The notes under the pieces: model-generated
The model's database searches: none
Told to the model about the DNA's origin: nothing
The model's input: the letters and a program-made list of their open reading frames with translations, nothing else
Assembly: GCA_963768425.1 (NCBI GenBank)
Contig: CAVYHV010000017.1
Location: 1-64,000, forward strand
Length of the DNA stretch: 64,000 nt
Direction of reading: 5' to 3'
Origin: Candidatus Bathyarchaeota archaeon
Lineage (GTDB): Archaea > Thermoproteota > Bathyarchaeia > Bathyarchaeales > Bathycorpusculaceae
Shown here: in pieces, positions 1 to 64,000 of the stretch
Numbering within the stretch: position 1 is the stretch's first letter
Layout of the letters: every line of letters begins with the position of its first letter
Made by a program: the position numbers and the translations under genes

Positions 1-120
1 GACTATTATTTCGATTCCAAATCGTTTACATGAATACAACTTTTTAACTTGGTAATGTACTCAGAACATCAAGTAAGTAAACGTATACAACGCTTACGAA
101 ATACATTACCCTAATAGCTG

Positions 121-315
121 GTGAACACAATGGGTGAAAGAACTAAACTTTCGATAGATACGCCATGCAATGAATCCATTAGAAAAACAGTGCCCATGAG
201 TATTTATAAATATTATAAACTCAAAGAAGGAAATATTCTTGAATGGGATTTTGAAGCAAGAAATAACGAAACGATTCTCGTTGTTAAACCCGTTAAAAGT
301 GAAAAAGGAGCCTGA
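121..315 (+). CDS. Small AbrB/SpoVT-like DNA-binding protein, putative R-M controller (start may be ATG 130)
   Basis: 64 aa; SIRKTVPMSIYKYYKLKEGNILEW resembles the AbrB swapped-hairpin pattern; directly upstream of the MTase. Confidence 0.55.
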   Translation: MNTMGERTKLSIDTPCNESIRKTVPMSIYKYYKLKEGNILEWDFEARNNETILVVKPVKSEKGA

Positions 316-321
316 AAGAAG

Positions 322-1359
322 GTGGAGGGCCAAGAAGTTCCAGTGGAAACACCATACACGGATATGTTAACAAACTTAAAGAATATGGAAAGTCCTATTA
401 CCGCAAGAGCGGAGTCTATGGAGCTTCTGTCATTCGAGCATGAAAAAACCAGTCATTCATCTGAACTGAAAAAGGTAACTCCATCGAAAGTCGCTATTCT
501 ACATGACCGCACATGTAATTGTGCGTCAAACCATCTTAATTGCTTAACCGCGAAGGAATGGCTGAAAAGCCAATTGGGAGTTTGGGAGTTTTATTACAAT
601 GGCAGAGACGTAAGAGACAAAAATATTCATCCAGCAGTTTTCCCGCTTTCTCTCGCCAAACGGGTAATTGAAGTTTTCTCTCATAAAGGTGAGTTGGTAA
701 TTGACCCGTTCACCGGGATAAGCACGACTCTTTTAGCGGCTAGAGACTTGGAAAGAAACGCGGTAGGTTTTGATATTAACCCCAAATATATTGAGTTTTC
801 AAAAAATCGCTTATCCGAAACCGCTTTAGTTGGTTCCGCTCAACAAATTCCAATATTGGACGATGCGCGAAAGGTTGCTCAATACTTAGAGAACGGTGTT
901 GTTTCGCTTTGTTTTACGTCGCCGCCTTACGCGAATCTTCTTAATAGACAACGGTTGAACAAGAGCCGAAGAGGAAACCAGAGAAAGAATGAACAATATC
1001 TGAAGGTTGAACAATACAGTCAAGATGAACGCGATCTGGGAATGTTAGAAATGGAAAAGTACGCTAACGCAATTATGGAAATATACCGAGACATTAAGCC
1101 TATTATGAAGCCGAAAGGTCACGCCGTAATAAACATCCCTGATATGTGGTGGAGCGCTGTAAAATATGGCAAACGGGTTCCTCTCCATATAGCTGTCTAT
1201 AATGCAATGAAGGAAGCAGGTTACGAATTAAGAAACACCATAATTTGGGATAGAAGGAATATCGTTAACGGTGTAGGAATTTTTGGGTACCCATCTAACT
1301 ACATAACTATGGGAACAACATTTGAGTATTTAATGGACTTTTGGGTGCCGCCTACTTAA
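322..1359 (+). CDS. N4-cytosine/N6-adenine DNA methyltransferase, permuted motif order
   Basis: HPAVFP...VIDPFTGISTT (SAM-binding motif I) followed by catalytic FTSPPY. Confidence 0.9.
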   Translation: MEGQEVPVETPYTDMLTNLKNMESPITARAESMELLSFEHEKTSHSSELKKVTPSKVAILHDRTCNCASNHLNCLTAKEWLKSQLGVWEFYYNGRDVRDKNIHPAVFPLSLAKRVIEVFSHKGELVIDPFTGISTTLLAARDLERNAVGFDINPKYIEFSKNRLSETALVGSAQQIPILDDARKVAQYLENGVVSLCFTSPPYANLLNRQRLNKSRRGNQRKNEQYLKVEQYSQDERDLGMLEMEKYANAIMEIYRDIKPIMKPKGHAVINIPDMWWSAVKYGKRVPLHIAVYNAMKEAGYELRNTIIWDRRNIVNGVGIFGYPSNYITMGTTFEYLMDFWVPPT

Positions 1360-2140
1360 CCCAATATTTCTTAAAAGTTGGTATTTCCAAGTTCGCCAAT
1401 TGCGAATATCCGACGACAATGGATTCATCGTTAAACTTTTCTTGTTTCAGCTTATCCCAAACAACTAGGTGAGCGTTATGGTCTCGCAGTCTATTGATTA
1501 TTGATTGGGCTATTGTTTCGTCTGCTGTGCAAAGAAAAGCATTTGGACATTTCGTTTCATATATTTCTTCAACTACATTTTGCCATCTCTCTCGTAATGT
1601 CCTTTTGGCGGAAAGAAGGATACTTCGAGTTTTATCTCTGTTGAATGCTGTAGCGGATGGTAGCATGAAGTCTGAGTGGTATGTTCGTATTTGTTTGTCA
1701 AACGGTATGTCTGCGAGTGTGAGTAATTGACCTATTTGTTCTTCAAAATCTTTGCCACCGCGTTGCTTTCTAGAATTACTTCGGCTTAGAAAGACATGCC
1801 AAAGGTCAGGATACAGTAATTCCAGGGATTCGCCAACTTTTTCCGCAAATGGCATTTTTGGGTTTGTTGTTTCAATTACATTTAGGTTGTTTGACCGTAG
1901 AATGGAGAGTTGATGTAGTGCTTTAGGATACACTTTTAATTCATATTTTTCCAGAACGTCTAAAGATTTTTCGAATGCGGTACGTAGGTAGAGGTTAAAA
2001 TTTTTTAGTACGTCGTCCGGAGTTTTGCCGGTTGGATTTACTGATGATGCTTTGGTTAGCCCAAGTTCGGTTAAGGCTTGTTGCACGATGACTCGACGAG
2101 AGTATATACTTCTGGTTTTTTCAGTGACAAGTTTATTCAA
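1352..2140 (-). CDS. Type II restriction endonuclease, EcoRII C-terminal-like family
   Basis: SRKQRGGKDFE...SDF...SAKRTLRERW motifs; convergent with the MTase, 8-bp overlap. Confidence 0.85.
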   Translation of the reverse strand: MNKLVTEKTRSIYSRRVIVQQALTELGLTKASSVNPTGKTPDDVLKNFNLYLRTAFEKSLDVLEKYELKVYPKALHQLSILRSNNLNVIETTNPKMPFAEKVGESLELLYPDLWHVFLSRSNSRKQRGGKDFEEQIGQLLTLADIPFDKQIRTYHSDFMLPSATAFNRDKTRSILLSAKRTLRERWQNVVEEIYETKCPNAFLCTADETIAQSIINRLRDHNAHLVVWDKLKQEKFNDESIVVGYSQLANLEIPTFKKYWVK

Positions 2141-2614
2141 GCGGTTATTTATGGTTCATTTCACTTTTAAGACTTGGCACTTACCCCACGTAATAGCGAT
2201 TGAAAACGTGGTTGCAAATTTTTTAAAAACCATTTATAATTTTAGAGGATTTTCTATCTAACAGCCTGGAGGAATTAGTTCTATAAGTATCAGCGTGAAA
2301 TTACTATTATTGTATACTTAGTTCAGTCAATTTTCCATAGAACAAGCTCTTTTCTTATCCGTCTGTGCATTCGATGGCTTAAGACTAAGAACACCGTTAA
2401 ATTAGATTGCGTTCAACGAACAATAATGCGCAATTATTCAAAGATAAGAGTTATCGCTTCCCTAAGTTCGGCAGAGATATTTTCCGCTCTGATTGTCGCC
2501 ATTTTTTGGTGGATGGCAAAGGGTTTTCTAATCATCTTCAATTGCTGATTATTCAAAGCAAGTTAAGGGAGTCAACAGCTTAGTGTAATCAAAGTGATTA
2601 TCGAATCTACATTA

Positions 2615-3229
2615 TCACGCGATCAGTTCTAACAAAGGATGGTTTTTTGTTATGTTACTATTCCGTGTACTTGGATAAGCATAAAGTACCACTCTGTAAT
2701 TATCTACCTGAATCACTTTGCCGCAATCTCTTTTAACTCGATAATTGTTTAATTGTTCAAAACCATCAAGCTGCCCTAATCCCTTTCTTGCCGTATCTCC
2801 AAGCAATACGATGTTCTTAGGCTGAATGTACTCAATTTCTTCTCTCAGAAATCGACAAGCGCAATTGGTAATTATTTCAATTGGTACTTGTCCAAGTTCC
2901 TCTTTGTTTAGACGGCACTTAATAGTGTCAGTTAAAAAATTCTTTTCAAGGAAAGTTTCCAACCCTTTCTTATGGCAATCATCAATTCCAAGCTGCTTCA
3001 AAAGCCCTCTTCTGAGTGCGCCATTTGGAATCTCGGTATTATAGAAATACCGTGGTTCTTTAGATGGTGGTGCTTCTGCAATGAATAGGTTCCTAACTGT
3101 TCCACGTTTCAGATAATTATACGAACCAAATTCTATACATGCCTTGGGCTGAAATTTTAGTGCTTGGCAGTATGATTTGAATTTTGAGCAATCGTTACAT
3201 TTCTCTAATCGTTTGAGTAGATCTTTCAT
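2615..3229 (-). CDS. Uracil-DNA glycosylase-like superfamily protein
   Basis: N-terminal CxxC, FIAEAPP motif A, TDTIKC, LLG, YPST motif B-like. Confidence 0.7.
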   Translation of the reverse strand: MKDLLKRLEKCNDCSKFKSYCQALKFQPKACIEFGSYNYLKRGTVRNLFIAEAPPSKEPRYFYNTEIPNGALRRGLLKQLGIDDCHKKGLETFLEKNFLTDTIKCRLNKEELGQVPIEIITNCACRFLREEIEYIQPKNIVLLGDTARKGLGQLDGFEQLNNYRVKRDCGKVIQVDNYRVVLYAYPSTRNSNITKNHPLLELIA

Positions 3230-3295
3230 AAAAAATATCTTATTGCTGTAGCCAAATAAAGTTGTTTAAGCGGATTTGCAGACTAAGAAGACAAA

Positions 3296-4123
3296 GTGTT
3301 TTATTGGCTTCAGTTGATAATGGCTATTGCTTACATAGGAATGAAATTAATGGGTAACTGTCCATCTTGTGGTGCAAGTTCTCTTTTCGGAGTAAATACT
3401 AAACAATGTGCATGGTGTGGGAAAATAGTTTGTAATAAGTGCGTACCTCAATTGCATGGTTCATTGTCCATAAAGGTGGGAGCCTATTATGAAATTCATG
3501 GTTTTTGCTCCGAGGGTTGCCACAATTCGTTCTGGTGGAAAGTTTTTGTTGATTATCCATTGCATAATATAGGGACAGACATTGAACGCTTCGGTGGAAC
3601 AATTATCGATCTATGGAACGATGCGATTTTCAATGCAATCATGAATGCCAATCCTGCAGTCGTCAAATCATTGGAGTCAAAGGCAAAGAACGCAATTGCC
3701 ATGCATAACTCAGCCTCCACTGCTTTTCCTTGGTTTACATCCTCTGGTACGACTATTCCAGAATTCGAAAAGTTCCATACTAATTGTAAGACTGCGCTGG
3801 CTGAAAACCTCGAGAAATGCGGAAGAACGCAAGACGCTGCGAAAGTCTTTGAAGAAATGCGAATGTACGATAAAGCAAGAGAGCTAAGAGAAAAAGATCG
3901 GCAATTAATAATTAAGAAAACTGACGTTTCTGTGAATTTGAATGCTTTGCTGCAACAAGTTAAGGATGGTGGAATCGTAGCTGTTTTCCGTTGTCCTCAT
4001 TGTGGCGGAAAATTGAAGGTAGGCAGTCAAACGACGTTGAATTCTCTTAGAGTTTGTGAGCATTGCAATTCTGAGATTGACACTATGGATTTAGCTGATT
4101 TTTTGAAAACTGTCCTAACTTAG
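3296..4123 (+). CDS. Multi-zinc-ribbon hypothetical protein (true start probably about 3341-3350)
   Basis: CPSC, CAWC, CNKC, CSEGC, CPHC, CEHC. Confidence 0.7.
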   Translation: MFYWLQLIMAIAYIGMKLMGNCPSCGASSLFGVNTKQCAWCGKIVCNKCVPQLHGSLSIKVGAYYEIHGFCSEGCHNSFWWKVFVDYPLHNIGTDIERFGGTIIDLWNDAIFNAIMNANPAVVKSLESKAKNAIAMHNSASTAFPWFTSSGTTIPEFEKFHTNCKTALAENLEKCGRTQDAAKVFEEMRMYDKARELREKDRQLIIKKTDVSVNLNALLQQVKDGGIVAVFRCPHCGGKLKVGSQTTLNSLRVCEHCNSEIDTMDLADFLKTVLT

Positions 4124-4688
4124 GTGTGCCAGAGGTGGCGCTAAATCTTTCCGATGCTTGTTTTCGTCTTTTGCTGTTATTGCACTTTCTTTTGCTTCAG
4201 CGCACTAAGGATACGACAATTTCTTGCTGTACGTACATTCAACTCTTAGCTATCATCTTAGGATTGACAAAAGAAAAAACGTGCAGGCAGTTTCTCCAAC
4301 CCTGAAAGGGTCCATTCTAATTTTTGGTTTGCTAAACTATGCCTGCATTGATTTCTCCTGTAGGACGCAGGAGCGCGCTGGGTCTTCAAACTCTATTGTA
4401 GATTTTAGATTGTAGTCTTCATCTCGTTCGATCGTTATTTTCTTTCTTTCTTTAGGAAGGTTTTGATTGTCTTCAACATTGGTTATGGATATTGGCTTAT
4501 TCAGCATTTCCCATTCAAGGTACAGGATAGTATCCGATTGGTTACTCGGGGCAGCAGTCCTCGTTAAAACTAAGCATCAATGGCTAATTATATTTGTCCA
4601 TATAAGCTTCCAAAAGCCGGTCTCCTCACAACGCAAAGATGGCTACATCAGCTTAGCAAATCTTTTAAACAAAACTAACCAATCTTAA

Positions 4689-5504
4689 TTGGACTTAGTA
4701 ATTGAGGAATCAATGATGAACTCTTCCAATTTTCTTTCAGCCCTTGAAAACATATTGTCAGAAGGTGTAACAAGCAACTATCCCAACAGTTGGAATGAGG
4801 ATCAAATTACCTATAGCATTTTAGATGGAATAAGACGAGAATTTGGAAAAAGAATTGTCATCGAGGGCTTTCGAGAAAATATGAAAATACAATGGGAATT
4901 TTGGAAACACCCTGAGAAAAAAAGTGAGTTCAGTTATGAAGATTTGGCATTTGTAGTTGACATTTTGCATAAAGACGGTGACAGATTGGAAGGTGTTGCT
5001 TTTATCGAGGCTAAGAAACGGCACAGAGATAAAACAACCTTTGAAGCATTAGATATGAGTCAGCTGCAACGCATAGTTGGGAACTCAAAGAAGTCAATGA
5101 TGCTACTATATGACTACGATGATATCACAAAATTCGCTAATATTCAACTACCGCGCAGTGAAGGAAGATGGCTGCCTCGAAAATCGGTAACAAACTCGGT
5201 GATTACACCGATAGAGACTGTGCTTAAGGTTAACAAAAACGATACGTCAATTTACAAATACACTTTACCATTTTCCTACCAAATATTCTACCGATTTTTC
5301 AATGGATTTGATTTGGAATTTGATGCAAGTACTCTTCAAATAGTAAAGGGATTAGCTGAAAAAAACAAAGTCCCGACTTATGTTATTACTGCATCGGTCA
5401 GTTTTGCGGACTATCAAGACAATAGGTCCATCGAACTTAACAAAGAAGTATTTGAGCCTTTCAAAAACAAAGAGAACCATGATTCTCTGCCTCACTATCA
5501 ATAG
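4689..5504 (+). CDS. Hypothetical protein with PD-(D/E)xK nuclease-like motif
   Basis: EDQIT...EDLAFVV...FIEAKK pattern; 271 aa. Confidence 0.55.
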   Translation: MDLVIEESMMNSSNFLSALENILSEGVTSNYPNSWNEDQITYSILDGIRREFGKRIVIEGFRENMKIQWEFWKHPEKKSEFSYEDLAFVVDILHKDGDRLEGVAFIEAKKRHRDKTTFEALDMSQLQRIVGNSKKSMMLLYDYDDITKFANIQLPRSEGRWLPRKSVTNSVITPIETVLKVNKNDTSIYKYTLPFSYQIFYRFFNGFDLEFDASTLQIVKGLAEKNKVPTYVITASVSFADYQDNRSIELNKEVFEPFKNKENHDSLPHYQ

Positions 5505-5570
5505 GTACATGCTAAGAAAACAACCTAAAAATGGCTTGGAACGTCGGAGAAGAAAAAAAGGGGAATTCTT

Positions 5571-5603
5571 GCGGGTGATATCTCCACTTTGCCTTGGGTT
5601 CAA
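5571..5603 (+). repeat. att-like repeat copy (dyad arm + T-loop core, no tRNA tail)
   Basis: gcgggtgatatctccac-tttgcctt-gggttcaa. Confidence 0.85.
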
Positions 5604-5708
5604 GATTACTCGTTATCTAAATTGGACCAGGGGTTAAACTAAAACAGGATAACTTATCTTGAAACAAAAAGCTCAAATCATTATCAAAAGTTTCAAACCA
5701 AAACCGCG

Positions 5709-8700
5709 TTAAGTCTGAACATCTACCAACGAGCTTTTTTTGAGCTTCTTAGAATTAAGCAAAGCTGCAATGCAGAGTGTTGCTATAGCGAACAATGACA
5801 ACATTACTAATGAAGGAAATTCTGGAGTTTCTTGTGTTCCGAGTGCTATAACTATGGTGTGGCTACTGTGATGGTACGAAAAAGTTATCAGCCAAACATT
5901 TCCCTCCGAAATCGAGTTGTAATTGATCGATGCGCCGTCTAACATCACATTGAGTTTTGACATGTCTGGTATAAGTGATTGCGGAATACAAACTGTCGTC
6001 ACTCCTGTTGTTCCTGAAGGCCCAGAAACGCCGAAACTTAATTCATTTGTTGTTGAGTCAAACATTAAGCTTGTAAGCGTTGAATTTGAAGTTACAGAAA
6101 AGACATTTTGTTCTTGATTATTGAATGGTGCGATTGCAAAGTTTTTTATCGCATTTGAATTTGAATATGTGTTGTCGCCTGACCACGTAGCTTCAATAGC
6201 ATAATTACCTGAAACAGAAGGATTCCACACACAGGTGAAACTTCCGTTATTATCTGTGTTTACGTAAGTTAAGTCTTGCCAAGTTGCACCATTTGTGACA
6301 CTATCAGAAAGTTGTATTCCAGCATCAGAAATGCCAGCTCCATTATATGTTAATGAACCTTGGATTTGAACGTTAAATCCGGAAGTTGTCGTAGAACTTA
6401 TGCAATAGAATGATAAGTTCGGGGATGGCAGTTTTGGTGCTGGTGTAGGAGTCGGAGTAGATATTGGGGTTGGCGTGGGTGATTGTGAAGGCGTTGAGGT
6501 CGGTGCTGGTGTTGGAGTTGGCGTACTGCTGTCCGATATGGCCGAAACCGTGTTGGACCCATCATTGGCTACGAATACTTCGCCCGTGCCAGAATCATAA
6601 GCCACACTCGCAGGGGAGGTTCCACGGTTACGGTTGCAACCACGGTATTAGTGCTGTCCGATATAACTGAAACCGTGTTGGAAAGATAATTGGCTACGAA
6701 TATTTCGCCTTTGCCCGAATCATAAGCCACGCCCGCAGGGCGGTTTCCAACGGTCACGTTTGCAACCGCCGCATTAGTGCTGTCCGATATGACCGAGACC
6801 GTGTTGGACCCAGCATTGGCTACGAAGATTTCGCCCTTGCCAGAATCATAAGCTACACCCTCGGGGTCGATTCCTACGGTTACGGTTGCAACCACGGCGT
6901 TGGTGCTGTCCGATATAACCGAAACCGAGCCAGAGTTGTAATTGGCAACGAATATCTCGCCCTTGCCAGAATCATAAGCTACGCCCTCGAGGGTAGTTTC
7001 CCACGGTTACGGTTGCAACCACGGTATTAGTGCTGTCCGATATGACCGAGACCGAGTTGGAACCTTGATTGGTTACGAAGATTTCGCCCTTGCCAGAATC
7101 ATAACAAGACCCACGGGATCGGTTCCCACGTTCACGGTTGCAACCACGGTATTAGTGCTGTCCGATATGACTGAGACCGTGTCAGAATACTGATTGGCTA
7201 CGAAGTATTTCGCCTTTGCCAGAATCATAAGCTACGCTGTCGGGGTAGTTTCCTACGGTTACGGTTGCAACTACCGCATTAGTGCTGTCCGATATGACCG
7301 AGACAGAGTCGGCTCCCAGATTGGTTACGAAGATTTCGCCCTTGCCAGAATCATAAGCTACACCATAGGGAGCGGTTCCAACCGTTATCGTGGCTATTGT
7401 AGTGGGCGTAGGTATTGGGGATGGTGAAGGCGATTGAGTCGGCGCTGGCGTTGGAGTTGGGGTTGCAGTGGGTGTTGGAGTTGGTGAAGGTGTGGTCGAT
7501 TGGCCGACGAAAAAGAATGTTGTGGCTCGGCCTCCTGGGGTGCCATTGGCGGTAACGTTATACGTGCCCGGAGAGACTTGCGGAACTGAGAATTGGACAC
7601 TTCCATTTCCAGTGGCTGACATTAATGTCCCCACCCTAGTTGTGCCAAAGCCGATTATTATTGTAACATCTGTAGGAAACCCAGACAGTTCAGCCACCAC
7701 TCCTGTGCCCGCTTGACCTATGTCAGGATCCAGCGTTATGGATGGGTTGGTTTGTGTGGGCGTGGGAGTTGGCGTTGGAGTAGCGACAGGTTGAGAAGCT
7801 ATACTTACGTTATTTACTGTGTAGTTTCCACCATTCTCGGTTGCGCCAAACCCGATATACTGCAGTTGATTAAATTGTGGGGAACTCATATCTGTAGCTG
7901 AATAGCTCCAGAGCAGATTGCCATTTACATCGTAAACTAATGCTGTGACGTTATATGGGTTACTTTGGACAATTAACTTCATCGTGAACCAAACATTTTG
8001 TTGAATAATCGGCGAAGTGTATTCATTCCATATCCAGCCTCCAGCGCCATTTTGGTTATATTCAGAACTTGTCGTGTTGACCTCTCTTGCTAACAAGAAG
8101 CTACCATTGTCCCTTGAATCAAACTCAAAATTTACGCCATTAGTGGAACCCGCAAACGGCAAGTCGCTCCGCAACTCAAGTGCAAAACCATTCAAGCTCT
8201 GGGAATTAACATTTAATGAAGCGCTGAAATCTCCCTGAGGCACTGAAGTGTATAAAATATACCATTGCCCTTGGGGCTCATCAATCTGAATCGTACCGTT
8301 ATCGCTGAAAGTAGTATAAGCATTCCAATTATGTACGCCGTTAACATAAGTTCCGCTTTCAACATTCCATGTCTCTGGTGTGTTAATTGCAAAAGTTGCT
8401 GAGATTGTGGTTGCTCCTTGAATGTCTTGGACCTTATAAGAGCTAACTACTCCAATGGAAGTTCCATTAACATAAACCTCAGTTATGTGGTAACCTGTAT
8501 TCGGAGTTATAGTAAAAGTCTGACTGCTACCATAATTAACGCTTACAACTCCACTTGGGCTGATAGAGCCACCATCTCCAGCGGAAGCAATAATGTAAGT
8601 TGGGACTTCCATATTTGGGGAAGTTAAGAACGGACTAAACAAAACTTTTCCTAAGTTGTAATTGTCATAATAATCATAAAGTGTCTGACTAATTGCTTGA

Positions 8701-9620
8701 GTGTTGGTTGTTCCCCACCAGTTGAAAGTCGTATTTACGTTGTCTGGAATCCCTAAATCGCCACCCATATTAACGTTGTAACCAGTGTTTGCATAAATGT
8801 TGTTATATTCGATTGTTGCAAGTAATGGATTAGGATACCAATTTTCATTGAGCGAAATTCCAACGCTATTATTTGCTATAGTATTGTTTTCGATAATATC
8901 GCTATAATTGGGGTTTGGACCATTAACCCAAATTTCAATTCCATTTGTGTTATTAATTATTAGATTTCCTTCAATCAGATTATATGCAATTGAGTTTTCT
9001 ACAGGAACGCTAGCATCAATTCCCGCCCCTGAGCAATCTGAAATTATATTGTTTAAAATGTCTGCATTTGCCGTGCCTTCCCAGTTTAGAGTGACCCCTT
9101 GACCTGTTATCGTGTTGTTAGAGATGGTTGGTTCACCGATAGCTACTTCCAATTGGTTGCCAATACTAATCCCGCCCGTAATAGTATTGTTGTTTATCAT
9201 AGTTGAATCTTCAAGGGATAAGGCGGAACTAACGATTGCGTTTTGAATTATGCACCCTGTACCAGTGGATTCAGCCCAATTAGTGCTGTATGGCGTAAAA
9301 TCTATTTCCCCAGAATTAAGGGTGATTATGCTGGAACTATTTCCGATTGCTTGTAACGTACCATTTACTGTTAAAGAGTAGCTGCTAAGATTCACGGTAA
9401 CCCCTGCTTCAATCCTCAAGGTTACTCCATTACTTACAAGAACATTTCCCGTTAATGTGTACGGACTGTTTGCTTGCACCCATGTAGTGTTTGAAGTGAT
9501 TATGCCTTCGCTGATGTTTGTGCCGTTTTGAGCCGTGCCAAAATGCACAGTAGTAACTCCAACCATTGAGGATACTAAGAGTGCAAAGATGATTGTTAGT
9601 GCTAATGCTGTTCTTTTCAT
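5709..9620 (-). CDS. Large cell-surface protein: signal peptide, beta-helix/NosD-like region, PT linkers, YVTN beta-propeller, PEF-type C-terminal anchor (split by frameshifts into ORFs 7182-9620, 6569-6895, 5709-6605)
   Basis: Repeated VAYDSGKGEIFVAN...NTVSVISDSTN; C-terminal TPEFPS + TM helix + basic tail. Confidence 0.8.
6520..7390 (-). repeat. About 7 tandem ~126-bp repeats encoding YVTN propeller blades
   Basis: tgctgtccgata recurs at about 6527, 6652, 6778, 6904, 7031, 7156, 7283. Confidence 0.9.
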
Positions 9621-9876
9621 GAGGCACCAATTAATAAAATGTTTAACTTCCCCTTACGTTTTGTGTTCTCAGGTCATTTCTACGCAATGCAGATTTAAAA
9701 TTTCGCACTTATTACATAATGAAAAAATCAGCGCTAAAAATTGTGGTAACTTTTTTTAAAAGTATGATGGGGTTTTGGTACGACTGGAAGAGCATACCAA
9801 TCAATGAGCATACACGCAAGAATTGCCCTAATCAAGCTTACTTCTCCCTGAGAGTGTAATTCCATACCAAGCTCAA

Positions 9877-10001
9877 TCATGAAAACCTGTGGCCGCATTC
9901 ACGGCAAATGTAGCGCTGCGTTTCTCCTGACGAGTGTATCTTATCCCATCTTTGCAGCTTCTTTCACTGCGACATGCAGGGCAGTTGAAGACTTTCTCCA
10001 A
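9877..10001 (-). pseudogene. Small InsA-like zinc-ribbon ORF (one frameshift); resembles the N-terminal Zn ribbon of IS1-type/archaeal integrase proteins
   Basis: MEKVFNCPACRSERSCKDGIRYTR then shifted frame TQRYICRECGHRFS*. Confidence 0.6.
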
Positions 10002-10063
10002 TTCGTTTGCATCCTTCCAACTTTTTATTCCAATTATGCGTCTCAAGGAAAAAAGAGGGTTTT

Positions 10064-10186
10064 GCGGGTGATATCTCCATTTTCGCTTGGGTTCAAATCC
10101 CCCCCAGTCCAAAAGGCAGTCCGAACCCAAGAAAGTGCTAATCACATCTAGCACTTTTGGGTTCAAATCACATAGAGACTCAAACC
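10064..10186 (+). repeat. att-like repeat, long form (arm + core + tRNA-Ala 3' end + hairpin + second core + catagaga tail)
   Basis: gcgggtgatatctccat-tttcgctt-gggttcaaatcccccccagtcca...gaacccaagaaagtgcta/tagcacttttgggttc-aaatcacatagagact. Confidence 0.9.
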
Positions 10187-10284
10187 GCTTCAAGCTCGAA
10201 TCCAATTAATTTTGTTCCCGCTCGCTTTCCTGTTTTCTTTGTTTCTCCGGAAACTTGTGCCTCATAGATGACAGGCATTAGTGA

Positions 10285-11324
10285 CTATTTTATTTTGACT
10301 TTTTCCATAATTGATCCTATGTGTCTAATAGCGGTTGGATCAACACCTTTCTTGGTTTCAAGGTACTTTTGCATTTTTTCTACACCGATCAAGTTTCTTA
10401 CAACATCTGCCTCTTTGACCTGTTCTCTCTGATTGAAACTTCCGTATTTTACTGGATTGTCAACAAAAAGTTGATACTCAAGGTTTTCTTTCAAAAATCG
10501 CTTCGCTCTTGGTGGGGATTTAGGTCTTTTGCCATCACCACCACCTTTAGTTTTAAACGTACTTCCAAAAGCATCTACGTACGTAAAGAGGCTAAGAAAG
10601 TCATCAGCTCTTGACACGTATTCCTCAAATGCTGGAATCCCAAGGTTACATGCATAAATGAATGTTTGATTTAAGGGAATGACTTCGTTAATTTCATAGA
10701 GAATAGAGCGAAGGTCACCAATATGATTGAGCAAGTCTCTGTTCCCAACATCAATCGCATAGGCATTGAACCCTTTTGCCAAATACAAATCAACAAAAGG
10801 CTTTGAAAATTTGAAAGGCAACAATGGTATTGTTCCAACAAACGCTTTGAAGTTTTTCAACTCGCTAATATCAATTAGATCACGTAAAAAGGCAACACAT
10901 TCCGTAATTTTCTTCTCCGAAAAAGTCTTGTTTACTTGCAGCATTTTGGTCCTAACAGTAGGAACAAATAATGCGGATTCGCTAGAAGCGTACCAATAGC
11001 TTGACAAAGACTTGGTTAATTCGTGAGATGGCGCTTCATCAAACATTAAGTCAAAAATAGTCAAATTTAGCTTGTTAGGTAGGCATCGCAACAATAGGTC
11101 TTTTGGTTGCTCATTTCCAGTTTCTAAAAGATTCTAATGTGCGTAAACTCACTCTCTTAGTAACCTCGTTTATTTGTGCAGTAGAGGGTATTGGGGCTTT
11201 CTAAGTTCTTGATACATTTGGTTGGGGTTTCAAAAGACGGCGTCCTAATTACCGATACTTCCTTTCTAATAACCCCATAATCGTCGTCTCTGCATCGTTC
11301 GCGGATTGCTATCTTTGATGCCAT
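10285..11324 (-). CDS. Hypothetical protein, possibly tRNA-guanine-transglycosylase-like TIM barrel (5' part frameshifted)
   Basis: ORF 10285-11094 plus upstream MASKIAIRERC...SFETPTKC; the N-terminal TP motif and GTIP/AID/DAFG segments are loosely TGT-like. Confidence 0.4.
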
Positions 11325-11382
11325 AACGATTAATAATAACTTAAAAAGGTTTAAATATTTATAGGTAGGTCGTGGGGAAAGT

Positions 11383-11963
11383 ATGACTGAACTTCTTGAC
11401 TATGGGCTAGATTCTCCCGCAAGGGCTTTGCTAGTCCTGATTCTTTCCGTAGAAGATAGGACAAAACAAAAAACAATGAACAAACTTCACTTTCAAAAGG
11501 CAATGTACTACTTTGAAAAACTTAAACAAGATAAGGAAGTGTCCTTTTCAAACTACAAGTATGGCGGCGTTTCATTCGAACTCACGGAAAATATGGAAAC
11601 GTTAGAAGAGTCTGGACTTGTAACTAAAACTGGGACTATGTATGAATTAACGGGAGAAGGGGAAAGATTAGCCGAAGAACTTGTATAGAATATAAGAAAC
11701 GTGACCCTGATACAATATGTAAGCTTGAATACGCAAAGTTTCTTTTGAATGATCTCACCGACAAAGAATTGCTGTTCTTTATGTATATGACATTTCCAGA
11801 AACTCAAGTTAACTCGATTGAGTTCAAGAATCTAATCAAAGACAAGAATACTTACGTTCAGAAATTGTTCTTAAAGGGTCGAATAAACACTGCAACAGCT
11901 GCAGAATGGCTTGGAATTCCACCAAGAGCTTTCCTCGATTCTCTACCAAGCTGCGATCAGTAA
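11383..11963 (+). CDS. Antitoxin-like protein: DUF4065/Panacea-like wHTH N-terminus + UPF0175-like C-terminal HTH (split ORFs 11383-11688 and 11745-11963)
   Basis: KLHFQKAMYYF...FSNYKYGGVS; C-terminal GRINTATAAEWLGI. Confidence 0.6.
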
Positions 11964-12448
11964 TGGAATATATTTTCGATACCTCTGCAGTCATAGTATT
12001 ATTGGAAATATGCGGTTTAAAAAAGCAAATTCAAGCGTTTTCTACAAAAAACTCGCTATGTATTCCTAATAGAGTTAGAGAAGAGTTCTTGAATGGATGT
12101 AAAATAGACAAAAAGGATATAGATGTTTTTTCTCTTGTGCAGCCTGTTTTAAACGAAGAATTATTGCCTTATTTTAACAGAAACACAAGTTCTGGTGAGT
12201 TCTGGACAATATCTCATGGTTGCAACAATACTAATTGTGTTTGTGTGATTGACGATGGTTTTGGGAGAGATTTGTGTAGATTTTTGAGGATTCGGCATAC
12301 TGGTTCGATTGGTATTATAAGTGAGATGAAGAAACAAGGTTTTCTGTCAAAAGAAGACTTAGTAAGTATCCGCGAAAAAATAAGGAACAGTCGCTTCTAT
12401 TTGTCTAAAGAACTGATTGCCAAATTAGATGAAATTTGTTTTTCTTAA
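11963..12448 (+). CDS. PIN-domain toxin (DUF3368-like)
   Basis: MEYIFDTSAVI...GE...IDDGFGR...TGSIGII; TAATG coupling to the upstream gene. Confidence 0.8.
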   Translation: MEYIFDTSAVIVLLEICGLKKQIQAFSTKNSLCIPNRVREEFLNGCKIDKKDIDVFSLVQPVLNEELLPYFNRNTSSGEFWTISHGCNNTNCVCVIDDGFGRDLCRFLRIRHTGSIGIISEMKKQGFLSKEDLVSIREKIRNSRFYLSKELIAKLDEICFS

Positions 12449-12585
12449 TTCTTGATAAGGTTACGCAAGGTACAGTTGTGGATTATGGCCTAAACTTCTC
12501 TGGATGCATATAGAATGAACTCAATTCAAACAAAAATCAAAAGGCTGGAGCAGGGCGCACGCGATCCCCATCTCAACACCTTATC

Positions 12586-12622
12586 GGTTTGAACCCGCTA
12601 CGGTTCCGAATCCCGACCGTCT
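12586..12622 (+). repeat. Short inverted-core/forward-core site related to the att repeats
   Basis: ggtttgaacccgctacggttccgaatcccgaccgtc; similar to 17322-17356. Confidence 0.6.
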
Positions 12623-12696
12623 ATTTCTGACTTAGAACTGCCTGTTGTGGCTTGTTTTTCGAGTGCTTTTCTTGGAAGTTGATATTCAATGCAATC

Positions 12697-12780
12697 GCGA
12701 GTGACATCTCCACGGGAAGGGGGTTCAGATCTCATAGAGATTTAATCCAGATTGAGTTCAAATCACTTCCTTGGCGCACT
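12697..12780 (+). repeat. Chimeric att-like repeat (arm + core + catagaga tail + second core + tRNA-Ser-like 3' end)
   Basis: gcgagtgacatctccac-gggaagg-gggttcagatctcatagagatttaatcc...gagttcaaatcacttccttggcgca. Confidence 0.8.
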
Positions 12781-12855
12781 TTAGTGGGGCTTTGTTGACT
12801 AATGTATCACGCACATAATTGTTTTTTTAAGTAAGAGATTAGAGGAAAGGTTTAC

Positions 12856-13047
12856 TGAGGCTCTGGGAACTAAAGGAAGAAAATTTCTTTTCTTTAGGAG
12901 AATAAAAGAAAATGCAACCTTTTCAATTGCAGCTATTTTGAATGTAACCAAAGCCTTCTCAGCACCCATTCTTTCCATCTCTTGCCATTTTTTCATGGTT
13001 TTAAAGGACTAAAAAAAGGGAAAAGGATTGTGTTTAGCATTTTTAGC
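12856..13047. repeat. ~190-bp conserved non-coding segment downstream of PQQ-propeller genes (copies at about 19288-19425 and 38004-38189), including a U-rich terminator on the minus strand
   Basis: Shared gctctgg(g/a)aacta...ctttaggagaa...tcaattgcagctatttt...ggactaaaaaaaggg. Confidence 0.8.
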
Positions 13048-15300
13048 TTATGGATGTTTTCTTGTGACGAGGACCGCGAGCACTGCGCCGATAATGGTGA
13101 TGACGATAATGACAGCGACGATTCCGTATTCGAGGGTTGTGTTTGAGGCTAAGCCAGTGAGCGGTGTTGCTGTCGGTGATGCTGTTGCTCCGGGCGAGCT
13201 TGCGTAGAAAGCTGTTTGAGCAGAAGAGCCATAATACGCTTGCGTACCTGCGAATGTGGCGGTAAGAGTGTAGTTGCCAGAGATGTCAGGCTTCCATACG
13301 AAGCTATACAATCCACTGGCGTCGGTTGTGGTTTTGCCGATTACTCTGTTGTTGTCGTTAGAGTCCAAGACGGATATTGTGACTGGTACTCCGGTTGTGT
13401 TGGTTAGCATTGGCTGCTGCATGTAGACGGCCTCCATGAACTGTGACATGCTTGCGTCGGAAACGCATGGTAAGCCGTTGGGGAAGTTAGCTGCAACTGC
13501 TGCTTGTGATGCGCCTGCGGAGATGTCGGTGACTGCGCCCGTTATCGTTACTGGTGTGTCAGTTGTCACACCCAAGTCGGGAGCCGTGATTGTGGTTTTG
13601 CTGGGTCCCATGCCATAAGCGTATAGCTGGTTGTCATACATGTTTGGAACTACGAGGATGCCATCTGAAACGGGCATTGTTAATTGAATGTTAAAGTTGC
13701 TTATGTCCCAGATTAGGCTTCCAGTGGTAGCGTTTATACAGTAAAGTAGACAGTCTCTAAACAAAGGATCCCCGTGAGATACACCAGTTGACGCATAGAC
13801 TTTGCCGTCAGCGATCGTCATGCTTGTTGTTTCGAATGGTGCTGTGTTGAATCCAGGGACATTGGTTCCGGTGTTTGTTCCGTCAAACCTCCATAGAACC
13901 TGACCAGTCGTAAGGTTGTACGCAGAAACTCCGTCTGTTTCTAAGCCATATAGGATCCCGTTAGCGATTGACGATTCCTTGAAAGATGCTTCTGAACCCC
14001 ACGGGTTAGGATCTGGTGCAGATGTCCATAGCTTCTGACCGGTAGCGGTGCTAAAGGCGTACCATTCCTCTGCGTATGCGTCGTAAGTGGTGTAAACTCC
14101 GTTGGCCATTGGTCCCATAGACCATTCATAGGAATTTGAGGGGGAGGGATATGTGCGGTTTTGGACCCATAGTTGCTGACCTGTTGTCGCATCATAAGCT
14201 ATATCCAATTGAGAGCTTGCTGCAGCGCTTTCGCTGCTTCCATCTGTCACAAGTACTATACCTGAATTGGATTCAACTACCATCTGACCTGGATAGTTTG
14301 GTGTCGTAACGTTCCATTGTATGCCTGTAGCAAAGTTAAGCGTCGCTCCCACGGGAGGATAAAATTGCCAAATGTTTCCAGTGATTGCGGTAGAAGCCTT
14401 CTGGATGCATAGAGATGAGTTCCACATTGCGAGCCAATTATTGCCTATGACGTAATCTAGTAACTCACCGTTAGGACCCTCAACTGTTGGATCACTAAAC
14501 GGGTTACCTGAAAGAGCTGCAGGTGGCACGTTTGCAATTTTCAGTATCTGGTTACCTGTGTTAGCGTCGTACATAGTCCATGTAGTTCCAGTAGTCGACC
14601 ATAAGTATGGAAGGCCTCCTTCTTGGTTTGGCGTTAAATAGTTGTAGATTTGACCGAGTGAGATTGCCGTCCCAAATTCTGCTATACCGGCACCGGGGAG
14701 TAGTCCGGCTACGAGGGGTCCAGTAGCGTTTTGGAACCATAGGGTCTGTCCTGTGCGTAAATCCACGGCGTAGAATCCTTCGTATGGAGATGCAGGCGCA
14801 TTGTAGTAAAGTACTCCGTTGATGATTACGGGCGGTGAAAACTCGCTTTGATATGACTTTCCAGTGTAGTAGTTGCTTGTATCGGTGCCTCCGAATTCGC
14901 CTCCGATTAAGCCTCCATCCTGTAACGGCTTAGTCCAAAGTATATGTGGACTGTTAGGAGCAGTAGTGTATGCATTAAAGTTTCCAGTTCCATTGTAATT
15001 GGTCGCTTGAAACCCGTTAAGCCCTTGAGCCAGCCAATTTCCTGAAATCGTGTACCATAGTTGATTTTGAGCATTTATTGGTGTAGTCCAGTAATTTGTC
15101 GGTAGTGGAGTTTGAGAAAGTGTTGACGCTGGTGGTGTTTGCACTGTGAGTATTGTGCTATAACTGCTTGCTGAATAAAACCAATCAATAAATGATGCGG
15201 TGGTGATATCGTATCCTTCTAGTTGCTGGCCTGGAAAACTGAACTTCAGCGTGTAATTTCCGGTTTGAGTAGGCGTGTAAGTTGTGACTGCAAACGCTGC
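13048..15300 (-). pseudogene. PQQ-like beta-propeller surface protein, 5'-truncated (no signal peptide)
   Basis: Paralogous to 38190-40823; homologous frame continues upstream of the ORF to about 15300 (YTPTQTGNYTLKFSFPGQ) and then ends; C-terminal TM ending RKHP. Confidence 0.75.
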
Positions 15301-15635
15301 AGAGGCGACTTGGGCGTTCTCGACATGGGCAAGCTAACGCGCGAATTGGAAGGCAAAAGTAAGTGAAATTGGAGCCCCGCCCACTCGAATTATTCTTTTT
15401 CTCAGTTGCTCAGTTTTTATGCAGACTAAGGCTTTAATTGAACAGCTCCAGCGCGCTTTTAGCCGTCAGAAAGTTCCGTGCAGACCACTTTTCCAGCTTC
15501 CATTCAGAATCTCAACAACATTTTCAAGGAGCTTCTCAATGAACCGAAAATTGCGCTGTCCGGTAGTTTCCCATTTTCCCAAATTAAGCCGTAGTCGGCG
15601 GTCATTCAACCGCGCGCCGATTAGCAGAAAGTCAA

Positions 15636-15679
15636 GGGTTCAAATCCATAGAGATTTAATCAAGTTTGGAATTCAAATC
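15636..15679 (+). repeat. Core + catagaga-tail site
   Basis: gggttcaaatccatagagatttaatc...ttcaaatc, matches 12721-12764. Confidence 0.75.
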
Positions 15680-15774
15680 GGTTCCGCGTTACAAGAACCT
15701 TGACCTTTTCCCTCGACAAGGTGTATTAACAAATTTTAAATACTTGTAAATATATTTATATTTACTGATAAACG

Positions 15775-16257
15775 ATGTGCCCAAGTTGCTCAGTTTCTTC
15801 ACCGTTGAGTCAAAGTCAAAAAGCCATTTGGTCACTAATCAGCAAAGGCTTCTCAGTCGCAAATATAGCTGACAAACTCAAAACGACACGACAATACGTC
15901 AACCAAACCAGATTAGCCGCAGAAGCTAAACTTGCAACCACACTTCTAGACGTGGCACAAGTCAACGACATCCAAGTGACAAAGCTGTACCCAAAACAAG
16001 CCATGCTCCTCGGCTACCACCCATCACTGAAACGCAAAACCATCATCACCTACACAACCAACCACGGCCTAAAAGTCTGGTACTGGCACGACAACCCCGA
16101 AGAAGTCACCGACCAAGCCTTTCTTGATCAAACACGGGGGTACCTAATGGATATCGGCAGAGAAAGAGGACTAAACATCGAGGAAGTAGCCAATGTTCAC
16201 CCAGCCAAGCTAGCTCACATGATTTTCAGTAAACTTATCCCGGAGTTGAAAGCATGA
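15775..16257 (+). CDS. HTH DNA-binding protein
   Basis: LSQSQKAIWSLISKGFSVANIADKLKTTRQYV, LuxR/sigma-4-like HTH. Confidence 0.75.
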   Translation: MCPSCSVSSPLSQSQKAIWSLISKGFSVANIADKLKTTRQYVNQTRLAAEAKLATTLLDVAQVNDIQVTKLYPKQAMLLGYHPSLKRKTIITYTTNHGLKVWYWHDNPEEVTDQAFLDQTRGYLMDIGRERGLNIEEVANVHPAKLAHMIFSKLIPELKA

Positions 16258-17039
16258 AGCTAAGACATATAGAGCAAAAGGTTAGGGGTTGGCTTCCCGA
16301 ACAGCCGAATAAAGCAAGTATTTCTGAAAGTAAACCTAATACAGCTGCTTTAACAAGCAAATCATTGCTCCGAATTGGCGGAATAGTTTTGCCTATCATT
16401 GGCTTAGGTTTGGTCGCATTTTACACGGTTGAAATGTTTGAGTTCTATTATACGCATTTTCAAATTTTCACCTTGCGTTGGATGCTTTATTTTGCCTATT
16501 TTGCTGGAATAGCCGCTGTGATAGCGGGAGTAAAAATGAGGATGCGTACATCGGCAGTTGGCGTGCCAGAGTTCAAGAGAGCAAACTCGGTTGCAGGAAT
16601 AACATTACTTTCAATAGCTTCTCTTGGTCTTGTTGTCGTTACTGAGGCAGACCTGCATCTTGCATCCACTCTCACGGTATTTCAATTCATTCGGCTGTCT
16701 TGGTGGAGTAATCCGGGAAATTACGCGAATATTCTTTCGATTCTGCCATTAGCGGGATTGTTAATTCTATTAGTTGGAAAAACTAAACAAACTAAATTTC
16801 GACTCTCAACAAAGATTGCATTATGGATTCTATCCCTTGGTGTCATAGCATTAATTATGAATGTAATAATTGGAGTGTTTGGTTCAGTTGGGCTAAATGC
16901 GGCGAACGGGTACGTGCTCTTAGCACCTTACACTGCTCTTTATTTGATTCCTGTTGGCATTTTATCCCTAACTTCCGCATGGCTTTTTCTGCTATCCACT
17001 CAATCATTTCAAGTCGGTGGCTCAATTGGTACACAGTAA
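16254..17039 (+). CDS. Polytopic membrane protein with N-terminal RGWLP motif
   Basis: About 6 hydrophobic helices; ATGA overlap with the HTH gene. Confidence 0.75.
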   Translation: MKLRHIEQKVRGWLPEQPNKASISESKPNTAALTSKSLLRIGGIVLPIIGLGLVAFYTVEMFEFYYTHFQIFTLRWMLYFAYFAGIAAVIAGVKMRMRTSAVGVPEFKRANSVAGITLLSIASLGLVVVTEADLHLASTLTVFQFIRLSWWSNPGNYANILSILPLAGLLILLVGKTKQTKFRLSTKIALWILSLGVIALIMNVIIGVFGSVGLNAANGYVLLAPYTALYLIPVGILSLTSAWLFLLSTQSFQVGGSIGTQ

Positions 17040-17321
17040 CTGAATTTGAGGGAAGATTAAGGTAGCTCTTATGACCATGGCCTTTTCCCATTATTAGGCG
17101 TACCTAACCTCTGCTTTATTAAGCGAAAGTCAAAGATTCGATTTCTGCATCGAAACAAGAAAAAGAAAAGGGAGAACGCAGAAGCGAAAATTCTTTTGTT
17201 GATATCAACAACCGAGTCCTAGACCAAACTTAGACGACGACCGACTCAGCCTCACGACAACATAATGTCGCCGAAATCATTTTCGGCGATTTCAGGGTAA
17301 TTTTCGCTTTCTGTGCAGTGT

Positions 17322-17356
17322 GGTCTGAACCCTACGGTTCTAATCTCCCTCAGTCC
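17322..17356 (+). repeat. Inverted core + core + tRNA-Ala-like tail
   Basis: ggtctgaaccctacggttctaatctccctcagtcc; tail matches 29509-29528. Confidence 0.7.
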
Positions 17357-17379
17357 GCTCGGAAAATATCGTTGCTTGT

Positions 17380-18093
17380 TTATTTTTGATACTGAAGGGG
17401 CCTTATGACTTTGATGGGTTTTATTTTTTTCCAGTCTGTTATATCTTCAGTTATTATGGTGTCTAAGCCTTGCCTTTTCATGCATGCGGCATGTACAGAG
17501 TCATAGGTAACGCCTGATTCTAGCATAATGGTCGCTGCGTCTTGAAGAACTCGTTCATCGATCTGTATCATCTCTATCGGCAAAGAAAAGAATGCATCAA
17601 GAGCGATTGCCGCTTTTGCAGGATCTATCTTGGATAGGGAACCTAGGAGTTCTATAGGAACCAGAAAACCACAGAAAGCGTCAATCTTCTCATTCTGGAT
17701 ATCATCGATTATTTGTTTACAACACTTTCCGTAAACGGGGTGTGCTAGAGCTGAATAATCAAAGATGTTGGTGTCCACGTAGTAGCTCAATCTGCAGCTT
17801 CCTTTTGCTTTTCGCAACCCAGTTTCTTTTGGCTTGGAGAGGGCGGTCTTTTCCCAAGATTCTTCAACGAGTTTGGTTGCGTCAATATCGATTGGTTTGC
17901 CAAAAAGGTTCCAGAGTGCATCAGAGGGGTTGGAGACGCGTTTTGGAGATTCCATTATTATGCGTTTGTTTTCAGACTTTACAATGAGTTTGTCGCCAAT
18001 TTTTACGCCAAGTTTGGATCGGACACTTTCAGGTATAGTAACCTGGTACTTTCGAGTCACCTTAACTTCTTCTTTCAAACGCGGATTCACCAA
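17380..18093 (-). CDS. AbrB antitoxin-PIN (VapC) toxin in one reading frame
   Basis: VTRKYQVTIPESVRSKLGVKIGD (AbrB) then YYVDTNIF...YDSVHAA...ITED (PIN). Confidence 0.8.
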   Translation of the reverse strand: MVNPRLKEEVKVTRKYQVTIPESVRSKLGVKIGDKLIVKSENKRIIMESPKRVSNPSDALWNLFGKPIDIDATKLVEESWEKTALSKPKETGLRKAKGSCRLSYYVDTNIFDYSALAHPVYGKCCKQIIDDIQNEKIDAFCGFLVPIELLGSLSKIDPAKAAIALDAFFSLPIEMIQIDERVLQDAATIMLESGVTYDSVHAACMKRQGLDTIITEDITDWKKIKPIKVIRPLQYQK

Positions 18094-18159
18094 TGATGGT
18101 AGTACAGGCGTAGTACTTTAAGCTTCTGCAAAACGGAGAATCGCGAATTCTGCTGCTAT

Positions 18160-18210
18160 GAACACTTGACTTGTACTCAAGAGGTCAGATGTTCAAATCC
18201 CCCCAGTCCA
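18160..18210 (+). pseudogene. Degenerate 3' two-thirds of a tRNA-Ala-like gene
   Basis: Anticodon arm cttga-cttgtac-tcaag, variable loop aggtc, T-loop ttcaaat, tail ccccccagtcca; no 5' half. Confidence 0.7.
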
Positions 18211-18258
18211 TAACGCGGTTTTAACCTTTTAAGTACAGATATACACCAGATTAATTTT

Positions 18259-18287
18259 GGGTTCGAATCTCTTCTCAGGCGCCAACT
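18259..18287 (+). repeat. tRNA-Ser-like 3' fragment (direct repeat with 19208-19230)
   Basis: gggttcgaatctcttctcaggcgccaact vs gaatcccttcccaggcgccaact. Confidence 0.75.
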
Positions 18288-18360
18288 CCAAAATTATGGT
18301 CATAGGATTTTGGTGAAGTTTATAGGATACGTTTGATATCTACTGTATTACAGGGATTCC

Positions 18361-18654
18361 ATGTCAGAAACAATCACGCTAAGATTACCTCCTGCAACAG
18401 CAAGGAAACTTCGTGAAATAGCTAAGAAAGAAGGAAAAGACAGATCAACGCTCATACGCGAGTTACTGGAGCACGGAGTTAAAGAGAAAGGTCTAGAACA
18501 GGCGATTGAACTCTATCGTGCAGGTCAAGTCACTGGTTGGAAGGCAGCCCAACTAGGAGGAGTGTCCCTATGGGCGTTCTATAGAATATTGGCAGAAAAA
18601 GGAGTTCTCATCCAGTATTCTGAGCAAGACTTGGAGGAAGACCTCAAGTCTTAA
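18361..18654 (+). CDS. UPF0175-family antitoxin (RHH + HTH)
   Basis: ITLRLP...DRSTLIRELL...AIELYRAGQVTGWKAAQLGGVS. Confidence 0.85.
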   Translation: MSETITLRLPPATARKLREIAKKEGKDRSTLIRELLEHGVKEKGLEQAIELYRAGQVTGWKAAQLGGVSLWAFYRILAEKGVLIQYSEQDLEEDLKS

Positions 18655-18669
18655 TTGGAGCACAGAAAT

Positions 18670-19202
18670 TTGCGCACCATCTCCAACACCAGTCCGCTAA
18701 TATGGCTCTCAAAAATGGGCAAACTTGATCTACTCAGAGACCTTTTTGATGAGATTTTGATCCCAAAAGAAGTTTACGAGAAGCCGTTGCAACAGGTCTG
18801 CAAGAAGGGTTCAGCGATGCTTTGATAATCAAAGAGGCGGTTGATCAAGGCTGGATAAAAATAACAATGCTTGATGAAAAAGAAGTCGAACTGTGCCTCG
18901 AAATGACGAATCACGCATTTGAACTTCATATGGGTGAAGCGCAGGCTATAGCTTTAGCTCGCAGAATGGGCAAGGAAACGCTACTTTTAATTGATGAATC
19001 TAGCGCTCGAGCATTTGCTGAAGCTTGGGGGCTAAAAGTCAAAGGCGTAATCTACGTTATAATGACGTCTCTCCGACGCGGAATATTGGATAAAAAAGAG
19101 GCAAAGGAAATAATGCTAACTCTGGTTCGCAAAGGGTTCAGAATCGAACCAAAATTGCTGGCAAGAATAATAAAAGAAATCGATGACTCGCAGTTAAACT
19201 AG
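18670..19202 (+). CDS. DUF3368-family PIN toxin (frameshift near 18780)
   Basis: MRTISNTSPLIWLSK... then LHMGEAQAIALA...IDESSARAFA. Confidence 0.8.
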
Positions 19203-19207
19203 GAAGA

Positions 19208-19230
19208 GAATCCCTTCCCAGGCGCCAACT
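19208..19230 (+). repeat. tRNA-Ser-like 3' fragment
   Basis: gaatcccttcccaggcgccaact, with G discriminator + CCA. Confidence 0.7.
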
Positions 19231-19425
19231 TTCATTTTGCCGAATTGAAAAAGTCAACCGTGGCTTGCTCGAGCGATTTTGGGTTTGCTGCTCTGGAAAC
19301 TACGAAAGAAAAGTTCTTTTAGGAGAAAAAGAAAAAATGCAAACTCTTCAATTGCAGCTATTTTGAATGTAACTTTCTATAGGACTAAAAAAAGGGAAGA
19401 GGATTTGGTGTTGGTTTTTTGTCGT

Positions 19426-22032
19426 TTATGGGTGTTTTCTTGTCACGAGCAGTGCGACTATGACGATGCCTATGATGAATACAATGATCATTGCGACGAC
19501 TGCGTACATGACTGTGGTGTTTGAGGCTAAGCCGCTGAGTGGTGTTGCTGTGGGCGCTGGTGTTGCCGCTGGAGCGCCTGCGTAGAAGTAGGTTGAGGCT
19601 GAGGATCCGTAGTATGATTGTGTGCCTCCGAAGACTGCGGTGACCGTGTAATTGCCTGCGATGTCAGGGGTCCATGTTAAGCCGTATTCGCCTTGCGCGT
19701 TGGTTGTGGTTGTGCCGATTGATCGGTAGTTGCCATTGGAGTCTAGGACGAATAGTGTGACTGGAACGCCGGTTATGTTGGTTGGCATTGGCTGCTGCAT
19801 GTAGACTGCTTCCATGAAGGCCGTCATGCTTGCGTCTGAAACGCATGGTAACCCGTTGGGGAAGTTCGCGGCAACCGCATTCTGCGATGCGCCAGAGGAG
19901 ATGTCTGTAACTGAACCGGTGATCGTCACTGGTGTCGATGTTGTAACGCCAACCTGTGGTGCATTAACAGTTGTTTTGCTTGGGCCCTGCCCGTAAGCGT
20001 ATATCTGGTTGTCGTAGCCGTTTAGAGCTACGAGAACGCCGTCTGAAATAGGCATGTCTCCTTCACCGAATGTGTTTATGTTCCAAATTAGTTTTCCAGT
20101 AGTAGCGTTTACGCAGTAAAGTTGGGCGCCATCAAAAACTGGGTCTCCATGACTAACGCCTGTGTTCAAGTAGAGTTTTCCGTCAGCAACGGTCATTGTA
20201 GCTTGCTCAAAAGGATAGTAATTGAATCCAGGAAAATTCGTTCCACTGTTAATTCCGTTGAAAGTCCAAAGTGGCTTGCCAGTTGTTAGATCAAAGGCGT
20301 GAACCCCATCTGAAGCAAATCCATACAGAATTCCATAAGCAATTTGGGATTGCCACGGACAAGGCTCTGAACCCCATGGATCTGCATCGGCTGTAGTTGG
20401 GCCCCATATCTTTGGCCTGTGTTGGCGTTATATGCATACCACTGCTCAGCAAATGCATCGTATACTGTGAATATGCCGTCAGCCATTGGTCCCATTTCGT
20501 AGTTGAACCCAGTTGTGGGTCCAGATGGTAGTGTCACATTTTGAATCCATAGTTGATTCCCTGTTGTTGCGCTGTAGCCTACTTCGATTGCGTAGCTAAC
20601 GGTGGGAGGCGCCAAAAAGCTGCCAACTCCCGTATCTGTGCTTGTAAGTATTATTCCTGAATTGACGTCTACTATTGCCTCGCCTGGGTAAGTTTGACTG
20701 GTAATGTTCCATTGGATGCCCGTTTCCCAGTTAAGACTTGCTCCAGTTGGTGGACTCCAGACCCAGTAGTTTGTACTAAATAGCGAGATCGGTGGCGTAT
20801 ATTCGCCGAATGTTCCGATGGCCTGTGACGAGTTCCACAAAGCTATCCAACCAGTTCCTACGATGTAGTCAAGGAGTTCGCCGTTAGGTCCTTCAACTGT
20901 CAGTTGTGAATCCTCCGTTGGGCTTAATGCATTTGTCATTTGTAATATCAGGTTTCCCGTGTTGGCGTCATACATGTACCACGTATTTGTGTCAGTTGAC
21001 CACAAGTAGGGCAAACCTCCTTCCATGTTGGGTGACAGATAGTTATAGGTCTGACCAAGCGTAAGATCAGGGTATGCCCAGCCCACCACCATGCCGCCAA
21101 AAGGTTGGTACGGTGCGCCGGTGCTGTTTTGCCACCATAATTGTTGTCCCGTTTGCAAATCTACAGCGTAGAAACCTTCTTTAGGATTCGTAGGAGCATT
21201 GTAGAAAAGTACGCCGTTGATAATTATTGGCGGTGTGAACTCCATTTGATAAGACTTTCCCGTGAAGTAGTTGCTTGTATCGGTTCCGCCGAATTCGCCT
21301 CCGATTAGGCCTCCGTTCTCCACTGGCTTAGACCACAGAATGTGAGCACTTCCGGGTCCGGTGCTGTATGCATTGAAGTTTCCCGTCGAGTTGTAGTTTG
21401 TTGATCCAAAAGTTGATGTTCCTAACGCCAGCCAATTTCCTGAAATTGCAGCCCATAAACTATTTTGTGAATTTATTGGGCGGGTCCAGTATGATGTTGG
21501 AAGCGGAGTTTGTGAATAAGATGACGCTGGTTGTTGCTGCACCGAAAGGGATGTGGTGAAACTGCTCCCTGCAAAATAATTGTTGATTGGTTGGTCAGTT
21601 ACGAATGAAAACCCAGTTACGTGCTGCCCTGGAAAATTGAACTTAAAGGTGTAGTTACCAACAGTAGCAGGTGTGTAGTATGTCACGTAGAATGAGGCGT
21701 CATTGGCTGTGAACGGTCCTAATGTTGTGGTTGTCCCGCTGGGCGTTGTAATCAATACTGTGAAGCCCTGCCATCTTCCTCCTACCTCACCAAATGCAGT
21801 CGGGTTGGCTTGGCCAACCACATTTCTATGGTCGCCTGCTGCCGACTCCTGCGGGGTTCGGCGAAACATTACAAAAGGCATTCGTAGGCCAAGGAGAAGT
21901 TGCGGTCTGGGCTTTTGTCGTTGGTAAAGCTATTACTGCCCCGGAAATTGTCAACAACAGAATCAAAGAAATTACTGATAGTTTCTGCTTTCCATGATTC
22001 TCAGAATTCCTAATAAAGAACTCAATAGACAT
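19426..22032 (-). CDS. PQQ-like beta-propeller surface protein (frameshifted: ORFs 21826-22032, 20286-21881, 19426-20196)
   Basis: Signal peptide, TPLPTSYWTRPI, NFPNGLPCVSDASM, C-terminal TM ending RKHP. Confidence 0.8.
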
Positions 22033-22184
22033 TTTTGTTTTTCTCCTTATTCTTATAAAGAATGAGATCAGAGGAAACTGTATTTAAAAAGTGGCAAGAA
22101 AGCTTCTTGCTTTCAGAAAAACTTAAAACTGAAATGATATGAAAGGTACATAGGTAACATTGCGTTGCCTGTACCGGGGAGAGG

Positions 22185-22976
22185 ATGATGCTTCAAAGTG
22201 AAGATATTCAGACTCTTAGAGGATTTGGGCTCACGTTTCTTCAAGCCAAGGTTTACCTTACCTTGCTTAAAAAAGGACAGAGTACAGTTAAGAAAATTGC
22301 GGAAAATGCCAGCATAGCAAGGCAGGAAGCCCAGCGAGTTACTGCTGAACTGCAAAGTCTGGGGCTGGTAGAAAAAATATTGGTAAATCCAACCGAGTTT
22401 AAACCAGTTCCCATAAACGAAACTGTTTCTTTTCTTGTTAAACGAAGAGAAAAATCTTCATTAGAGCTTGAGCAGAAGGCAAAAAAGATTCTCGAAGACT
22501 TCAAGAACACTCAAGTGGAAAGATTAACCGAAGAAAAAACAGCCGAATTTGTGATCACAAGCGGGAAAGAAGCAATCATAAGACATTCAAGAATGGTCGT
22601 TGATAAAACAGAAGAGTCATGCGACATCATCAATGGTTTATGGGAAAACGTCGGCTACGCGAGTTCCCTTTTCAAGAACCAAACCCTTGAAGCGCTAAAA
22701 AGACAAGTAAAAATAAGAATTGTCTCAGAGAAGCTTCCTGAACAGCAATCAGCTCAAAAGATCTATGAACACTGTATGCCCTATCCCAACTTTAGAATCA
22801 AATTCATTTCATCATCGCTACCAGCAATGATTGGTATTTACGACAAAAAAGAACTGCTTGTCTACACCTCTCCTGAAAAACTCATAGGTGATTCTCCGAT
22901 GCTGTGGACGAATAGCCGTGCCTTAATATTTTCAGTCCAGACTTATTTCAACAAACTATGGAAACAAGCTGCTTAA
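22185..22976 (+). CDS. TrmB-family transcriptional regulator
   Basis: LRGFGLTFLQAKVYLTLL HTH; C-terminal IYDKKE...LWTNS...YFNKLW. Confidence 0.9.
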   Translation: MMLQSEDIQTLRGFGLTFLQAKVYLTLLKKGQSTVKKIAENASIARQEAQRVTAELQSLGLVEKILVNPTEFKPVPINETVSFLVKRREKSSLELEQKAKKILEDFKNTQVERLTEEKTAEFVITSGKEAIIRHSRMVVDKTEESCDIINGLWENVGYASSLFKNQTLEALKRQVKIRIVSEKLPEQQSAQKIYEHCMPYPNFRIKFISSSLPAMIGIYDKKELLVYTSPEKLIGDSPMLWTNSRALIFSVQTYFNKLWKQAA

Positions 22977-23115
22977 CCATGTGATTTTTATTTTATCAGG
23001 GACATGAACGTTGCATTGTAAGAGAAAAGAATTTTTTGAATAAGAATTAAATGGGTTTGTTGAGGTTCTGGCCGGCGCGAGTAATCCGCTGATTAGAAGA
23101 CAAAAATGGGGTTTT

Positions 23116-23165
23116 GCGGGTGATATCTCCACTTTGGCAAGGGTTCAAATCCCCCCAGTCCACCA
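23116..23165 (+). repeat. att-like repeat, best consensus copy ending in CCA
   Basis: gcgggtgatatctccac-tttggcaa-gggttcaaatccccccagtccacca. Confidence 0.9.
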
Positions 23166-23400
23166 TAACCGTTACCATAACAGCTTCTCAGAATTTCATG
23201 GAAGAATGTAGTTGATTGGGTTTTTCAAAAGGGTATTTGCTCTATGACGCTGATGTTATTAGGTTGCAGCTTGATTTTGGCGAGTTTAGGGTTGTTTATC
23301 AGGAATTCATAAATCACTTATATTGTATCTGCATAAAAAAGATGCATCTTCAGCCTAAAAGTGTAAACTCCATGATCCAGAAAGAAACGGTGAATAGCTC

Positions 23401-24927
23401 ATGAAAAATATTTGGAACTCCTATATCAGAAAGGTAACTTCCAGGAAAATTTTGTGCATTTCAGTTTTCTGTCTCATGTTATTGGCGTCTCTAACCTTTA
23501 TCGATTCTAAGGCGGTCACCGCAATCAGTTCTGGAACAGGCAACTCCGAGAGCATTATTAAGCCCTTTCAAGCTATCGACAATAACAACTGGTACACAGG
23601 AGCAAATGAGTCAACTCCCCAAGTGGATGTGAACTATTCACAGTTTATGCCTCAGGCTGATACTCTTGACCGAAGCATGACACTATGGTATGGAAACGGT
23701 GCCACTAGAGTGTCTATGCACTTTGTTTACTGGTTCAATCCAGGAGGCATAAACGACTCCGCTTCAAGTTATCCAAACTATAACCCGCAAGTGCTGGACT
23801 GGACCCAACTGAACGGCATATCATTTACGTTAGCCGATGATGGAAGTTTAGACTCTACGACGGCATGGGGAACGACATATTCGTTTAGTGGATTTGATAT
23901 CATTAACGGAACTGCACAACAGCTAAGCCTTAATGAAGTTGGAAATTCGACGGATTACGCGTATATGCTCAACAATCAAGTTGGCAGCATCTCGTATGCT
24001 AACTGCAGTGCGGCAGCAATCGGCCCTGTAACATTAGACACCGAAAATACTACCTACAACGGTAACGCTTTGACCGACAGCATAGCCACATTTAACGTGA
24101 CGCTGGACGCGCAGATAATCAACTGCCAACTGACTGCAGCGGGACCAAACACGCCGACACTTCCATCACATCAAACGTTAAGCAACGTGCCGATTACTCT
24201 TATGTTTCAAGTTACTGAGAACTCCGCTTACACGGCTTATAAGTACGGTGTGAACGTTGATTGGAGCGCAGATACCGCTTTCCCAACTACGGGATTGAAT
24301 AATGGAGACAGTTTCAGTTTAGTAACAGCTGACAGTTTAGGTTTTGGAATAACTCAAGATGCCATCGCTCAACCGTTCGTCTCCTTCTTCTCTACGGATG
24401 CTAATAATGATAGCGCAATTTATTCGGTCAACCGCACAGAAGTTTGCCAAGAAATTTTCCCATTAAACTACACGATAAATGGCGGCTTCCAAACATACAA
24501 CACGACACGCCTTTACGTTCCAGTCCAAAATTATGTTCAAAGCACAGACCCAAGCCAAGCTAGGAATTCATCCATTATGTATGTCTGTTTTGACGGATTC
24601 AAATACAATCAAAGCACAGGATTCTCATTTGACCCAACTGTAATAACATACGGCTCAGCAAGCAACAGTAGTCCGTCCCCTTCACCCACGCAGAATCCAA
24701 CGCCTACTCCAAGTCCAACATCATCAACCTCAGGTTCATCATCAACCCCAAGCCGGTCAGCTTCGCCAACAGCTTCAACCTCGCCCTCAGGCACGTCAAC
24801 ACCTTCACCGACAGTTCCGGAGTTTCCGTCGTTACTTGTAATCGCGACAATATGCTTGGCAGCATCTCTACCTATTGCAGTGCTGACTAAAAGGAAAAAC
24901 AGGATAATCGCAAACACAGAATGCTAA
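23401..24927 (+). CDS. Secreted surface glycoprotein with S/T/P linker and PEF-type anchor
   Basis: Signal peptide, many NxS/T sites, C-terminal VPEFPS + TM + KRKNR. Confidence 0.85.
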   Translation: MKNIWNSYIRKVTSRKILCISVFCLMLLASLTFIDSKAVTAISSGTGNSESIIKPFQAIDNNNWYTGANESTPQVDVNYSQFMPQADTLDRSMTLWYGNGATRVSMHFVYWFNPGGINDSASSYPNYNPQVLDWTQLNGISFTLADDGSLDSTTAWGTTYSFSGFDIINGTAQQLSLNEVGNSTDYAYMLNNQVGSISYANCSAAAIGPVTLDTENTTYNGNALTDSIATFNVTLDAQIINCQLTAAGPNTPTLPSHQTLSNVPITLMFQVTENSAYTAYKYGVNVDWSADTAFPTTGLNNGDSFSLVTADSLGFGITQDAIAQPFVSFFSTDANNDSAIYSVNRTEVCQEIFPLNYTINGGFQTYNTTRLYVPVQNYVQSTDPSQARNSSIMYVCFDGFKYNQSTGFSFDPTVITYGSASNSSPSPSPTQNPTPTPSPTSSTSGSSSTPSRSASPTASTSPSGTSTPSPTVPEFPSLLVIATICLAASLPIAVLTKRKNRIIANTEC

Positions 24928-25119
24928 AAAGTAAAGACGTCCTTACGAACTTGAACTTTCAACGGATAATACTTGCAACCGTCAGAATAGCCTTTGTTAG
25001 TAAAGGCTCATATGAGAGCTTGAAGAACAATTTTATGCCCGAAACTCGGAAAAGACTCTACACCTCAACTAGCTATCCCCCTTAGAAGTTCCACACTTGA
25101 TTTCTAAAAAGAGGAAAAT

Positions 25120-25166
25120 GTGGTGATATCTCCACTTTCGGAGGGGTTCAAATCCCCCCAATCCAC
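25120..25166 (+). repeat. att-like repeat
   Basis: gtggtgatatctccac-tttcggag-gggttcaaatccccccaatccac. Confidence 0.9.
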
Positions 25167-25209
25167 TAAGATCTTTTAAATTACCCGAGATTTGTCGCGC
25201 ATTAAATCG

Positions 25210-26238
25210 TTAACCGAAGAAAACGCTTGCCGTCTCGTAGAGTTCTGGACTCACCGTTTTGTTTTTTCCTACGACGTCTTTCAGCGCGACTGGAACAATA
25301 TGGGTTCCCTGGATTCCCACCAAATATCCAAATTTGCCCTCATGGACAAAGTCGATTGCCGCTAAACCATACCTAGTGCCCAAGATTCTGTCAAAAGCTG
25401 TTGGAGTCCCGCCGCGTTGGATATGCCCCAAGATCACGACACGTGTCTCAGTTCCTATGCATTTCTCAATCTCTTTCCCCAAATAATATCCAACACCGCC
25501 CAAACGCACGTTGCCAAACTCGTCCACTCCGTCACTGTAAAGTACCTTTTTTCCACCCTTAGGCGTGGCGCCTTCAGAGACAACTACTACGCTAAAGTTT
25601 CTTCCACGTTTCTGCCTTTGGCTAATGTACTCACAGATTTCAGCAAGGTCAAAAGGCTTTTCTGGAATTAGAATGACATCAGCGCCGCCCGCAAGCCCTG
25701 ATTCTAAAGCAATCCAGCCTGCATTTCGTCCCATAACTTCCAGAATCATCACCCGGTGGTGAGCCTCTGCAGTACTTCGAAGCCTATCCAGAGCATCAGT
25801 TGCTATAGACACAGCCGTATTAAATCCGAAAGTGTAGTCCGTACCCACCAAATCGTTGTCTATGGTTTTTGGCACCCCTACACATTTAATTCCAAAGTCA
25901 CCCAACCGACAGGCGACACCTAAAGTATCATCCCCGCCGATAGCTATGATCGCCTCCATTCCTGACTTTTTCATATTCTGAAGCATGCGTTCCACCCCAT
26001 TTTCGTACTTGAAAGGGTTGGTCCGCGAAAAACCCACAATAGAGCCTCCACGGCCTAAGATAGCTGTTATGGCCTCTTGATCTAAGACCATAAATTCGCC
26101 CTCAAGCAATCCACGCCAGCCATCTCTGATTCCTATTAAGTCATCGCCGTACTTCTTTAGACCCTTTCTTACGATGGCACGGATAACGGCGTTTGTTCCG
26201 GGAGCGTCACCGCCTCCAGTCAGAATTCCAACCCTCAT
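25210..26238 (-). CDS. pfkA: 6-phosphofructokinase (PfkA family, probably PPi-dependent)
   Basis: LTGGGDAPG, IGGDDT, PKTIDND, EVMGR, LGHIQRGG. Confidence 0.95.
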   Translation of the reverse strand: MRVGILTGGGDAPGTNAVIRAIVRKGLKKYGDDLIGIRDGWRGLLEGEFMVLDQEAITAILGRGGSIVGFSRTNPFKYENGVERMLQNMKKSGMEAIIAIGGDDTLGVACRLGDFGIKCVGVPKTIDNDLVGTDYTFGFNTAVSIATDALDRLRSTAEAHHRVMILEVMGRNAGWIALESGLAGGADVILIPEKPFDLAEICEYISQRQKRGRNFSVVVVSEGATPKGGKKVLYSDGVDEFGNVRLGGVGYYLGKEIEKCIGTETRVVILGHIQRGGTPTAFDRILGTRYGLAAIDFVHEGKFGYLVGIQGTHIVPVALKDVVGKNKTVSPELYETASVFFG

Positions 26239-26375
26239 TTTGACTAACCTCTTTAGTCACGTTAGAAATGCTTCAAGAGTATACAACAAGACTTGTTTTA
26301 TAACCTTTATCAAAACGGATACAATTCGCGTTCCGCACCTTTTCGAGGTGTTCTCTCAACAGAAAAAAAGGGAAT

Positions 26376-26496
26376 GCGGGTGACATCTCCACTTTGGTTG
26401 GGGTTCAAATCCCCCCCAGTCCATAATGCAGTCTGAACCCGAGAGAGTGCAAATCACAATAACACGTTTGGGTTCAAATCCGATAGAGACTTGACC
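26376..26496 (+). repeat. att-like repeat, long form (homologous to 10064-10186)
   Basis: gcgggtgacatctccac-tttggttg-gggttcaaatcccccccagtcca-taatgcagtctgaaccc...gggttcaaatccgatagagact. Confidence 0.9.
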
Positions 26497-26930
26497 GTTT
26501 ATTGCACGAAAACTTTTGGATTCGACCTTGATTTTCATATCTAAACCCATTCAACAAATGCTTTTTATCTACGGATAGTCTAAAGCATAAATTCTCTTTT
26601 TAAAGTACACGAAGAACTTCTTTTTTACAAGGGACAAGAAAGTGTGTTTACACTGTTCTATTCTGTAATCTGCCCCCTTTTTGTGTCTTAATATGTTAAC
26701 TGAATGGTTATCCCAGTCGAGGAAATCCAACTGCGAAGAAATTTTTAGAAGCACATGTAGAATATTGCAAAAAAGTTAGTCGATGGCTCTAGCAGATTCA
26801 ACTGTTTTTCTTGAGAGTAACGAGGGGCGGGCGCGATCGATAGAATTTAAAAGGCCCCTCAGATTTTGGATTCTAAACCAAGTGGTCTACTTAAGTTCCG
26901 AGCCAGATTGCGCGCAAGCTCCAATTTCCT

Positions 26931-29308
26931 CTATAATTTTTCCGCGTCAATTGCTATAATGGGCTCTATTGGCAAAACAACCGTGAACGTTGTTCCTTTG
27001 CCCAGAGAGGTTTCCACGAATATTTTACCACCATGCGCCGCGACCACTCGCTTACAAATTGCCAAACCAAAACCCATTCCCTGCGCCTTCGTTGTGAAGA
27101 GCGGCAAAAATATCTTCGGCAAAACTTCCTCAGAAATTCCAGTGCCAGTATCACTAATACATATTTCAACATTAGTACCGGCTTGGCTGCTTCGAATTTC
27201 AAGTGTCCCCCCACTTGGCATAGCATCTATGGCGTTTTTGATAAGATTGACAAAAACGCTTTTTATTTTCTCCAAATCAACACTCAATTTAGGCTCGTCA
27301 CTTGTTTTGTCAATAATTTGTATTCTTTCTGGCACTTGCACTAATTTCAAAGCAGCGATTAGTAAGCACTGAGGTGAAGCATCATCCAATTCCAAACGTA
27401 ATTCTCTTGCATACTCCAACAGGTCATTAATGATTTTGTCTGAGTGATCAATCGATCTATCGATAATTTCTAGCATCTCCTTGGCTCGGGTTTCAGTTAT
27501 TGCAGCACCTTTCCTTTTCAAGTAATAAGTGGCATTCTTGATGCTGGCCAACGGGTTACGCAAGTCATGACCAACCATGCCAGCTAACTCTCCAATAGCC
27601 GCCAATCTCTCTGACTTCACGAGTTGCTGCTGAGTGTCCCTTAATTCTTTAGTTCGTATTCCAATCAATTCCTCAAGGTGCCTTGAATACTCCTCTAACT
27701 TCTTTTCCATTTGCTTGCGTTCAGTAACATCCCTAATCATCGTTTGATAGCCTGTAACTTCGTTATTTAGCCAGATGGGGCTACTATTGTAATCAATACT
27801 TTTTCTCCCAATTGGCGTAATCATTTCGATTTCATTGTGAGCCGATTTTCCGGAAGCAATGCTTTTTAGCCCTGCAAGCATTTTTTGGGTGTATTCGACT
27901 GGGACAAGATTGAAAATGTTGTTCCCAATCATTTCATCTTCCTTAAAACCATATTGCAAGATTGCCTTGTTTACCGAAGTCACTTTTCCAGTCAAATCAA
28001 ATGTAACAATAACGTCTGATGCATTTTCAAAGAGGGTTCTGTACTTTTCTTCCGAAAGTCTAACTTTCTCTTCATCTCGCCTGCGCTCAGTTATGTCCAT
28101 AACTATTCCCCTAAGTCCTTTTGCCTTTCCTTCAGAAATAATAGCAGTAGTTCTAACAAGCGCCGCAAAGGTAGTGCCGTTCTTTCTTAAGATCATATAC
28201 TCGTTGGTACCATTGTTTCCTGCTATCGACTTTCTTATGTTTTCTTTTGCCTTTTCTTGCTGCTCAAGAGGAATAAATTGCAGGATATTCAGCCTTTTTC
28301 AAGTTCAACTCGCGTGTAACCAGTCATTTCAAATGCTCGTTGATTGAAGAATGTGATATTTCCCGATAAGTCAGACTCAAAAACAATCTCCGGCAAAAAG
28401 TTGGCAAGTTCTCGATACCTCACCTCACTTTTTCTAACAATACCTTCAGCTTTTTTGCGTTCGTTAACATCCAAGAACATTGCTTGCAAAGCAGGCTGCC
28501 CGTCGTAATCGATAAGGGTGGCAAATGATTCCATCCAGATAATCGAACCATCCTTCCTTACCCCCCTAAATTCATAGCTACTATCGGCCTGTTTGCCTTC
28601 CAGTCGGCTCTTGAAGCGATCAAAGAAAATCGTTCGATCCTCATGAAAGATCAGCTCGGCTACTTCAGAAGGAGAAAGAGAGATGAGCTCTTCTGGAGAA
28701 TAACCCAACATTTTCCCCATCGACTCATTAGCAAAAACCAAACGAAGAGGACTGCCGAAAGCAATCATTATTCCCTGAAGAGATTTTTCAACCAAAATAC
28801 GATATTTTACGTCTGACGAGGCAAGAGAGTTTGATTTCTCGGGTTTCACTAATTTGCTTATGGTTTCACACAATTCGCAGTAAACTACTTCCGGCGGACC
28901 GCTTTTTTCCACAAACCGATCAGCGCCCAAGTTTAACGCTTTGATAGCCACTTCTCCTCGGCATTTGTTCGTGAATATAATAAACGGTATGTTGTCTTTT
29001 TGTTCCCTTAACTCCTTAAGAAAATCTAAGCCGTTTTTCATAGGCATTGCGTAGTCGGACACAATCGCATCGTAATGTAGCGTTTTTAGTTTGGTCAAAG
29101 CCTCATCAACAGAGGTTGCAGTGTCAACTTCGAATTCGTTTTCTTTCTCCAAAGTTATCTTCGAAGCTTGAAGTAACGATGCATCATCATCAACGTGCAA
29201 AATACGCAATATACCTTTCTTGCTAAAGGCTGCTGAATCACTCAATGTAAAAGAAGTTGTTTCGGATGTATTCACTTTTAATTCTTGCCGAATTCTTTCT
29301 CCGCGCAT
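26931..29308 (-). CDS. Receiver-PAS-PAS-PAS histidine kinase (frameshift near 28290)
   Basis: ILHVDDD/SDYAMP receiver; PAS domains; HDLRNPL, NAIDA, DTGTG, GMGFGL. Confidence 0.9.
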
Positions 29309-29404
29309 GAGTTAGGAATTGGAAATGAAATAACTATAAGTGTTGTGAATTTCGAAACATGGATTATAAACCTTACTCAGACTAATGAAATGAGTCAGCC
29401 TGGT

Positions 29405-29530
29405 TGTCCGCGCGAAGTTCAAAAAAGCAGAACAGTCAAACGAGATTGCTTTAAAACTTGAGCAAACGGTAAAAAAGGAAGTGTGGGTGATATCTCCACT
29501 TTCAGAAGGGTTCAAATCTCCCTCAGTCAC
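29405..29530 (+). repeat. att-like repeat with ~80-bp extended left arm (direct repeat of 36751-36876)
   Basis: tgtccgcgcgaag...aaaaagcagaacagtcaaacgagattgct...gtgggtgatatctccac-tttcagaa-gggttcaaatctccctcagtc. Confidence 0.9.
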
Positions 29531-29838
29531 GATACATCCTTTTCACTGATTCCCGGAACTCTTGAAAGCAAGCAGTTTATTTCCGTTTTTTGAAGATTCT
29601 TCAAATTGGTTTTTCTTGTGGTTCAAATCAAGGAAATATAGTTGAGCAAGCACGGCGTCGCGAGATATATTGGCTTATTTTGGAAAAGCGATTGGGAGTA
29701 ATTAAGTGATTGATTGTAACTGCTCCAAATTGATTGCCATGCTGCAGAAGCTGTGCCTCAGCCTTCATCCAAGACTTCCAATGCCACCTCAACAATCTTA
29801 AGGCTGGTTTATTAGGGCGTTGAATACTCTTTTTTTGT

Positions 29839-30474
29839 TTGAGGCGTTGCCTTCAATTGACTGCGAAGGTCTCGTCTGCTTTTAGAAGAGAACGCATAGA
29901 GGCATTAGCCGATGGCATATTCGCCACGGTCATGACGATTCTGGTGCTCAGTTTGGTTGTGCCAACCGTGATCGGAATGAACAGCGTGGCAACTCTGCAA
30001 GCTGACCTCTCTAAGCTCTTGCCCGACTTGTTCGCGTATGTCATAACCTTCATTTTTCTGGGTTTCCTGTGGATTGGTCATCAGAGCAGTCTGAGCCACA
30101 TAACGAAGTTCGACCTTAGGATTCTGTGGTTGAACATTCTTCTTCTTATGGGCGTGGGGCTTATTCCGTTTACAACGGCTCTGCTGGGCAGGTATCCGCT
30201 GCAGCCCATCGCGGATGTCTTTTACGGAATTAATGGAGTGGGCGTCACCCTTGTCTATAATGTTCTCTGGTTTGATTCTCGAAGCCGCCACATGACGCAT
30301 GAAGAACCCGACCAGACTGTGAAACTTTATCGAAACAGAATCCTTCTGGTTGGACCAGTGGTTTACTCTTTAGCCACAATATTCGCTTATGTATCACCAT
30401 ATATTAGCCTGGCGTTGTATGCTTCGGTCACGGTGTTCTACATCGGATTCGGCGGAAGGTACGCGCATAATTAA
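29839..30474 (+). CDS. TMEM175-family potassium channel
   Basis: RIEALADGIFATVMTILVL signature; WIGH; LIPFTT. Confidence 0.9.
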   Translation: MRRCLQLTAKVSSAFRRERIEALADGIFATVMTILVLSLVVPTVIGMNSVATLQADLSKLLPDLFAYVITFIFLGFLWIGHQSSLSHITKFDLRILWLNILLLMGVGLIPFTTALLGRYPLQPIADVFYGINGVGVTLVYNVLWFDSRSRHMTHEEPDQTVKLYRNRILLVGPVVYSLATIFAYVSPYISLALYASVTVFYIGFGGRYAHN

Positions 30475-30641
30475 CCGCGAATGGCGGTGGAAACATTGAT
30501 TTTTCAACTTTTCAAGCTGAAGCATTTGCCCCTGCCCTCGATTTGATCGACAGTGCACTCGTTCGGGTTCTTGTCAGGCCTTAGGCAGTGGAACCTTGGG
30601 CATTCTTAGCCGGCAATCCTCGGTCACAACTTGATAGCGCG

Positions 30642-31752
30642 CCAGTTTGTTGCTAAATTTTAGAAGTTGACATTTGTCTGCTAAATTAATTTATATTTAG
30701 GCGCATTTGTAGGCTGTTATGGAGAAGACTGAGAGTTCTTGCTCCATTTTGCGTAGTTTGAACTTAGATGACATAGAGGAGGTTGTGTCTGAAGCTTACC
30801 ATCAGGAAGGCGCAGGTAGGCCACCGAGAAAACCGATTGGCATTTTCAAAGCGTTGATTATGAAGAGAGTTAAGCAGATTCCAAGCGACAGAGAATTGTA
30901 TCGGCGATTATGGTATGATCAAGATCTGCGAGAGGTCTGCGACATTGAGGCTGAACAGAAGCCATATCATCCCACGCAGATAACAAGGTTTAGGAATCGC
31001 ATCGGAGTTACAAGACTCGAAAGAATAATGGGCGGCTTAGTCGATGAACTGCTCAAACGCGGGTTGATAATTGGCAAGATTGTAGTGATGGATGCTACTT
31101 TCATCAAAGCATACAGTAAACGTGATCCTCATGAAAACAGCCGCGGAGGCTCAGACCCCCCGGCTAGAGTAGGCAGGAACGGCAAACCCTACGAGCTCGG
31201 ATACAAGCTACACATTGCAATAGACGCGAAATCTGAACTCCCTTTGGCAGTCATTGTGGCATCGGCCAATGATAATGAGAAGAAGCATGCTCCTGTGCTG
31301 CTTGAAAAGACTTTGAAGGCAACCAAACGCATTGTGAAACTGGTTGTTGCAGATTCTCAGTATTCTAGCAGAAACCTCAGAGACCAGGCTTCCTCCCTTG
31401 GCATTAGAGTCGTGATTCCATTTCCTACAAATCAGCAGCGAGCGCAGAAAGGACTGTTGAGAGTGGACCGGTATTTCAGAACTCATGGACCGACTAGCGA
31501 GAAACGGCTTTACAGGTTGAGGTCTTCGGTTGAGCGGGTTAATTCTAGGCTCAAAGAGCAGCTGTGTTTGGAGAAACATCGGGTCAGGAGTATAGAAAGG
31601 ATCACTGTTCATGCTTTAATCTGCATGATTGCTATGCTATTCAATGCAGTCGCTGCATTTCGGTTGAACAGAGTAGAAAAAGTTCGGTCAATAACCTTAC
31701 TCGCAAGATGAGCAAAAACTAACACGGAAAAAGTAAATTAGCAACGCACTGG
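30642..31752 (+). mobile_element. IS element (IS5/IS1182-like DDE)
   Basis: Imperfect TIRs ccagtttgttgctaaattt / aaattagcaacgcactgg enclosing a transposase. Confidence 0.85.
30719..31711 (+). CDS. DDE transposase
   Basis: GRPP, MDATFI, GYKLH, ADSQY, YRLRSSVERVNSRLK. Confidence 0.95.
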   Translation: MEKTESSCSILRSLNLDDIEEVVSEAYHQEGAGRPPRKPIGIFKALIMKRVKQIPSDRELYRRLWYDQDLREVCDIEAEQKPYHPTQITRFRNRIGVTRLERIMGGLVDELLKRGLIIGKIVVMDATFIKAYSKRDPHENSRGGSDPPARVGRNGKPYELGYKLHIAIDAKSELPLAVIVASANDNEKKHAPVLLEKTLKATKRIVKLVVADSQYSSRNLRDQASSLGIRVVIPFPTNQQRAQKGLLRVDRYFRTHGPTSEKRLYRLRSSVERVNSRLKEQLCLEKHRVRSIERITVHALICMIAMLFNAVAAFRLNRVEKVRSITLLAR

Positions 31753-31760
31753 CCAGTGCG

Positions 31761-32246
31761 TTATATCAATTTTGGGGTAGATCTAATCGTTGTTCGTGCT
31801 AAACTTACTATACGACTTCCCAGTGAGACTAAGAAAAATCCAAGGAAAGCAAACTCAACAAAACTAAATATTGCTTGTCCCGGAAAAATCAACGTTAAAA
31901 CTATACCTATGTAAAGCGCGCTTCCAGCGTATTTTCCTACAGGATCGTATACTCTTTTGGCGTAGAGACTTGTTACTAAGAATTGAACAAACAAGGCACT
32001 TATGAGGATCAAGAGCCAAATTGGGTAGTATCCTTTGACGCTGAAAATTACAAATATACCAAACACAAGAACAAAGTCTGTTGTGGCATCATAGTAGCCG
32101 CCAAGTCTTGAGGTTACCTTTAATCTCCTTGCCAAATAACCGTCAAAAAAGTCAGTCGCAGCTGAAAAAGCAAGTAAAATTAAGCATAAGGTAACGTTTC
32201 CTGCCATAAACGAATAAAAGAATAAAGGGAAAACTACGATTCGCAA
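31761..32246 (-). CDS. CDP-alcohol phosphatidyltransferase (N-terminus extends to about 32290)
   Basis: IPNLISSLR upstream; TDFFDGYLARR...GGYYDATTD motif. Confidence 0.9.
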   Translation of the reverse strand: MRIVVFPLFFYSFMAGNVTLCLILLAFSAATDFFDGYLARRLKVTSRLGGYYDATTDFVLVFGIFVIFSVKGYYPIWLLILISALFVQFLVTSLYAKRVYDPVGKYAGSALYIGIVLTLIFPGQAIFSFVEFAFLGFFLVSLGSRIVSLARTTIRSTPKLI

Positions 32247-32393
32247 CGAACTTATGAGATTCGGAATTAGGATTAGTTTTCGTATAGTCCATCACTTTAT
32301 CAAGATTATGCATTCGCCAGCTTCATCTTGGTTAATTCATCTCTAAAATGGATTTGCAAATTCAACAGCAAGCTTGCTACAAAAAAAGGAATT

Positions 32394-32440
32394 CGGGAGA
32401 AATCTCCACTGGGACGTCGGTTCAAATCCCCCCAGTCCAC
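32394..32440 (+). repeat. att-like repeat (diverged arm)
   Basis: cgggagaaatctccac-tgggacgt-cggttcaaatccccccagtccac. Confidence 0.85.
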
Positions 32441-32865
32441 TTCAACATCGCTGCCACAGCACCCGAGAATTCCGAGGAGTTGGAGAGTATTGCGTTTTCA
32501 GAAAAATCTATTCTCCCAAAAGTCTCACATTCTATGTATATCCGAAGCTTGAGCTCAGATGCTACTGTAACCTGAGGATTTCTGACTTAGAAATGTCTCT
32601 ATTGGGTCCAATTCGCTTTCTTCACTTTATTGATTTTAGTGGGAGATTTTTCGTGCCTGCGGCATCCATCCTTCACGCCGCTTTACTTCTGAAATATATA
32701 GCTCTTCCCAGTACTTGCCCATAACGTAGAACCTGTTTTCCATGTAGCTCGATTCTTCTTTCGAATCTTCACAAGCGTTTACGACAATATGTCCCAATTG
32801 TTCTTGCTTATTCATTTTTTCCATGTTGTTTTTCATCATCATAACTACATACACCACACACATAG

Positions 32866-33160
32866 TTATATACCTTTAGGGAAGTAAAATATAGTAAACC
32901 CAACCTCTCCCTTAACCTTCCTCAGACCCTTCAAAAGCAAGTAACCCTGATTGAACGCCTGCTTAATAGTTCCAAACGGATGCTCAACTATCTGCCGCCT
33001 CAAACGAAGCTTCTCTATGCCATTACGACTCTGCAACCTAACTCTGAGATGCTCAACTGCGCCATCATACTCAGACCTAACCATAGTCCTTCCACGTTTG
33101 TTCCTCGTACACTTGCTCCTAAAAGTGCACACAGCACGACCAACCGTTCTGTAAACCCTT
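32866..33160 (-). pseudogene. IS1182-family transposase C-terminal remnant
   Basis: C..C..RSKCT...RRQIVEHPFGTIK...LKGLRKVKGE. Confidence 0.8.
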
Positions 33161-33380
33161 AAACTCCAATTACAAGTGCACAAGCAGCAACAACCTTTTT
33201 TGAAAGCCAATTAAAATCGTCTTCTTGCTTGCAAACATTGTCTTTCACACATTTTTTGCATGCAAGGCAAGGGCGAATATTGAGGTCACTTAATTTAACG
33301 AAATCATAACTCAGCCCAGTTGCTTCCAGAACGGCTTTTAACTGCCCTGTCAGTATTGCTATTAGTAAGGGGACTTCCTG
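33159..33380 (-). pseudogene. Iron-sulfur flavoprotein/flavodoxin fragment
   Basis: IRPCLACKKCVKDNVCKQEDDF; truncated at the IS remnant. Confidence 0.7.
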
Positions 33381-33461
33381 AAATGCCGATAACCTTTGAC
33401 TCCATATAATCAATTACCGAAACAAGAAAAAAGTGTTTGAGAGTTTTGTAAACGTTTGCAT

Positions 33462-33863
33462 CTATGCTAGTTTTTTGCTTCCTTGTCCTGGCGAAGCAGC
33501 GAAGACTTCAGTGACTTTTATTATTCCAACACTTTTTATTTTCATTTTCGAGGTTTCCATACTCTTCTTTGCGAAGTTATCGAAAATTGGTCCACTTGTT
33601 TGGAAACCACCGAATGTTCCCTTTAGTTGGTAGCCTGTCATTGGTCCTTTGAACACTGCAATAGCAACTTGCTTGTTTTTTTCAAGGTTTTCTTTTGTTT
33701 TTATGATGAAAACTTCTGCGAACGCAATAGTTTCGGGGTCTACTGCTACAAAGCTCCATAATGGAACTACGTTTGGAATGCCTTTAACGTCTATAGTTGC
33801 TATCATTTTCGCTGAATCACTTGCACTTAAAACATCCATTACTTCTTTAGGTATACTAACCAA
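33462..33863 (-). CDS. Pyridoxamine 5'-phosphate oxidase-like FMN-binding protein
   Basis: IATIDVKGIPNVVP...KTKENLEKN...GYQLKG...SPG. Confidence 0.85.
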   Translation of the reverse strand: MVSIPKEVMDVLSASDSAKMIATIDVKGIPNVVPLWSFVAVDPETIAFAEVFIIKTKENLEKNKQVAIAVFKGPMTGYQLKGTFGGFQTSGPIFDNFAKKSMETSKMKIKSVGIIKVTEVFAASPGQGSKKLA

Positions 33864-34091
33864 AAATCACACATCCTATTAATGGAAACAAAACTGCAAA
33901 ACTCTAATAAACTTTTAGGGAATTAGAATATACTCAGCAAATGCAAGGGAAGTACAATATATTGGCTAACACAGGCAAGGATTCATCATCCGATTACCTA
34001 ATCGGTGCAATCGCTGAGTTAAATCAGTGAGGGCGAAGTGAAGTGAAACGAAATATAGAAGGAGTTACGACCAACTTTTGGGGGATTTGTA

Positions 34092-34592
34092 TTATAATTT
34101 AAGCAAAGTGCCTAAGACATGAATGATTAAAATGAGGTAGAATGCAGTAGTCATGGTGATATGTAAGTATTTTAGGTACTTTTTTGAGCTCTGCATTATA
34201 TTAAATCTGTAAAGAACGCCTGTCACAACAAGTGCAAGCAAAGCGATGTATAATGCCATTCCGATTCCTATGCGAGTTACAGTTGCTAGCTCATACCAGA
34301 AATGAACAGAAATAAGCATGAAAGCCAATAAATTACCGAAAATATGAAATCTTAATAATGCTTTAACTCGCAGTGGACGACGCTGTTTTATGACATAATA
34401 TATTGGCGTAACCAATGCAATCCATAAGCCCCCTATCCAACTCGCCCAATGGTTAAAGGATAAAAAACCTATTGAAAAATCAAACAAATGCGTATAAAAC
34501 AATGCAATAGTTGACAGAAAAATGGTCAGCACAATTATGACTAATGCCACCCAAAAATCGGGTTTTCTTAAATAGTTAAAAACACTCGCCAA
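34092..34592 (-). CDS. Membrane protein with His-bearing TM helices (cytochrome b/ferric-reductase-like)
   Basis: Five hydrophobic segments; FHIFG, SVHF, LHIT, IHV. Confidence 0.6.
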   Translation of the reverse strand: MASVFNYLRKPDFWVALVIIVLTIFLSTIALFYTHLFDFSIGFLSFNHWASWIGGLWIALVTPIYYVIKQRRPLRVKALLRFHIFGNLLAFMLISVHFWYELATVTRIGIGMALYIALLALVVTGVLYRFNIMQSSKKYLKYLHITMTTAFYLILIIHVLGTLLKL

Positions 34593-34602
34593 CTTTGCTC
34601 TT

Positions 34603-34745
34603 TACTCCAAGAAAACTGAGTCTACTGCTACTATGCTCCATATTGGAACTACGTTTGGAGTGCCTTTAGCGTCTACTGTTGCCAACATTTTTGCTGAATC
34701 ACTTGCACTTATAACATCAATTACTTCTTTAGGTATGCTGACCAT
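34603..34745 (-). pseudogene. 5' fragment of a second pyridoxamine-oxidase-like gene
   Basis: MVSIPKEVIDVISASDSAKMLATVDAKGTPNVVPIW, nearly identical to the N-terminus of 33462-33863. Confidence 0.8.
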
Positions 34746-34830
34746 TTTTCATCATCATAATTACATCAAACCACCCATATAGTTATATACATTTAGGGAA
34801 GTAGAATATACACAGCAGAGATGCGAGAAA

Positions 34831-35595
34831 ATGGTAACTGTAACCCAAAACGAGGAGTCTATGATCAACTTATTGAATAACCTCAGGCAAGAGGTAAAGA
34901 GCTTAAGAAATGACGTGAATCTAATCGAGGAATCAGTCTTAAAGCAACGCCTAAAGGCAATCGAAGAAACCCTATCCCAAAATCACCTAATGGTCTACGC
35001 TCAGCAAAGATCTGAAAACATTAACGAAGACCTTTCACGCAGCCTCAAACCAGATTGCGATGATAAAACGAAATGCTTGGAATATTTTCAAGCAAAAATT
35101 GATGACAGCACCCGAGCAATTAAAGAATCAGGGTCAAAAAAAGCAATATCCGATATTGATGACAAAATTGCCGAGAACGAGTTAATGCTTGAAAAAACCA
35201 GAGGTCAAAAATGTGAAGCTTGCTTTGCGAACTTCCACAAGAAGCTAAAACGTGAAAAGAGAGCCTACCAAGAAATCGTTCTAGTAGAGGACATGAATAA
35301 ACCCGAGAGCGCTGAGGCGTTAGATATTCAGTTTCTCGTGAACGCGTTGTTTGAACCGCTCGCAAATTGTTCGCGCCTTAAAATTCTCTCGTCAGTTAGT
35401 GAAGGGAAAAAAAGTTTCTCTGAATTGTCTAAAATTGTAAATCTTAAGGGAGGTCACTTGGCGTTTCATCTTAAGAAACTTGTGGATGCAAGACTGATAG
35501 CACAGGAAGCATCCAAAGGAGATTATGTTGCTACTCAAAGGGGGCTTAGTTTCATTAAGAAAATGAGTTCTTTTACAAGCCTTGTCACAGTATAA
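34831..35595 (+). CDS. ArsR-type winged-HTH regulator with Cys-containing N-terminal domain
   Basis: PLANCSRLKIL...FSELS...GGHLAFHLKKL...GDY. Confidence 0.85.
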   Translation: MVTVTQNEESMINLLNNLRQEVKSLRNDVNLIEESVLKQRLKAIEETLSQNHLMVYAQQRSENINEDLSRSLKPDCDDKTKCLEYFQAKIDDSTRAIKESGSKKAISDIDDKIAENELMLEKTRGQKCEACFANFHKKLKREKRAYQEIVLVEDMNKPESAEALDIQFLVNALFEPLANCSRLKILSSVSEGKKSFSELSKIVNLKGGHLAFHLKKLVDARLIAQEASKGDYVATQRGLSFIKKMSSFTSLVTV

Positions 35596-35700
35596 TTGGT
35601 CTCGCGCGCGCAAAAATTAGTGGATTAGAACCTGCTCATGTATGCAACCCGATGGACTTGCCACGTCTTAAAATTGGAGAAGAATAAAATCTTCAAGTGT

Positions 35701-35802
35701 GGGCGTGCGCGATTGGGCAAACGGGATAAGGTTAGGATCAACGTCTCTACTGACAAAATGAGCAGAAATTAACATGAAAACTTCAATTAAGCAACGCACT
35801 GG
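35701..35802 (+). mobile_element. Orphan right end of a related IS (transposase 3' tail + TIR)
   Basis: ...aatgagcagaaattaaca...aattaagcaacgcactgg aligns with 31680-31752. Confidence 0.75.
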
Positions 35803-35938
35803 CGCGCCCAGTCCACTTTATTCACCATTATCAGCAAAATGCCGAGGCATGGTGAAGCACGTTTTAGCAAATTTACTGATTTGGGATTCACAAGTCATAA
35901 TAGTATAACGGGCTCGATGCTGATAAGGTGGCTGTTTA

Positions 35939-36727
35939 ATGGGTCAAGTTGCGTTATCCTTTGTAGTCCCAGCTTATAATGAAGAAGACTTTATCGAGGA
36001 TACTCTCGGTACAATTGAAACCGTCATAAAAGGCAAGAATTTGCCTTACGAAATTGTTGTCGTTGACGATGGTAGCCTTGATGGAACTTTGGCTAAAGTG
36101 ACTAAATACGCAAAAAATAACGGTCATGTCAAAGTGGTTAGTTACACCAAAAACATCGGAAAGGGGCACGCCGTAAAAACAGGGTTCATGCAAACTAGCG
36201 GGGACATAGTTATTTTTGCAGACAGTGACATGGAGATTGATTTAGGTACCGTCTCAAAATACATTCAGGCTTTGGAAGACGGGGATATTGTCATAGCTTC
36301 TAAACGGCATTCGGGTTCACAAGTGGAAGCACCCTTATCTCGTAAGATTCTTAGCCTTTGCTTTAACGGCTTAGTTCGGCTTCTAACAGGCGTTCCTCTT
36401 AATGATACTCAGTCAGGGCTTAAAGCAATGAAGAAGAATGCGTTCGTCGATATTTTCCCTCGATTAACTGTTAAACGTTACGCTTTTGACGCTGAATTAT
36501 TGGCTGTGTCACATCTTAGTGGCTTGAAAGTTGTGGAGATGCCCGTCAACATGAAGTTGAATGCGTCATTTAAGCCAAAAGAAATATGGAACATGTTTAT
36601 TGATTTGCTTGGAATAGCGTACAGGCTTAGAATTATTCACTGGTATCAGCGCCTGTTCCCCAAGAAAAACGGCTTCCTAAACCCGGTTTCACTTCTCCTT
36701 CGTGAAAGAGAATTAATGGTTATTTAA
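35939..36727 (+). CDS. Glycosyltransferase family 2 (dolichol-phosphate glycosyltransferase-like)
   Basis: VPAYNE, VDDGS, GKG, DSD, DTQSGLK. Confidence 0.9.
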   Translation: MGQVALSFVVPAYNEEDFIEDTLGTIETVIKGKNLPYEIVVVDDGSLDGTLAKVTKYAKNNGHVKVVSYTKNIGKGHAVKTGFMQTSGDIVIFADSDMEIDLGTVSKYIQALEDGDIVIASKRHSGSQVEAPLSRKILSLCFNGLVRLLTGVPLNDTQSGLKAMKKNAFVDIFPRLTVKRYAFDAELLAVSHLSGLKVVEMPVNMKLNASFKPKEIWNMFIDLLGIAYRLRIIHWYQRLFPKKNGFLNPVSLLLRERELMVI

Positions 36728-36750
36728 GTATTGAAATCTAAAAGATCAAA

Positions 36751-36876
36751 TGTCCGCGCGAAGACTAAAAAAGCAGAACAGTCAAAACGAGATTGCTTCA
36801 AAACTTGAGCAAGCGGCAAAAAAGAGGAAGTGTGGGATACCTCCACTTTTCAAAGGGGTTCAAATCCAGTCCACCA
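36751..36876 (+). repeat. att-like repeat with extended arm; last copy in the window
   Basis: tgtccgcgcgaag...gtgggatacctccac-ttttcaaag-gggttcaaatccagtccacca. Confidence 0.85.
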
Positions 36877-36921
36877 AAAAACCTTATTCTCCCAAAACCA
36901 TTCTAATTCTGGTGATTTAAC

Positions 36922-37155
36922 TTGGAAGTGGAGGTTAAAGCTGTCGATAAACAGGGACGCATCATATTACCGAAGGTCTGGCGTGAAAAATATCTTAAAA
37001 ACAAGAAAGCCATCGTCTCAGCCAAAGGCGACACCATCGAAATCAAACCTTTTGCGGCAATTGACCTCACCGAATACTTCGACAAAATGGATGTAGACCT
37101 AAAGGCAGATCTCTCAGACTGGCATAAAGTCCGCAAAGAACTGAGAGGCAAATAA
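36922..37155 (+). CDS. AbrB/MazE-type antitoxin (VapB)
   Basis: VDKQGRIILPKVWR. Confidence 0.85.
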   Translation: MEVEVKAVDKQGRIILPKVWREKYLKNKKAIVSAKGDTIEIKPFAAIDLTEYFDKMDVDLKADLSDWHKVRKELRGK

Positions 37156-37156
37156 A

Positions 37157-37582
37157 GTGTCACAAGCCTATGTCGATGCGTGCGTTTTTGTTTATGCCTT
37201 TCTTAAAACTAAAAGGCAACTGCAACCAAACGAGTTAGAAATAAAGCAAGCAGCCAAGAATATTGTCGCTAGAATCAGCAAAGGAGAAAAAGTAGCTACA
37301 TCCGTTGTGCACTTCAGTCAAGTCTGCAATGTCTTAGAAGATCACTTCCCGTCTGAAGAGGCGATTCTATTAGAAAAGGGGTTGCTGTACCGAGAAAATA
37401 TTTCAATTTGTGAAGTAGCCCAAGAGGATTACATTAAAGCTGTATCCATAGCGGAAGAACATGCTGTGGGCGTTAACGATGCTTTGGCTTATGTAATCAT
37501 GAAAGAACGAGCCTTACGAACAATCTACTCTTTCGACAAAGACCTTGACGCTTTCACTGATATTCTGCGAGTTATCAAATAA
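37157..37582 (+). CDS. vapC: VapC PIN toxin
   Basis: YVDACVF...NDALA...IYSFDKDLD. Confidence 0.85.
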   Translation: MSQAYVDACVFVYAFLKTKRQLQPNELEIKQAAKNIVARISKGEKVATSVVHFSQVCNVLEDHFPSEEAILLEKGLLYRENISICEVAQEDYIKAVSIAEEHAVGVNDALAYVIMKERALRTIYSFDKDLDAFTDILRVIK

Positions 37583-37814
37583 AAATGGCTTTTAGAAAAT
37601 GATCCATATTCCCATGAGAATTAGTAGAGATCCAATTACTGCCTAGTATAATACCTGCGGTTTCAGTGTTCCACATACTGTTCACACTGTTTGCGCTTGT
37701 CATGAATGGGCTATCTATCGTTTGATTCATTGAAGATATGGCAATTCCGGCACCAGCAATTAAGAGAAATAGACCAATAATTAACATAAGCGTCGCAAAT
37801 GTCTTATTATTCAT
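37575..37814 (-). CDS. Small membrane protein
   Basis: N-terminal TM helix; 79 aa. Confidence 0.5.
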   Translation of the reverse strand: MNNKTFATLMLIIGLFLLIAGAGIAISSMNQTIDSPFMTSANSVNSMWNTETAGIILGSNWISTNSHGNMDHFLKAIFI

Positions 37815-38189
37815 GTCAATGTTTCACCATTAATTGACTATTCTGATATATGCAGATTTAAGATTTATTAAGTCTGAATACTACGTTGAAATATAGCCTT
37901 AAGAACTACAGCTTCTCGCTGGATTTGGGCCTCTATGACTTAATAGTTTTTGAGTCCTTTTGCTAGGGTAAATTCCAACAGTTTTTAGGCCCATAAAGGG
38001 TTGCTGAGGCTCTGGAAACTAAGGAAGAAAATTTTTTTCTTTAGGAGAATAAAGAAAAATTTCGAATTCTTCAATTGCAGCTATTTTAAGTTTAACCAGA
38101 GCCTTCTCAGCCATTTCTCTTTTATCTCTCCTCACTGTTTTTTGGGGGACTAAAAAAAGGGGAAGGATTTTTTGTTTTGCGCTTTTGGT

Positions 38190-40823
38190 TTATGGGTGTT
38201 TTCTGTTGAGCATAAGCATAGTTAAAGCGCCGATGATGACTATCACGATGATTATTGCAACGATTCCGTACATGAGTGTGTTATTCGATGCTAAGCCAGC
38301 AAGTGGTGTCGCTGTCGGTGCTAATGTTGTCGGAGGAGAGGTAGCGAGGAAAGCGGTTTGAGCGGAAGAGCCATAGTATGATTGTGTCCCTGCGAACGTT
38401 GCGGTGACAGTGAAGTTGCCTACGATGTCAGGCTTCCAATTGAAGCTGAAAAAGCCATTTGCGCCAGTTGTAGTTGTGCCAATCGTCCGGTAGTTATTGT
38501 TGGAATCGAGAACGTTGATTGTCACTTGAACTCCTGTTGTATTAGTTGGCATTGGCTGCTGCTCGTAGACTGCTTCCATGAAAGATGTCATGCTTGCGTC
38601 GGATACGCATGGTAAGCCGTTGGGGAAGTTTGCTGCAACTGCTTCTTGGCTTGCGCCTGGAGAGATGTCGGTGACTGAACCTGTGAGAACGATTGGGGCT
38701 CCTGCAGTTGTGACTGGGTTGAGTGCTGTGATAGTGGTTTTGCTTGGTCCCATACCGAAGCCGTATATTTGTCCGTCGTAGCCGTTCCATCCCATCAGTT
38801 CGCTGTCGGCGATAGGTGATACATCTCTTTGGAAAGCGCCGTTGATTTCCCAGACTACTTTGCCGGTTGCACAGTTCAACGCAATTTTCTCTCCACCTGG
38901 AAACAGCGGAGGATCATAGCAACGTCCCTCAGAAATGAATAACATACCGTCAGCGATGCTTTGCGTGCCGAAGACCCAGTTTGGATAAACACCATAAGGC
39001 GTGTTGTAACCAGCACTTCCTCTAGTCCATGTCCAGTCAAGTTTTCCTGTTGTAAGGTTGAGAGCGTTTACGTAGCCGCCGATGTCCCAGATGTAGACCT
39101 GACCATAAGCGATAGCTCCGCCTGAGTAGATGGTGCTCAGTCCATTGCCTACTAGTTGGGTTGGTCCCCAGAGTTTGGCACCAGTCATCATCGAATAGCC
39201 GTATGCTTGATCTGTATCTTTGTCCTGATACACGTATACGCCGCTGCCTGCTGCTAATATGGCGAAATCATGGTTCTCTATTAGTGTCTGGTTGGTTGGT
39301 TCGAAAAGAACTTGGCCAGTGATGGGATTGTATGACATGTCTGTTTCGTAGGATGAACTCCACTGTGAGAATAGCTCTCCGAAACTGCTGGCGAAAACAC
39401 TTTTCGGCTGTGAGGTCAAAAGAATAGCCTGGTTGGTTTCTGAAGAGATACCAAAGTTTGGATTCGCAATTGGAACAGGCACTGACCACTCGATACCTGT
39501 TGCCCACGTGTAGGTTCCGGACGGCTTAAAGTCACCCGTGAAAAATTCAGCACTAGGACCAATCGCTAATGGACCAGCAAGGCAAAGTGATGAATTCCAC
39601 ATAGTCAGCGATTCAGAAACAACGTTTCCGAATTGGTCATAAGAGTCGTTGGTGTAGTAGATTAGTATTGATCCCGAGCAGCTAGGTTCGCCGGAATCTA
39701 TCAATGCGTTTGTTGATGTCGAAAAGATGTTAGCTATGTTTCCTGGAACACCAGATACAGTTGCCATGTAGTTTCCTGTCACCGGGTCTAATATGTCATA
39801 GTTTCCAGTTGAGGGATTGTATGTCCAAAGGAATGCTTGAGAACCAAATTCCTCTACTGTGTGGAATGTTAACACTTGACCGTATACCAGTGTGTCGGTG
39901 GTGTTCTTTACCCAGAGTGTTTGTCCGTTGAAGAGGTTAACTGCAACAATGCCTGCATAGTCTGTTTGAGCGGGATACCAGCTGTAGTAAAGAATTCCGT
40001 CTAGAATTATCGGTTCAAAAGTGTGATAAAGCGGAGAGTTCGCTGCAAATGAGCTTACTTCGTTGGGCGCGGTTTCGCCTCCAGGTTGACCTCCAGTTGT
40101 GATTGGTTTAGTCCACAGTATGTGAGCTGTCGTTGGTGCCGTGCTGTAAGGTTGGAAGTTGTTCCCTGAGCCGTCGTACCCGCCTGTGTTGTCAAATCCA
40201 GGTCTTCCTAAGCCATACCAGTTTCCACCGACTGATTGCGCCCATCCATAGTTTGAAGCGTATATTGGTGTTGTCCAGTAACTCGTTGGAAGAGGCGAAC
40301 TTGTAAAGTATGATATCGGAGCTTGCTGCACAGTAATTGTGACTGCTGGGCTGATTGCAGAATCCAAGTTATAGACTAATCCGTTGTTAGGGTCTGTTCC
40401 CAATAATTGTCCGGGGTATATTGCTTGAAAAGTGTAGTTTCCTAAGGCAGTGGGCACGAATGTAACTGCTGGGACTCCTCCCGTGGTATCCGATTCGTAT
40501 GGTCCAAGGGTCATGTTGGTTCCGTCTGGTTTAATGATGTTGATTGACAATTTTAGGAAGTCTTGTCCAAGCGAATAACCACCGGTCAACGTTGGTACGG
40601 GTTTGGTGAAGAAGAGGGTTATGTACACTGTCTGGCCTACGCCGACGGGGCTAGGTGAAGCATTGACGTATAGAAAGGTTGGAAGGTTTACAGGCGCCGT
40701 TGCGGCAGATGCTTGTCCTATCATCATTATCATTGGGGCTGCTAAAACTAACATAAGTAACAAAGCGAAAAAACGATTTTTGGTTTGCATTTTTGTTTTT
40801 CTCCTTTTTTTGAAAGCGCTCAA
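38190..40823 (-). CDS. PQQ-like beta-propeller surface protein, intact
   Basis: Signal peptide, PSPVGVGQ, propeller Trp motifs, NFPNGLPCVSDASM, TM ending RKHP. Confidence 0.9.
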   Translation of the reverse strand: MSAFKKRRKTKMQTKNRFFALLLMLVLAAPMIMMIGQASAATAPVNLPTFLYVNASPSPVGVGQTVYITLFFTKPVPTLTGGYSLGQDFLKLSINIIKPDGTNMTLGPYESDTTGGVPAVTFVPTALGNYTFQAIYPGQLLGTDPNNGLVYNLDSAISPAVTITVQQAPISYFTSSPLPTSYWTTPIYASNYGWAQSVGGNWYGLGRPGFDNTGGYDGSGNNFQPYSTAPTTAHILWTKPITTGGQPGGETAPNEVSSFAANSPLYHTFEPIILDGILYYSWYPAQTDYAGIVAVNLFNGQTLWVKNTTDTLVYGQVLTFHTVEEFGSQAFLWTYNPSTGNYDILDPVTGNYMATVSGVPGNIANIFSTSTNALIDSGEPSCSGSILIYYTNDSYDQFGNVVSESLTMWNSSLCLAGPLAIGPSAEFFTGDFKPSGTYTWATGIEWSVPVPIANPNFGISSETNQAILLTSQPKSVFASSFGELFSQWSSSYETDMSYNPITGQVLFEPTNQTLIENHDFAILAAGSGVYVYQDKDTDQAYGYSMMTGAKLWGPTQLVGNGLSTIYSGGAIAYGQVYIWDIGGYVNALNLTTGKLDWTWTRGSAGYNTPYGVYPNWVFGTQSIADGMLFISEGRCYDPPLFPGGEKIALNCATGKVVWEINGAFQRDVSPIADSELMGWNGYDGQIYGFGMGPSKTTITALNPVTTAGAPIVLTGSVTDISPGASQEAVAANFPNGLPCVSDASMTSFMEAVYEQQPMPTNTTGVQVTINVLDSNNNYRTIGTTTTGANGFFSFNWKPDIVGNFTVTATFAGTQSYYGSSAQTAFLATSPPTTLAPTATPLAGLASNNTLMYGIVAIIIVIVIIGALTMLMLNRKHP

Positions 40824-41057
40824 GGGTCTATCGTGAAAAGGTTTTAAGCATTTGTAACAAGTAGCATTTGTTACAGCCAGCTCATCAAGTCGCCGTATTC
40901 AATGATAGGACCTGAAAACCTGATGAACTGATCAAGCCATAACAGTACAAATCAATAAACCACGGAAAAACTGGAATTCCACGAGCAAAGTATTCAAAAG
41001 GTCTTAGGCTTTCGCTCGGTTCTTTCTATATTTTCATGTTTTCGTAAGTTATCAAGG

Positions 41058-41909
41058 TTACAATTTTCTAATTTTATCTTCTTTTCCCAAAAAACCTAGA
41101 TTTTGAAGGGGAGTTTCGGTTTTCAACGAGGAATCATTGGACGCTTCATTCCATAAATCTTCAAAAAAGTTTGTTGCCATTCTTAAAAGAGAGGGACTGT
41201 TTGACCATAGGCTAGGTACGCAGTCGTTACTAGATATGCATACAGTCATTTCTTTTTTATCGAATATATGCATTCCAAATGGGCGTGTGTCAACGGGAGC
41301 AGGGCAAAATGCGTATCTCAGTTCTAAGAAAGAAATCCCAGTAAAACCGTTGGGTTTTTTCAATATTGAGTCGTCTGGGGTTCTTTGGGAGATTAGTCTA
41401 ATTTTTGCGCCTTTTTTCCAAGCTTTCTTCAAAAAACTTAGATTGTGCTCCTCGAACACTTCACACGGAACGATAATGTCTATTGTATTTTGTGCTTTCT
41501 CAATTAATTGGGTATGCATTTTGAATAGAAGCGATCTTTCTGAGGTTATCCTGAACTCTGATTCATTCTCTATAAGAGAATTTGAAAAAGAACTAAAGTT
41601 GCTAATCAACGAGTGGGCTTTTTTGAGTATTTCTTCGTTCTTCTTTTTCCTTTCGAGCAGAAGAATTGAAATACCTTCTTTCAGTGGGGTAGCTTTAAAA
41701 ACAGTCGGTTTTGACAAGATTCTTTCAGCAAGCCCTAACCTTTCCAAGGTGGGCATAACTCGATAGATATCTTGCCTAACGGTATTCGAAGCTTTTGAGA
41801 TTGTTCCTACATCCACTTCCCCGAGTTGAACAAGATTCAGGTATATTTTGGCCTGCAAAATGCTTAGACCCATATCATTTAGCGCTTGCATGCTCTCTTC
41901 CTGAATCAT
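41058..41909 (-). CDS. TrmB-family transcriptional regulator
   Basis: GLSILQAKIYLNL...RQDIYR; IFDKKE...LWSNS...FEDLW. Confidence 0.9.
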   Translation of the reverse strand: MIQEESMQALNDMGLSILQAKIYLNLVQLGEVDVGTISKASNTVRQDIYRVMPTLERLGLAERILSKPTVFKATPLKEGISILLLERKKKNEEILKKAHSLISNFSSFSNSLIENESEFRITSERSLLFKMHTQLIEKAQNTIDIIVPCEVFEEHNLSFLKKAWKKGAKIRLISQRTPDDSILKKPNGFTGISFLELRYAFCPAPVDTRPFGMHIFDKKEMTVCISSNDCVPSLWSNSPSLLRMATNFFEDLWNEASNDSSLKTETPLQNLGFLGKEDKIRKL

Positions 41910-42127
41910 GAGGAGTCTTCCTGAATAACTCGAACTTTAACTATCGGACGCAAAGGGTTATCCCAATGCTATTCTTTACTTTCCGTTTTACTTAAATAAC
42001 TTACGCATAATGCCCATGATATCGTACAAAATCAAAAATAATAACTGCCAATTTGTGACTAAATCGCAAAGCTTAAATTACAAAGCAAGCAATAACAAAG
42101 TTAGGGCTATTTCACGACCGCAAAATT

Positions 42128-43109
42128 ATGGGCGAAGGACAAAATCGACGCACAAATCATAGGACTTCTGTTTGAAGATGCTCGCAGAAATTTTGCGGAA
42201 ATTGGAAAAGAAGTGGGCATCTCGAAAAACGCAGTTTGGAGCCGCTACCTAAAAATGAATAGGGAAGGCGTGATTACTGGAGCCACGGTTCAAATAAACT
42301 ACAGAAAGTTAGGGTATGACGCTGTGGGGACTCTAATGATGGACATTGAACCTTCCCAGCTAGAAGAATTAAGTAGATATATTACAACTCGAGTGCCCGA
42401 GGCTTTCGGTCCGTTTTTTAGTGCGTCGAAATTTAATGCGGGTGCAGTGGTGCCACTAAGAAACGTAAGCGAATTAGGCAAGATAAAAGAGGAGTTAAGC
42501 AGGAAATTAATCGTTACCGAAATAAGTTCTTCACTTTGGACCGATGTTTGGTTCGTCCCTGAGAACTTATCGCAGATCCCAGTTCGCTCCGCAAACAGCA
42601 ATAATTTGAAAACAGAAGACAACACTGTGTTTCATGCTGATGAGATAGACTTACACTTGATAGAGGCGCTTGCAAAGGACAGTCGAACCTCTTTTAGAGC
42701 ATTAGCAATTCAGTTAGGCGTTTCTATCGATACGGTCGCGAGACGATATCGAAGACTGAGGGAAGAAAAAGTCATAGTTCCCAGAATTCAAATCGATCCA
42801 AGGAAGATAGGGTATAACGCTTTAGTTAATTTCTACCTCAAGATAATGCCGCATTATGATGTAGACGTGATCCTAAACGAGTTACTTCAATTTTCTGACG
42901 CTTTTTATGTAATGAAGTTTAGAGGAGATTTCAGCGTAGGCATGATGCTTATGGTTAAGAGCATTCAGGACATGCTCGAAACAGGGGATCACATTGCAAG
43001 AATAACGGGTGTCAAGAGGACAGAGACAGTTGTAAGCTCAGTTACAGACAAATGGCCCCTTCCCCGAACATACACCTCAACTCTTGGAGGAAACACGACC
43101 GCCACCTGA
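42128..43109 (+). CDS. Tandem Lrp/AsnC regulator (two HTH+RAM units; start uncertain, ORF track starts at 42213)
   Basis: DARRNFAEIGKEVGIS and DEIDLHLIEALAKDSRTSFRALA. Confidence 0.85.
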
Positions 43110-43342
43110 ACTTGAACTGTCTTAGAGTGCCATCGAAGACTACTGAGAGGGGTTTATTTTCAAAACTTTTCTTCCGATGGCTTAATTTTTTGTTCAAGGA
43201 TTCCCTTCTAAATAAACAATTTTTTATCAGATTACTCAAGTTTTCATTAATGGTAAGTCTTAAATCTGAATGGCGTATATAAAGCAAAAACATGAAAAAA
43301 GGGCAAACCTAAAAAACTCAATTTGATATATTAAATCTGAGA

Positions 43343-43651
43343 GTGACAGATTTGGCGGAGCAAGCGAAATTGGCTTATCTACAAGAGGAAATTAAAAAAG
43401 CCAAAAGGAGCGAAAGGAGCGGAACTGCCATTTCAATTTCAGGATTAATGATAGTCATTTTATCTATTTTATTTCCTCAAATCATTAAAACAATGCCCAC
43501 TCCAGCATATGTTGTACCTTTCTTCTTTGGACTGTTCGGTGGACTATTAATCATCGTTTTGGGCATGGCTTTCGACATTTACTACGCAATTCAGGGTGGG
43601 ATCCTAATGGATCAACTGAAAAGAATGGCTTCAAAGTGTTTAATCAATTAA
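43343..43651 (+). CDS. Small two-TM hypothetical protein
   Basis: Two hydrophobic helices. Confidence 0.55.
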   Translation: MTDLAEQAKLAYLQEEIKKAKRSERSGTAISISGLMIVILSILFPQIIKTMPTPAYVVPFFFGLFGGLLIIVLGMAFDIYYAIQGGILMDQLKRMASKCLIN

Positions 43652-43999
43652 GTAAGGCTGCCTTGCTTTTCAATAATTATTATGTGAGTGCCTTTTTCTC
43701 TTAGACTCAGTGAAAATGGCTTCAGATATGAACAAACACCATGAAGAGAAAAGAAGCATAGAACTTGGTATAACTTTTCTTTACGAACTTTTAACCACAA
43801 AGTCAGATGATTATCAAGAACATCTTTTTGTTCGATTAATTGATGCTTTAGGGTTTAAAATGCCTGCCGCCAAAAGTGAAAAGGTGTTCGCACCTTTGTC
43901 TTCAAGACAAAACTTATCTGCATTTCCAACTAATACTCTCACATAATCAGGATCTTGTGATTTCGAAGTGGCAAATAAGTCCGAAAAAACAAGTAGCAA

Positions 44000-44596
44000 G
44001 TGGGAAATCAAAGGTCTGGCGGCAGATGGCCCGACTCGGGCTTGAAAGAGAAATTGATGCTTTTCGGCCAATTCGTCGGCGACTGGGACATTGTTGAAGC
44101 CAGGTATATGCAGGCGGATGGAACTTGGGTCAAGATGCATGGAGAGGTTCATTTTGGATGGATTCTTGGCGGCAGCGCGGTGCAGGATGTTTGGATGGGT
44201 TGCAAAGAAGGATCTCAGAAGATGACTCTTTTTGGAACAACCATCAGATTCTATGACCCACAGATTGATGCTTGGCGCAGCACCTGGCTGTCTCCATTGA
44301 AGGGTCTTGTGCAAGCGTTCATAGCTCGAAAAGTCAACGATGACATTGTTCTTGATCTTCAAAACACAAATGGCTATCCCGAGAGATGGATATTCTCACA
44401 AATCACACCGCAGTCTTTCAGATGGCATGCTGAGGAAACACATGACGAAGGCAAGACTTGGCTGACAACCGAGGAAATGCAAATCAGCGAAAATCCCCGA
44501 TGGGCACTAAAAATTATTCTTTGGCGACCTCAGTTTGACGGAACTTATTTTTCGTCTAATTGCGGGATTCGCCTAGCAAGCTCAACCCAGTTTTGA
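44000..44596 (+). CDS. DUF1579-like beta-barrel protein (ends uncertain)
   Basis: FGQFVGDWD...WILGG.AVQD...GTTIRFYDP...WRSTW...DEGKTW. Confidence 0.7.
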   Translation: MGNQRSGGRWPDSGLKEKLMLFGQFVGDWDIVEARYMQADGTWVKMHGEVHFGWILGGSAVQDVWMGCKEGSQKMTLFGTTIRFYDPQIDAWRSTWLSPLKGLVQAFIARKVNDDIVLDLQNTNGYPERWIFSQITPQSFRWHAEETHDEGKTWLTTEEMQISENPRWALKIILWRPQFDGTYFSSNCGIRLASSTQF

Positions 44597-45192
44597 GAAA
44601 CACTCTGTTTTATTAATGGTTTGATGTTGGCGAAAACCGGCGTTGGCATCAAAGTCATCCAACCCTTTGTAACTACGAATTGATCTTCCAGATCAAGCAA
44701 CGGGAAAAGCCATTGAATAAAAGCTGGAAACCTGCTGGGAGGCACTTGTTTTGACATTAAGCCTCCAATTTGAGCTTGCTCACTCTCAGATGTTCTTTCT
44801 CTGAGAATAGCATATAGATGGGCATCTTCCTTATCCAGATGAATCCGAAGATGCGTGGACAGGGCTATTGTAGCTCTTGCCGCGTTCAGCGGGTCAGGCG
44901 CTTTACGGATTTCTTCTATCCCAGCAACCATGCGGTCAAGTTCACGATGATCCATCAGGTAAGCTTTGGCTACAAGAGGCGCCACGTTGTCGACAGCGGG
45001 AAAAACCGCGACTTCCTCGCCCTTAGCATGATAATCCAGAGCCTCATCCATAAGATGCAGGCGATCCAAAACCAAAGTTAGGTCCCCTCCGCCGCGGGCT
45101 ATTTTAAAGACGGCATCATCAATCTGGAAAACGTCACGGCGAAACGCGTTATGTAGAGCACGCACAATATCAATTGGTCCTGACAAAACCAA
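44545..45192 (-). CDS. Hemerythrin-domain protein
   Basis: HNAFRRD, YHAKGEE, DH, HLDKED. Confidence 0.85.
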   Translation of the reverse strand: MVLSGPIDIVRALHNAFRRDVFQIDDAVFKIARGGGDLTLVLDRLHLMDEALDYHAKGEEVAVFPAVDNVAPLVAKAYLMDHRELDRMVAGIEEIRKAPDPLNAARATIALSTHLRIHLDKEDAHLYAILRERTSESEQAQIGGLMSKQVPPSRFPAFIQWLFPLLDLEDQFVVTKGWMTLMPTPVFANIKPLIKQSVSQNWVELARRIPQLDEK

Positions 45193-45354
45193 CAGCCTCT
45201 TATAAAAAATTCTCCGTCAAACTATTAACAGTTGTGCTGTTGTAGCTCTGAGGCCACAAGATTGGAAGGTCATATTTTTTTGCTTATAGCGTAAACCAAT
45301 AATTTTTGTCTTATCTAAAGAGATATGTGAAGACTAAAAGTCTTTAGCCCAAAG

Positions 45355-45450
45355 TTTAAAAATGCCAGCTATGTATCATCTGAAAACGTGGCGGGTGAGT
45401 GGACCTCCATCCGTTCCGCCATTATAAAACCCGGAGTAGGAGGAAAAAGT
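45355..45450 (+). promoter_or_regulatory. TATA box and structured 5' leader of the queC-queT operon
   Basis: tttaaaaa 45355-45362; stem gtggcgg/ccgccat; loop cctcc complementary to SD ggagg 45439-45443. Confidence 0.5.
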
Positions 45451-45573
45451 TTGAAAATCGAGAAAACAAAAAAGGTAATATTGGGTGTTTTTGCCATTTT
45501 GATAATGGCCTCAACCGAACTTGTGATCCAACAATTTAGTCATTCTTTGCCTTTTTTTGAGGTGGAAACATGA
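45451..45573 (+). CDS. Short hydrophobic leader ORF coupled to queC
   Basis: ggagg then TTG; MKIEKTKKVILGVFAILIMAS...; ATGA overlap with queC. Confidence 0.45.
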   Translation: MKIEKTKKVILGVFAILIMASTELVIQQFSHSLPFFEVET

Positions 45574-46331
45574 GGAAAGCAGTTGTAATGTGTAGCGGAG
45601 GCGTTGATTCCGTTACAACTCTTTATTTCGTTGCGAAAGTGATTCGAGCCAACCCGATCTTGGTCATAAACGCAGATTACGGTCAACGGATGGTCAAGGA
45701 AGAGCGCTGGTGTGTGAAGAAGGCTGTTGAAGATTTGGAGAGGCAAGGCTTCAAAGCTACTTACAAAGAAATCGACATTTCGTGGATGAAAGAGCTTTCC
45801 ACAAGTTTGTTGGTCAAAGATGATGTTCCTGTGCCGGAGACACCTAAAGAAGATATCTGGGATGCAGGGAAAGCGAGAGAGAGAATTCTTAGATGGTGGG
45901 ATGTTGTTCGCAACACGATGTTGCTGACTATCGGCCTGGCTCATGCAGAACACTTTGATTTAGACAGTTACATCAAAACAAAAGAACGCGACATCTACGA
46001 TGTTTACATAGGAATCAGAAGAGAAGGACCCGTTATGATGAAGGACAACACCCCGGAATTCGTTGCGGAGATGAATCGTCTTGTTGAGCATGCAACTCAC
46101 TTCGGCGGATACAAAATCTCAGCGCCCCTGCTTGAAGTCGACAAAGACGGCACGGTTGCATTGGGAAAAGCATTAGGTGTCAACTTCTTGTACACCTACA
46201 GCTGCTACCAAGGATGGGACTGGACCGAAAAAGGTGAACCTGTCCATTGCGGCTTCTGCAGTAACTGCCGACGAAGAAAAGAAGCTTTTACCCTCGCTGG
46301 AATACAGGACCCAAGCAAATACGCACGTTGA
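45570..46331 (+). CDS. queC: 7-cyano-7-deazaguanine (preQ0) synthase
   Basis: SGGVDS, DYGQR, RN, TYSCY...HCGFCSNCRRR. Confidence 0.92.
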   Translation: MRKAVVMCSGGVDSVTTLYFVAKVIRANPILVINADYGQRMVKEERWCVKKAVEDLERQGFKATYKEIDISWMKELSTSLLVKDDVPVPETPKEDIWDAGKARERILRWWDVVRNTMLLTIGLAHAEHFDLDSYIKTKERDIYDVYIGIRREGPVMMKDNTPEFVAEMNRLVEHATHFGGYKISAPLLEVDKDGTVALGKALGVNFLYTYSCYQGWDWTEKGEPVHCGFCSNCRRRKEAFTLAGIQDPSKYAR

Positions 46332-46816
46332 AAAACATGAAAACTAAAACCATAGCAGTTGCCGTTATCTACGCCTCGCTTTACGCTGCGTTGGTCATCG
46401 TGTTGGGACCGTTCAGTTATGGACCTGTACAAGTACGAATAGCCGACGCGATGGTGGCTTTAGTCCCGATCTTCGGCTGGGCTGGAATACTTGGACAGGC
46501 ATTAGGGGTCTTCATATCTAACATTTTCAGTCCACTCGGCTGGATTGACCTGCTAAACACGATTCCAAGCTTCATAATGGCATATGCAATTTGGAAACTA
46601 AGAAACACAAGCGTTATCGCGGGAACAGTAATGTACTCGATAGTGCTGGCAGTCACCGTAGGCGCAATGCTTAGTTACGTGTACGGACTGCCGCTAATCG
46701 CCGAATTCGCCTACGTGCTGATAGGAAACCTAATTGCATCAACAGTCATCGGATACCCAGTGTACAAAGCGATCAAGAAAACAAACCTCCAAAGACGGCT
46801 TGAAACCGAAAAGTGA
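46328..46816 (+). CDS. queT: QueT-family precursor transporter
   Basis: PFSYGPVQVRIAD...ISNIFSPLGWID. Confidence 0.88.
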   Translation: MKNMKTKTIAVAVIYASLYAALVIVLGPFSYGPVQVRIADAMVALVPIFGWAGILGQALGVFISNIFSPLGWIDLLNTIPSFIMAYAIWKLRNTSVIAGTVMYSIVLAVTVGAMLSYVYGLPLIAEFAYVLIGNLIASTVIGYPVYKAIKKTNLQRRLETEK

Positions 46817-46966
46817 GTTTATTCTTTTTTTCTTTCTTAAAGAACCTTCTGCACCCCCCTCCGTCTGTTTCTGCGTCCATCGGTGATATCTCATGCCCCT
46901 TGTGTACAGGGAACAGAAGCCGAGCAAACCCAGATTCATGAGGATTTGTGGCACGGCTTTAGCTTG

Positions 46967-47812
46967 TCACCCGAACTTTCCGAATATGAATGAAAGCAAA
47001 CCAAAAACGAACAGGAAAAGAACCAGCTTCTTTATTTGGCGAGCATTCTCACGTGAAGGATTTCTAATCAAACTCGCAGAACACCAAACTAACCCAACGT
47101 CAGTAACAAGCACGAACGGAACGAACCAAATTGAGACTAAATTAAAGATCAACGGAAGAGGTGACAGGCAGACTGCTAAAATGAAGAAGCCAGCCGCTGC
47201 ATAAGCCGCTTTTCTTTCCCCGAAGGATACTGCTAGAGTTTTGATTTTATTTATGCCGTCGCCTTGCACGTCAACTATGCCTTTGGCGATTTCCCGTCCT
47301 GTATTGGAAAGGAATGCCATGGATGCGAAAAGCAAAATGTTGACCTTGATCAAATTGACGGCCACAAGGCTGCCATATAGAAAAGGCGCGGCTACGCATG
47401 CGCTAACCAACAAATTGCCCGCAAATCCCCGTCTCTTCCCAACAGTTGAGTAAGCCATCATTATAACCCAAGCTGCAAAAGCAAACAAAAGGCAATAGAC
47501 ACTTATCGCGAGGGCAGCGGCCAAACCTACAACCGTCAGAAAACCCGTTAGCAACAAGGCGGCTCTCTTGGATACGGCGCCGCTTGGGATTGGGCGTAAA
47601 GGCTCATTTATTTTGTCGATGTCAAAGTCGTAATAGTCGTTGACCGCCATCGAAGCCCCAGTCAAAGTGAACGCGGTTACTACTCCGTAAACCAGGTTCA
47701 TCCAGTGAATGGCGCTGACTCCCGCTAAGCTAACGCCCACGAGAACGGCGAAACTCATGACTATGCAGTTCACTGGTCGAAGCAACCTAAACAAGCCGCT
47801 GATCTTAACCAA
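46967..47812 (-). CDS. Digeranylgeranylglyceryl phosphate synthase (UbiA family)
   Basis: RPVN, NDYYDFDIDKINEPLRPIPSG, REIAKGIVDVQGD. Confidence 0.9.
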   Translation of the reverse strand: MVKISGLFRLLRPVNCIVMSFAVLVGVSLAGVSAIHWMNLVYGVVTAFTLTGASMAVNDYYDFDIDKINEPLRPIPSGAVSKRAALLLTGFLTVVGLAAALAISVYCLLFAFAAWVIMMAYSTVGKRRGFAGNLLVSACVAAPFLYGSLVAVNLIKVNILLFASMAFLSNTGREIAKGIVDVQGDGINKIKTLAVSFGERKAAYAAAGFFILAVCLSPLPLIFNLVSIWFVPFVLVTDVGLVWCSASLIRNPSRENARQIKKLVLFLFVFGLLSFIFGKFG

Positions 47813-48011
47813 GAGATTACCTTGGCGTGAATATGCATGGTCTAGTAATTAAAAACTAACTCAAGTTATCTCAAATTTGAATCAACAATTCATAACTCAT
47901 TTATTCCGATTCACGTGAGTAACAGACACTCAACTTAGCTAAAACCGCTAAGAAACAAAAAATAGAATGTACAGGAAAACTAATTTGGGATGACGATTAT
48001 GGAAAAAAACG

Positions 48012-48824
48012 TTGTGCATGAAAATCTTACGAACTTTGGATCCGCCAATTCTTGTTTCAAAGGAAAAGGGAAGGTTAACTGAAATGGTGGGTGTTGGCAA
48101 AGTAATCGGCATCGCAATTGCTTTTCTTTTCGTCGGAATGATACTCGGAGGATACCTCAGCTTCACAGTGGTTGCCCCAGAACTACAAAAGCTACACATT
48201 GACTTTGGAGTCCTTGGCAGCAACAATAACAACCAAAGCAACCAAAATAACAACAACAATAACAACAATAACAATAATAACAATAATCCGACTACCAACA
48301 ATCCGAACAATAACAGCAACAATAACAACGACCCAAACGGCAACAACCAAAATACGAGCAGCCCGAACAATAACAACGACCAAAACCAACCTGCAATAAA
48401 CAACAACAATCAGCCGCCCAGCAATGAGACAGCTAGCTACGGCGGAAGCGGCCAATTCAAAGTCTCAATGCAAAGCAATGGAAACTCTTACTCAGGAACT
48501 CTAACGGCAAACATAAATATCCCAGTTCAACAGGTCGGAAACTCCATACAATTCAGCCTGGATCTATCGCCGACAAGTGTTTCCGGAAGCCTACAGCAAG
48601 CAATACAGACTGGCGGCAGCGACACAATCTTCAACTTCGTAGGCACAGTTTCCAACTCGCAGGTCACTGCAAACGCCCAAGGCACAACCGGCAATGGACA
48701 GACCTTCGACTTAAACATCAGCGGCTCAATCGATTCGAACACATTCTCTTTCACAATGACTTCAGCAGGAGACTCTCAACTTACCGTCTCGACACCTCAG
48801 CAGATAGTAACCCACAACAACTAA
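48012..48824 (+). CDS. Membrane-anchored Asn-rich protein (start probably ATG 48084)
   Basis: N-terminal TM, poly-Asn linker, beta-rich C-terminal domain. Confidence 0.75.
   Translation: MCMKILRTLDPPILVSKEKGRLTEMVGVGKVIGIAIAFLFVGMILGGYLSFTVVAPELQKLHIDFGVLGSNNNNQSNQNNNNNNNNNNNNNNPTTNNPNNNSNNNNDPNGNNQNTSSPNNNNDQNQPAINNNNQPPSNETASYGGSGQFKVSMQSNGNSYSGTLTANINIPVQQVGNSIQFSLDLSPTSVSGSLQQAIQTGGSDTIFNFVGTVSNSQVTANAQGTTGNGQTFDLNISGSIDSNTFSFTMTSAGDSQLTVSTPQQIVTHNN
48222..48410 (+). repeat. AAC/AAT trinucleotide low-complexity tract (poly-Asn)
   Basis: aacaataacaac... repeats in frame. Confidence 0.85.
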
Positions 48825-49013
48825 TGCACCAATGAGATGGATAATCTCCTTTTTTGTAACCAATATAGAGAGTCTTTTTCAACTGATTTGATTTCGCCTT
48901 CCTATTGACTACTTGCCCCAGTTTATTGTTGGAGGTTTTGGTTCGCAATCTCAAATCACGGAAGAATGGTTTTTTTGCGTCTTGCATATTAATGAGAATA
49001 GCTAAGTGAAGGC

Positions 49014-49842
49014 GTGATGAAAAAGTGGTTAGTGCTAGCGGTAGTGTTGATTGCCGTCATCGTTCTGGGCGGGTCATTACTGATTTTGCTCAACAACAAA
49101 ACCACCCCAGCAGCCACTACAACATCAAATTACACTTACTCGATTGTCAAGACGTACCCCCATGACACAAGCTCCTTCACCGAAGGATTATGGTATTCGG
49201 ATGGAATAATGTACGAAAGCAGTGGCAGCGGAAACGGCCCCGATTACGTTTCAACTCTACGTCAGGTTAACTTGACCACAGGCAAAGTCATGCAAGAGTA
49301 CACGCTGCCAACCCAGTACTTCGGCGAAGGCATAGCAGTCGTCAACGACAAAATTATCCAGTTAACGTGGCAAAGCAACGTGGGCTTCATCTACGACAAA
49401 GACACCTTCGCGCTGCTCGGCAACTTCACCTATCCCACCCAAGGCTGGGGCTTAACTTATGACGGAAAAGAGTTAATCATGAGCGACGGCTCAGACAACC
49501 TCTACTTCTTAAACGCAACAACATTCCAACGCATAGGAGAAGTTCAAGTTCACGACGGAAACTCAACTGTGACGAATGATTAACTCGCTGGATTACATCA
49601 ACGGGGACGTTTACGCCAACATCTGGATGACAAACAAAATCGCCATAATCAACCCTGCAACAGGACAGGTTAAGGCTTGGGTAGACCTTACGGGGCTGCC
49701 GGCTTCAGTTGCAAGCAAAACAAACGGAAATGCAGTTTTAAATGGCATAGCATACGACCAGCAAAACAACAGGCTTTTCGTAACAGGAAAAGACTGGTCA
49801 AGCCTTTACCAGATAAAACTCGTACCCGAAAACAAATCGTGA
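49014..49842 (+). CDS. Glutaminyl-peptide cyclotransferase (plant/bacterial type; frameshift near 49580)
   Basis: YPHD..SFTEGL, FGEG, QLTW, GWGLT, SDGS, ANIW, VLNGIA. Confidence 0.9.
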
Positions 49843-50097
49843 GCATGAAAAGCCCGTTTCTGAGAGTTGACCAAGGGAAACAATAAGTGCAGTATTTTGC
49901 GAAATAATCAAAATTCACTTGAGCATAAAGTGAGATTTAAAAGAAAAATCATGGAAAAGACCTTAAAAACGTCTATTTAGACGTTTGCGATTGCAAAGTG
50001 TTGCGCTTTTGCTCTAAATTCAAACATTTCTTTGTGCGTAAAATTGTTGAAAAAAGTTAAATACTGATAGCTCCGAGTTAGAGGAGCGGGGATTCGT

Positions 50098-50800
50098 TTG
50101 AGTGAGGGAGAAAACACAGTACCTAAAACTGAAACAAAGTATCCTTGGAGCAACTACACACTGAAATTAGGCAGAGGAGAACCAGTTTCCACAACACAAT
50201 ACGTGCTATACGCAGTGCAGATCGCAGCAGTCATCATTCTGTCGTACTTAAGCGTCGCATGTTATTCCACTAAGCTATTCAGGCATCTCACTATTCTATT
50301 TCGTGTACCCATTCTTCTTAGTGTTCACCATGTGGTGGGGAACTTGGGGCATGCTTGGAGCATACGTTGGATGCGTACTCGGCGCAGGCTTAATTGTTGG
50401 CATAGGCCAGTTCCATCGATAGCCTATTCGATAAGCGACTTCGTTCCGCCGTTATTCGCATTCGTAATTTACCGTGGAGTCCTATCAAAGAGAGGCTATG
50501 ATCCGCTGTGGAGAGACTTAACTGACAAAGAAGTTGCAGGCGTAAAAACAAAGAGAGTAGGCGCATGGTTCTGGTTCATCCTCATAAACGGAGTAATACT
50601 GAACGTAATCAGTGCAGAACTCGGCATTGGAATACTATACAAATTGGGATCTGGTTCCCAGCGATGTATTCTGGCTATTTTGGGCCGGATGGTTCGTAGG
50701 CGACTTGCTAGCAATGGTCATCATCACTCCAGTGCTCGTCAAAGGACTCACAAATCTCGTCGAAAGACAAGGACTAATCAACCACGGCTGGGTAACTTGA
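50098..50800 (+). CDS. Membrane protein, probable ECF substrate (S) component (frameshifted)
   Basis: Hydrophobic; C-terminal GWFVGDLLA; first gene of the ecfT/ecfA operon. Confidence 0.55.
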
Positions 50801-50838
50801 GAGCAACTCTTCTTTAAAATTATATTTAAAGGGGAAAG

Positions 50839-51910
50839 TTGTTGGCAAGTCCAGACGTGAAAGCACGTACTTCCAAAAAGTACGTGCGTACCTTTATTTT
50901 TTCTATGCGCACTGGAACACCAATTGAGAAACTGCATGTAATAACCAAATTTTTCATGATTGCAGTCATGTCGGTTTTAACGCTTTACATGTTTGATATC
51001 CCTGTTTCACAGCGGCGGCCCAGACATCATTGGGCTTGATTCTTTTGCTTGTTCTTGTATTTTCTCTCTTGTTAATCTCGAGAACCGCCAAGTACCTGGT
51101 AAGCTCTTACTTGATACTTGGCGGTACCAGTTATTTTGGCCGAATTCTTCTGGTGGCTTTTCTTCAACGAGTCGCTGCCAGGACGCAAAAATGACGTTTT
51201 ATTTGTGGCCAGGGTTTTTGCCGATAGGCGTATCAACTTTGGTTCTTGTAGGCGTTTTCGCTTGGTTTACTATAGGACACGAAGCATATGGTTGTCACTT
51301 GTTCCTGCGTTGCTGCTATGGTGGTTCACTATAATGCCCAGCTGCACTTAGCTTCTCGTCAATGGCAACATGGGTAAGAATTCCCAATTGGCGCGAGCTT
51401 ACTCTTTTTCGCTGCCGCAGTGGTCACTAACGGTTGCGTTCGCAAAAGCCTTGGTTACGCAGTGTTAATTTACACGTCATTTCTTTTCCTTTTAACAACA
51501 AGAGACGTCGAAATCGCAGGAGCACTTAGGCAACTGAGGCTTTCGTTTAGAAAAGCATTCTTTGTATGCTTGATGTTCAGAAACCTAAACACGATACTGC
51601 TTGACTACCAAAACATCAAAATGGCTCAGACTGCACGCGCCTCAAGCGTGATTAGAAAAAGCATATTCTCCAAGATCATGGATCTTCGCTTACGTTTCTA
51701 TTCCGTTGGTGGCAACCATGATTAGACGGTCCACAGAGATGGGTGTGGCGCTTTACGCCAGAGGTTTTGAAGCGTCAAACAGAATGACAGATTACAAAGA
51801 GACAAAACAATTAAGCGTCGTCGACTTATACGATAATGGCGATTTTAGTCGCATTCTTAATATACGAGGTCATCCTTGGACACTCCATCACTGCCTTATT
51901 CATGAGGTAA
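50839..51910 (+). CDS. ecfT: ECF transporter transmembrane T component (multiple frameshifts)
   Basis: TPIEKLHVITK, LLTT, AQTARA, ALYARGF. Confidence 0.8.
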
Positions 51911-51916
51911 AAGTGC

Positions 51917-53764
51917 ATGTCGGTGTTGGAAGTCAACGATTTCTGGTGGAAATACCGATCCTACGTAGGCGTAGAAAACCCCTTCACACTCAAAGGATTT
52001 AACATTCAAAGTGGACAAGGGCGAATTCTTCGGAATAATCGGACCAAGCGGCGCAGGAAAAACCACCCTTTGCTATGCCTTGACAGGAATAATTCCTCAT
52101 GTTTTCACTGTTCCCCTATGGGAAAGAACGCGAGCACATTAAAGGCGAAATAAAACTTTTCGGGCAAACACTAACCAAAGTCGAAGCGGTAACAGACGAA
52201 AAAACAGGCAAAACAGCGGACAAAATCGTCGGCATGAAACAGACAGCGCCCCGAGTTGGATTGCTGCTGCAAGACCCAGAAAACCAGTTTCTCAGGATGG
52301 ATCTCCTGCATGAAATCAGCTTCGGAATGGAACTTCTGGGGCTTTCCTGAAAGCGAAATTGAGAGAAGAGCCAAAGAAGCTCTTGAAATAGTAGGGTTAG
52401 GTGACCTGTGGCCGATAGCTGACCTCGTTCACCCAAGCGAATTGTCAGGTGGGCAGAAACAGAGGGCAGCAATTGCTTCATTCATCGCCCTGCGACCAGA
52501 ACTGCTTGGTTTTGGATGAACCCATGTCTAACCTTGACCCCGAGGGAAAACTCAGCATAATTCAAGCTATCGACAACATCAGAAACGAATATGACATAAC
52601 AATAATTGTTGTTGAGCATAACCCCGAAGTAATGCAGAAATACGCTGACAAAGTGCTTGCCATAAACAACGGGCAAGACGATTGCCTACGGAACCACCGA
52701 AGAAGGTTTACTCCCAGAGCAAACTGTTTGAGGAAAACGGGCTTTACGCCTCAGACATAGCGAGAATCGGCTGGCAATCAGGCTTAACCTACAATGGAAG
52801 AGTTCCCTTCACCGTTGACGAAATGATGCAGGCAATGTGACAGCGAAAACAAGAACCATTCTTGGCAGACATTGAGATGACCAGACAGAAGAGAACGCGG
52901 AAGAAATAATAAGCGTCAAAGACCTTGACTTCTCGTACGAAGACGGAACCCAAGCGCTGAAAGGCGTAACATTCTCCATAAAAAAAGGCGAATACGTAGG
53001 GCTCATAGGGCAAAACGGCGCAGGCAAATCAACAATATCCAAAGTAATAAGCGGCTTATACCAGAAGTTCCAAGGTGAAGCAAAAGTCATGGGGTTGAAC
53101 TTGCGCGACAGAAAAGTCATCCAGAAAATCCCCTGTTATGTCGGCTACGTTTTTCAGAACCCCGATAACCAGATTTTCATGCGCAAAGTCTACGATGAAG
53201 TCGCTTACGGCTTAAAGAACCTCAAGGTTCCGCAGCAGGAAATCGACCAAAGAGTCAAAGAAGCCCTCAAAAGCGTTGGGCTTGCTGGCGAAGATCGATG
53301 AGGACCCGATGTTTTTGGGCAAAGGCGAAAAACGACGGTTAACCGTGGCATCCATTCTTGCGATGAACCCTAAAATCATGATTGTGGACGAACCCACGAC
53401 AGGTCAGGACTTCCGCATGTCCGAGGACATAATGGACTTGCTTGAAGAACTCAACAGGGCAGGCACAACGATTCTGGCGATAACCCATGACATGACGCTT
53501 GTTTCGGAACACACAAAACGAGTCATAGTCATGCATAACGGAGCAGTGCTCTACGACGGCTCCACAAGAGGATTCTTCGCAAACGAAGACTTGCTTGAAG
53601 AATCCGGGATAATACCGCCCATGGCAGTGAGACTCAGCCACGCCTACATGAAAAAACACCCATCTTCCCCATGCCTGATGAACACAAAAGAATGGATCAC
53701 AGCAGTTAGAAAAGTATGGATCTCAAATAATTCAGATTTCAATAGAACCACGTTTTTCAGATGA
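51917..53764 (+). CDS. ecfA: ECF transporter duplicated ABC ATPase (multiple frameshifts)
   Basis: [25 protein letters not shown]; second domain [25 protein letters not shown]. Confidence 0.85.
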
Positions 53765-53898
53765 ACACACTAAACTGCGACGACCAATATGGTTTTTTTA
53801 CCTAAAATAGTAGTTTTTGTTTAGAGCTTTTAAAATTATATATAATGGTTGTTACAGTGTTGAGACAATAACATCGATTGTTTGGGGGAGAATAGGGT

Positions 53899-54329
53899 TT
53901 GGATGAAGTATTAGAGATGTTGGATAAGACCGCTAAGCGGATTCAGAAAGTTGTTGACGAAACTAAAGAGGCAACGTGGAAGCAGTCAGCCATCTACGAG
54001 CAGATTATGCAGGCGCCCGACGCTTCCGACGAGCAGAAAATAAAGGCGTTCATAAAGAAAACCCGTTACTTGGACCAGCTTGAAACCTTAAATTCACAGC
54101 TGAGCCTGCTGTACACGCTGCAGATTTTCGCGTTCAAAGTTAAGGTGCTTCAGGTTACGGTTGAAAAATGAATGAGCAACTAGTGAAGTCAGGTATTTTG
54201 CTTAAGACAGGCGAGTTGGATGAAGTGAAAAAGAACATTGACGCACTCAAAATTCTCATCGAAGCGCAATATGAGTCGATGAAGGAAATTCGGGAAACCA
54301 AAACCAAAGCATTAGACTACATAAAATAA
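53899..54329 (+). CDS. Coiled-coil hypothetical protein (frameshift near 54170)
   Basis: ORF 53899-54171 continues as NEQLVKSG...KKNIDALKILIEAQY. Confidence 0.6.
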
Positions 54330-54470
54330 ACAATATTTTTTCCATCCTTTCAAGCAGAGAAGGATTGTTGACTGAGCTATAGAGCCTGTACAATGCTAAT
54401 GTTAAAAATAATAAAAAGTGCAGCCTGGTGGTTTTTTCACCACTCATGCCTGCGATTGGTTTTGTTTGGC

Positions 54471-55394
54471 TTATTCTACGATCTTTTCCCAGCTTGTAAC
54501 TAAGTCAAGAACTTCTTGGCCTGCTTTGCCGCCGTAGCTCTTGAGGCGTTCGCGAGTGTCTTTTTGAGCTATTGCAGCTTTCTGGAACTCAACCATCTGT
54601 GCAGCTTTGTCTGTTAAGTACAGGATTCCGTCTACGCCTGCTCTTGCCATGCGCACTGAGACTGTTAAGAGTTCATTTGCAGTTGGTGTTTCTCTTGGGT
54701 CGTCGCCGGGGCCGATAACGTACAATGCAATGTTCAGTTTGACGTCTTTGAAGAGTTTCTTGAAGTTGCGTGTGAGCATTTCCCAATACCAAGGTGTAGC
54801 GTAGTTTTTGCTGAACATGACGACGAGAAATTCGTCGGTCAGCGGGGCTAAGTCATCAAAGTTAACGCCGAAGCGTTCATAGTTGGTAACTGGGTCTGGA
54901 AGGACACCGATGACAAATTTGCTTTTTGCTCTGTCACGTACACGTTCGCTTACCAGCGCCATGTAATCGGTGATTTCTTTTCTTCGCCATTCATACCAGC
55001 TTAAGCCGCTTTTCTTGTGGAGTTCTTGGCAGCGTGGGCATATGCAGTGTCCGTGCTCTGCGAAGTGGATGCTGTTTAGCCATATTCCTGGGCTTTTGCG
55101 TGCAACGTCTTCGATGTAGTCAAGTTGTTCTGCGCGGTGCTCAGGCTGTGTTGCGCATAAAACGTCCCATCTGACGTTGAAGTTGTCGTTGGTTCTCCAT
55201 GCTGGACCTAGCGCTGACTGAGAAATCCAGTCTGGGTGGTTGCGAGCTGTAACGTTGTCTCCGAAAATCGCGATGTTGCTGTGCATGTCGGGTTTTGGCG
55301 GTAATCGTCTGCCTACTTCTGGTTTAACTCGGAAAAGGTCATAGTCGAAGCCTTCAACTTTCTTTGCTTCAAACATGTATGTGCCGAATTTCAT
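54471..55394 (-). CDS. Hypothetical TIM-barrel, glycoside-hydrolase-like protein
   Basis: HPDW, CICPRC, W.EWRR..IT, MFSKNY motifs as in DUF187/GHL families. Confidence 0.6.
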   Translation of the reverse strand: MKFGTYMFEAKKVEGFDYDLFRVKPEVGRRLPPKPDMHSNIAIFGDNVTARNHPDWISQSALGPAWRTNDNFNVRWDVLCATQPEHRAEQLDYIEDVARKSPGIWLNSIHFAEHGHCICPRCQELHKKSGLSWYEWRRKEITDYMALVSERVRDRAKSKFVIGVLPDPVTNYERFGVNFDDLAPLTDEFLVVMFSKNYATPWYWEMLTRNFKKLFKDVKLNIALYVIGPGDDPRETPTANELLTVSVRMARAGVDGILYLTDKAAQMVEFQKAAIAQKDTRERLKSYGGKAGQEVLDLVTSWEKIVE

Positions 55395-55561
55395 CTTGAT
55401 TCTACCTTTTTAGAATCCAAAACGTTTGGCAATGTTATAAAGTTTTGCTAAATTAGCGCAGAATAGATTGCGAAAGAACAAAATCCTGCATAAAGATTGT
55501 TTAATATCACAAAGAACCTCATCTAAACCTTCCGTCGGCTCAGCCAGCCGAATAGTCTGCG

Positions 55562-55992
55562 TTAAGTGATGGGCCCAGAAGGGTACCGTCCGATGGCTTC
55601 AAGTATTTCTTCCGCCGTTGTTTTTTTGCCGACGTTCCGCACCAAATCCGTGGCGACAAGTATCCCCACCAGCTTGTTTTGCTTCAGAACTGGGAGCCGT
55701 CTGATTTTGTGGCTTGACATCAACCGCGCTGCATCCTTGATTGAGGCGTCAGGGTCAACCGTGACGAGGTTGTAGACATTATTTCAGATACTTTGACGTC
55801 TAAAGAAGCACGTTTCGCCACGATTCGCCTCACGAAATCCCGTTCCGTGACAATCCCAATGGGAGCAGCCTTTTCTGTGACCACAAGGCAGCCTACGCCT
55901 GTTTCAGACATGAGTTCAGCTGCTTCAAAAACGGTTTGATTAGCATCGATGGTGACCACTTTTTTGGTCATGATGTCCTTAACCGCTGGCAT
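55562..55992 (-). CDS. CBS-domain pair protein (frameshifted)
   Basis: VKDIMTK...GIVTERD...VSEIMS; continues IRRLPV...VGILVATD. Confidence 0.85.
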
Positions 55993-56071
55993 AAAGCATC
56001 AAATATGAAATTGGGTTCTTTCCCGATAAAAGCGTTGTCATGGAACAATTTGGCGATAAAGCAGTTCTTGC

Positions 56072-57753
56072 TTATTCTTTGCCTTTTGCTTCTGCCTTCT
56101 GCCCGTGAACGTATGTTGAGCCTCTCAGAACAGAGCAAACTGCTGCTATAATGCACATTACCGCGCCGATGATGAACGCTTCTCTTAGCGCAGTCATGAA
56201 CGGTGACGAAATAGCAGTTGGGAAAAAGCTTGATCCCGTAAGATACTTAGTCGTAGCCTGAGGTATCGAATTTGCCAGTGACGCAGGAAGAGTATGAAGC
56301 AGAGTAGCAACGGGGTTGTAGCCTAGAAATGAAGCGAAGAGGGCTCCAGAAGCGGGGGTAGCACTCAAAGCAGACGCAAGCTGAGGCGCCCCGGCATTTG
56401 TAACAGCAGACGAGAGGGCACCTGGCAAAGTCGCGCTCAACGACACTATGATTATGGTGAAGAAGACAGCTTGGCTTATCGTGCTTGCACTGTTCTGAAT
56501 CGTCGCACGCATCCCTGACGCGGCGCCTCTATGCTCTGCAGGAACGGAGTTCATTATTGAAGCCATGTTTGGGGAAGCGAAGATGCCGCCACCAATGCCC
56601 ATTATGAAAAGTACAGCTCCAAAGGTGATGTAGATGAAATTGACTGGTAGCAACACAAAGCCTACGAAGGCGGCGGCGGAAATCACCATGCCCAAAGTGG
56701 CAAGTAACCTTGCCCCATGTTTGTCTGATAACCAGCCGCTGATTGGCCCAGTCAAAACAAACCCGATAGACATAGGAATCATAAATATTCCAGCCCAAAA
56801 CGGCGTTGAATCAAAACTGTACCCATGCAGAGGAAGCCAAATTCCCTGAAGCAAAATGATAAGCATAATCAGCACTCCGCCTCTTGACATGGAGCTGAAA
56901 AGCGAAGCAAGATTGCCAGCGCTAAAAGCCCTAATCTTAAACAAGTCAAGCCTAAACATCGGCTCAGCAACTCGGCTTTCAATAAATGGAAACGCAACAA
57001 GAAGACCTGTCCCGGCTGACAAGGGAAGCAATAACCCATGGGTTACCCCAGCCCATAACCGAGTTCCCGTACGGAATCAAACCGTAGATGACACCTGCCA
57101 AAATTAATGTTAAGCCTCCACCAAAAGCCAAGTTTCCCCAGATGTCCAATTTCTGATTCTTTCTAATTGTGCCTTGCTCCTTTAGCTTCAAATACGACCA
57201 GACTGTACCTACCACACCAACTGGCACGCTTACCAAGAACACGAGCCTCCAATCGTAAACCGCCAAAATTCCTCCCAAAACCAAACCAATTAGGGAGCCA
57301 GCAAGGAAAGATATCTGGTTTATTCCAAGGGCTTTTCCGCGTTCGTTACTTGGAAACGCATCAGTTATTATTGCAGCGCTGTTTGCGAAATAGGAATGCG
57401 CCGCCGATGCCTTGGACTATTCTGAAGACTATTAGCTCGATTGCGCCTGCGTCGCCTTGATTTGGGGTGATTGAAAGCAGTATCGAGCCCACCGTGAAAA
57501 TAGCAAACCCGAGGTTGTAGAGCTTTACCCGCCCGAACATGTCTGAGAGTCTGCCGAAGGTGACAAGCAACGTGGCGGTTACGATGCTGTAGCCGAAAAG
57601 TATCCACAGCATGTACTGGAAGGATGAAAAAGGGTTGATGTTGATTCCGCGGAAGATAGCTGGAAGAGCAATCAGAACGATGGTGGCGTCTATTGAAGCC
57701 ATCAGAGTGCCGAGCGTCGTGTTTGAAAGTGCAACCCATTTATAGTCAACCAT
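56072..57753 (-). CDS. MFS transporter, DHA2/EmrB-like (frameshifted)
   Basis: [35 protein letters not shown]. Confidence 0.9.
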
Positions 57754-58131
57754 AATTAGCGACCTCGACAGTTAATCAGTTTTATTCAGCAAATTCTGGA
57801 TATGTTTTAATCGCATAGGTTTCAATAGAATATAAATATTGTTTTGATGATGTGCCCATTTATCTTTTCAACGCCATGATTCTCGAATTGATCGGAACTT
57901 ACCTGGGTTGGCGACTAGAAATCTTCGCTTTGCCATCTGTGCTGGAAATCCCAGTTTTGACTGTGCTGACGCATGTGGCGACGTGTTTGATTCTTTATCT
58001 GCGGTTGAAAATAAGGTATGTGAAAAGAATAATCGGGTAGCCCCCTGTCCATGTCGACTAACTGTGGAAAAGCATTTAACTTCTTAACTCAACATCATGT
58101 AGAAGCAGTCGAGGAAGAGAGGGAGAACAAA

Positions 58132-58584
58132 GTGCCGATAAAGTATTTTGAGGCGCCAGAAATCAAAAAGCAAGTTGACCAGCTAGCTGAAGAATGCGAG
58201 TTTTTCCACGTTGTGCCCCAATACGTTTTCTGCTTTCGAAGCAGAGGCTCCAAAGCCAGACGCACAATCGCACGCATCCATGGCATAGGCAAAATTTGGC
58301 AAGAAGTCCTAAACCTGCCGCCGTCCTACACGATCGAGGTAATTTCGGAAATCTACGATAAGAATGTCGCCGAAGAAAAAGAAAAAACGCTCATCCATGA
58401 GTTGATGCATATTCCAGGCGGGTTTTCAGCGGCGGTTTTCGACCCCACAAAGGGTATGTTGAACGAAGAAACGTGGAAGCCGTTTACCAGAAATTGCAGA
58501 ATAATCGGGCTGCTAAAAAGCAGAAAACCCTGTTTTTCGGGTAAGATCCCAGAAAACTTCACGGTTTTAGCATTATCTTTTTAA
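58132..58584 (+). CDS. Putative metallopeptidase (C-terminus frameshifted)
   Basis: RSRGSKA..IARIHG, LIHELMHIP. Confidence 0.8.
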   Translation: MPIKYFEAPEIKKQVDQLAEECEFFHVVPQYVFCFRSRGSKARRTIARIHGIGKIWQEVLNLPPSYTIEVISEIYDKNVAEEKEKTLIHELMHIPGGFSAAVFDPTKGMLNEETWKPFTRNCRIIGLLKSRKPCFSGKIPENFTVLALSF

Positions 58585-58704
58585 GCTTCGGAGGCTGGGT
58601 TATGGAAAGTTGCAGCTTCAGCAGCCTAAAGCTGTAAAGTTAATTAGTTTGGGAAACGGTTTAAAGTAAAAAGTCATTTACCGAAGAGAAATTGAGGTTT
58701 AGAA

Positions 58705-60372
58705 ATGCGACACGTTATGAAAAGTCTGAAACATAACGGCATATTCGTTCCAGCTTACGATTACAAAGGCTTCAGCGTCAAAATCAAGGGTCAAACCATA
58801 AAGCTGACGCCTAAAACTGAGCAGATGGCGGTTGCATGGGCTAAGAAAAAGCCTATCAACCGTGTCCCCGCCAGACAAAGTTTTCAAACACAACTTCATG
58901 AGGGAATTCCTCAACCAACTGAAACAGGAAAACCCCTCCGCAATGCTTCCTAGACTCATTCATCCCAAGCTACCTTGCACAACATCGAGCATCTTTCTGA
59001 AACCCAAAGCAGCGTCGATTGCAAAGCCGACGAAATCGATTTCAGCCAAGTCTGCACCTTCATCGAAACAGAAAAAGCAAAAAAAGAAGCCTTAACCAAA
59101 GAAATCAAAAAGCAGCAAGCTGAAGAACGCAAAAGTCAAAAGGTTGGAATTCAAAGAAAAATTCGGATACGCAGAAGTTGATGGGCAGCGGCTTGAGATT
59201 GCCAACTGGACTGCTGAGCCATCTTGTCTTTTTGCAGGGCGCGGTGACCATCCGCAACGTGGAAAATGGAAGGACGGCCCAAGCCGAAGGAGACATCGTT
59301 TTGAATTTGCCGCCTGATGTGCCTGTTCCGGCGGGCAACTGGAAAGGCGTGGTTTGGGAACCCGAAAAGATGTACGTTGCAAAATGGGAAGACAAGCTTA
59401 CAGGCAAAATCAAGTACGTCTGGTTCAGCGACACCGCGTTTCTTAAGCAGAACCGCGAGAAAGAAAAATTCCAGAAAGCCGAGAACTTTGGGCAAACAAA
59501 TCAAAACTATCGAGCAGCATATTCAGAGGAATTTGGATTCCAAAGATGAAGACAGACGCAAAGTCGCAACTGTCGCTTGGCTCATTTTTGCCGTTAACAT
59601 GAGGGTTGGCGACGAAAAAGACCCTGATGAAGCAGACACCGTCGGCGCAATTACTCTTCGGGCGGAACACGTGAAAATTGATGGAAACCAACTGAACTTC
59701 CATTTTCTGGGCAAAGACAGCGTTGAATGGGACAAAACCCTTGCAGCTCCGCCAGAAGTAATTCGGAACATTCAAAATTACATGAAAACAAGCAAGGAAT
59801 ACCTTTTCGAAGGCGTCGACTCCAAAAAAGTCGCCCGATTCCTCTCTGAGAAAATGCCCAAACTCTCAGCAAAAGTGTTCCGTACCTGGAAATGCACCAC
59901 AACACTTGAAGCCTCACTCAAAGACGCATTGGACAAGAAGGAAGTAACCAAGGAATCGCCAGACTACAAAAAAACCTACTACGCAAAAATGGCAAACTAC
60001 GAAGTAGCAGTGGTGGCAAACCACAAGAAAAAGGTGCCGCCGACCTTTGACCAGCGACTGGAGAAGAAAGAAGACAACCTCAAATCGCTCCAAACACAAC
60101 TCGTAGCGAAGAAGGCAGCAGGCAAAAAAACCGAGTCGCTGGAAGCAAGAATCGACAAAGCCAAACTTGACTTGGAATTAACAAAGTTGACCCGAGAATA
60201 CAATTTGGGCACCTCACTGAAATCGTACATTGACCCGACGGCTTACGTGAAATGGGCAAAAAAAGTCAAGTTCGACATCGAAAAATTCTACCCCAAAACC
60301 CTACGCAACAAGTTCAACTGGGCACTACAGAGCAAAACGCAAGAGCAGCCATGCGAGTGCATAACTGCATGA
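58705..60372 (+). CDS. DNA topoisomerase IB (frameshifted in this sequence)
   Basis: LKHNG, GRGDHP, MRVGDEKD, FLGKD, AKVFRT, NH, GTSLKSYIDP catalytic Tyr. Confidence 0.92.
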
Positions 60373-60833
60373 GCATCAAAGAAACCAAAAACGGCACAAT
60401 CATCACCATTTTTGTGAAACCCAACTCCCCAAAATTCACCGTTGAAGTTGACGGGAACGAAATCATTGTCCACAGCACAGAAGAACCCGTCAAAGGCAAG
60501 GTAAACAAGGAAATTTTGAAAGAATTTTCAAAACTTTTACATGCCAAAGTGGAACTTTCCTCAGGCGCAACATCAAGGCAGAAGCAACTCTTCGTTCAGG
60601 GTTTGACAACAGATCAAGTCGCGCAGACTCCTGAACTGTTGATGTGTACAACTGGATATATTACGAGATTCGAAATATGCCTTTTAAAGCAAAAGCGCTT
60701 AACCTGTTACAATAAAGTTGAGCTTCGAAGAGGGAGGGGCAAACACCCTCACCTTACCCCAAAACCCAATTATTTTGTCAACAGCAATTTTTTGTGGCTT
60801 TGCCAAATAAAATTTCTAGCAAGAGCCGTCTAA
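60369..60833 (+). CDS. DUF167 (YggU) family protein; true end probably about 60645
   Basis: VKPNS...EPVKGKVNKEI...SGATSRQK. Confidence 0.85.
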   Translation: MSIKETKNGTIITIFVKPNSPKFTVEVDGNEIIVHSTEEPVKGKVNKEILKEFSKLLHAKVELSSGATSRQKQLFVQGLTTDQVAQTPELLMCTTGYITRFEICLLKQKRLTCYNKVELRRGRGKHPHLTPKPNYFVNSNFLWLCQIKFLARAV

Positions 60834-60977
60834 GTTGTTCTGTGCCGAAACAAGATTTATGCTTTTTCGTTCTGCAACGGAACAAGTTAAGCGGGACGCA
60901 AAGCTAAGAAATCTTAGCAGAACCGCAACGTGCTTAGTATTTTTGGAATATGAATTATCATTTCATAAAGCGTTTAT

Positions 60978-61604
60978 TTGTTTTTGTTGAATCTAATGTC
61001 GAAGTGTATGGTTAATAAGAGAAAACTATTCAAAATGCTCTGTTCCTTAGGCGTTAAAGGAATCCTTTGCCTAATCTGCCTGGCAGCAGTAGGCTTTGCT
61101 CTGGTTACATACACTAATTCAGTGACGATTTCTCCAACAATACAGCTCAGCGTCGGACAGACAACCGCCTCATGGACAATCTATGTGAATGAAGTGGACC
61201 AGGTAAGGTACATGCCCGGCGACTTTTCACAGCCCACGTTAAACACAGCGGACTCAACCACCTATTCTTTCAAAGTCACAACCGATGCATACAAGGTATG
61301 CGCCGTAAAAGTTGAGCTTACAACGACTATGGATCCCGACCTTTTCTCCAATTTTCAAATAACCGTGTTGTCCTCAACAGGTGGAGCATGGGGAGCCGAG
61401 ACTCTTTACTCAGCCCCAACAGGAGGAACAACAAAGGATTATGTTAACGGGTTAACTCCAGGGGACGCAGCCTACATTCATCAAGGCCTATCAACCGTAA
61501 ATTACTACCTAATCCAAGTAACCTACTCTTACGACCTCGCTAGCCAAAACACTCAGATACCTATAACTTTCCAGTACACGCCGCTACCGCAGAGTGGTTT
61601 CTAA
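60978..61604 (+). CDS. Secreted/membrane-anchored hypothetical protein
   Basis: N-terminal hydrophobic helix, Thr-rich beta domain. Confidence 0.7.
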   Translation: MFLLNLMSKCMVNKRKLFKMLCSLGVKGILCLICLAAVGFALVTYTNSVTISPTIQLSVGQTTASWTIYVNEVDQVRYMPGDFSQPTLNTADSTTYSFKVTTDAYKVCAVKVELTTTMDPDLFSNFQITVLSSTGGAWGAETLYSAPTGGTTKDYVNGLTPGDAAYIHQGLSTVNYYLIQVTYSYDLASQNTQIPITFQYTPLPQSGF

Positions 61605-61905
61605 AATCAATCAGGATGCGATTTTGAACGGAAAAAATAAATGAGTATACCGCGGCGAAACTGATTCTGGGAGTTACAGCAATAGTCATCGGTTTTCCAG
61701 CTTTTGCTTTCGCCTTGTTCGGTTGGTCTCAATCGGCACAATCGGTTTTAGGACTTTATTCCCGGTACATTTGTGTGTTTGGAAGTTTAGGCGCCATCAC
61801 AATCGGTTCTTCTTTGGCACGAGAAGGCTTTAGAACACGAAAAACTCAATCGCCGCTCAAACTTCAAACCCAGCCTACTTGAAAGATAACCCGCAGATTT
61901 TCCGC

Positions 61906-63174
61906 CTAAGATTGCTGCTTAAATCTCAGCATTGCAGCGATACCGCCGAACGCGTTCTTGAGCATCTGCCCCTCTTCGGTTTCAGTTGAAACAACCTCCA
62001 CGTCCGTGTTAGAAAGTTCAGCCAGCTCGCCTAAGTCGTCAATGACATCTTTCTTTTCCAAAATAGTCATAGATGGCGCACTGCATTTTGCGCAAGGTTT
62101 GCCAACGAGACCCTGCTCGAAAGCCTGCAGTTCCTGAGCCTTCACGGTGTGTTGTTCCTCGTAGCCGCATGCGCTGCATTTCACAGTGACGCGAATCAGA
62201 TCCAAGCTTTCAGACATGATTAGCAAACGGACTGCTCCTCCCTGAAGAAGTCGCCGGACTTCTGCTTCGCCGTAAGTTATCATTCCCGTGTCGTGGCCGA
62301 CTTCGTAGAGGAATTTCTGCATGATTTGTTTCTCTTCGATGTAGCGGACTTTCTTCATGATTTCAGGCGCTTTATCCATAACTTCCTTAACGCCCTGCTC
62401 TTCCACATAAGCCGTGTCAACAACGTCGAGAATCTTGTCTTTTAACTGGTAGTTCAGGTAGCCGCCTTTCTCAAAATCGTACTTCGTCGGACCTGGACCG
62501 CCAAGAATAATTCCTTTCAAAGTATCAATCGGCAGGAAAGTTTCGTTCGCATGCGCGCCGACACGGGTAAAATACTCATTCAACTGCATATCCCGCAGAC
62601 GTTCATATCGCCTAGCTGACTGCCCGCCTGCCTTAGTTTTGCCTGTGACACCTGAATGCATTTGACGCACAATATCGAGCCGTTTCCCCTGCAATGTTGC
62701 GATCGTGGCGTTGTTGGCGTCTACTAGCAGGATGCCATAAGTTTCTTTTTCCCGCAGCATTTCCTGCAGGTGTTCAGTGTGAAATCGTGAGTCGCAGCGG
62801 TAAAGGAAAATCCTGATAGGTTCAGGAGGAACGATAACGTATGCTTCCATGCGTTCGGTGCCCGGTCCTCCCCCTTCTGGCAGAAGTGCCCCTGTGAAAA
62901 TCACTATGCCTCTTTCACCTGGGTCTTTGAAGAGTTTAAGTTTTTGCTGGGCTTTAGTAATGGCGTCCAGCACGTTTTTGCGTGTAACGTTTGATTTTAT
63001 GTTACTGGCTGTCCCGTATTCGTTGCGTAGCAGGTTTAATGCGTCGCTGATTTGTTTGCCTGGAGGAACGTAAACGGTGATGAGTTCAGTGTGGCTGCCT
63101 TCTTTGCTCGCTAAGGAATTGATCATCTTTCGCAAACGGAACAGTTCAAGGGACGATTTTTTAGCTGTACTCAA
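61906..63174 (-). CDS. prf1: Peptide chain release factor aRF1
   Basis: TASNIKS, YRCD, AGGQS motifs; CSAC/CAKC zinc ribbon. Confidence 0.97.
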   Translation of the reverse strand: MSTAKKSSLELFRLRKMINSLASKEGSHTELITVYVPPGKQISDALNLLRNEYGTASNIKSNVTRKNVLDAITKAQQKLKLFKDPGERGIVIFTGALLPEGGGPGTERMEAYVIVPPEPIRIFLYRCDSRFHTEHLQEMLREKETYGILLVDANNATIATLQGKRLDIVRQMHSGVTGKTKAGGQSARRYERLRDMQLNEYFTRVGAHANETFLPIDTLKGIILGGPGPTKYDFEKGGYLNYQLKDKILDVVDTAYVEEQGVKEVMDKAPEIMKKVRYIEEKQIMQKFLYEVGHDTGMITYGEAEVRRLLQGGAVRLLIMSESLDLIRVTVKCSACGYEEQHTVKAQELQAFEQGLVGKPCAKCSAPSMTILEKKDVIDDLGELAELSNTDVEVVSTETEEGQMLKNAFGGIAAMLRFKQQS

Positions 63175-63259
63175 ACAACTTCACTAAATTATGCTTGTAA
63201 TCAGGAACAATTAACGTTAAAAGGAATCAAATAAAAGTTCCGACTCAAAAAACGGAACG

Positions 63260-64000
63260 TTAGGCTTTTGGTTTTGCTGCCGGCGCCGGAGCTGGCTCGG
63301 GCATGGGAACGCCGATAGCTTCCCTTAGATAAGCCTTGAATGGACCCAGCTTCCCGCCGTAGTTACCGGATGAAATCTTGACTACGCCGGGCACGCCGAT
63401 GGCTGCGGTTACTCCTTCTTTCATGCCTTTCTTGACAGCATCCAACGTTAAGCCGTTCATGACAATTTCGTAAACGCAGCTGACGCCTTCGGGAACAACT
63501 GTGTCAGGCACAAGAGTTCGCAGGGTTGGGCAGTATGGGTGGTTAGTTGAAGCTTTAAGTTTGTATTTGAGCGAGCCTGCTTTGCTTCCTGCCCTACAGA
63601 CGCCGCCTGGAAACTGCATGATTACGTCGGGAGCATTTGCGCGGATTGCGTCTGCCGCTGCCTCAGCTGCTTTTAGCCCTGAAGGCTGGTCCGCTGCGAA
63701 AATCATGAAGTTGCCGCCTGCAACCGCTTCCATCGCGCCAAAGCCGTTTTCAACGATAAAGTCGCCTTCCATAACGGGTATTCTCCAGCATTTTCTTCCT
63801 CCAACCATGGCTTTTTTCTGGAAGCCATCGCCGAAGTAGCGGAGGCTGTTGCCGACATCTAATGTTCTTTTACCAACTAATCCGTTGAAGGCTGCGGTTG
63901 TTGGGCAAGTAAGGGTACATTGGCCGATTCGTTGCATAAGCTGGTGCTTAAGCTCAAAGCGGTCACGATTATAGATTTGAATATATATGCCAGGTCGTTT
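63260..64000 (-). CDS. ftr: Formylmethanofuran-tetrahydromethanopterin formyltransferase (5' end outside the window)
   Basis: RIGQCTLTCPT, FGDGFQ, GGNF, FPGG, SGNYGGKLG. Confidence 0.95.
   Translation of the reverse strand, partial: KRPGIYIQIYNRDRFELKHQLMQRIGQCTLTCPTTAAFNGLVGKRTLDVGNSLRYFGDGFQKKAMVGGRKCWRIPVMEGDFIVENGFGAMEAVAGGNFMIFAADQPSGLKAAEAAADAIRANAPDVIMQFPGGVCRAGSKAGSLKYKLKASTNHPYCPTLRTLVPDTVVPEGVSCVYEIVMNGLTLDAVKKGMKEGVTAAIGVPGVVKISSGNYGGKLGPFKAYLREAIGVPMPEPAPAPAAKPKA

What the first reader, a model, noticed from the sequence alone, without database searches (positions are those of the whole stretch)
5571..36876. Integron-like cassette array punctuated by co-oriented tRNA-derived att-like sites
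Seen: nine + strand intergenic copies of a composite site at 5571, 10064, 12697, 23116, 25120, 26376, 29483, 32394 and about 36830. Each has a poly-A/G lead-in in most copies, a dyad GCGGGTGATATCTCCAC, a sequence-variable spacer of nearly fixed length (8 nt in seven copies, 7 and 9 in the others) and GGGTTCAAATC; seven continue into a CCCCCCAGTCCA(CCA)-like tail. Partial sites lie at 12586, 15636, 17322, 18160, 18259, 19208 and 35807. All are intergenic and in one orientation, and they split the region into units of about 1-4.5 kb: YVTN adhesin | TGT-like + TA | truncated PQQ gene | HTH + membrane | AbrB-PIN | UPF0175-PIN | PQQ + TrmB | PEF surface protein | pfkA | His kinase | TMEM175 + IS + CDP-alcohol transferase | redox genes | GT2 | VapBC. 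Established: tyrosine integrases often cross over in the 7-nt T-loop of tRNA genes and leave 3' tRNA fragments at attR. CCAGTCC-A-CCA has U70 and A73, the tRNA-Ala identity. Inference: a dozen integrase-less units far smaller than proviruses or ICEs accreted at one locus, suggesting a gene-capture/shuffling platform analogous to an integron but using tRNA-mimicking sites instead of attC. I do not recognise a described archaeal system with this design.
Basis: partly seen in the sequence, partly recalled or inferred. Interest (0 to 1): 0.92.

Follow-up and report, generated by a model that had tools for sequence, protein, structure and literature searches.

The report
tRNA-Ala integration hotspot with cargo units
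The repeated sites are scars left each time a mobile element inserted into one tRNA-Ala gene of a Bathyarchaeia archaeon, so this stretch is a stacked island of small captured gene modules, which is a known way of building genomic islands but is seen here in an undescribed archaeal form.

Summary
Nine co-oriented composite sites lie at the stated places. Each has an A-run plus GGGG, then GCGGGTGAYATCTCCAC, a spacer of about 8 nt, and GGGTTCAAATC; seven continue into a tRNA-like tail.

The tail is the 3' end of tRNA-Ala(TGC). Relatives G001, G003, G016, G008 and G013 carry the intact gene at the head of homologous arrays. G008 shows the empty site, with tRNA-Ala directly followed by the VapBC module that in this window follows the ninth site.

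The conserved left part is an element-borne arm. The same arm is joined to at least 40 different tRNA tails in relatives and metagenomes. Left and right flanks assort independently, so the site is a recombination junction of attR type.

The recombinase family is probably a Zn-ribbon tyrosine integrase. A full-length copy sits next to tRNA-Ala in G013. Two vestiges lie in the window, at 9880-10003 and 29577-29597.

My reading is serial integration at the tRNA T-loop followed by integrase loss, as in tycheposon-like islands. It is not an integron: there is no adjacent integrase or attI, no attC-like fold, and gene orientation is mixed. Whether the integrase-less units still move with an integrase supplied in trans remains open, at about 0.25. 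I rate it a new variant of a known kind, of moderate interest.

The parts
5555..5621 (+). Composite site 1: arm plus T-loop-like core, tRNA tail lost
   Evidence: nhmmer E 1.5e-12; sequence
9880..10003 (-). Frameshifted Zn-ribbon N-terminal vestige of the integrase family. Its ATG lies about 42 nt from the T-run of site 2.
   Evidence: tblastn to integrase residues 46-60 and 69-81; translation CPACRS...CRECGHRFS; family HMM E 0.0076, which is weak
10045..10114 (+). Composite site 2: arm plus T-loop plus tRNA-Ala tail CCCCCCCAGTCCA
10159..10185 (+). Second T-loop-like core followed by ACATAGAGACT. The same module lies at 12721-12742, 15636-15656 and 26470-26491.
12682..12746 (+). Composite site 3: arm plus T-loop plus CATAGAGATT module in place of a tRNA tail
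18157..18210 (+). Decayed partial copy of tRNA-Ala(TGC), D arm to 3' end, anticodon mutated to TGT. It is an att scar of a second, longer type.
   Evidence: sequence, compared with the intact tRNA-Ala of relatives; tblastx match to the tRNA-Ala region of G003 and G001
18259..18284 (+). 3' fragment resembling a tRNA-Ser end. With 19206-19227 it brackets the UPF0175-PIN module.
   Evidence: similar fragments next to tRNA-Ser on contig C24
23098..23166 (+). Composite site 4
25103..25169 (+). Composite site 5
26359..26426 (+). Composite site 6
29465..29533 (+). Composite site 7
29577..29597 (-). Vestige of the last seven codons plus stop of the integrase (RIFKKRK*), 58 nt right of the core of site 7, in the expected orientation
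   Evidence: The motif [LIVM]F[RK]K[RK]K* has 5 hits in six frames of the whole genome. The other 4 lie in integrase genes or fragments.
32375..32441 (+). Composite site 8. Its right flank CTTCAACATCGC matches the sequence that follows tRNA-Ala next to the full-length integrase in G013.
35804..35816 (+). Tail-only tRNA-Ala fragment at the left edge of the single-gene GT2 unit
36812..36878 (+). Composite site 9, the one furthest from where the tRNA gene should lie. It abuts the ancestral flank.
36830..37582 (+). VapBC module. It is the neighbour of intact tRNA-Ala(TGC) in G008, the empty-site state.
48970..64000 (.). Conserved core block, syntenic with G001, G003, G016 and G013. It marks the right limit of the variable island.
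   Evidence: tblastx

Best explanation
The stretch from the contig start to about 49 kb is a genomic island anchored on the tRNA-Ala(TGC) gene of a Bathyarchaeia archaeon. The gene itself lies beyond the contig start or is missing from the assembly.

Inferred mechanism: elements with a tyrosine integrase of a Zn-ribbon-bearing family recombine their attP with the T-loop region of the tRNA gene. Each insertion rebuilds the tRNA at the left junction. It pushes earlier insertions to the right. It leaves an attR-type junction at the element's right end, made of the element's own arm followed by the displaced tRNA 3' end. The arm is the A-run, GGGG, GCGGGTGAYATCTCCAC and about 8 nt.

Nine such junctions, all co-oriented, therefore punctuate the island. 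The integrase genes were later lost almost completely, leaving cargo modules of 1.2-10 kb: TA pairs, pfkA, a kinase with its regulator, GT2, surface proteins and an IS.

Shown: the sites, their tRNA-Ala origin, the empty site in a relative, breakpoints at the sites, and integrase vestiges. Inferred: crossover in the T-loop, the arm as a protein-binding site, and the order of events.
For: 1. tRNA-Ala origin. Intact tRNA-Ala(TGC) lies at the head, on the same strand, of the homologous arrays in G001, G003 and G016. Its 3' end equals the tails in the window.

2. Island limits. Conserved genes resume 3.6 kb (G001) or about 11.6 kb (G003, G016) after the tRNA. In G000 they resume at about 48.97 kb.

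3. Empty site. In G008 the tRNA-Ala is directly followed by the VapBC homologue. Homology of 9 relatives with the window starts at 36818-36911, in or just after site 9.

4. The arm travels with the left flank and the tail with the target. The GT2 gene keeps a composite site downstream in G044:C29, but with another tail. In G003, tRNA-Cys is followed by an integrase C-terminal fragment, a panE-like gene, and an arm joined to a tRNA-Cys-like tail.

5. Flanks assort independently.
- Among 95 copies, 5 pairs share the left flank, 7 share the right flank and 0 share both.
- Among 79 metagenome copies the counts are 6, 11 and 4. The 4 pairs that share both flanks are near-identical on both; I read them as the same locus sampled twice.

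6. Many tRNA targets. The 82 exact sites from 80 metagenome loci carry at least 40 different tails.

7. Integrase link.
- G013:C26 has tRNA-Ala(TGC) converging on a full-length integrase of the family, with main-type sites downstream.
- Of the 15 integrase-family matches in the metagenome loci, 14 are C-terminal remnants on the strand opposite to the site; the fifteenth is a weak N-terminal match on the same strand.
- Remnants lie just to the right of sites at G000:C14:291159, G002:C3, G018:C173 and G030:C27.
- In L176, tRNA-Ala is followed by the C-terminal half of an integrase and then the arm.

8. Vestiges in the window at 9880-10003 and 29577-29597.

9. Position relative to tRNA genes. In the complete genome G003, 8 of 16 sites have a co-oriented tRNA gene within 25 kb upstream. 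My own arithmetic from 41 tRNAs in 2.35 Mb gives about 3.5 expected.
Against: - No intact tRNA-Ala(TGC) and no integrase are in the window or at the contig start, so the head of this array is not seen.
- No catalytic-domain remnant is found in any of the nine units, although the 65-nt sites are very well kept. Simple decay should erode both.
- Full-length integrases seen next to tRNAs (G000:C14, G016:C9, G013:C26) have a different arm of GGCGAT..ATCGCC type at their attR. None of the 82 exact metagenome sites has a full-length integrase in its unit. The cognate enzyme of the main-type arm is therefore not pinned down.
- Presence of the integrase family does not track presence of sites: 24 of 30 genomes with sites against 8 of 11 without.
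- Site strength shows no gradient along the array.
- Some tails do not match the nearest upstream tRNA: L160, G003:1532213 and G003:2096877.
Confidence: 0.65

Rival explanations
1. Active cassette platform, working like an integron or like pdif modules. The arm plus T-loop is a maintained recombination site carried by integrase-less cargo units. An integrase encoded elsewhere in the genome excises, inserts and reshuffles these units among tRNA loci.
For: - Sites are near-perfect while integrases are absent from all nine units.
- Integrases are also absent from the tRNA-Ala arrays of G001, G003 and G016.
Integrase remnants are found in only 6 of 42 units with 1.5 kb or more of left flank.
- Single-gene units recur with the arm at other targets. 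GT2 is about 0.9 kb between the tail fragment at 35804-35816 and site 9. VapBC follows tRNA-Ala in G008 and tRNA-Arg(TCT) in G044.
- Flanks reassort at the site.
Against: - Integrase vestiges at unit ends and truncated integrases in equivalent units show descent from autonomous elements.
- No identical cassette was found in two contexts. The best unit matches are 83-89% nt identical.
- pfkA homologues in 14 of 60 other genus genomes are 65-69% identical. The 5 fetched are not flanked by full sites.
- No circle or deletion junction appears in the contigs laid.
Confidence: 0.25
2. The composite site is a small RNA gene or an RNA processing or termination signal with a tRNA-like 3' part, for example a split-tRNA 3' half. 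It would then not be a recombination scar.
For: - It is a conserved 65-nt unit found across an order.
- It has T-arm-like and acceptor-like sequence.
- The complementary strand ends in a T-run.
Against: - RNAalifold finds only 7 pairs, -1.18 kcal/mol, with one compensatory case.
- No Rfam family matches the sites at gathering score; below it, only two weak tmRNA-model matches (E 0.056 and 0.75) overlap sites 4 and 5.
- The T-stem 5' strand does not pair in most copies.
- Tails differ with the neighbouring tRNA, and flanks reassort at the site.
- Orientation is unrelated to the neighbouring genes.
Confidence: 0.04
3. A MITE-like miniature repeat of about 65-150 nt that spreads by transposition and merely resembles tRNA ends.
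For: It is dispersed on both strands in the complete genome G003, with 18 hits at E <= 0.01. There are many copies in metagenomes.
Against: - Copies share only the arm and T-loop.
- Tails match the co-oriented upstream tRNA in the Ala, Cys and Leu cases.
- Integrase remnants lie beside the sites.
- I saw no terminal inverted repeats or target duplications by eye and did not test for them formally.
Confidence: 0.04

Closest known systems
Tycheposons and the tRNA-anchored genomic islands of Prochlorococcus (Hackl et al., bioRxiv 10.1101/2020.12.28.424599; passages read)
   Same: - Tyrosine-recombinase elements integrate at tRNA genes.
- Later arrivals push earlier ones into the island.
- Partial tRNAs and fragmented integrases are scattered through a hypervariable island.
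- Cargo is small and adaptive.
   Different: - The host here is an archaeon.
- The integrase has an N-terminal Zn ribbon.
- A conserved 30-nt arm abuts the core and is joined to at least 40 tRNA tails, against seven target tRNAs there.
- No replication module is seen in the units.
- Most units lack any integrase.
- Relatedness of the integrases was not tested.
Archaeal integrated elements in tandem at a re-used att site (Krupovic et al. 2019, PMC6563490, passages; review PMC8371274, passages)
   Same: - tRNA genes are the targets and the att sites are direct repeats.
- Arrays form by re-use of the site.
- Integrase loss after integration is noted.
   Different: - Those cases are a few large proviruses, plasmids or casposons.
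- Here there are nine units of 1.2-10 kb in one array.
- An arm motif is shared across an order of Bathyarchaeia.
- The review's text has no occurrence of 'Bathyarchaeota' or 'T-loop'.
Integrons, including those reported in Archaea (recalled from memory; not read here)
   Same: Co-oriented recombination sites separate small cargo units, including TA modules. Content varies between relatives.
   Different: - There is no intI, attI or Pc platform.
- The sites are tRNA-derived duplex att junctions, not folded attC sites.
- Genes point both ways.
- The units carry integrase vestiges.
Integrase-less elements that use a recombinase in trans: IMEX at dif, pdif modules, CIMEs (recalled from memory; IMEs appear only in a search listing, PMC5704250)
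   Same: These would apply if the rival reading holds: small modules bounded by recombination sites and moved by an enzyme encoded elsewhere.
   Different: Mobilisation in trans is not shown here. The sites derive from the tRNA T-loop, not from dif.

Membership tests
Integron | intI gene with attI and promoter next to the array | tested here: not met
   PF00589 matches in G000 lie on contigs C30, C14, C28, C8 and C3, with none on contig C17, which holds the window. None lies next to the tRNA-Ala arrays of G001, G003 and G016. The 5' end of the array in G000 is cut by the contig start.
Integron | attC sites: imperfect inverted repeats that fold as single strands | tested here: not met
   The consensus fold of the nine copies is -1.18 kcal/mol with 7 pairs. 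The sequence is a tRNA 3' part plus a short dyad.
Integron | Cassettes mostly promoterless and co-oriented | tested here: not met
   Genes in the units lie on both strands.
tRNA-targeting tyrosine-integrase island (as defined for Islander; abstract of PMC4383910 seen in a search listing) | Intact tRNA gene at one end | tested here: inconclusive
   Met in G001, G003, G016, G008, G013 and metagenome loci L176, L212 and L225. Not found in the G000 assembly, which is 91% complete.
tRNA-targeting tyrosine-integrase island | Displaced 3' fragment of the same tRNA as a direct repeat at the far end | tested here: met
   Seven of nine sites carry the tRNA-Ala tail.
tRNA-targeting tyrosine-integrase island | Tyrosine integrase gene beside the tRNA | tested here: inconclusive
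   Full-length in G013:C26 and at G000:C14 beside tRNA-Leu(TAA). Only two short vestiges lie in the window.
tRNA-targeting tyrosine-integrase island | Unoccupied site in a relative | tested here: met
   G008:C19 has tRNA-Ala(TGC) directly followed by VapBC.
SSV-type (suicidal) integrase elements | attP inside the integrase reading frame, so that integration splits the gene | tested here: not met
   The integrase frames at G000:C14 (436 aa) and G013:C26 are whole and end about 60-80 nt from the tRNA. The site at 10045 lies upstream of the vestigial start codon.
Tycheposon | Integrase of the tycheposon clade and a replication module (primase or helicase) | not tested
   No phylogeny was made. 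No such genes were seen in the Pfam scans of 30 ORFs of the window.

The most novel reading that the evidence does not exclude
The arm-plus-T-loop composite is a maintained, attC-like site of an order-wide Bathyarchaeia cassette-exchange system. In this reading, integrase-less single-gene to few-gene units are excised, inserted and swapped among many tRNA loci by Zn-ribbon tyrosine integrases supplied in trans. tRNA genes would then serve as distributed gene-capture platforms.
Probability: 0.25. Interest if true: 0.8.

Novelty: new variant of a known kind. Interest (0 to 1): 0.5.

Why it matters
Bathyarchaeia are abundant and uncultured, and how they gain accessory genes is little known. My full-text searches found no description of tRNA-anchored arrays or of this arm motif in them. 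The main text of PMC11697101 mentions genomic islands only in general terms; its supplements, which describe the other islands, could not be seen.

The finding gives three usable things:
- a sequence signature (arm plus T-loop) that marks integration junctions across an order;
- a candidate integrase family;
- clean comparators, namely an empty site and the same cargo at different tRNAs.

The signature can be used to map accessory gene flow in metagenomes. The comparators allow a test of whether small cargo units move without their own integrase.

Tried and rejected
- RNA reading. There are no tRNA or Rfam matches at gathering score in the window; at E up to 10 only weak chance-level matches appear. 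The consensus fold is weak. Rejected.

- Split-tRNA 3' half. No complementary 5'-half trailers were found. The reverse-strand hits of the dyad are few: 2 of 14 with up to 2 mismatches. Rejected.

- ORB-like origin boxes. I considered these from a recalled consensus because some C14-type copies read CCACTGGA. I dropped the idea: the main copies lack it, and the layout is wrong for an origin. Not tested further.

- SSV-type split integrase. Rejected.

- C28 integrase as partner. This 453-aa protein lies beside a tRNA-Ala-like tail and an inverted, diverged dyad. Apart from itself it has only distant matches (22-31% identity), in 11 of the 40 relatives searched. Not pursued.

- Conserved gene beside the sites. 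tblastx of 700-nt flanks of 25 sites (16 in G000, 9 in relatives) found none, apart from paralogous surface-protein genes.

- Left flank of tRNA-Ala in relatives. It maps to no clear place in G000.

- pfkA unit. The homologues are distant and lack full sites.

- PQQ+TrmB block (window 19558-22974). It is 71-80% identical in 7 genomes. In G003 it lies at 1.45 Mb, away from any site listed.

- Sequencing runs. The 20 holders each held 0.20 or less of the sampled words. Logan contigs of X1, X2, X3 and X5 gave only short, low-depth pieces. The two joints that touch sites (26371 to 23118; 23154 to 38001) are single contigs with short sides. I do not count them as evidence either way.

- Viral contigs. 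There were 0 exact matches to the arm-plus-T-loop pattern.

Full report
**1. The observation**

The window is the first 64 kb of contig C17 of a 2.96-Mb, 33-contig genome.

- GGGTTCAAATC with up to 1 mismatch occurs 15 times, against 1.57 expected. Fourteen of the 15 are on the + strand.
- A profile of the nine copies, run over the whole genome, returns them as the nine best hits (E 1e-18 to 6e-10).
- Weaker relatives lie on C14 (three, co-oriented), C6 and C2.
- ARAGORN and Rfam find no tRNA in the window.
- The nine copies have no convincing common fold.

**2. What the tail is**

No tRNA in the assembly has this 3' end. A sequence-only model of the site (R1) finds it in 30 of 41 genomes searched, G000 included. 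That is 18 of 24 other genomes of the genus, and at least one genome in 9 of 11 other families of the order.

In G001, G003 and G016 an intact tRNA-Ala(TGC) lies at the head of a co-oriented series of sites. It ends in GGGGGTTCAAATCCCCCCCAGTCCA, or ...CGGTCCA in G003, which is the tail seen in the window. Its acceptor stem has G3:U70.

Window 18157-18210 is a decayed longer copy of the same tRNA.

**3. The island and the empty site**

Genes from about 48.97 kb onward are syntenic with G001, G003, G016 and G013. The stretch between tRNA-Ala and this block is 3.6 kb in G001 and about 11.6 kb in G003 and G016. In G000 it is at least 49 kb and shares almost nothing but the sites.

The VapBC pair that follows site 9 in the window follows the intact tRNA-Ala(TGC) directly in G008. 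G008 has no composite site at E <= 0.001. In nine relatives, homology to the window begins at 36818-36911, in or just after the site. This is the classical picture of insertion into the 3' part of a tRNA gene, with the displaced fragment left beside the old flank.

**4. What the conserved left part is**

Across 95 copies from G000 and relatives, the following are conserved: the A-run plus GGGG, GCGGGTGAYATCTCCAC, and GGGTTCAAATC. The roughly 8-nt spacer and the tail vary. The tails are recognisable 3' ends of several different tRNAs (Ala, Cys, Leu, Arg and others).

Identity with the tRNA starts about at the T-loop. The 5' strand of the T-stem is usually not complementary. Where an upstream co-oriented tRNA is near, the tail resembles it:

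- Ala in three genomes;
- Cys at G003:476806/478440 and Leu at G003:1846665/1841123.

Other tails do not match the nearest tRNA.

The GT2 gene (35922-36707) recurs at 83-86% nt identity in three genomes. In G044:C29 it again has the arm downstream, joined to a different tail.

I then compared flanks between copies:

| Set | Pairs sharing left flank | Pairs sharing right flank | Pairs sharing both |
|---|---|---|---|
| 95 copies (G000 and relatives) | 5 | 7 | 0 |
| 79 metagenome copies | 6 | 11 | 4 |

The 4 pairs that share both flanks are near-identical on both; I take them to be the same locus seen twice.

The site is therefore a junction at which left and right sequences have been joined repeatedly. 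It is an attR-type product: element arm, then crossover region, then target tail. Crossover in the 7-nt T-loop is inferred from where tRNA identity begins, and from what I recall of established work on tRNA-targeting integrases.

**5. The recombinase**

G000 has seven PF00589 matches, none in the window. The protein at C14:260427-261734 has an N-terminal CxxC...CxxC ribbon and converges on an intron-bearing tRNA-Leu(TAA). Its family is named from Bathyarchaeota and Bathyarchaeia in public records and occurs in 32 of 41 genomes searched. Most matches are C-terminal fragments. Several fragments lie 40-90 nt to the right of composite sites, on the opposite strand:

- G000:C14:291159;
- G002:C3:79503-80021;
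- G018:C173:29547-30083;
- G030:C27:26430-26669.

In G013:C26 a full-length copy converges on tRNA-Ala(TGC), with main-type sites further down the same array.

Eighty were fetched, holding 82 sites with at least 40 different tails. In these loci:

- of the 15 integrase-family matches, 14 are C-terminal remnants on the opposite strand, and the fifteenth is a weak N-terminal match on the same strand;
- remnants are found in 6 of 42 units with at least 1.5 kb to the left;
- remnants are found beside 3 of 73 right flanks;
- none is full-length.

L176 shows tRNA-Ala, then the C-terminal half of an integrase, then the arm, within 1 kb.

The window holds two vestiges. The first is a frameshifted Zn-ribbon start just left of site 2, at 9880-10003 (weak on its own). 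The second is the last seven codons, RIFKKRK*, 58 nt right of the core of site 7. That end motif occurs only five times in all six frames of the genome, and the other four are in integrase genes or fragments.

**6. What speaks against a simple story**

- The full-length integrases beside tRNAs have another arm type at their far junction: GGCGAT..ATCGCC, at a similar distance from the T-loop. The enzyme for the main-type arm is therefore inferred, not shown.
- Presence of the family does not correlate with presence of sites (24 of 30 against 8 of 11).
- The sites are far better kept than the integrases. No catalytic-domain remnant lies in any of the nine units.
- This leaves room for the rival reading that integrase-less units with a kept arm are still moved in trans.
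- I found no identical unit in two places and no solid junction in public contigs. That reading therefore stays untested rather than supported.

**7. Comparison with what is known**

Re-use of one att site giving arrays of integrated elements is stated for archaea and bacteria in passages of PMC6563490 and PMC8371274.

The closest described system is the tycheposon islands of Prochlorococcus. There, integration at tRNA genes, pushing of older elements into the island, partial tRNAs and fragmented integrases are all described (passages).

The present case works the same way but differs in four respects:

- the host is an archaeon, in Bathyarchaeia;
- the integrase has a Zn-ribbon N-terminus;
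- one conserved arm abuts the core and is joined to very many tRNA tails;
- small integrase-less units dominate.

It fails the defining features of an integron (see the membership test). My searches for a description in Bathyarchaeia found none. The supplements of PMC11697101, which describe further islands, were closed.

**8. Verdict**

It overreaches in calling the design integron-like and undescribed.

- Best reading: a tRNA-Ala(TGC) integration hotspot built by serial insertion and integrase loss (0.65).
- Main rival: cassettes still mobilised in trans (0.25).
- Novelty: a new variant of a known kind. Interest: 0.5.

Noticed in passing
window 33421-34023 (PNPOx-like gene 33462-33863); 41-nt repeats at 32853, 33892 and 34770: A 600-nt block is 88-95% nt identical in 8 of 60 other genomes of the genus. 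This is well above the 65-80% nt identity of most other matches of this island in the same searches. Direct 41-nt repeats bracket modules of about 0.9-1.0 kb. It may be another small mobile module inside the island.
   Followed up: no
relatives G008, G044:C26, G070:C12, G009:C127, G069:C241 (loci L116-L121, L134): The 0.75-kb VapBC module is itself bracketed by tRNA-derived repeats: a tRNA on the left and a partial tRNA-Ala copy (anticodon arm to 3' end) on the right. In G044 it sits after tRNA-Arg(TCT), with a hybrid right repeat made of an Ala arm and an Arg-like tail. This suggests a second att type and movement between tRNA loci.
   Followed up: partly
window 12586-12596 and 17322-17332; G000:C28:17465-17504; G003 locus L011: A second recurrent arm-like module, G(C/T)GGTYYGAACCC, then 3-5 nt, then GGTTCNAATC, precedes tRNA-Ala-like tails or the CATAGAGAYT module. 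It may belong to another element family.
   Followed up: no
G000:C28:17483-19163: A tRNA-Ala-like tail is followed by an inverted, diverged copy of the dyad and a converging 453-aa tyrosine recombinase with a coiled-coil-like C-terminus. Apart from itself, the protein has only distant matches (22-31% identity), in 11 of the 40 relatives searched.
   Followed up: partly
G000:C30:68-77 kb and G000:C24:3.4-6.5 kb: Further co-oriented series of 3' tRNA fragments lie downstream of tRNA-Leu(TAG) and tRNA-Ser(CGA). Stacked insertions at tRNA genes are therefore common in this genome.
   Followed up: no
G000:C14:260200-260345: A tRNA-Leu(TAA) with an insert in the D-arm region is missed by ARAGORN and only partly matched by the Rfam tRNA model (positions 10-63, 22.8 bits). 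ARAGORN calls only 34 tRNAs and Rfam lists 38 matches (34 above its cut-off), so several intron-bearing tRNAs are probably undetected.
   Followed up: partly
window 322-2140: A restriction-modification pair (N6_N4 DNA methylase and an EcoRII-C-like nuclease), with a UDG-family gene at 2615-3229, lies in the unit cut by the contig start.
   Followed up: no
window 13040-15178, 19418-21576, 38182-40823: Three paralogous PQQ/beta-propeller surface-protein genes share 63-75% identical segments, including their downstream regions (repeat families D3, D6, D10, D17). This points to local duplication within the island.
   Followed up: no
window 30637-31753: An IS with a DDE_Tnp_1 transposase is 72-89% identical to copies in several genus genomes. 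It reaches a summed contig depth of 468 in run X3.
   Followed up: no
G003:C1:563400-565148 (locus L145): A full-length integrase of the same family lies beside sequence that looks to me like the 3' end of a 23S rRNA gene rather than a tRNA. That judgement is by eye and was not tested.
   Followed up: no

Follow-up and report, generated by a model that had tools for sequence, protein, structure and literature searches.

Probable att-type junctions on the tRNA T-arm punctuate an array of accessory-gene units in a Bathyarchaeia genome

How does one short sequence come to be joined to so many different flanks? The question is raised by a Bathyarchaeia MAG in which a stretch of 64,000 nucleotides (hereafter the window) holds the motif GGGTTCAAATC 15 times (at most one mismatch), against a mean of 1.57 and a maximum of 4 in 100 shuffles, with 14 of the 15 matches on the + strand. 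The motif corresponds to the T-loop in tRNA genes and probably serves as the crossover point of recombination-site remnants; the core, GGGTTCAAATCC, comprises the 7-nt T-loop together with the inner part of its stem. Nine sites also have a 15-nt arm, GGGTGAYATCTCCAC, usually preceded by an A-run. A search of the window with GGGTGATATCTCCAC (at most three mismatches) gave 10 matches where 0.83 were expected, namely the nine sites and one palindromic echo. The arm itself is near-palindromic (GGnGAyATCnCC). Altogether, about 13 sites span 5.5-36.9 kb of the window. The original prediction had placed them in 10064..26496, and sites do lie there, but the extent was too narrow: further sites occur at 5553, 29470, 32381 and 36818, and these four as well as the site at 25106 were missing from its list. 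Nor had it recognised the core as a tRNA T-arm, or that arm and core together are a class-wide module whose left end is sharp and its own.

All sites read on the + strand. Module copies with A-run, arm, core and tail lie at 10049..10111 (arm 10066-10080; core 10089-10099; tRNA-Ala(TGC) tail CCCCCCAGTCCA at 10100-10111) and at 23102..23165 (arm 23118-23132; core 23141-23151; Ala tail plus CCA). The copy at 32381..32447 combines a variant arm (GGGAGAAATCTCCAC, 32395-32409) with a core (32418-32428) and an Ala tail, after which comes CTTCAACA, the same as behind the real tRNA-Ala of relatives. Another variant arm (GTGGGATACCTCCAC, 36832-36846) belongs to the copy at 36818..36876 (core 36856-36866; shortened tail CAGTCCACCA). 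At 25106..25165 (arm 25121-25135; core 25144-25154) the tail is CCCCCAATCCA, and at 29470..29530 (arm 29485-29499; core 29508-29518, then T) it is the degenerate TCCCTCAGTCAC, with a further core-like TGGTTCAAATC at 29619. The copy at 5553..5603 passes from its A-run, arm (5573-5587) and shortened core (GGGTTCAAG) into non-tRNA DNA; an inverted Ala-tail-like TGGACCAGGGG follows about 35 nt further on.

Two sites, 83% alike, are long forms (10049-10186 and 26363-26490), and both add an inverted GAACCC and a second forward core, as had been described. In the first, the extension (10112..10186) carries the inverted core GAACCC at 10123-10128 and the second core at 10159-10169 with a ACATAGAGAC tail; the imperfect hairpin with a 2-nt bulge, also reported originally, is formed by GAACCCAAGAAAGTGCTA...TAGCACTTTTGGGTTC at 10123-10164. 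The second (arm 26378-26392; core 26401-26411; Ala tail to 26423; inverted GAACCC 26435-26440; second core 26470-26480; CGATAGAGAC) has a decayed hairpin. Mini versions are likewise present: GAACCC-GCTAC-GGTTCCGAATCC in 12586..12619 (pair at 12592-12613), with a second-type left flank and without the arm, and GAACCC-TAC-GGTTCTAATC in 17322..17358 (pair at 17327-17345), with a degenerate Ala-like tail, TCCCTCAGTCCGC. The composite site at 12699..12779 joins an arm (12699-12713), a core (GGGTTCAGATC, 12721-12731) and CATAGAGATTTAATCC to a second core (12754-12764) with the tail ACTTCCTTGGCGCAC. It looks like an intact attP (P-O-P'), and the same composite is also present in another genome (locus L039). 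The armless core at 15636..15692, with a CATAGAGATTTAATC tail and a second core-like GAATTCAAATC, is of B-O-P' type, and at 18259..18284 the core GGGTTCGAATC is followed by TCTTCTCAGGCGCCA, a tRNA-Ser-like 3' end. Every combination of flanks that had been named for the one core is found in the window: arm, core and Ala tail (23118-23165); arm, core and CATAGAGATTT (12699-12748); core and CATAGAGA, the arm being absent (15636); and core with a ...GGCGC(C)A tail (12754 and 18259). The last tails resemble the ...GGCGCC(A) ends of the host genome's two such tRNA-Ser genes, GGA and TGA.

The sites derive from tRNA. The Ala tail, CCCCCC(C)AGTCCA, is identical to the 3' terminus of tRNA-Ala(TGC) in the relatives G029 and G016. 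As in att sites of tRNA-targeting tyrosine-recombinase elements, the repeat duplicates the 3' part of a tRNA gene and has the orientation of that gene. A pseudo-tRNA-Ala(TGC) of nearly full length, at about 18145..18210, aligns with the relatives' gene from the D-arm through to its 3' terminus; its 5' acceptor strand is gone, its anticodon has become TGT and its T-stem is broken. The window begins at a contig end and holds only this pseudo-copy of tRNA-Ala(TGC); the host assembly, 91% complete and with 34 tRNAs, has no intact one.

The arm (at most one mismatch) was found 108 times, in 33 of 61 genomes, and the reversed-arm control gave 5 matches; 22 of the 36 other genomes of the genus carry it, and 10 of the 24 others of the order. 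The exact arm-core pattern occurs in at least 118 stretches, and 77 of 80 titles among the matches listed are Bathyarchaeota or Bathyarchaeia; the module is almost restricted to the class. The same arm joins at least four tRNA tails (tRNA-Ala(TGC), Leu(TAG), Arg(CCT) and Ala(CGC/GGC)-like), a fifth arm-linked tail is CAGCGGCCCCACCA, and other arm copies run into non-tRNA DNA that begins inside or right after TTCAAATCC. No free-element form was found, and viral contigs gave 0 matches. In relatives the modules form same-strand arrays that adjoin tRNA genes on their downstream side, with units of 0.4-5 kb that hold a single accessory gene or a toxin-antitoxin pair and no integrase. The array head is tRNA-Ala(TGC) at loci L013 and L020, and L026 reads tRNA-Leu(TAG), HicAB pair, partial tRNA-Leu, nitroreductase, module, histone, module; a host contig (C10) has tRNA-Ala(CGC) with three partial copies. 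In the window, one single-gene unit is that of pfk (25166..26362, - strand; 6-phosphofructokinase at 25210-26238), with a module copy on either side, the left border being the site at 25106..25165. This unit has a different array position in the relative G103, and in other relatives it adjoins three different tRNA genes. Around 46 copies the orientations of the neighbouring genes were (-,-) 13, (-,+) 13, (+,-) 10 and (+,+) 9, one copy having no upstream gene; given these mixed orientations, the module is unrelated to expression signals.

Homology between relatives breaks at the core or at module ends, and the order of units differs between close relatives. The genes that G103 has in common with the window are 93-95% identical; all are on the same strand, and the order CDP-alcohol transferase, 35.7-kb piece, pfk in G103 is pfk, transferase, 35.7-kb piece in the window. 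At the left border of pfk, homology begins at AAATCC of the core, i.e. inside the T-loop, and to the left of the break stands the arm in the window but a GAACCC-AACAC flank in G103. Loci L048, L067 and L101 show the recombinant pattern A-module-X, A-module-Y and B-module-X, and the match of one metagenome contig starts exactly at 15636. Mix-and-match flanks had been proposed as footprints of recombination at the core, and the left and right homology does switch at or beside GGTTCAAATCC, both among window sites and against relatives. This trio and the pfk border fit what a comparison of occupied and empty sites would show, but the contigs are short and on them no element was seen whole between both junctions. 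The available reads, low-depth contigs of 150-350 nt, gave no proof of a circular or empty-site junction. All genomes are MAGs, and single examples may therefore be misjoins at a repeat. Where partners have the entire 46-60-nt module in common, the crossover is unplaceable and homologous recombination gives the same pattern.

We consider it probable that the sites are att-type recombination junctions on the tRNA T-arm, and that an array of accessory-gene units has grown at a tRNA-Ala(TGC) locus. The window would then hold small units of accessory genes, arranged at this locus of a Bathyarchaeia genome in a hypervariable array in which the arm with its usual A-run may represent element-side DNA (P), the tRNA tails chromosome-side or tRNA-restoring DNA (B' or P'), and CATAGAGA... 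another element-side flank (P'). A tyrosine-type recombinase acting in trans would exchange strands within the T-loop region; exchange between module and tRNA gene would found an array, and exchange between modules would extend, shorten or reorder it. The outcome would be units that each end in a module and contain one to a few genes facing either way, and such integrase-less units would accrete and reshuffle. That exchange is site-specific rather than homologous, which type of enzyme performs it and whether units still move are matters that we infer.

The nearest known systems are the tandem accreted elements at tRNA genes, as in archaeal gene capture and in CIMEs, the integrase-less cis-mobilisable remnants. 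They likewise have partial tRNA 3' ends directly repeated downstream of a tRNA gene and a crossover in a symmetric tRNA arm, and Williams is said to have described, in 2002, a T-loop sublocation class of tRNA integration sites. In archaea, according to two reports, arrays of integrated elements reuse one tRNA site, with several units per site, and integrases are often lost after integration (PMC6563490; PMC8371274). The units of Bathyarchaeia differ in size, most of them measuring 0.4-5 kb and holding a single intact gene or toxin-antitoxin pair, whereas partial-tRNA examples elsewhere measure 9-23 kb (PMC9897764). They differ further in the class-wide 15-nt arm, usually with an A-run, which is joined to tails from four or more identified tRNAs, in the lack of an integrase inside or beside most Bathyarchaeia arrays, and in evident module-by-module exchange.

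A bolder reading, which we hold only tentatively and think rather doubtful, would make of these arrays an integron-like cassette platform that is independent of integrons, with the tRNA T-arm in the role of attI, the A-run, arm and core of about 60 nt in that of attC, and a recombinase encoded elsewhere in the genome that moves the units. Single-gene units, e.g. pfk, nitroreductase, HicAB, histone and metal-resistance genes, would be excised, captured and reordered. Against the main reading of att-type junctions it counts that no recombinase is tied to the module: a Pfam scan of the 34 ORFs in 0.3-43.1 kb of the window found none, no integrase lies in those arrays of relatives that were examined, and in five genomes the arms are mostly more than 35 kb from any PF00589 match. 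One integrase (C28) adjoins an Ala-tail site; among 60 genomes of the genus it has no full-length homologue and one partial match of 118 residues with an internal stop. In G003 an integrase family that is absent from the host genome sits beside tRNA genes, with direct repeats that have no arm. The same genome offers a candidate full element: tRNA-Gly, integrase, 9.7 kb, and an arm-core with a Gly-like tail (21 of 26 positions match).

Failure to find a dedicated recombinase would also suit a dispersed repeat with another job, such as binding a chromatin or regulatory protein, that is shuffled by ordinary homologous recombination. We regard this as unlikely. Protein-binding sites often are near-palindromic like the arm, and the whole 46-nt module is identical within subfamilies, where switch points might merely bound the repeat. 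Many junctions, however, have just the 11-23-nt core and tail in common (arm against real tRNA, arm against GAACCC flank, arm with five different tails), which is too short for efficient homologous exchange, and copies cluster in tRNA-side arrays, not around certain classes of gene or promoters.

Could the module instead be a miniature non-autonomous transposable element of about 60 nt that inserts into intergenic DNA? Both of its ends are sharp, and near-identical subfamilies stand beside many unlike flanks, yet we judge this very improbable: on direct reading the copies lack terminal inverted repeats and target duplications, and they lie in same-strand arrays at tRNA genes, not scattered genome-wide. 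In the comparisons made, moreover, the two flanks do not adjoin each other elsewhere, and recombination affects both sides: flank A is found with X in one locus and with Y in another. The module therefore sits at a junction, which a simple insertion would not give.

Hardly credible, too, are small tRNA-like RNA genes or split-tRNA 3' halves with a promoter in the A/T-rich stretch upstream. Archaea do have split and permuted tRNAs, A/T-rich DNA lies some 20-25 nt upstream of many copies, and the arm, which opens with GCGGGTG as the 5' end of a tRNA might, could form pairs with the Leu-type tail at 6 of 7 positions. It is nonetheless unable to pair with Ala, Arg or Pro-like tails, and many copies have no tRNA tail at all. 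In 118 copies the T-stem is conserved no further than GGG/CCC and position 50:64 is paired in 41% (z -0.4), there is no covariation between 5' spacer and tail, and the consensus folds poorly (-2.4 kcal/mol). ARAGORN found zero tRNA and Rfam no match at gathering score in the window, and RNA models on the module gave only weak tmRNA-like T-arm matches (E 0.056 and 0.75). To judge from this pattern of conservation, the module is a DNA junction rather than an RNA arm.

The bulged hairpin had been likened to integron attC, whose consensus is an imperfect hairpin with R''/L'' and L'/R' boxes (RYYYAAC...GTTRRRY); this analogy fails. Folded as single-stranded DNA, the hairpin scores z -4.8 and -4.4 against shuffles in one long form, but -1.3 and -0.2 in the homologous one, so the pairing is not conserved, the outcome that had been named beforehand as refuting the hairpin reading; all that recurs of it is the pair of inverted hexamers GAACCC/GGGTTC, at spacings of 3 to 34 nt, and short modules fold no better than shuffles. 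Like integron arrays, including the archaeal CALINs reported in PMC9668308, the modules are same-stranded, every small unit of accessory genes (toxin-antitoxin pairs included) ends in a short conserved site, unit order varies among relatives and a recombinase gene is often absent. Even so, the proposal of an integron cassette array (CALIN) in this region has next to no chance of being right and has been rejected, as direct reading against the consensus finds no R''/R' boxes in the sites, the best host-genome score with the integron-integrase model TIGR02249 is 89.5 bits against a cut-off of 265, unit genes run in either direction instead of being co-oriented behind a common promoter, and the sites are plainly tRNA 3' ends, tRNA being mentioned 0 times in the available text of PMC9668308. 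The module sites probably function as duplex DNA.

Bathyarchaeia rank with the most abundant uncultured archaea of sediments and peat, and to our knowledge their gain and swapping of accessory genes are poorly known. If the modules are active, arm plus T-loop would be a simple sequence marker for the hypervariable gene-capture regions of the class, and the mechanism would be a cassette system, integron-like in outcome, built from tRNA attachment sites. On a conservative reading too, the modules account for the tRNA-like fragments that litter Bathyarchaeia genomes, their positions show where assemblies break, and metabolic genes, here that of ATP-phosphofructokinase, are to be seen as mobile rather than core.

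The core shared by these sites is the inner T-stem and T-loop (TTCAAAT) of tRNA genes, TTCAAAT being the loop in 22 of the 30 T-loops extracted from the tRNAs of this genome. The conserved 15-nt arm (GGGTGATATCTCCAC) lies to its left and the tail is the DNA to its right; the full short module (A-run, arm and core, about 60 nt) reads A-run (AAAAAAGRGG), 3-6 nt, GC, arm, 8-9 nt and GGGTTCAAATCC, followed by the tail. Counts against shuffled sequence establish the repeat as real: GGGTTCAAATC matches 15 times in the 64-kb window with at most one mismatch, 14 of them on the plus strand (shuffles: mean 1.57, maximum 4), and the arm, at up to three mismatches, occupies nine sites where 0.83 are expected. 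The original prediction held that one core is joined to shuffled flanks between 10064 and 26496, and every combination that it listed is present in its place: arm, core and Ala tail (23118-23165); arm, core and CATAGAGATTT (12699-12748); core and CATAGAGA without the arm (15636); core with ...GGCGC(C)A tails (12754, 18259); two long forms, mutually 83% alike (10049-10186, 26363-26490); and mini inverted pairs (12592-12613, 17327-17345). The family reaches past that range, a profile made from the copies finding eight strong ones from 5551 to 36883, all on the plus strand. In some copies elsewhere (loci L037, L038, L065, L094, L110, L134, L183:1149; L142, L181, L184) the A-run left of the arm gives way to a different conserved flank, either ..TAATAGTTAAGTCTTC or ..GCTTAGTTAGAGTCA, so that three or more kinds of sequence can precede the arm.

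Two relatives have a tRNA-Ala(TGC) whose 3' end is the Ala tail, CCCCCC(C)AGTCCA. The window's own 18145-18210 aligns with the tRNA-Ala(TGC) of relatives from the D-arm through the 3' end and is a pseudogene, since its 5' acceptor strand is lost, its anticodon is TGT and its T-stem is broken. An intact tRNA-Ala(TGC) is absent from the 91%-complete assembly; the window starts at a contig end. ARAGORN finds no tRNA gene in the window and Rfam no match there at the gathering score, a permissive scan giving two weak tmRNA-like T-arm matches only.

That crossovers had taken place at the core, as originally proposed, is supported by where homology switches, now set in the context of an attachment (att) site in the tRNA T-arm. 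Within the window, arm copies and the pseudo-tRNA part directly 5' of GGG-TTCAAAT, and tails part company at or after the core; in a metagenome contig the match starts exactly at 15636. A related genome, G103, has genes in common with the window (93-95% identity) and carries on one contig and one strand the CDP-alcohol transferase (window 31753-32330), a 73-nt piece (35735-35807), a module and pfk (25150-25467), whereas pfk heads the order in the window. On the left side of pfk the two genomes begin to align at the core's AAATCCCCCC, upstream of which stand the arm in the window and GAACCC-AACAC in G103. The right border of the transferase lies not at a module but some 45 nt ahead of the A-run, and is a less tidy fit. 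An insertion sequence (DDE_Tnp_1 transposase, 30719-31711) stands directly left of the transferase in the window; G103 lacks it there, homology beginning at 31752. In three of nine other genomes examined, pfk homologues (65-70% nucleotide identity) are the immediate downstream neighbours of tRNA-Gly(GCC), tRNA-Ser(GGA) or tRNA-Arg(CCG). Three loci in two other metagenome-assembled genomes (MAGs) carry one identical 46-nt module with flanks A+X, A+Y and B+X, a pattern suggestive of reciprocal exchange; as the switch points are both module ends, the crossover would lie somewhere inside the 46 nt. Homologous recombination would look the same wherever the whole module is common to the partners. 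Among the 20 sequencing runs listed, none of them RNA, each contains at most 0.18 of the sampled words from 18000-27000, and no excision or inversion joint was readable in contigs of 150-350 nt at depth 2-5 from four runs. Paralogues or related loci account equally well for three joints in the read contigs (13073 to 19531; 25012 back to 17702; a 26438-TTGTTC-10159 piece), and no circle or empty-site junction was proven.

Less survives of the proposed analogy between the bulged hairpins and integron attC sites. As single-stranded DNA, either strand of 10085-10172 folds far more stably than its shuffles (z -4.8 and -4.4), but the hairpin has decayed in the homologous 26397-26483 (z -1.3 and -0.2). 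What recurs here and in relatives is a pair of inverted hexamers, GAACCC...GGGTTC, with 3-34 nt between them, which forms a second type of left flank to the core and amounts to half-sites in inverted order rather than to an attC-like stem that is conserved. RYYYAAC/GTTRRRY boxes are absent, and no integron integrase in this genome scores above the model cut-off. The archaeal integrons described have canonical attC sites, and tRNA is never mentioned in their description (PMC9668308). On the non-conserved hairpin, the missing boxes and the integrase result, membership in the attC class was rejected; the likeness to integrons is retained as a functional resemblance.

The module is a DNA junction rather than an RNA. 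Arm and core stay the same in 118 copies while the tail varies: it may be the end of tRNA-Ala(TGC), Leu(TAG) or Arg(CCT), an Ala(CGC/GGC)-like end, a CAGCGGCCCCACCA end matched to no tRNA, or unrelated DNA beginning inside or directly after TTCAAATCC. In these copies the tail does not covary with the 8-9 nt preceding the core, and the T-stem is retained only at the core's own GGG/CCC, the next pair forming in 41% (z -0.4). The consensus fold is negligible (-2.4 kcal/mol) and single copies fold no better than shuffles; on this poor folding, the missing covariation, the T-stem decay and the only weak tmRNA-like matches, RNA readings of the module were rejected. A promoter or terminator is unlikely because neighbouring genes are oriented at random (13, 13, 10 and 9 among 46 copies).

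In relatives, arrays of small gene blocks (units), each closed by a module, begin at tRNA genes, tRNA-Ala(TGC) heading those at loci L013 and L020. At L026, tRNA-Leu(TAG) is followed at 600-900-bp spacing by a HicAB pair, a partial tRNA-Leu 3' half, a nitroreductase, a module, an archaeal histone and a module. Single-gene units of other arrays hold nitroreductase, glyoxalase, SnoaL, flavodoxin, PadR, arsenic/metal-resistance genes and an ABC transporter; the window's own units contain surface proteins, VapBC-like and PIN genes, TrmB regulators, pfk, a histidine kinase with response regulator, a TMEM175 channel, an insertion sequence, a CDP-alcohol transferase and a glycosyltransferase. The same logic is seen in a second array of this genome (L147, G000:C10:27861-34450). 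It opens with an intact tRNA-Ala(CGC); 22 nt further on stands a core with the tail of a different tRNA (CAGCGGCCTCGCCA), and then come a VapBC-like ORF pair (identified by reading alone) and three partial Ala(CGC) copies, one terminating in CATAGAGAC. The nitroreductase units of three arrays are merely distant paralogues, not one shared cassette, and no window unit recurs at high identity elsewhere in this genome, where the only matches are to paralogous tails of surface proteins. In these PQQ/beta-propeller proteins the C-terminal 800 nt or so form a large paralogous family at 65-80% nucleotide identity (12846-13640, 19280-20020, 37995-38770 and about 25 further places in the genome); the similarity takes in a conserved stretch of about 180 nt past the stop codon, with a short hairpin, and the transmembrane tail ...VTRKHP is common to them. 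A minus-strand surface-protein locus at 5709-9620 has roughly seven 126-nt repeats in tandem (YVTN-like propeller blades) and linkers rich in Thr and Pro. It is split into three ORFs that overlap or adjoin (5709-6605, 6569-6895, 7182-9620), so that a frameshift or a misassembly inside the repeats is possible. Ahead of the first module, 322-2140 holds a restriction-modification pair (N6_N4 methylase, EcoRII-C-like endonuclease) and a UDG-family gene, consistent with a region of accessory genes. An AAC/AAT-rich low-complexity tract with 9-15-nt periodicity (48213-48409) lies within ORF 48012-48824.

None of the arrays examined, in the window or in relatives, contains an integrase gene. This genome has seven PF00589 matches, five above cut-off, one of them an integrase on contig C28, 300 bp from an arm-less Ala-tail site; among 60 other genus genomes it has no full-length homologue and one partial C-terminal match. 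A tRNA-adjacent integrase family, typified by genome G003, has members in 14 of 60 genus genomes and is absent from this one, as from other arm-rich genomes, and its direct repeats lack the arm. Neither candidate could be linked to the arm. Strong matches to the G003 family occur in 9 of 36 genus genomes, all arm-bearing, and in none of 14 arm-less genomes, a weak hint of a link as kin are not independent. At one locus of G003, tRNA-Gly, an integrase, 9.7 kb and an arm-core with a Gly-like tail (21 of 26 positions matching) stand in that order, which would fit a whole element.

The exact arm-core pattern occurs in at least 118 stretches, and 77 of the 80 matches listed are titled Candidatus Bathyarchaeota or Bathyarchaeia, the other three being a small Methanoperedens contig, a Gemmatimonadales MAG and an "uncultured archaeon". 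The copies in the 667-kb contig labelled Gemmatimonadales (L040) and the 6.6-kb contig labelled Methanoperedens (L031) could come from binning error, mislabelling or transfer. With at most one mismatch the arm gives 108 matches (reversed control: 5) in 33 of 61 genomes of the genus and order, namely in 22 of 36 other genus members and 10 of 24 others of the order, all genomes compared being MAGs; the matches group on one strand, spaced 0.4-5 kb. Viral contigs gave no arm-core match, and arm-core-CATAGAGA was found in three metagenome contigs, all of the same locus. A search for ammonia monooxygenase, meant to help place the organism, gave no match, but it matched no control genome either and so carries no information. 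Earlier work on archaea describes tRNA fragments displaced by integration, tandem arrays that share a single site, and the loss of integrases (PMC9897764, PMC6563490, PMC8371274). In the literature, supplements aside, we found no account of this arm, of T-arm cores fused to an arm conserved throughout a class, or of single-gene, integrase-less unit arrays in Bathyarchaeia.

A symmetric T-stem, 7-nt loop and T-stem is the kind of site used by tyrosine recombinases, and Williams reportedly distinguished in 2002 a T-loop sublocation class of integration sites. In att terms the arm would be the element-side flank P, the T-loop core the crossover region O, and the tRNA-restoring tail or CATAGAGA... 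flank P', while B and B' would be the tRNA gene and what had followed it. The composite at 12699-12779, identical in another genome (L039, L185-187), looks like an unrecombined P-O-P' site, and CATAGAGATTTAATCC, which when reversed equals the arm at 10 of 15 positions (counted by reading), hints at inverted binding sites flanking the core. The missing enzyme, the want of a proven circle or empty site, the like outcome of homologous recombination and the MAG-only data weaken the att reading; it is nevertheless the simplest account, and we consider the family of tRNA T-arm att-site explanations fairly likely to hold. Within that family it is doubtful that the small units still move today as cassettes, through a recombinase acting in trans. 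Exchange between a module and a tRNA gene would found an array, and exchange between modules would add, delete or reorder its units.
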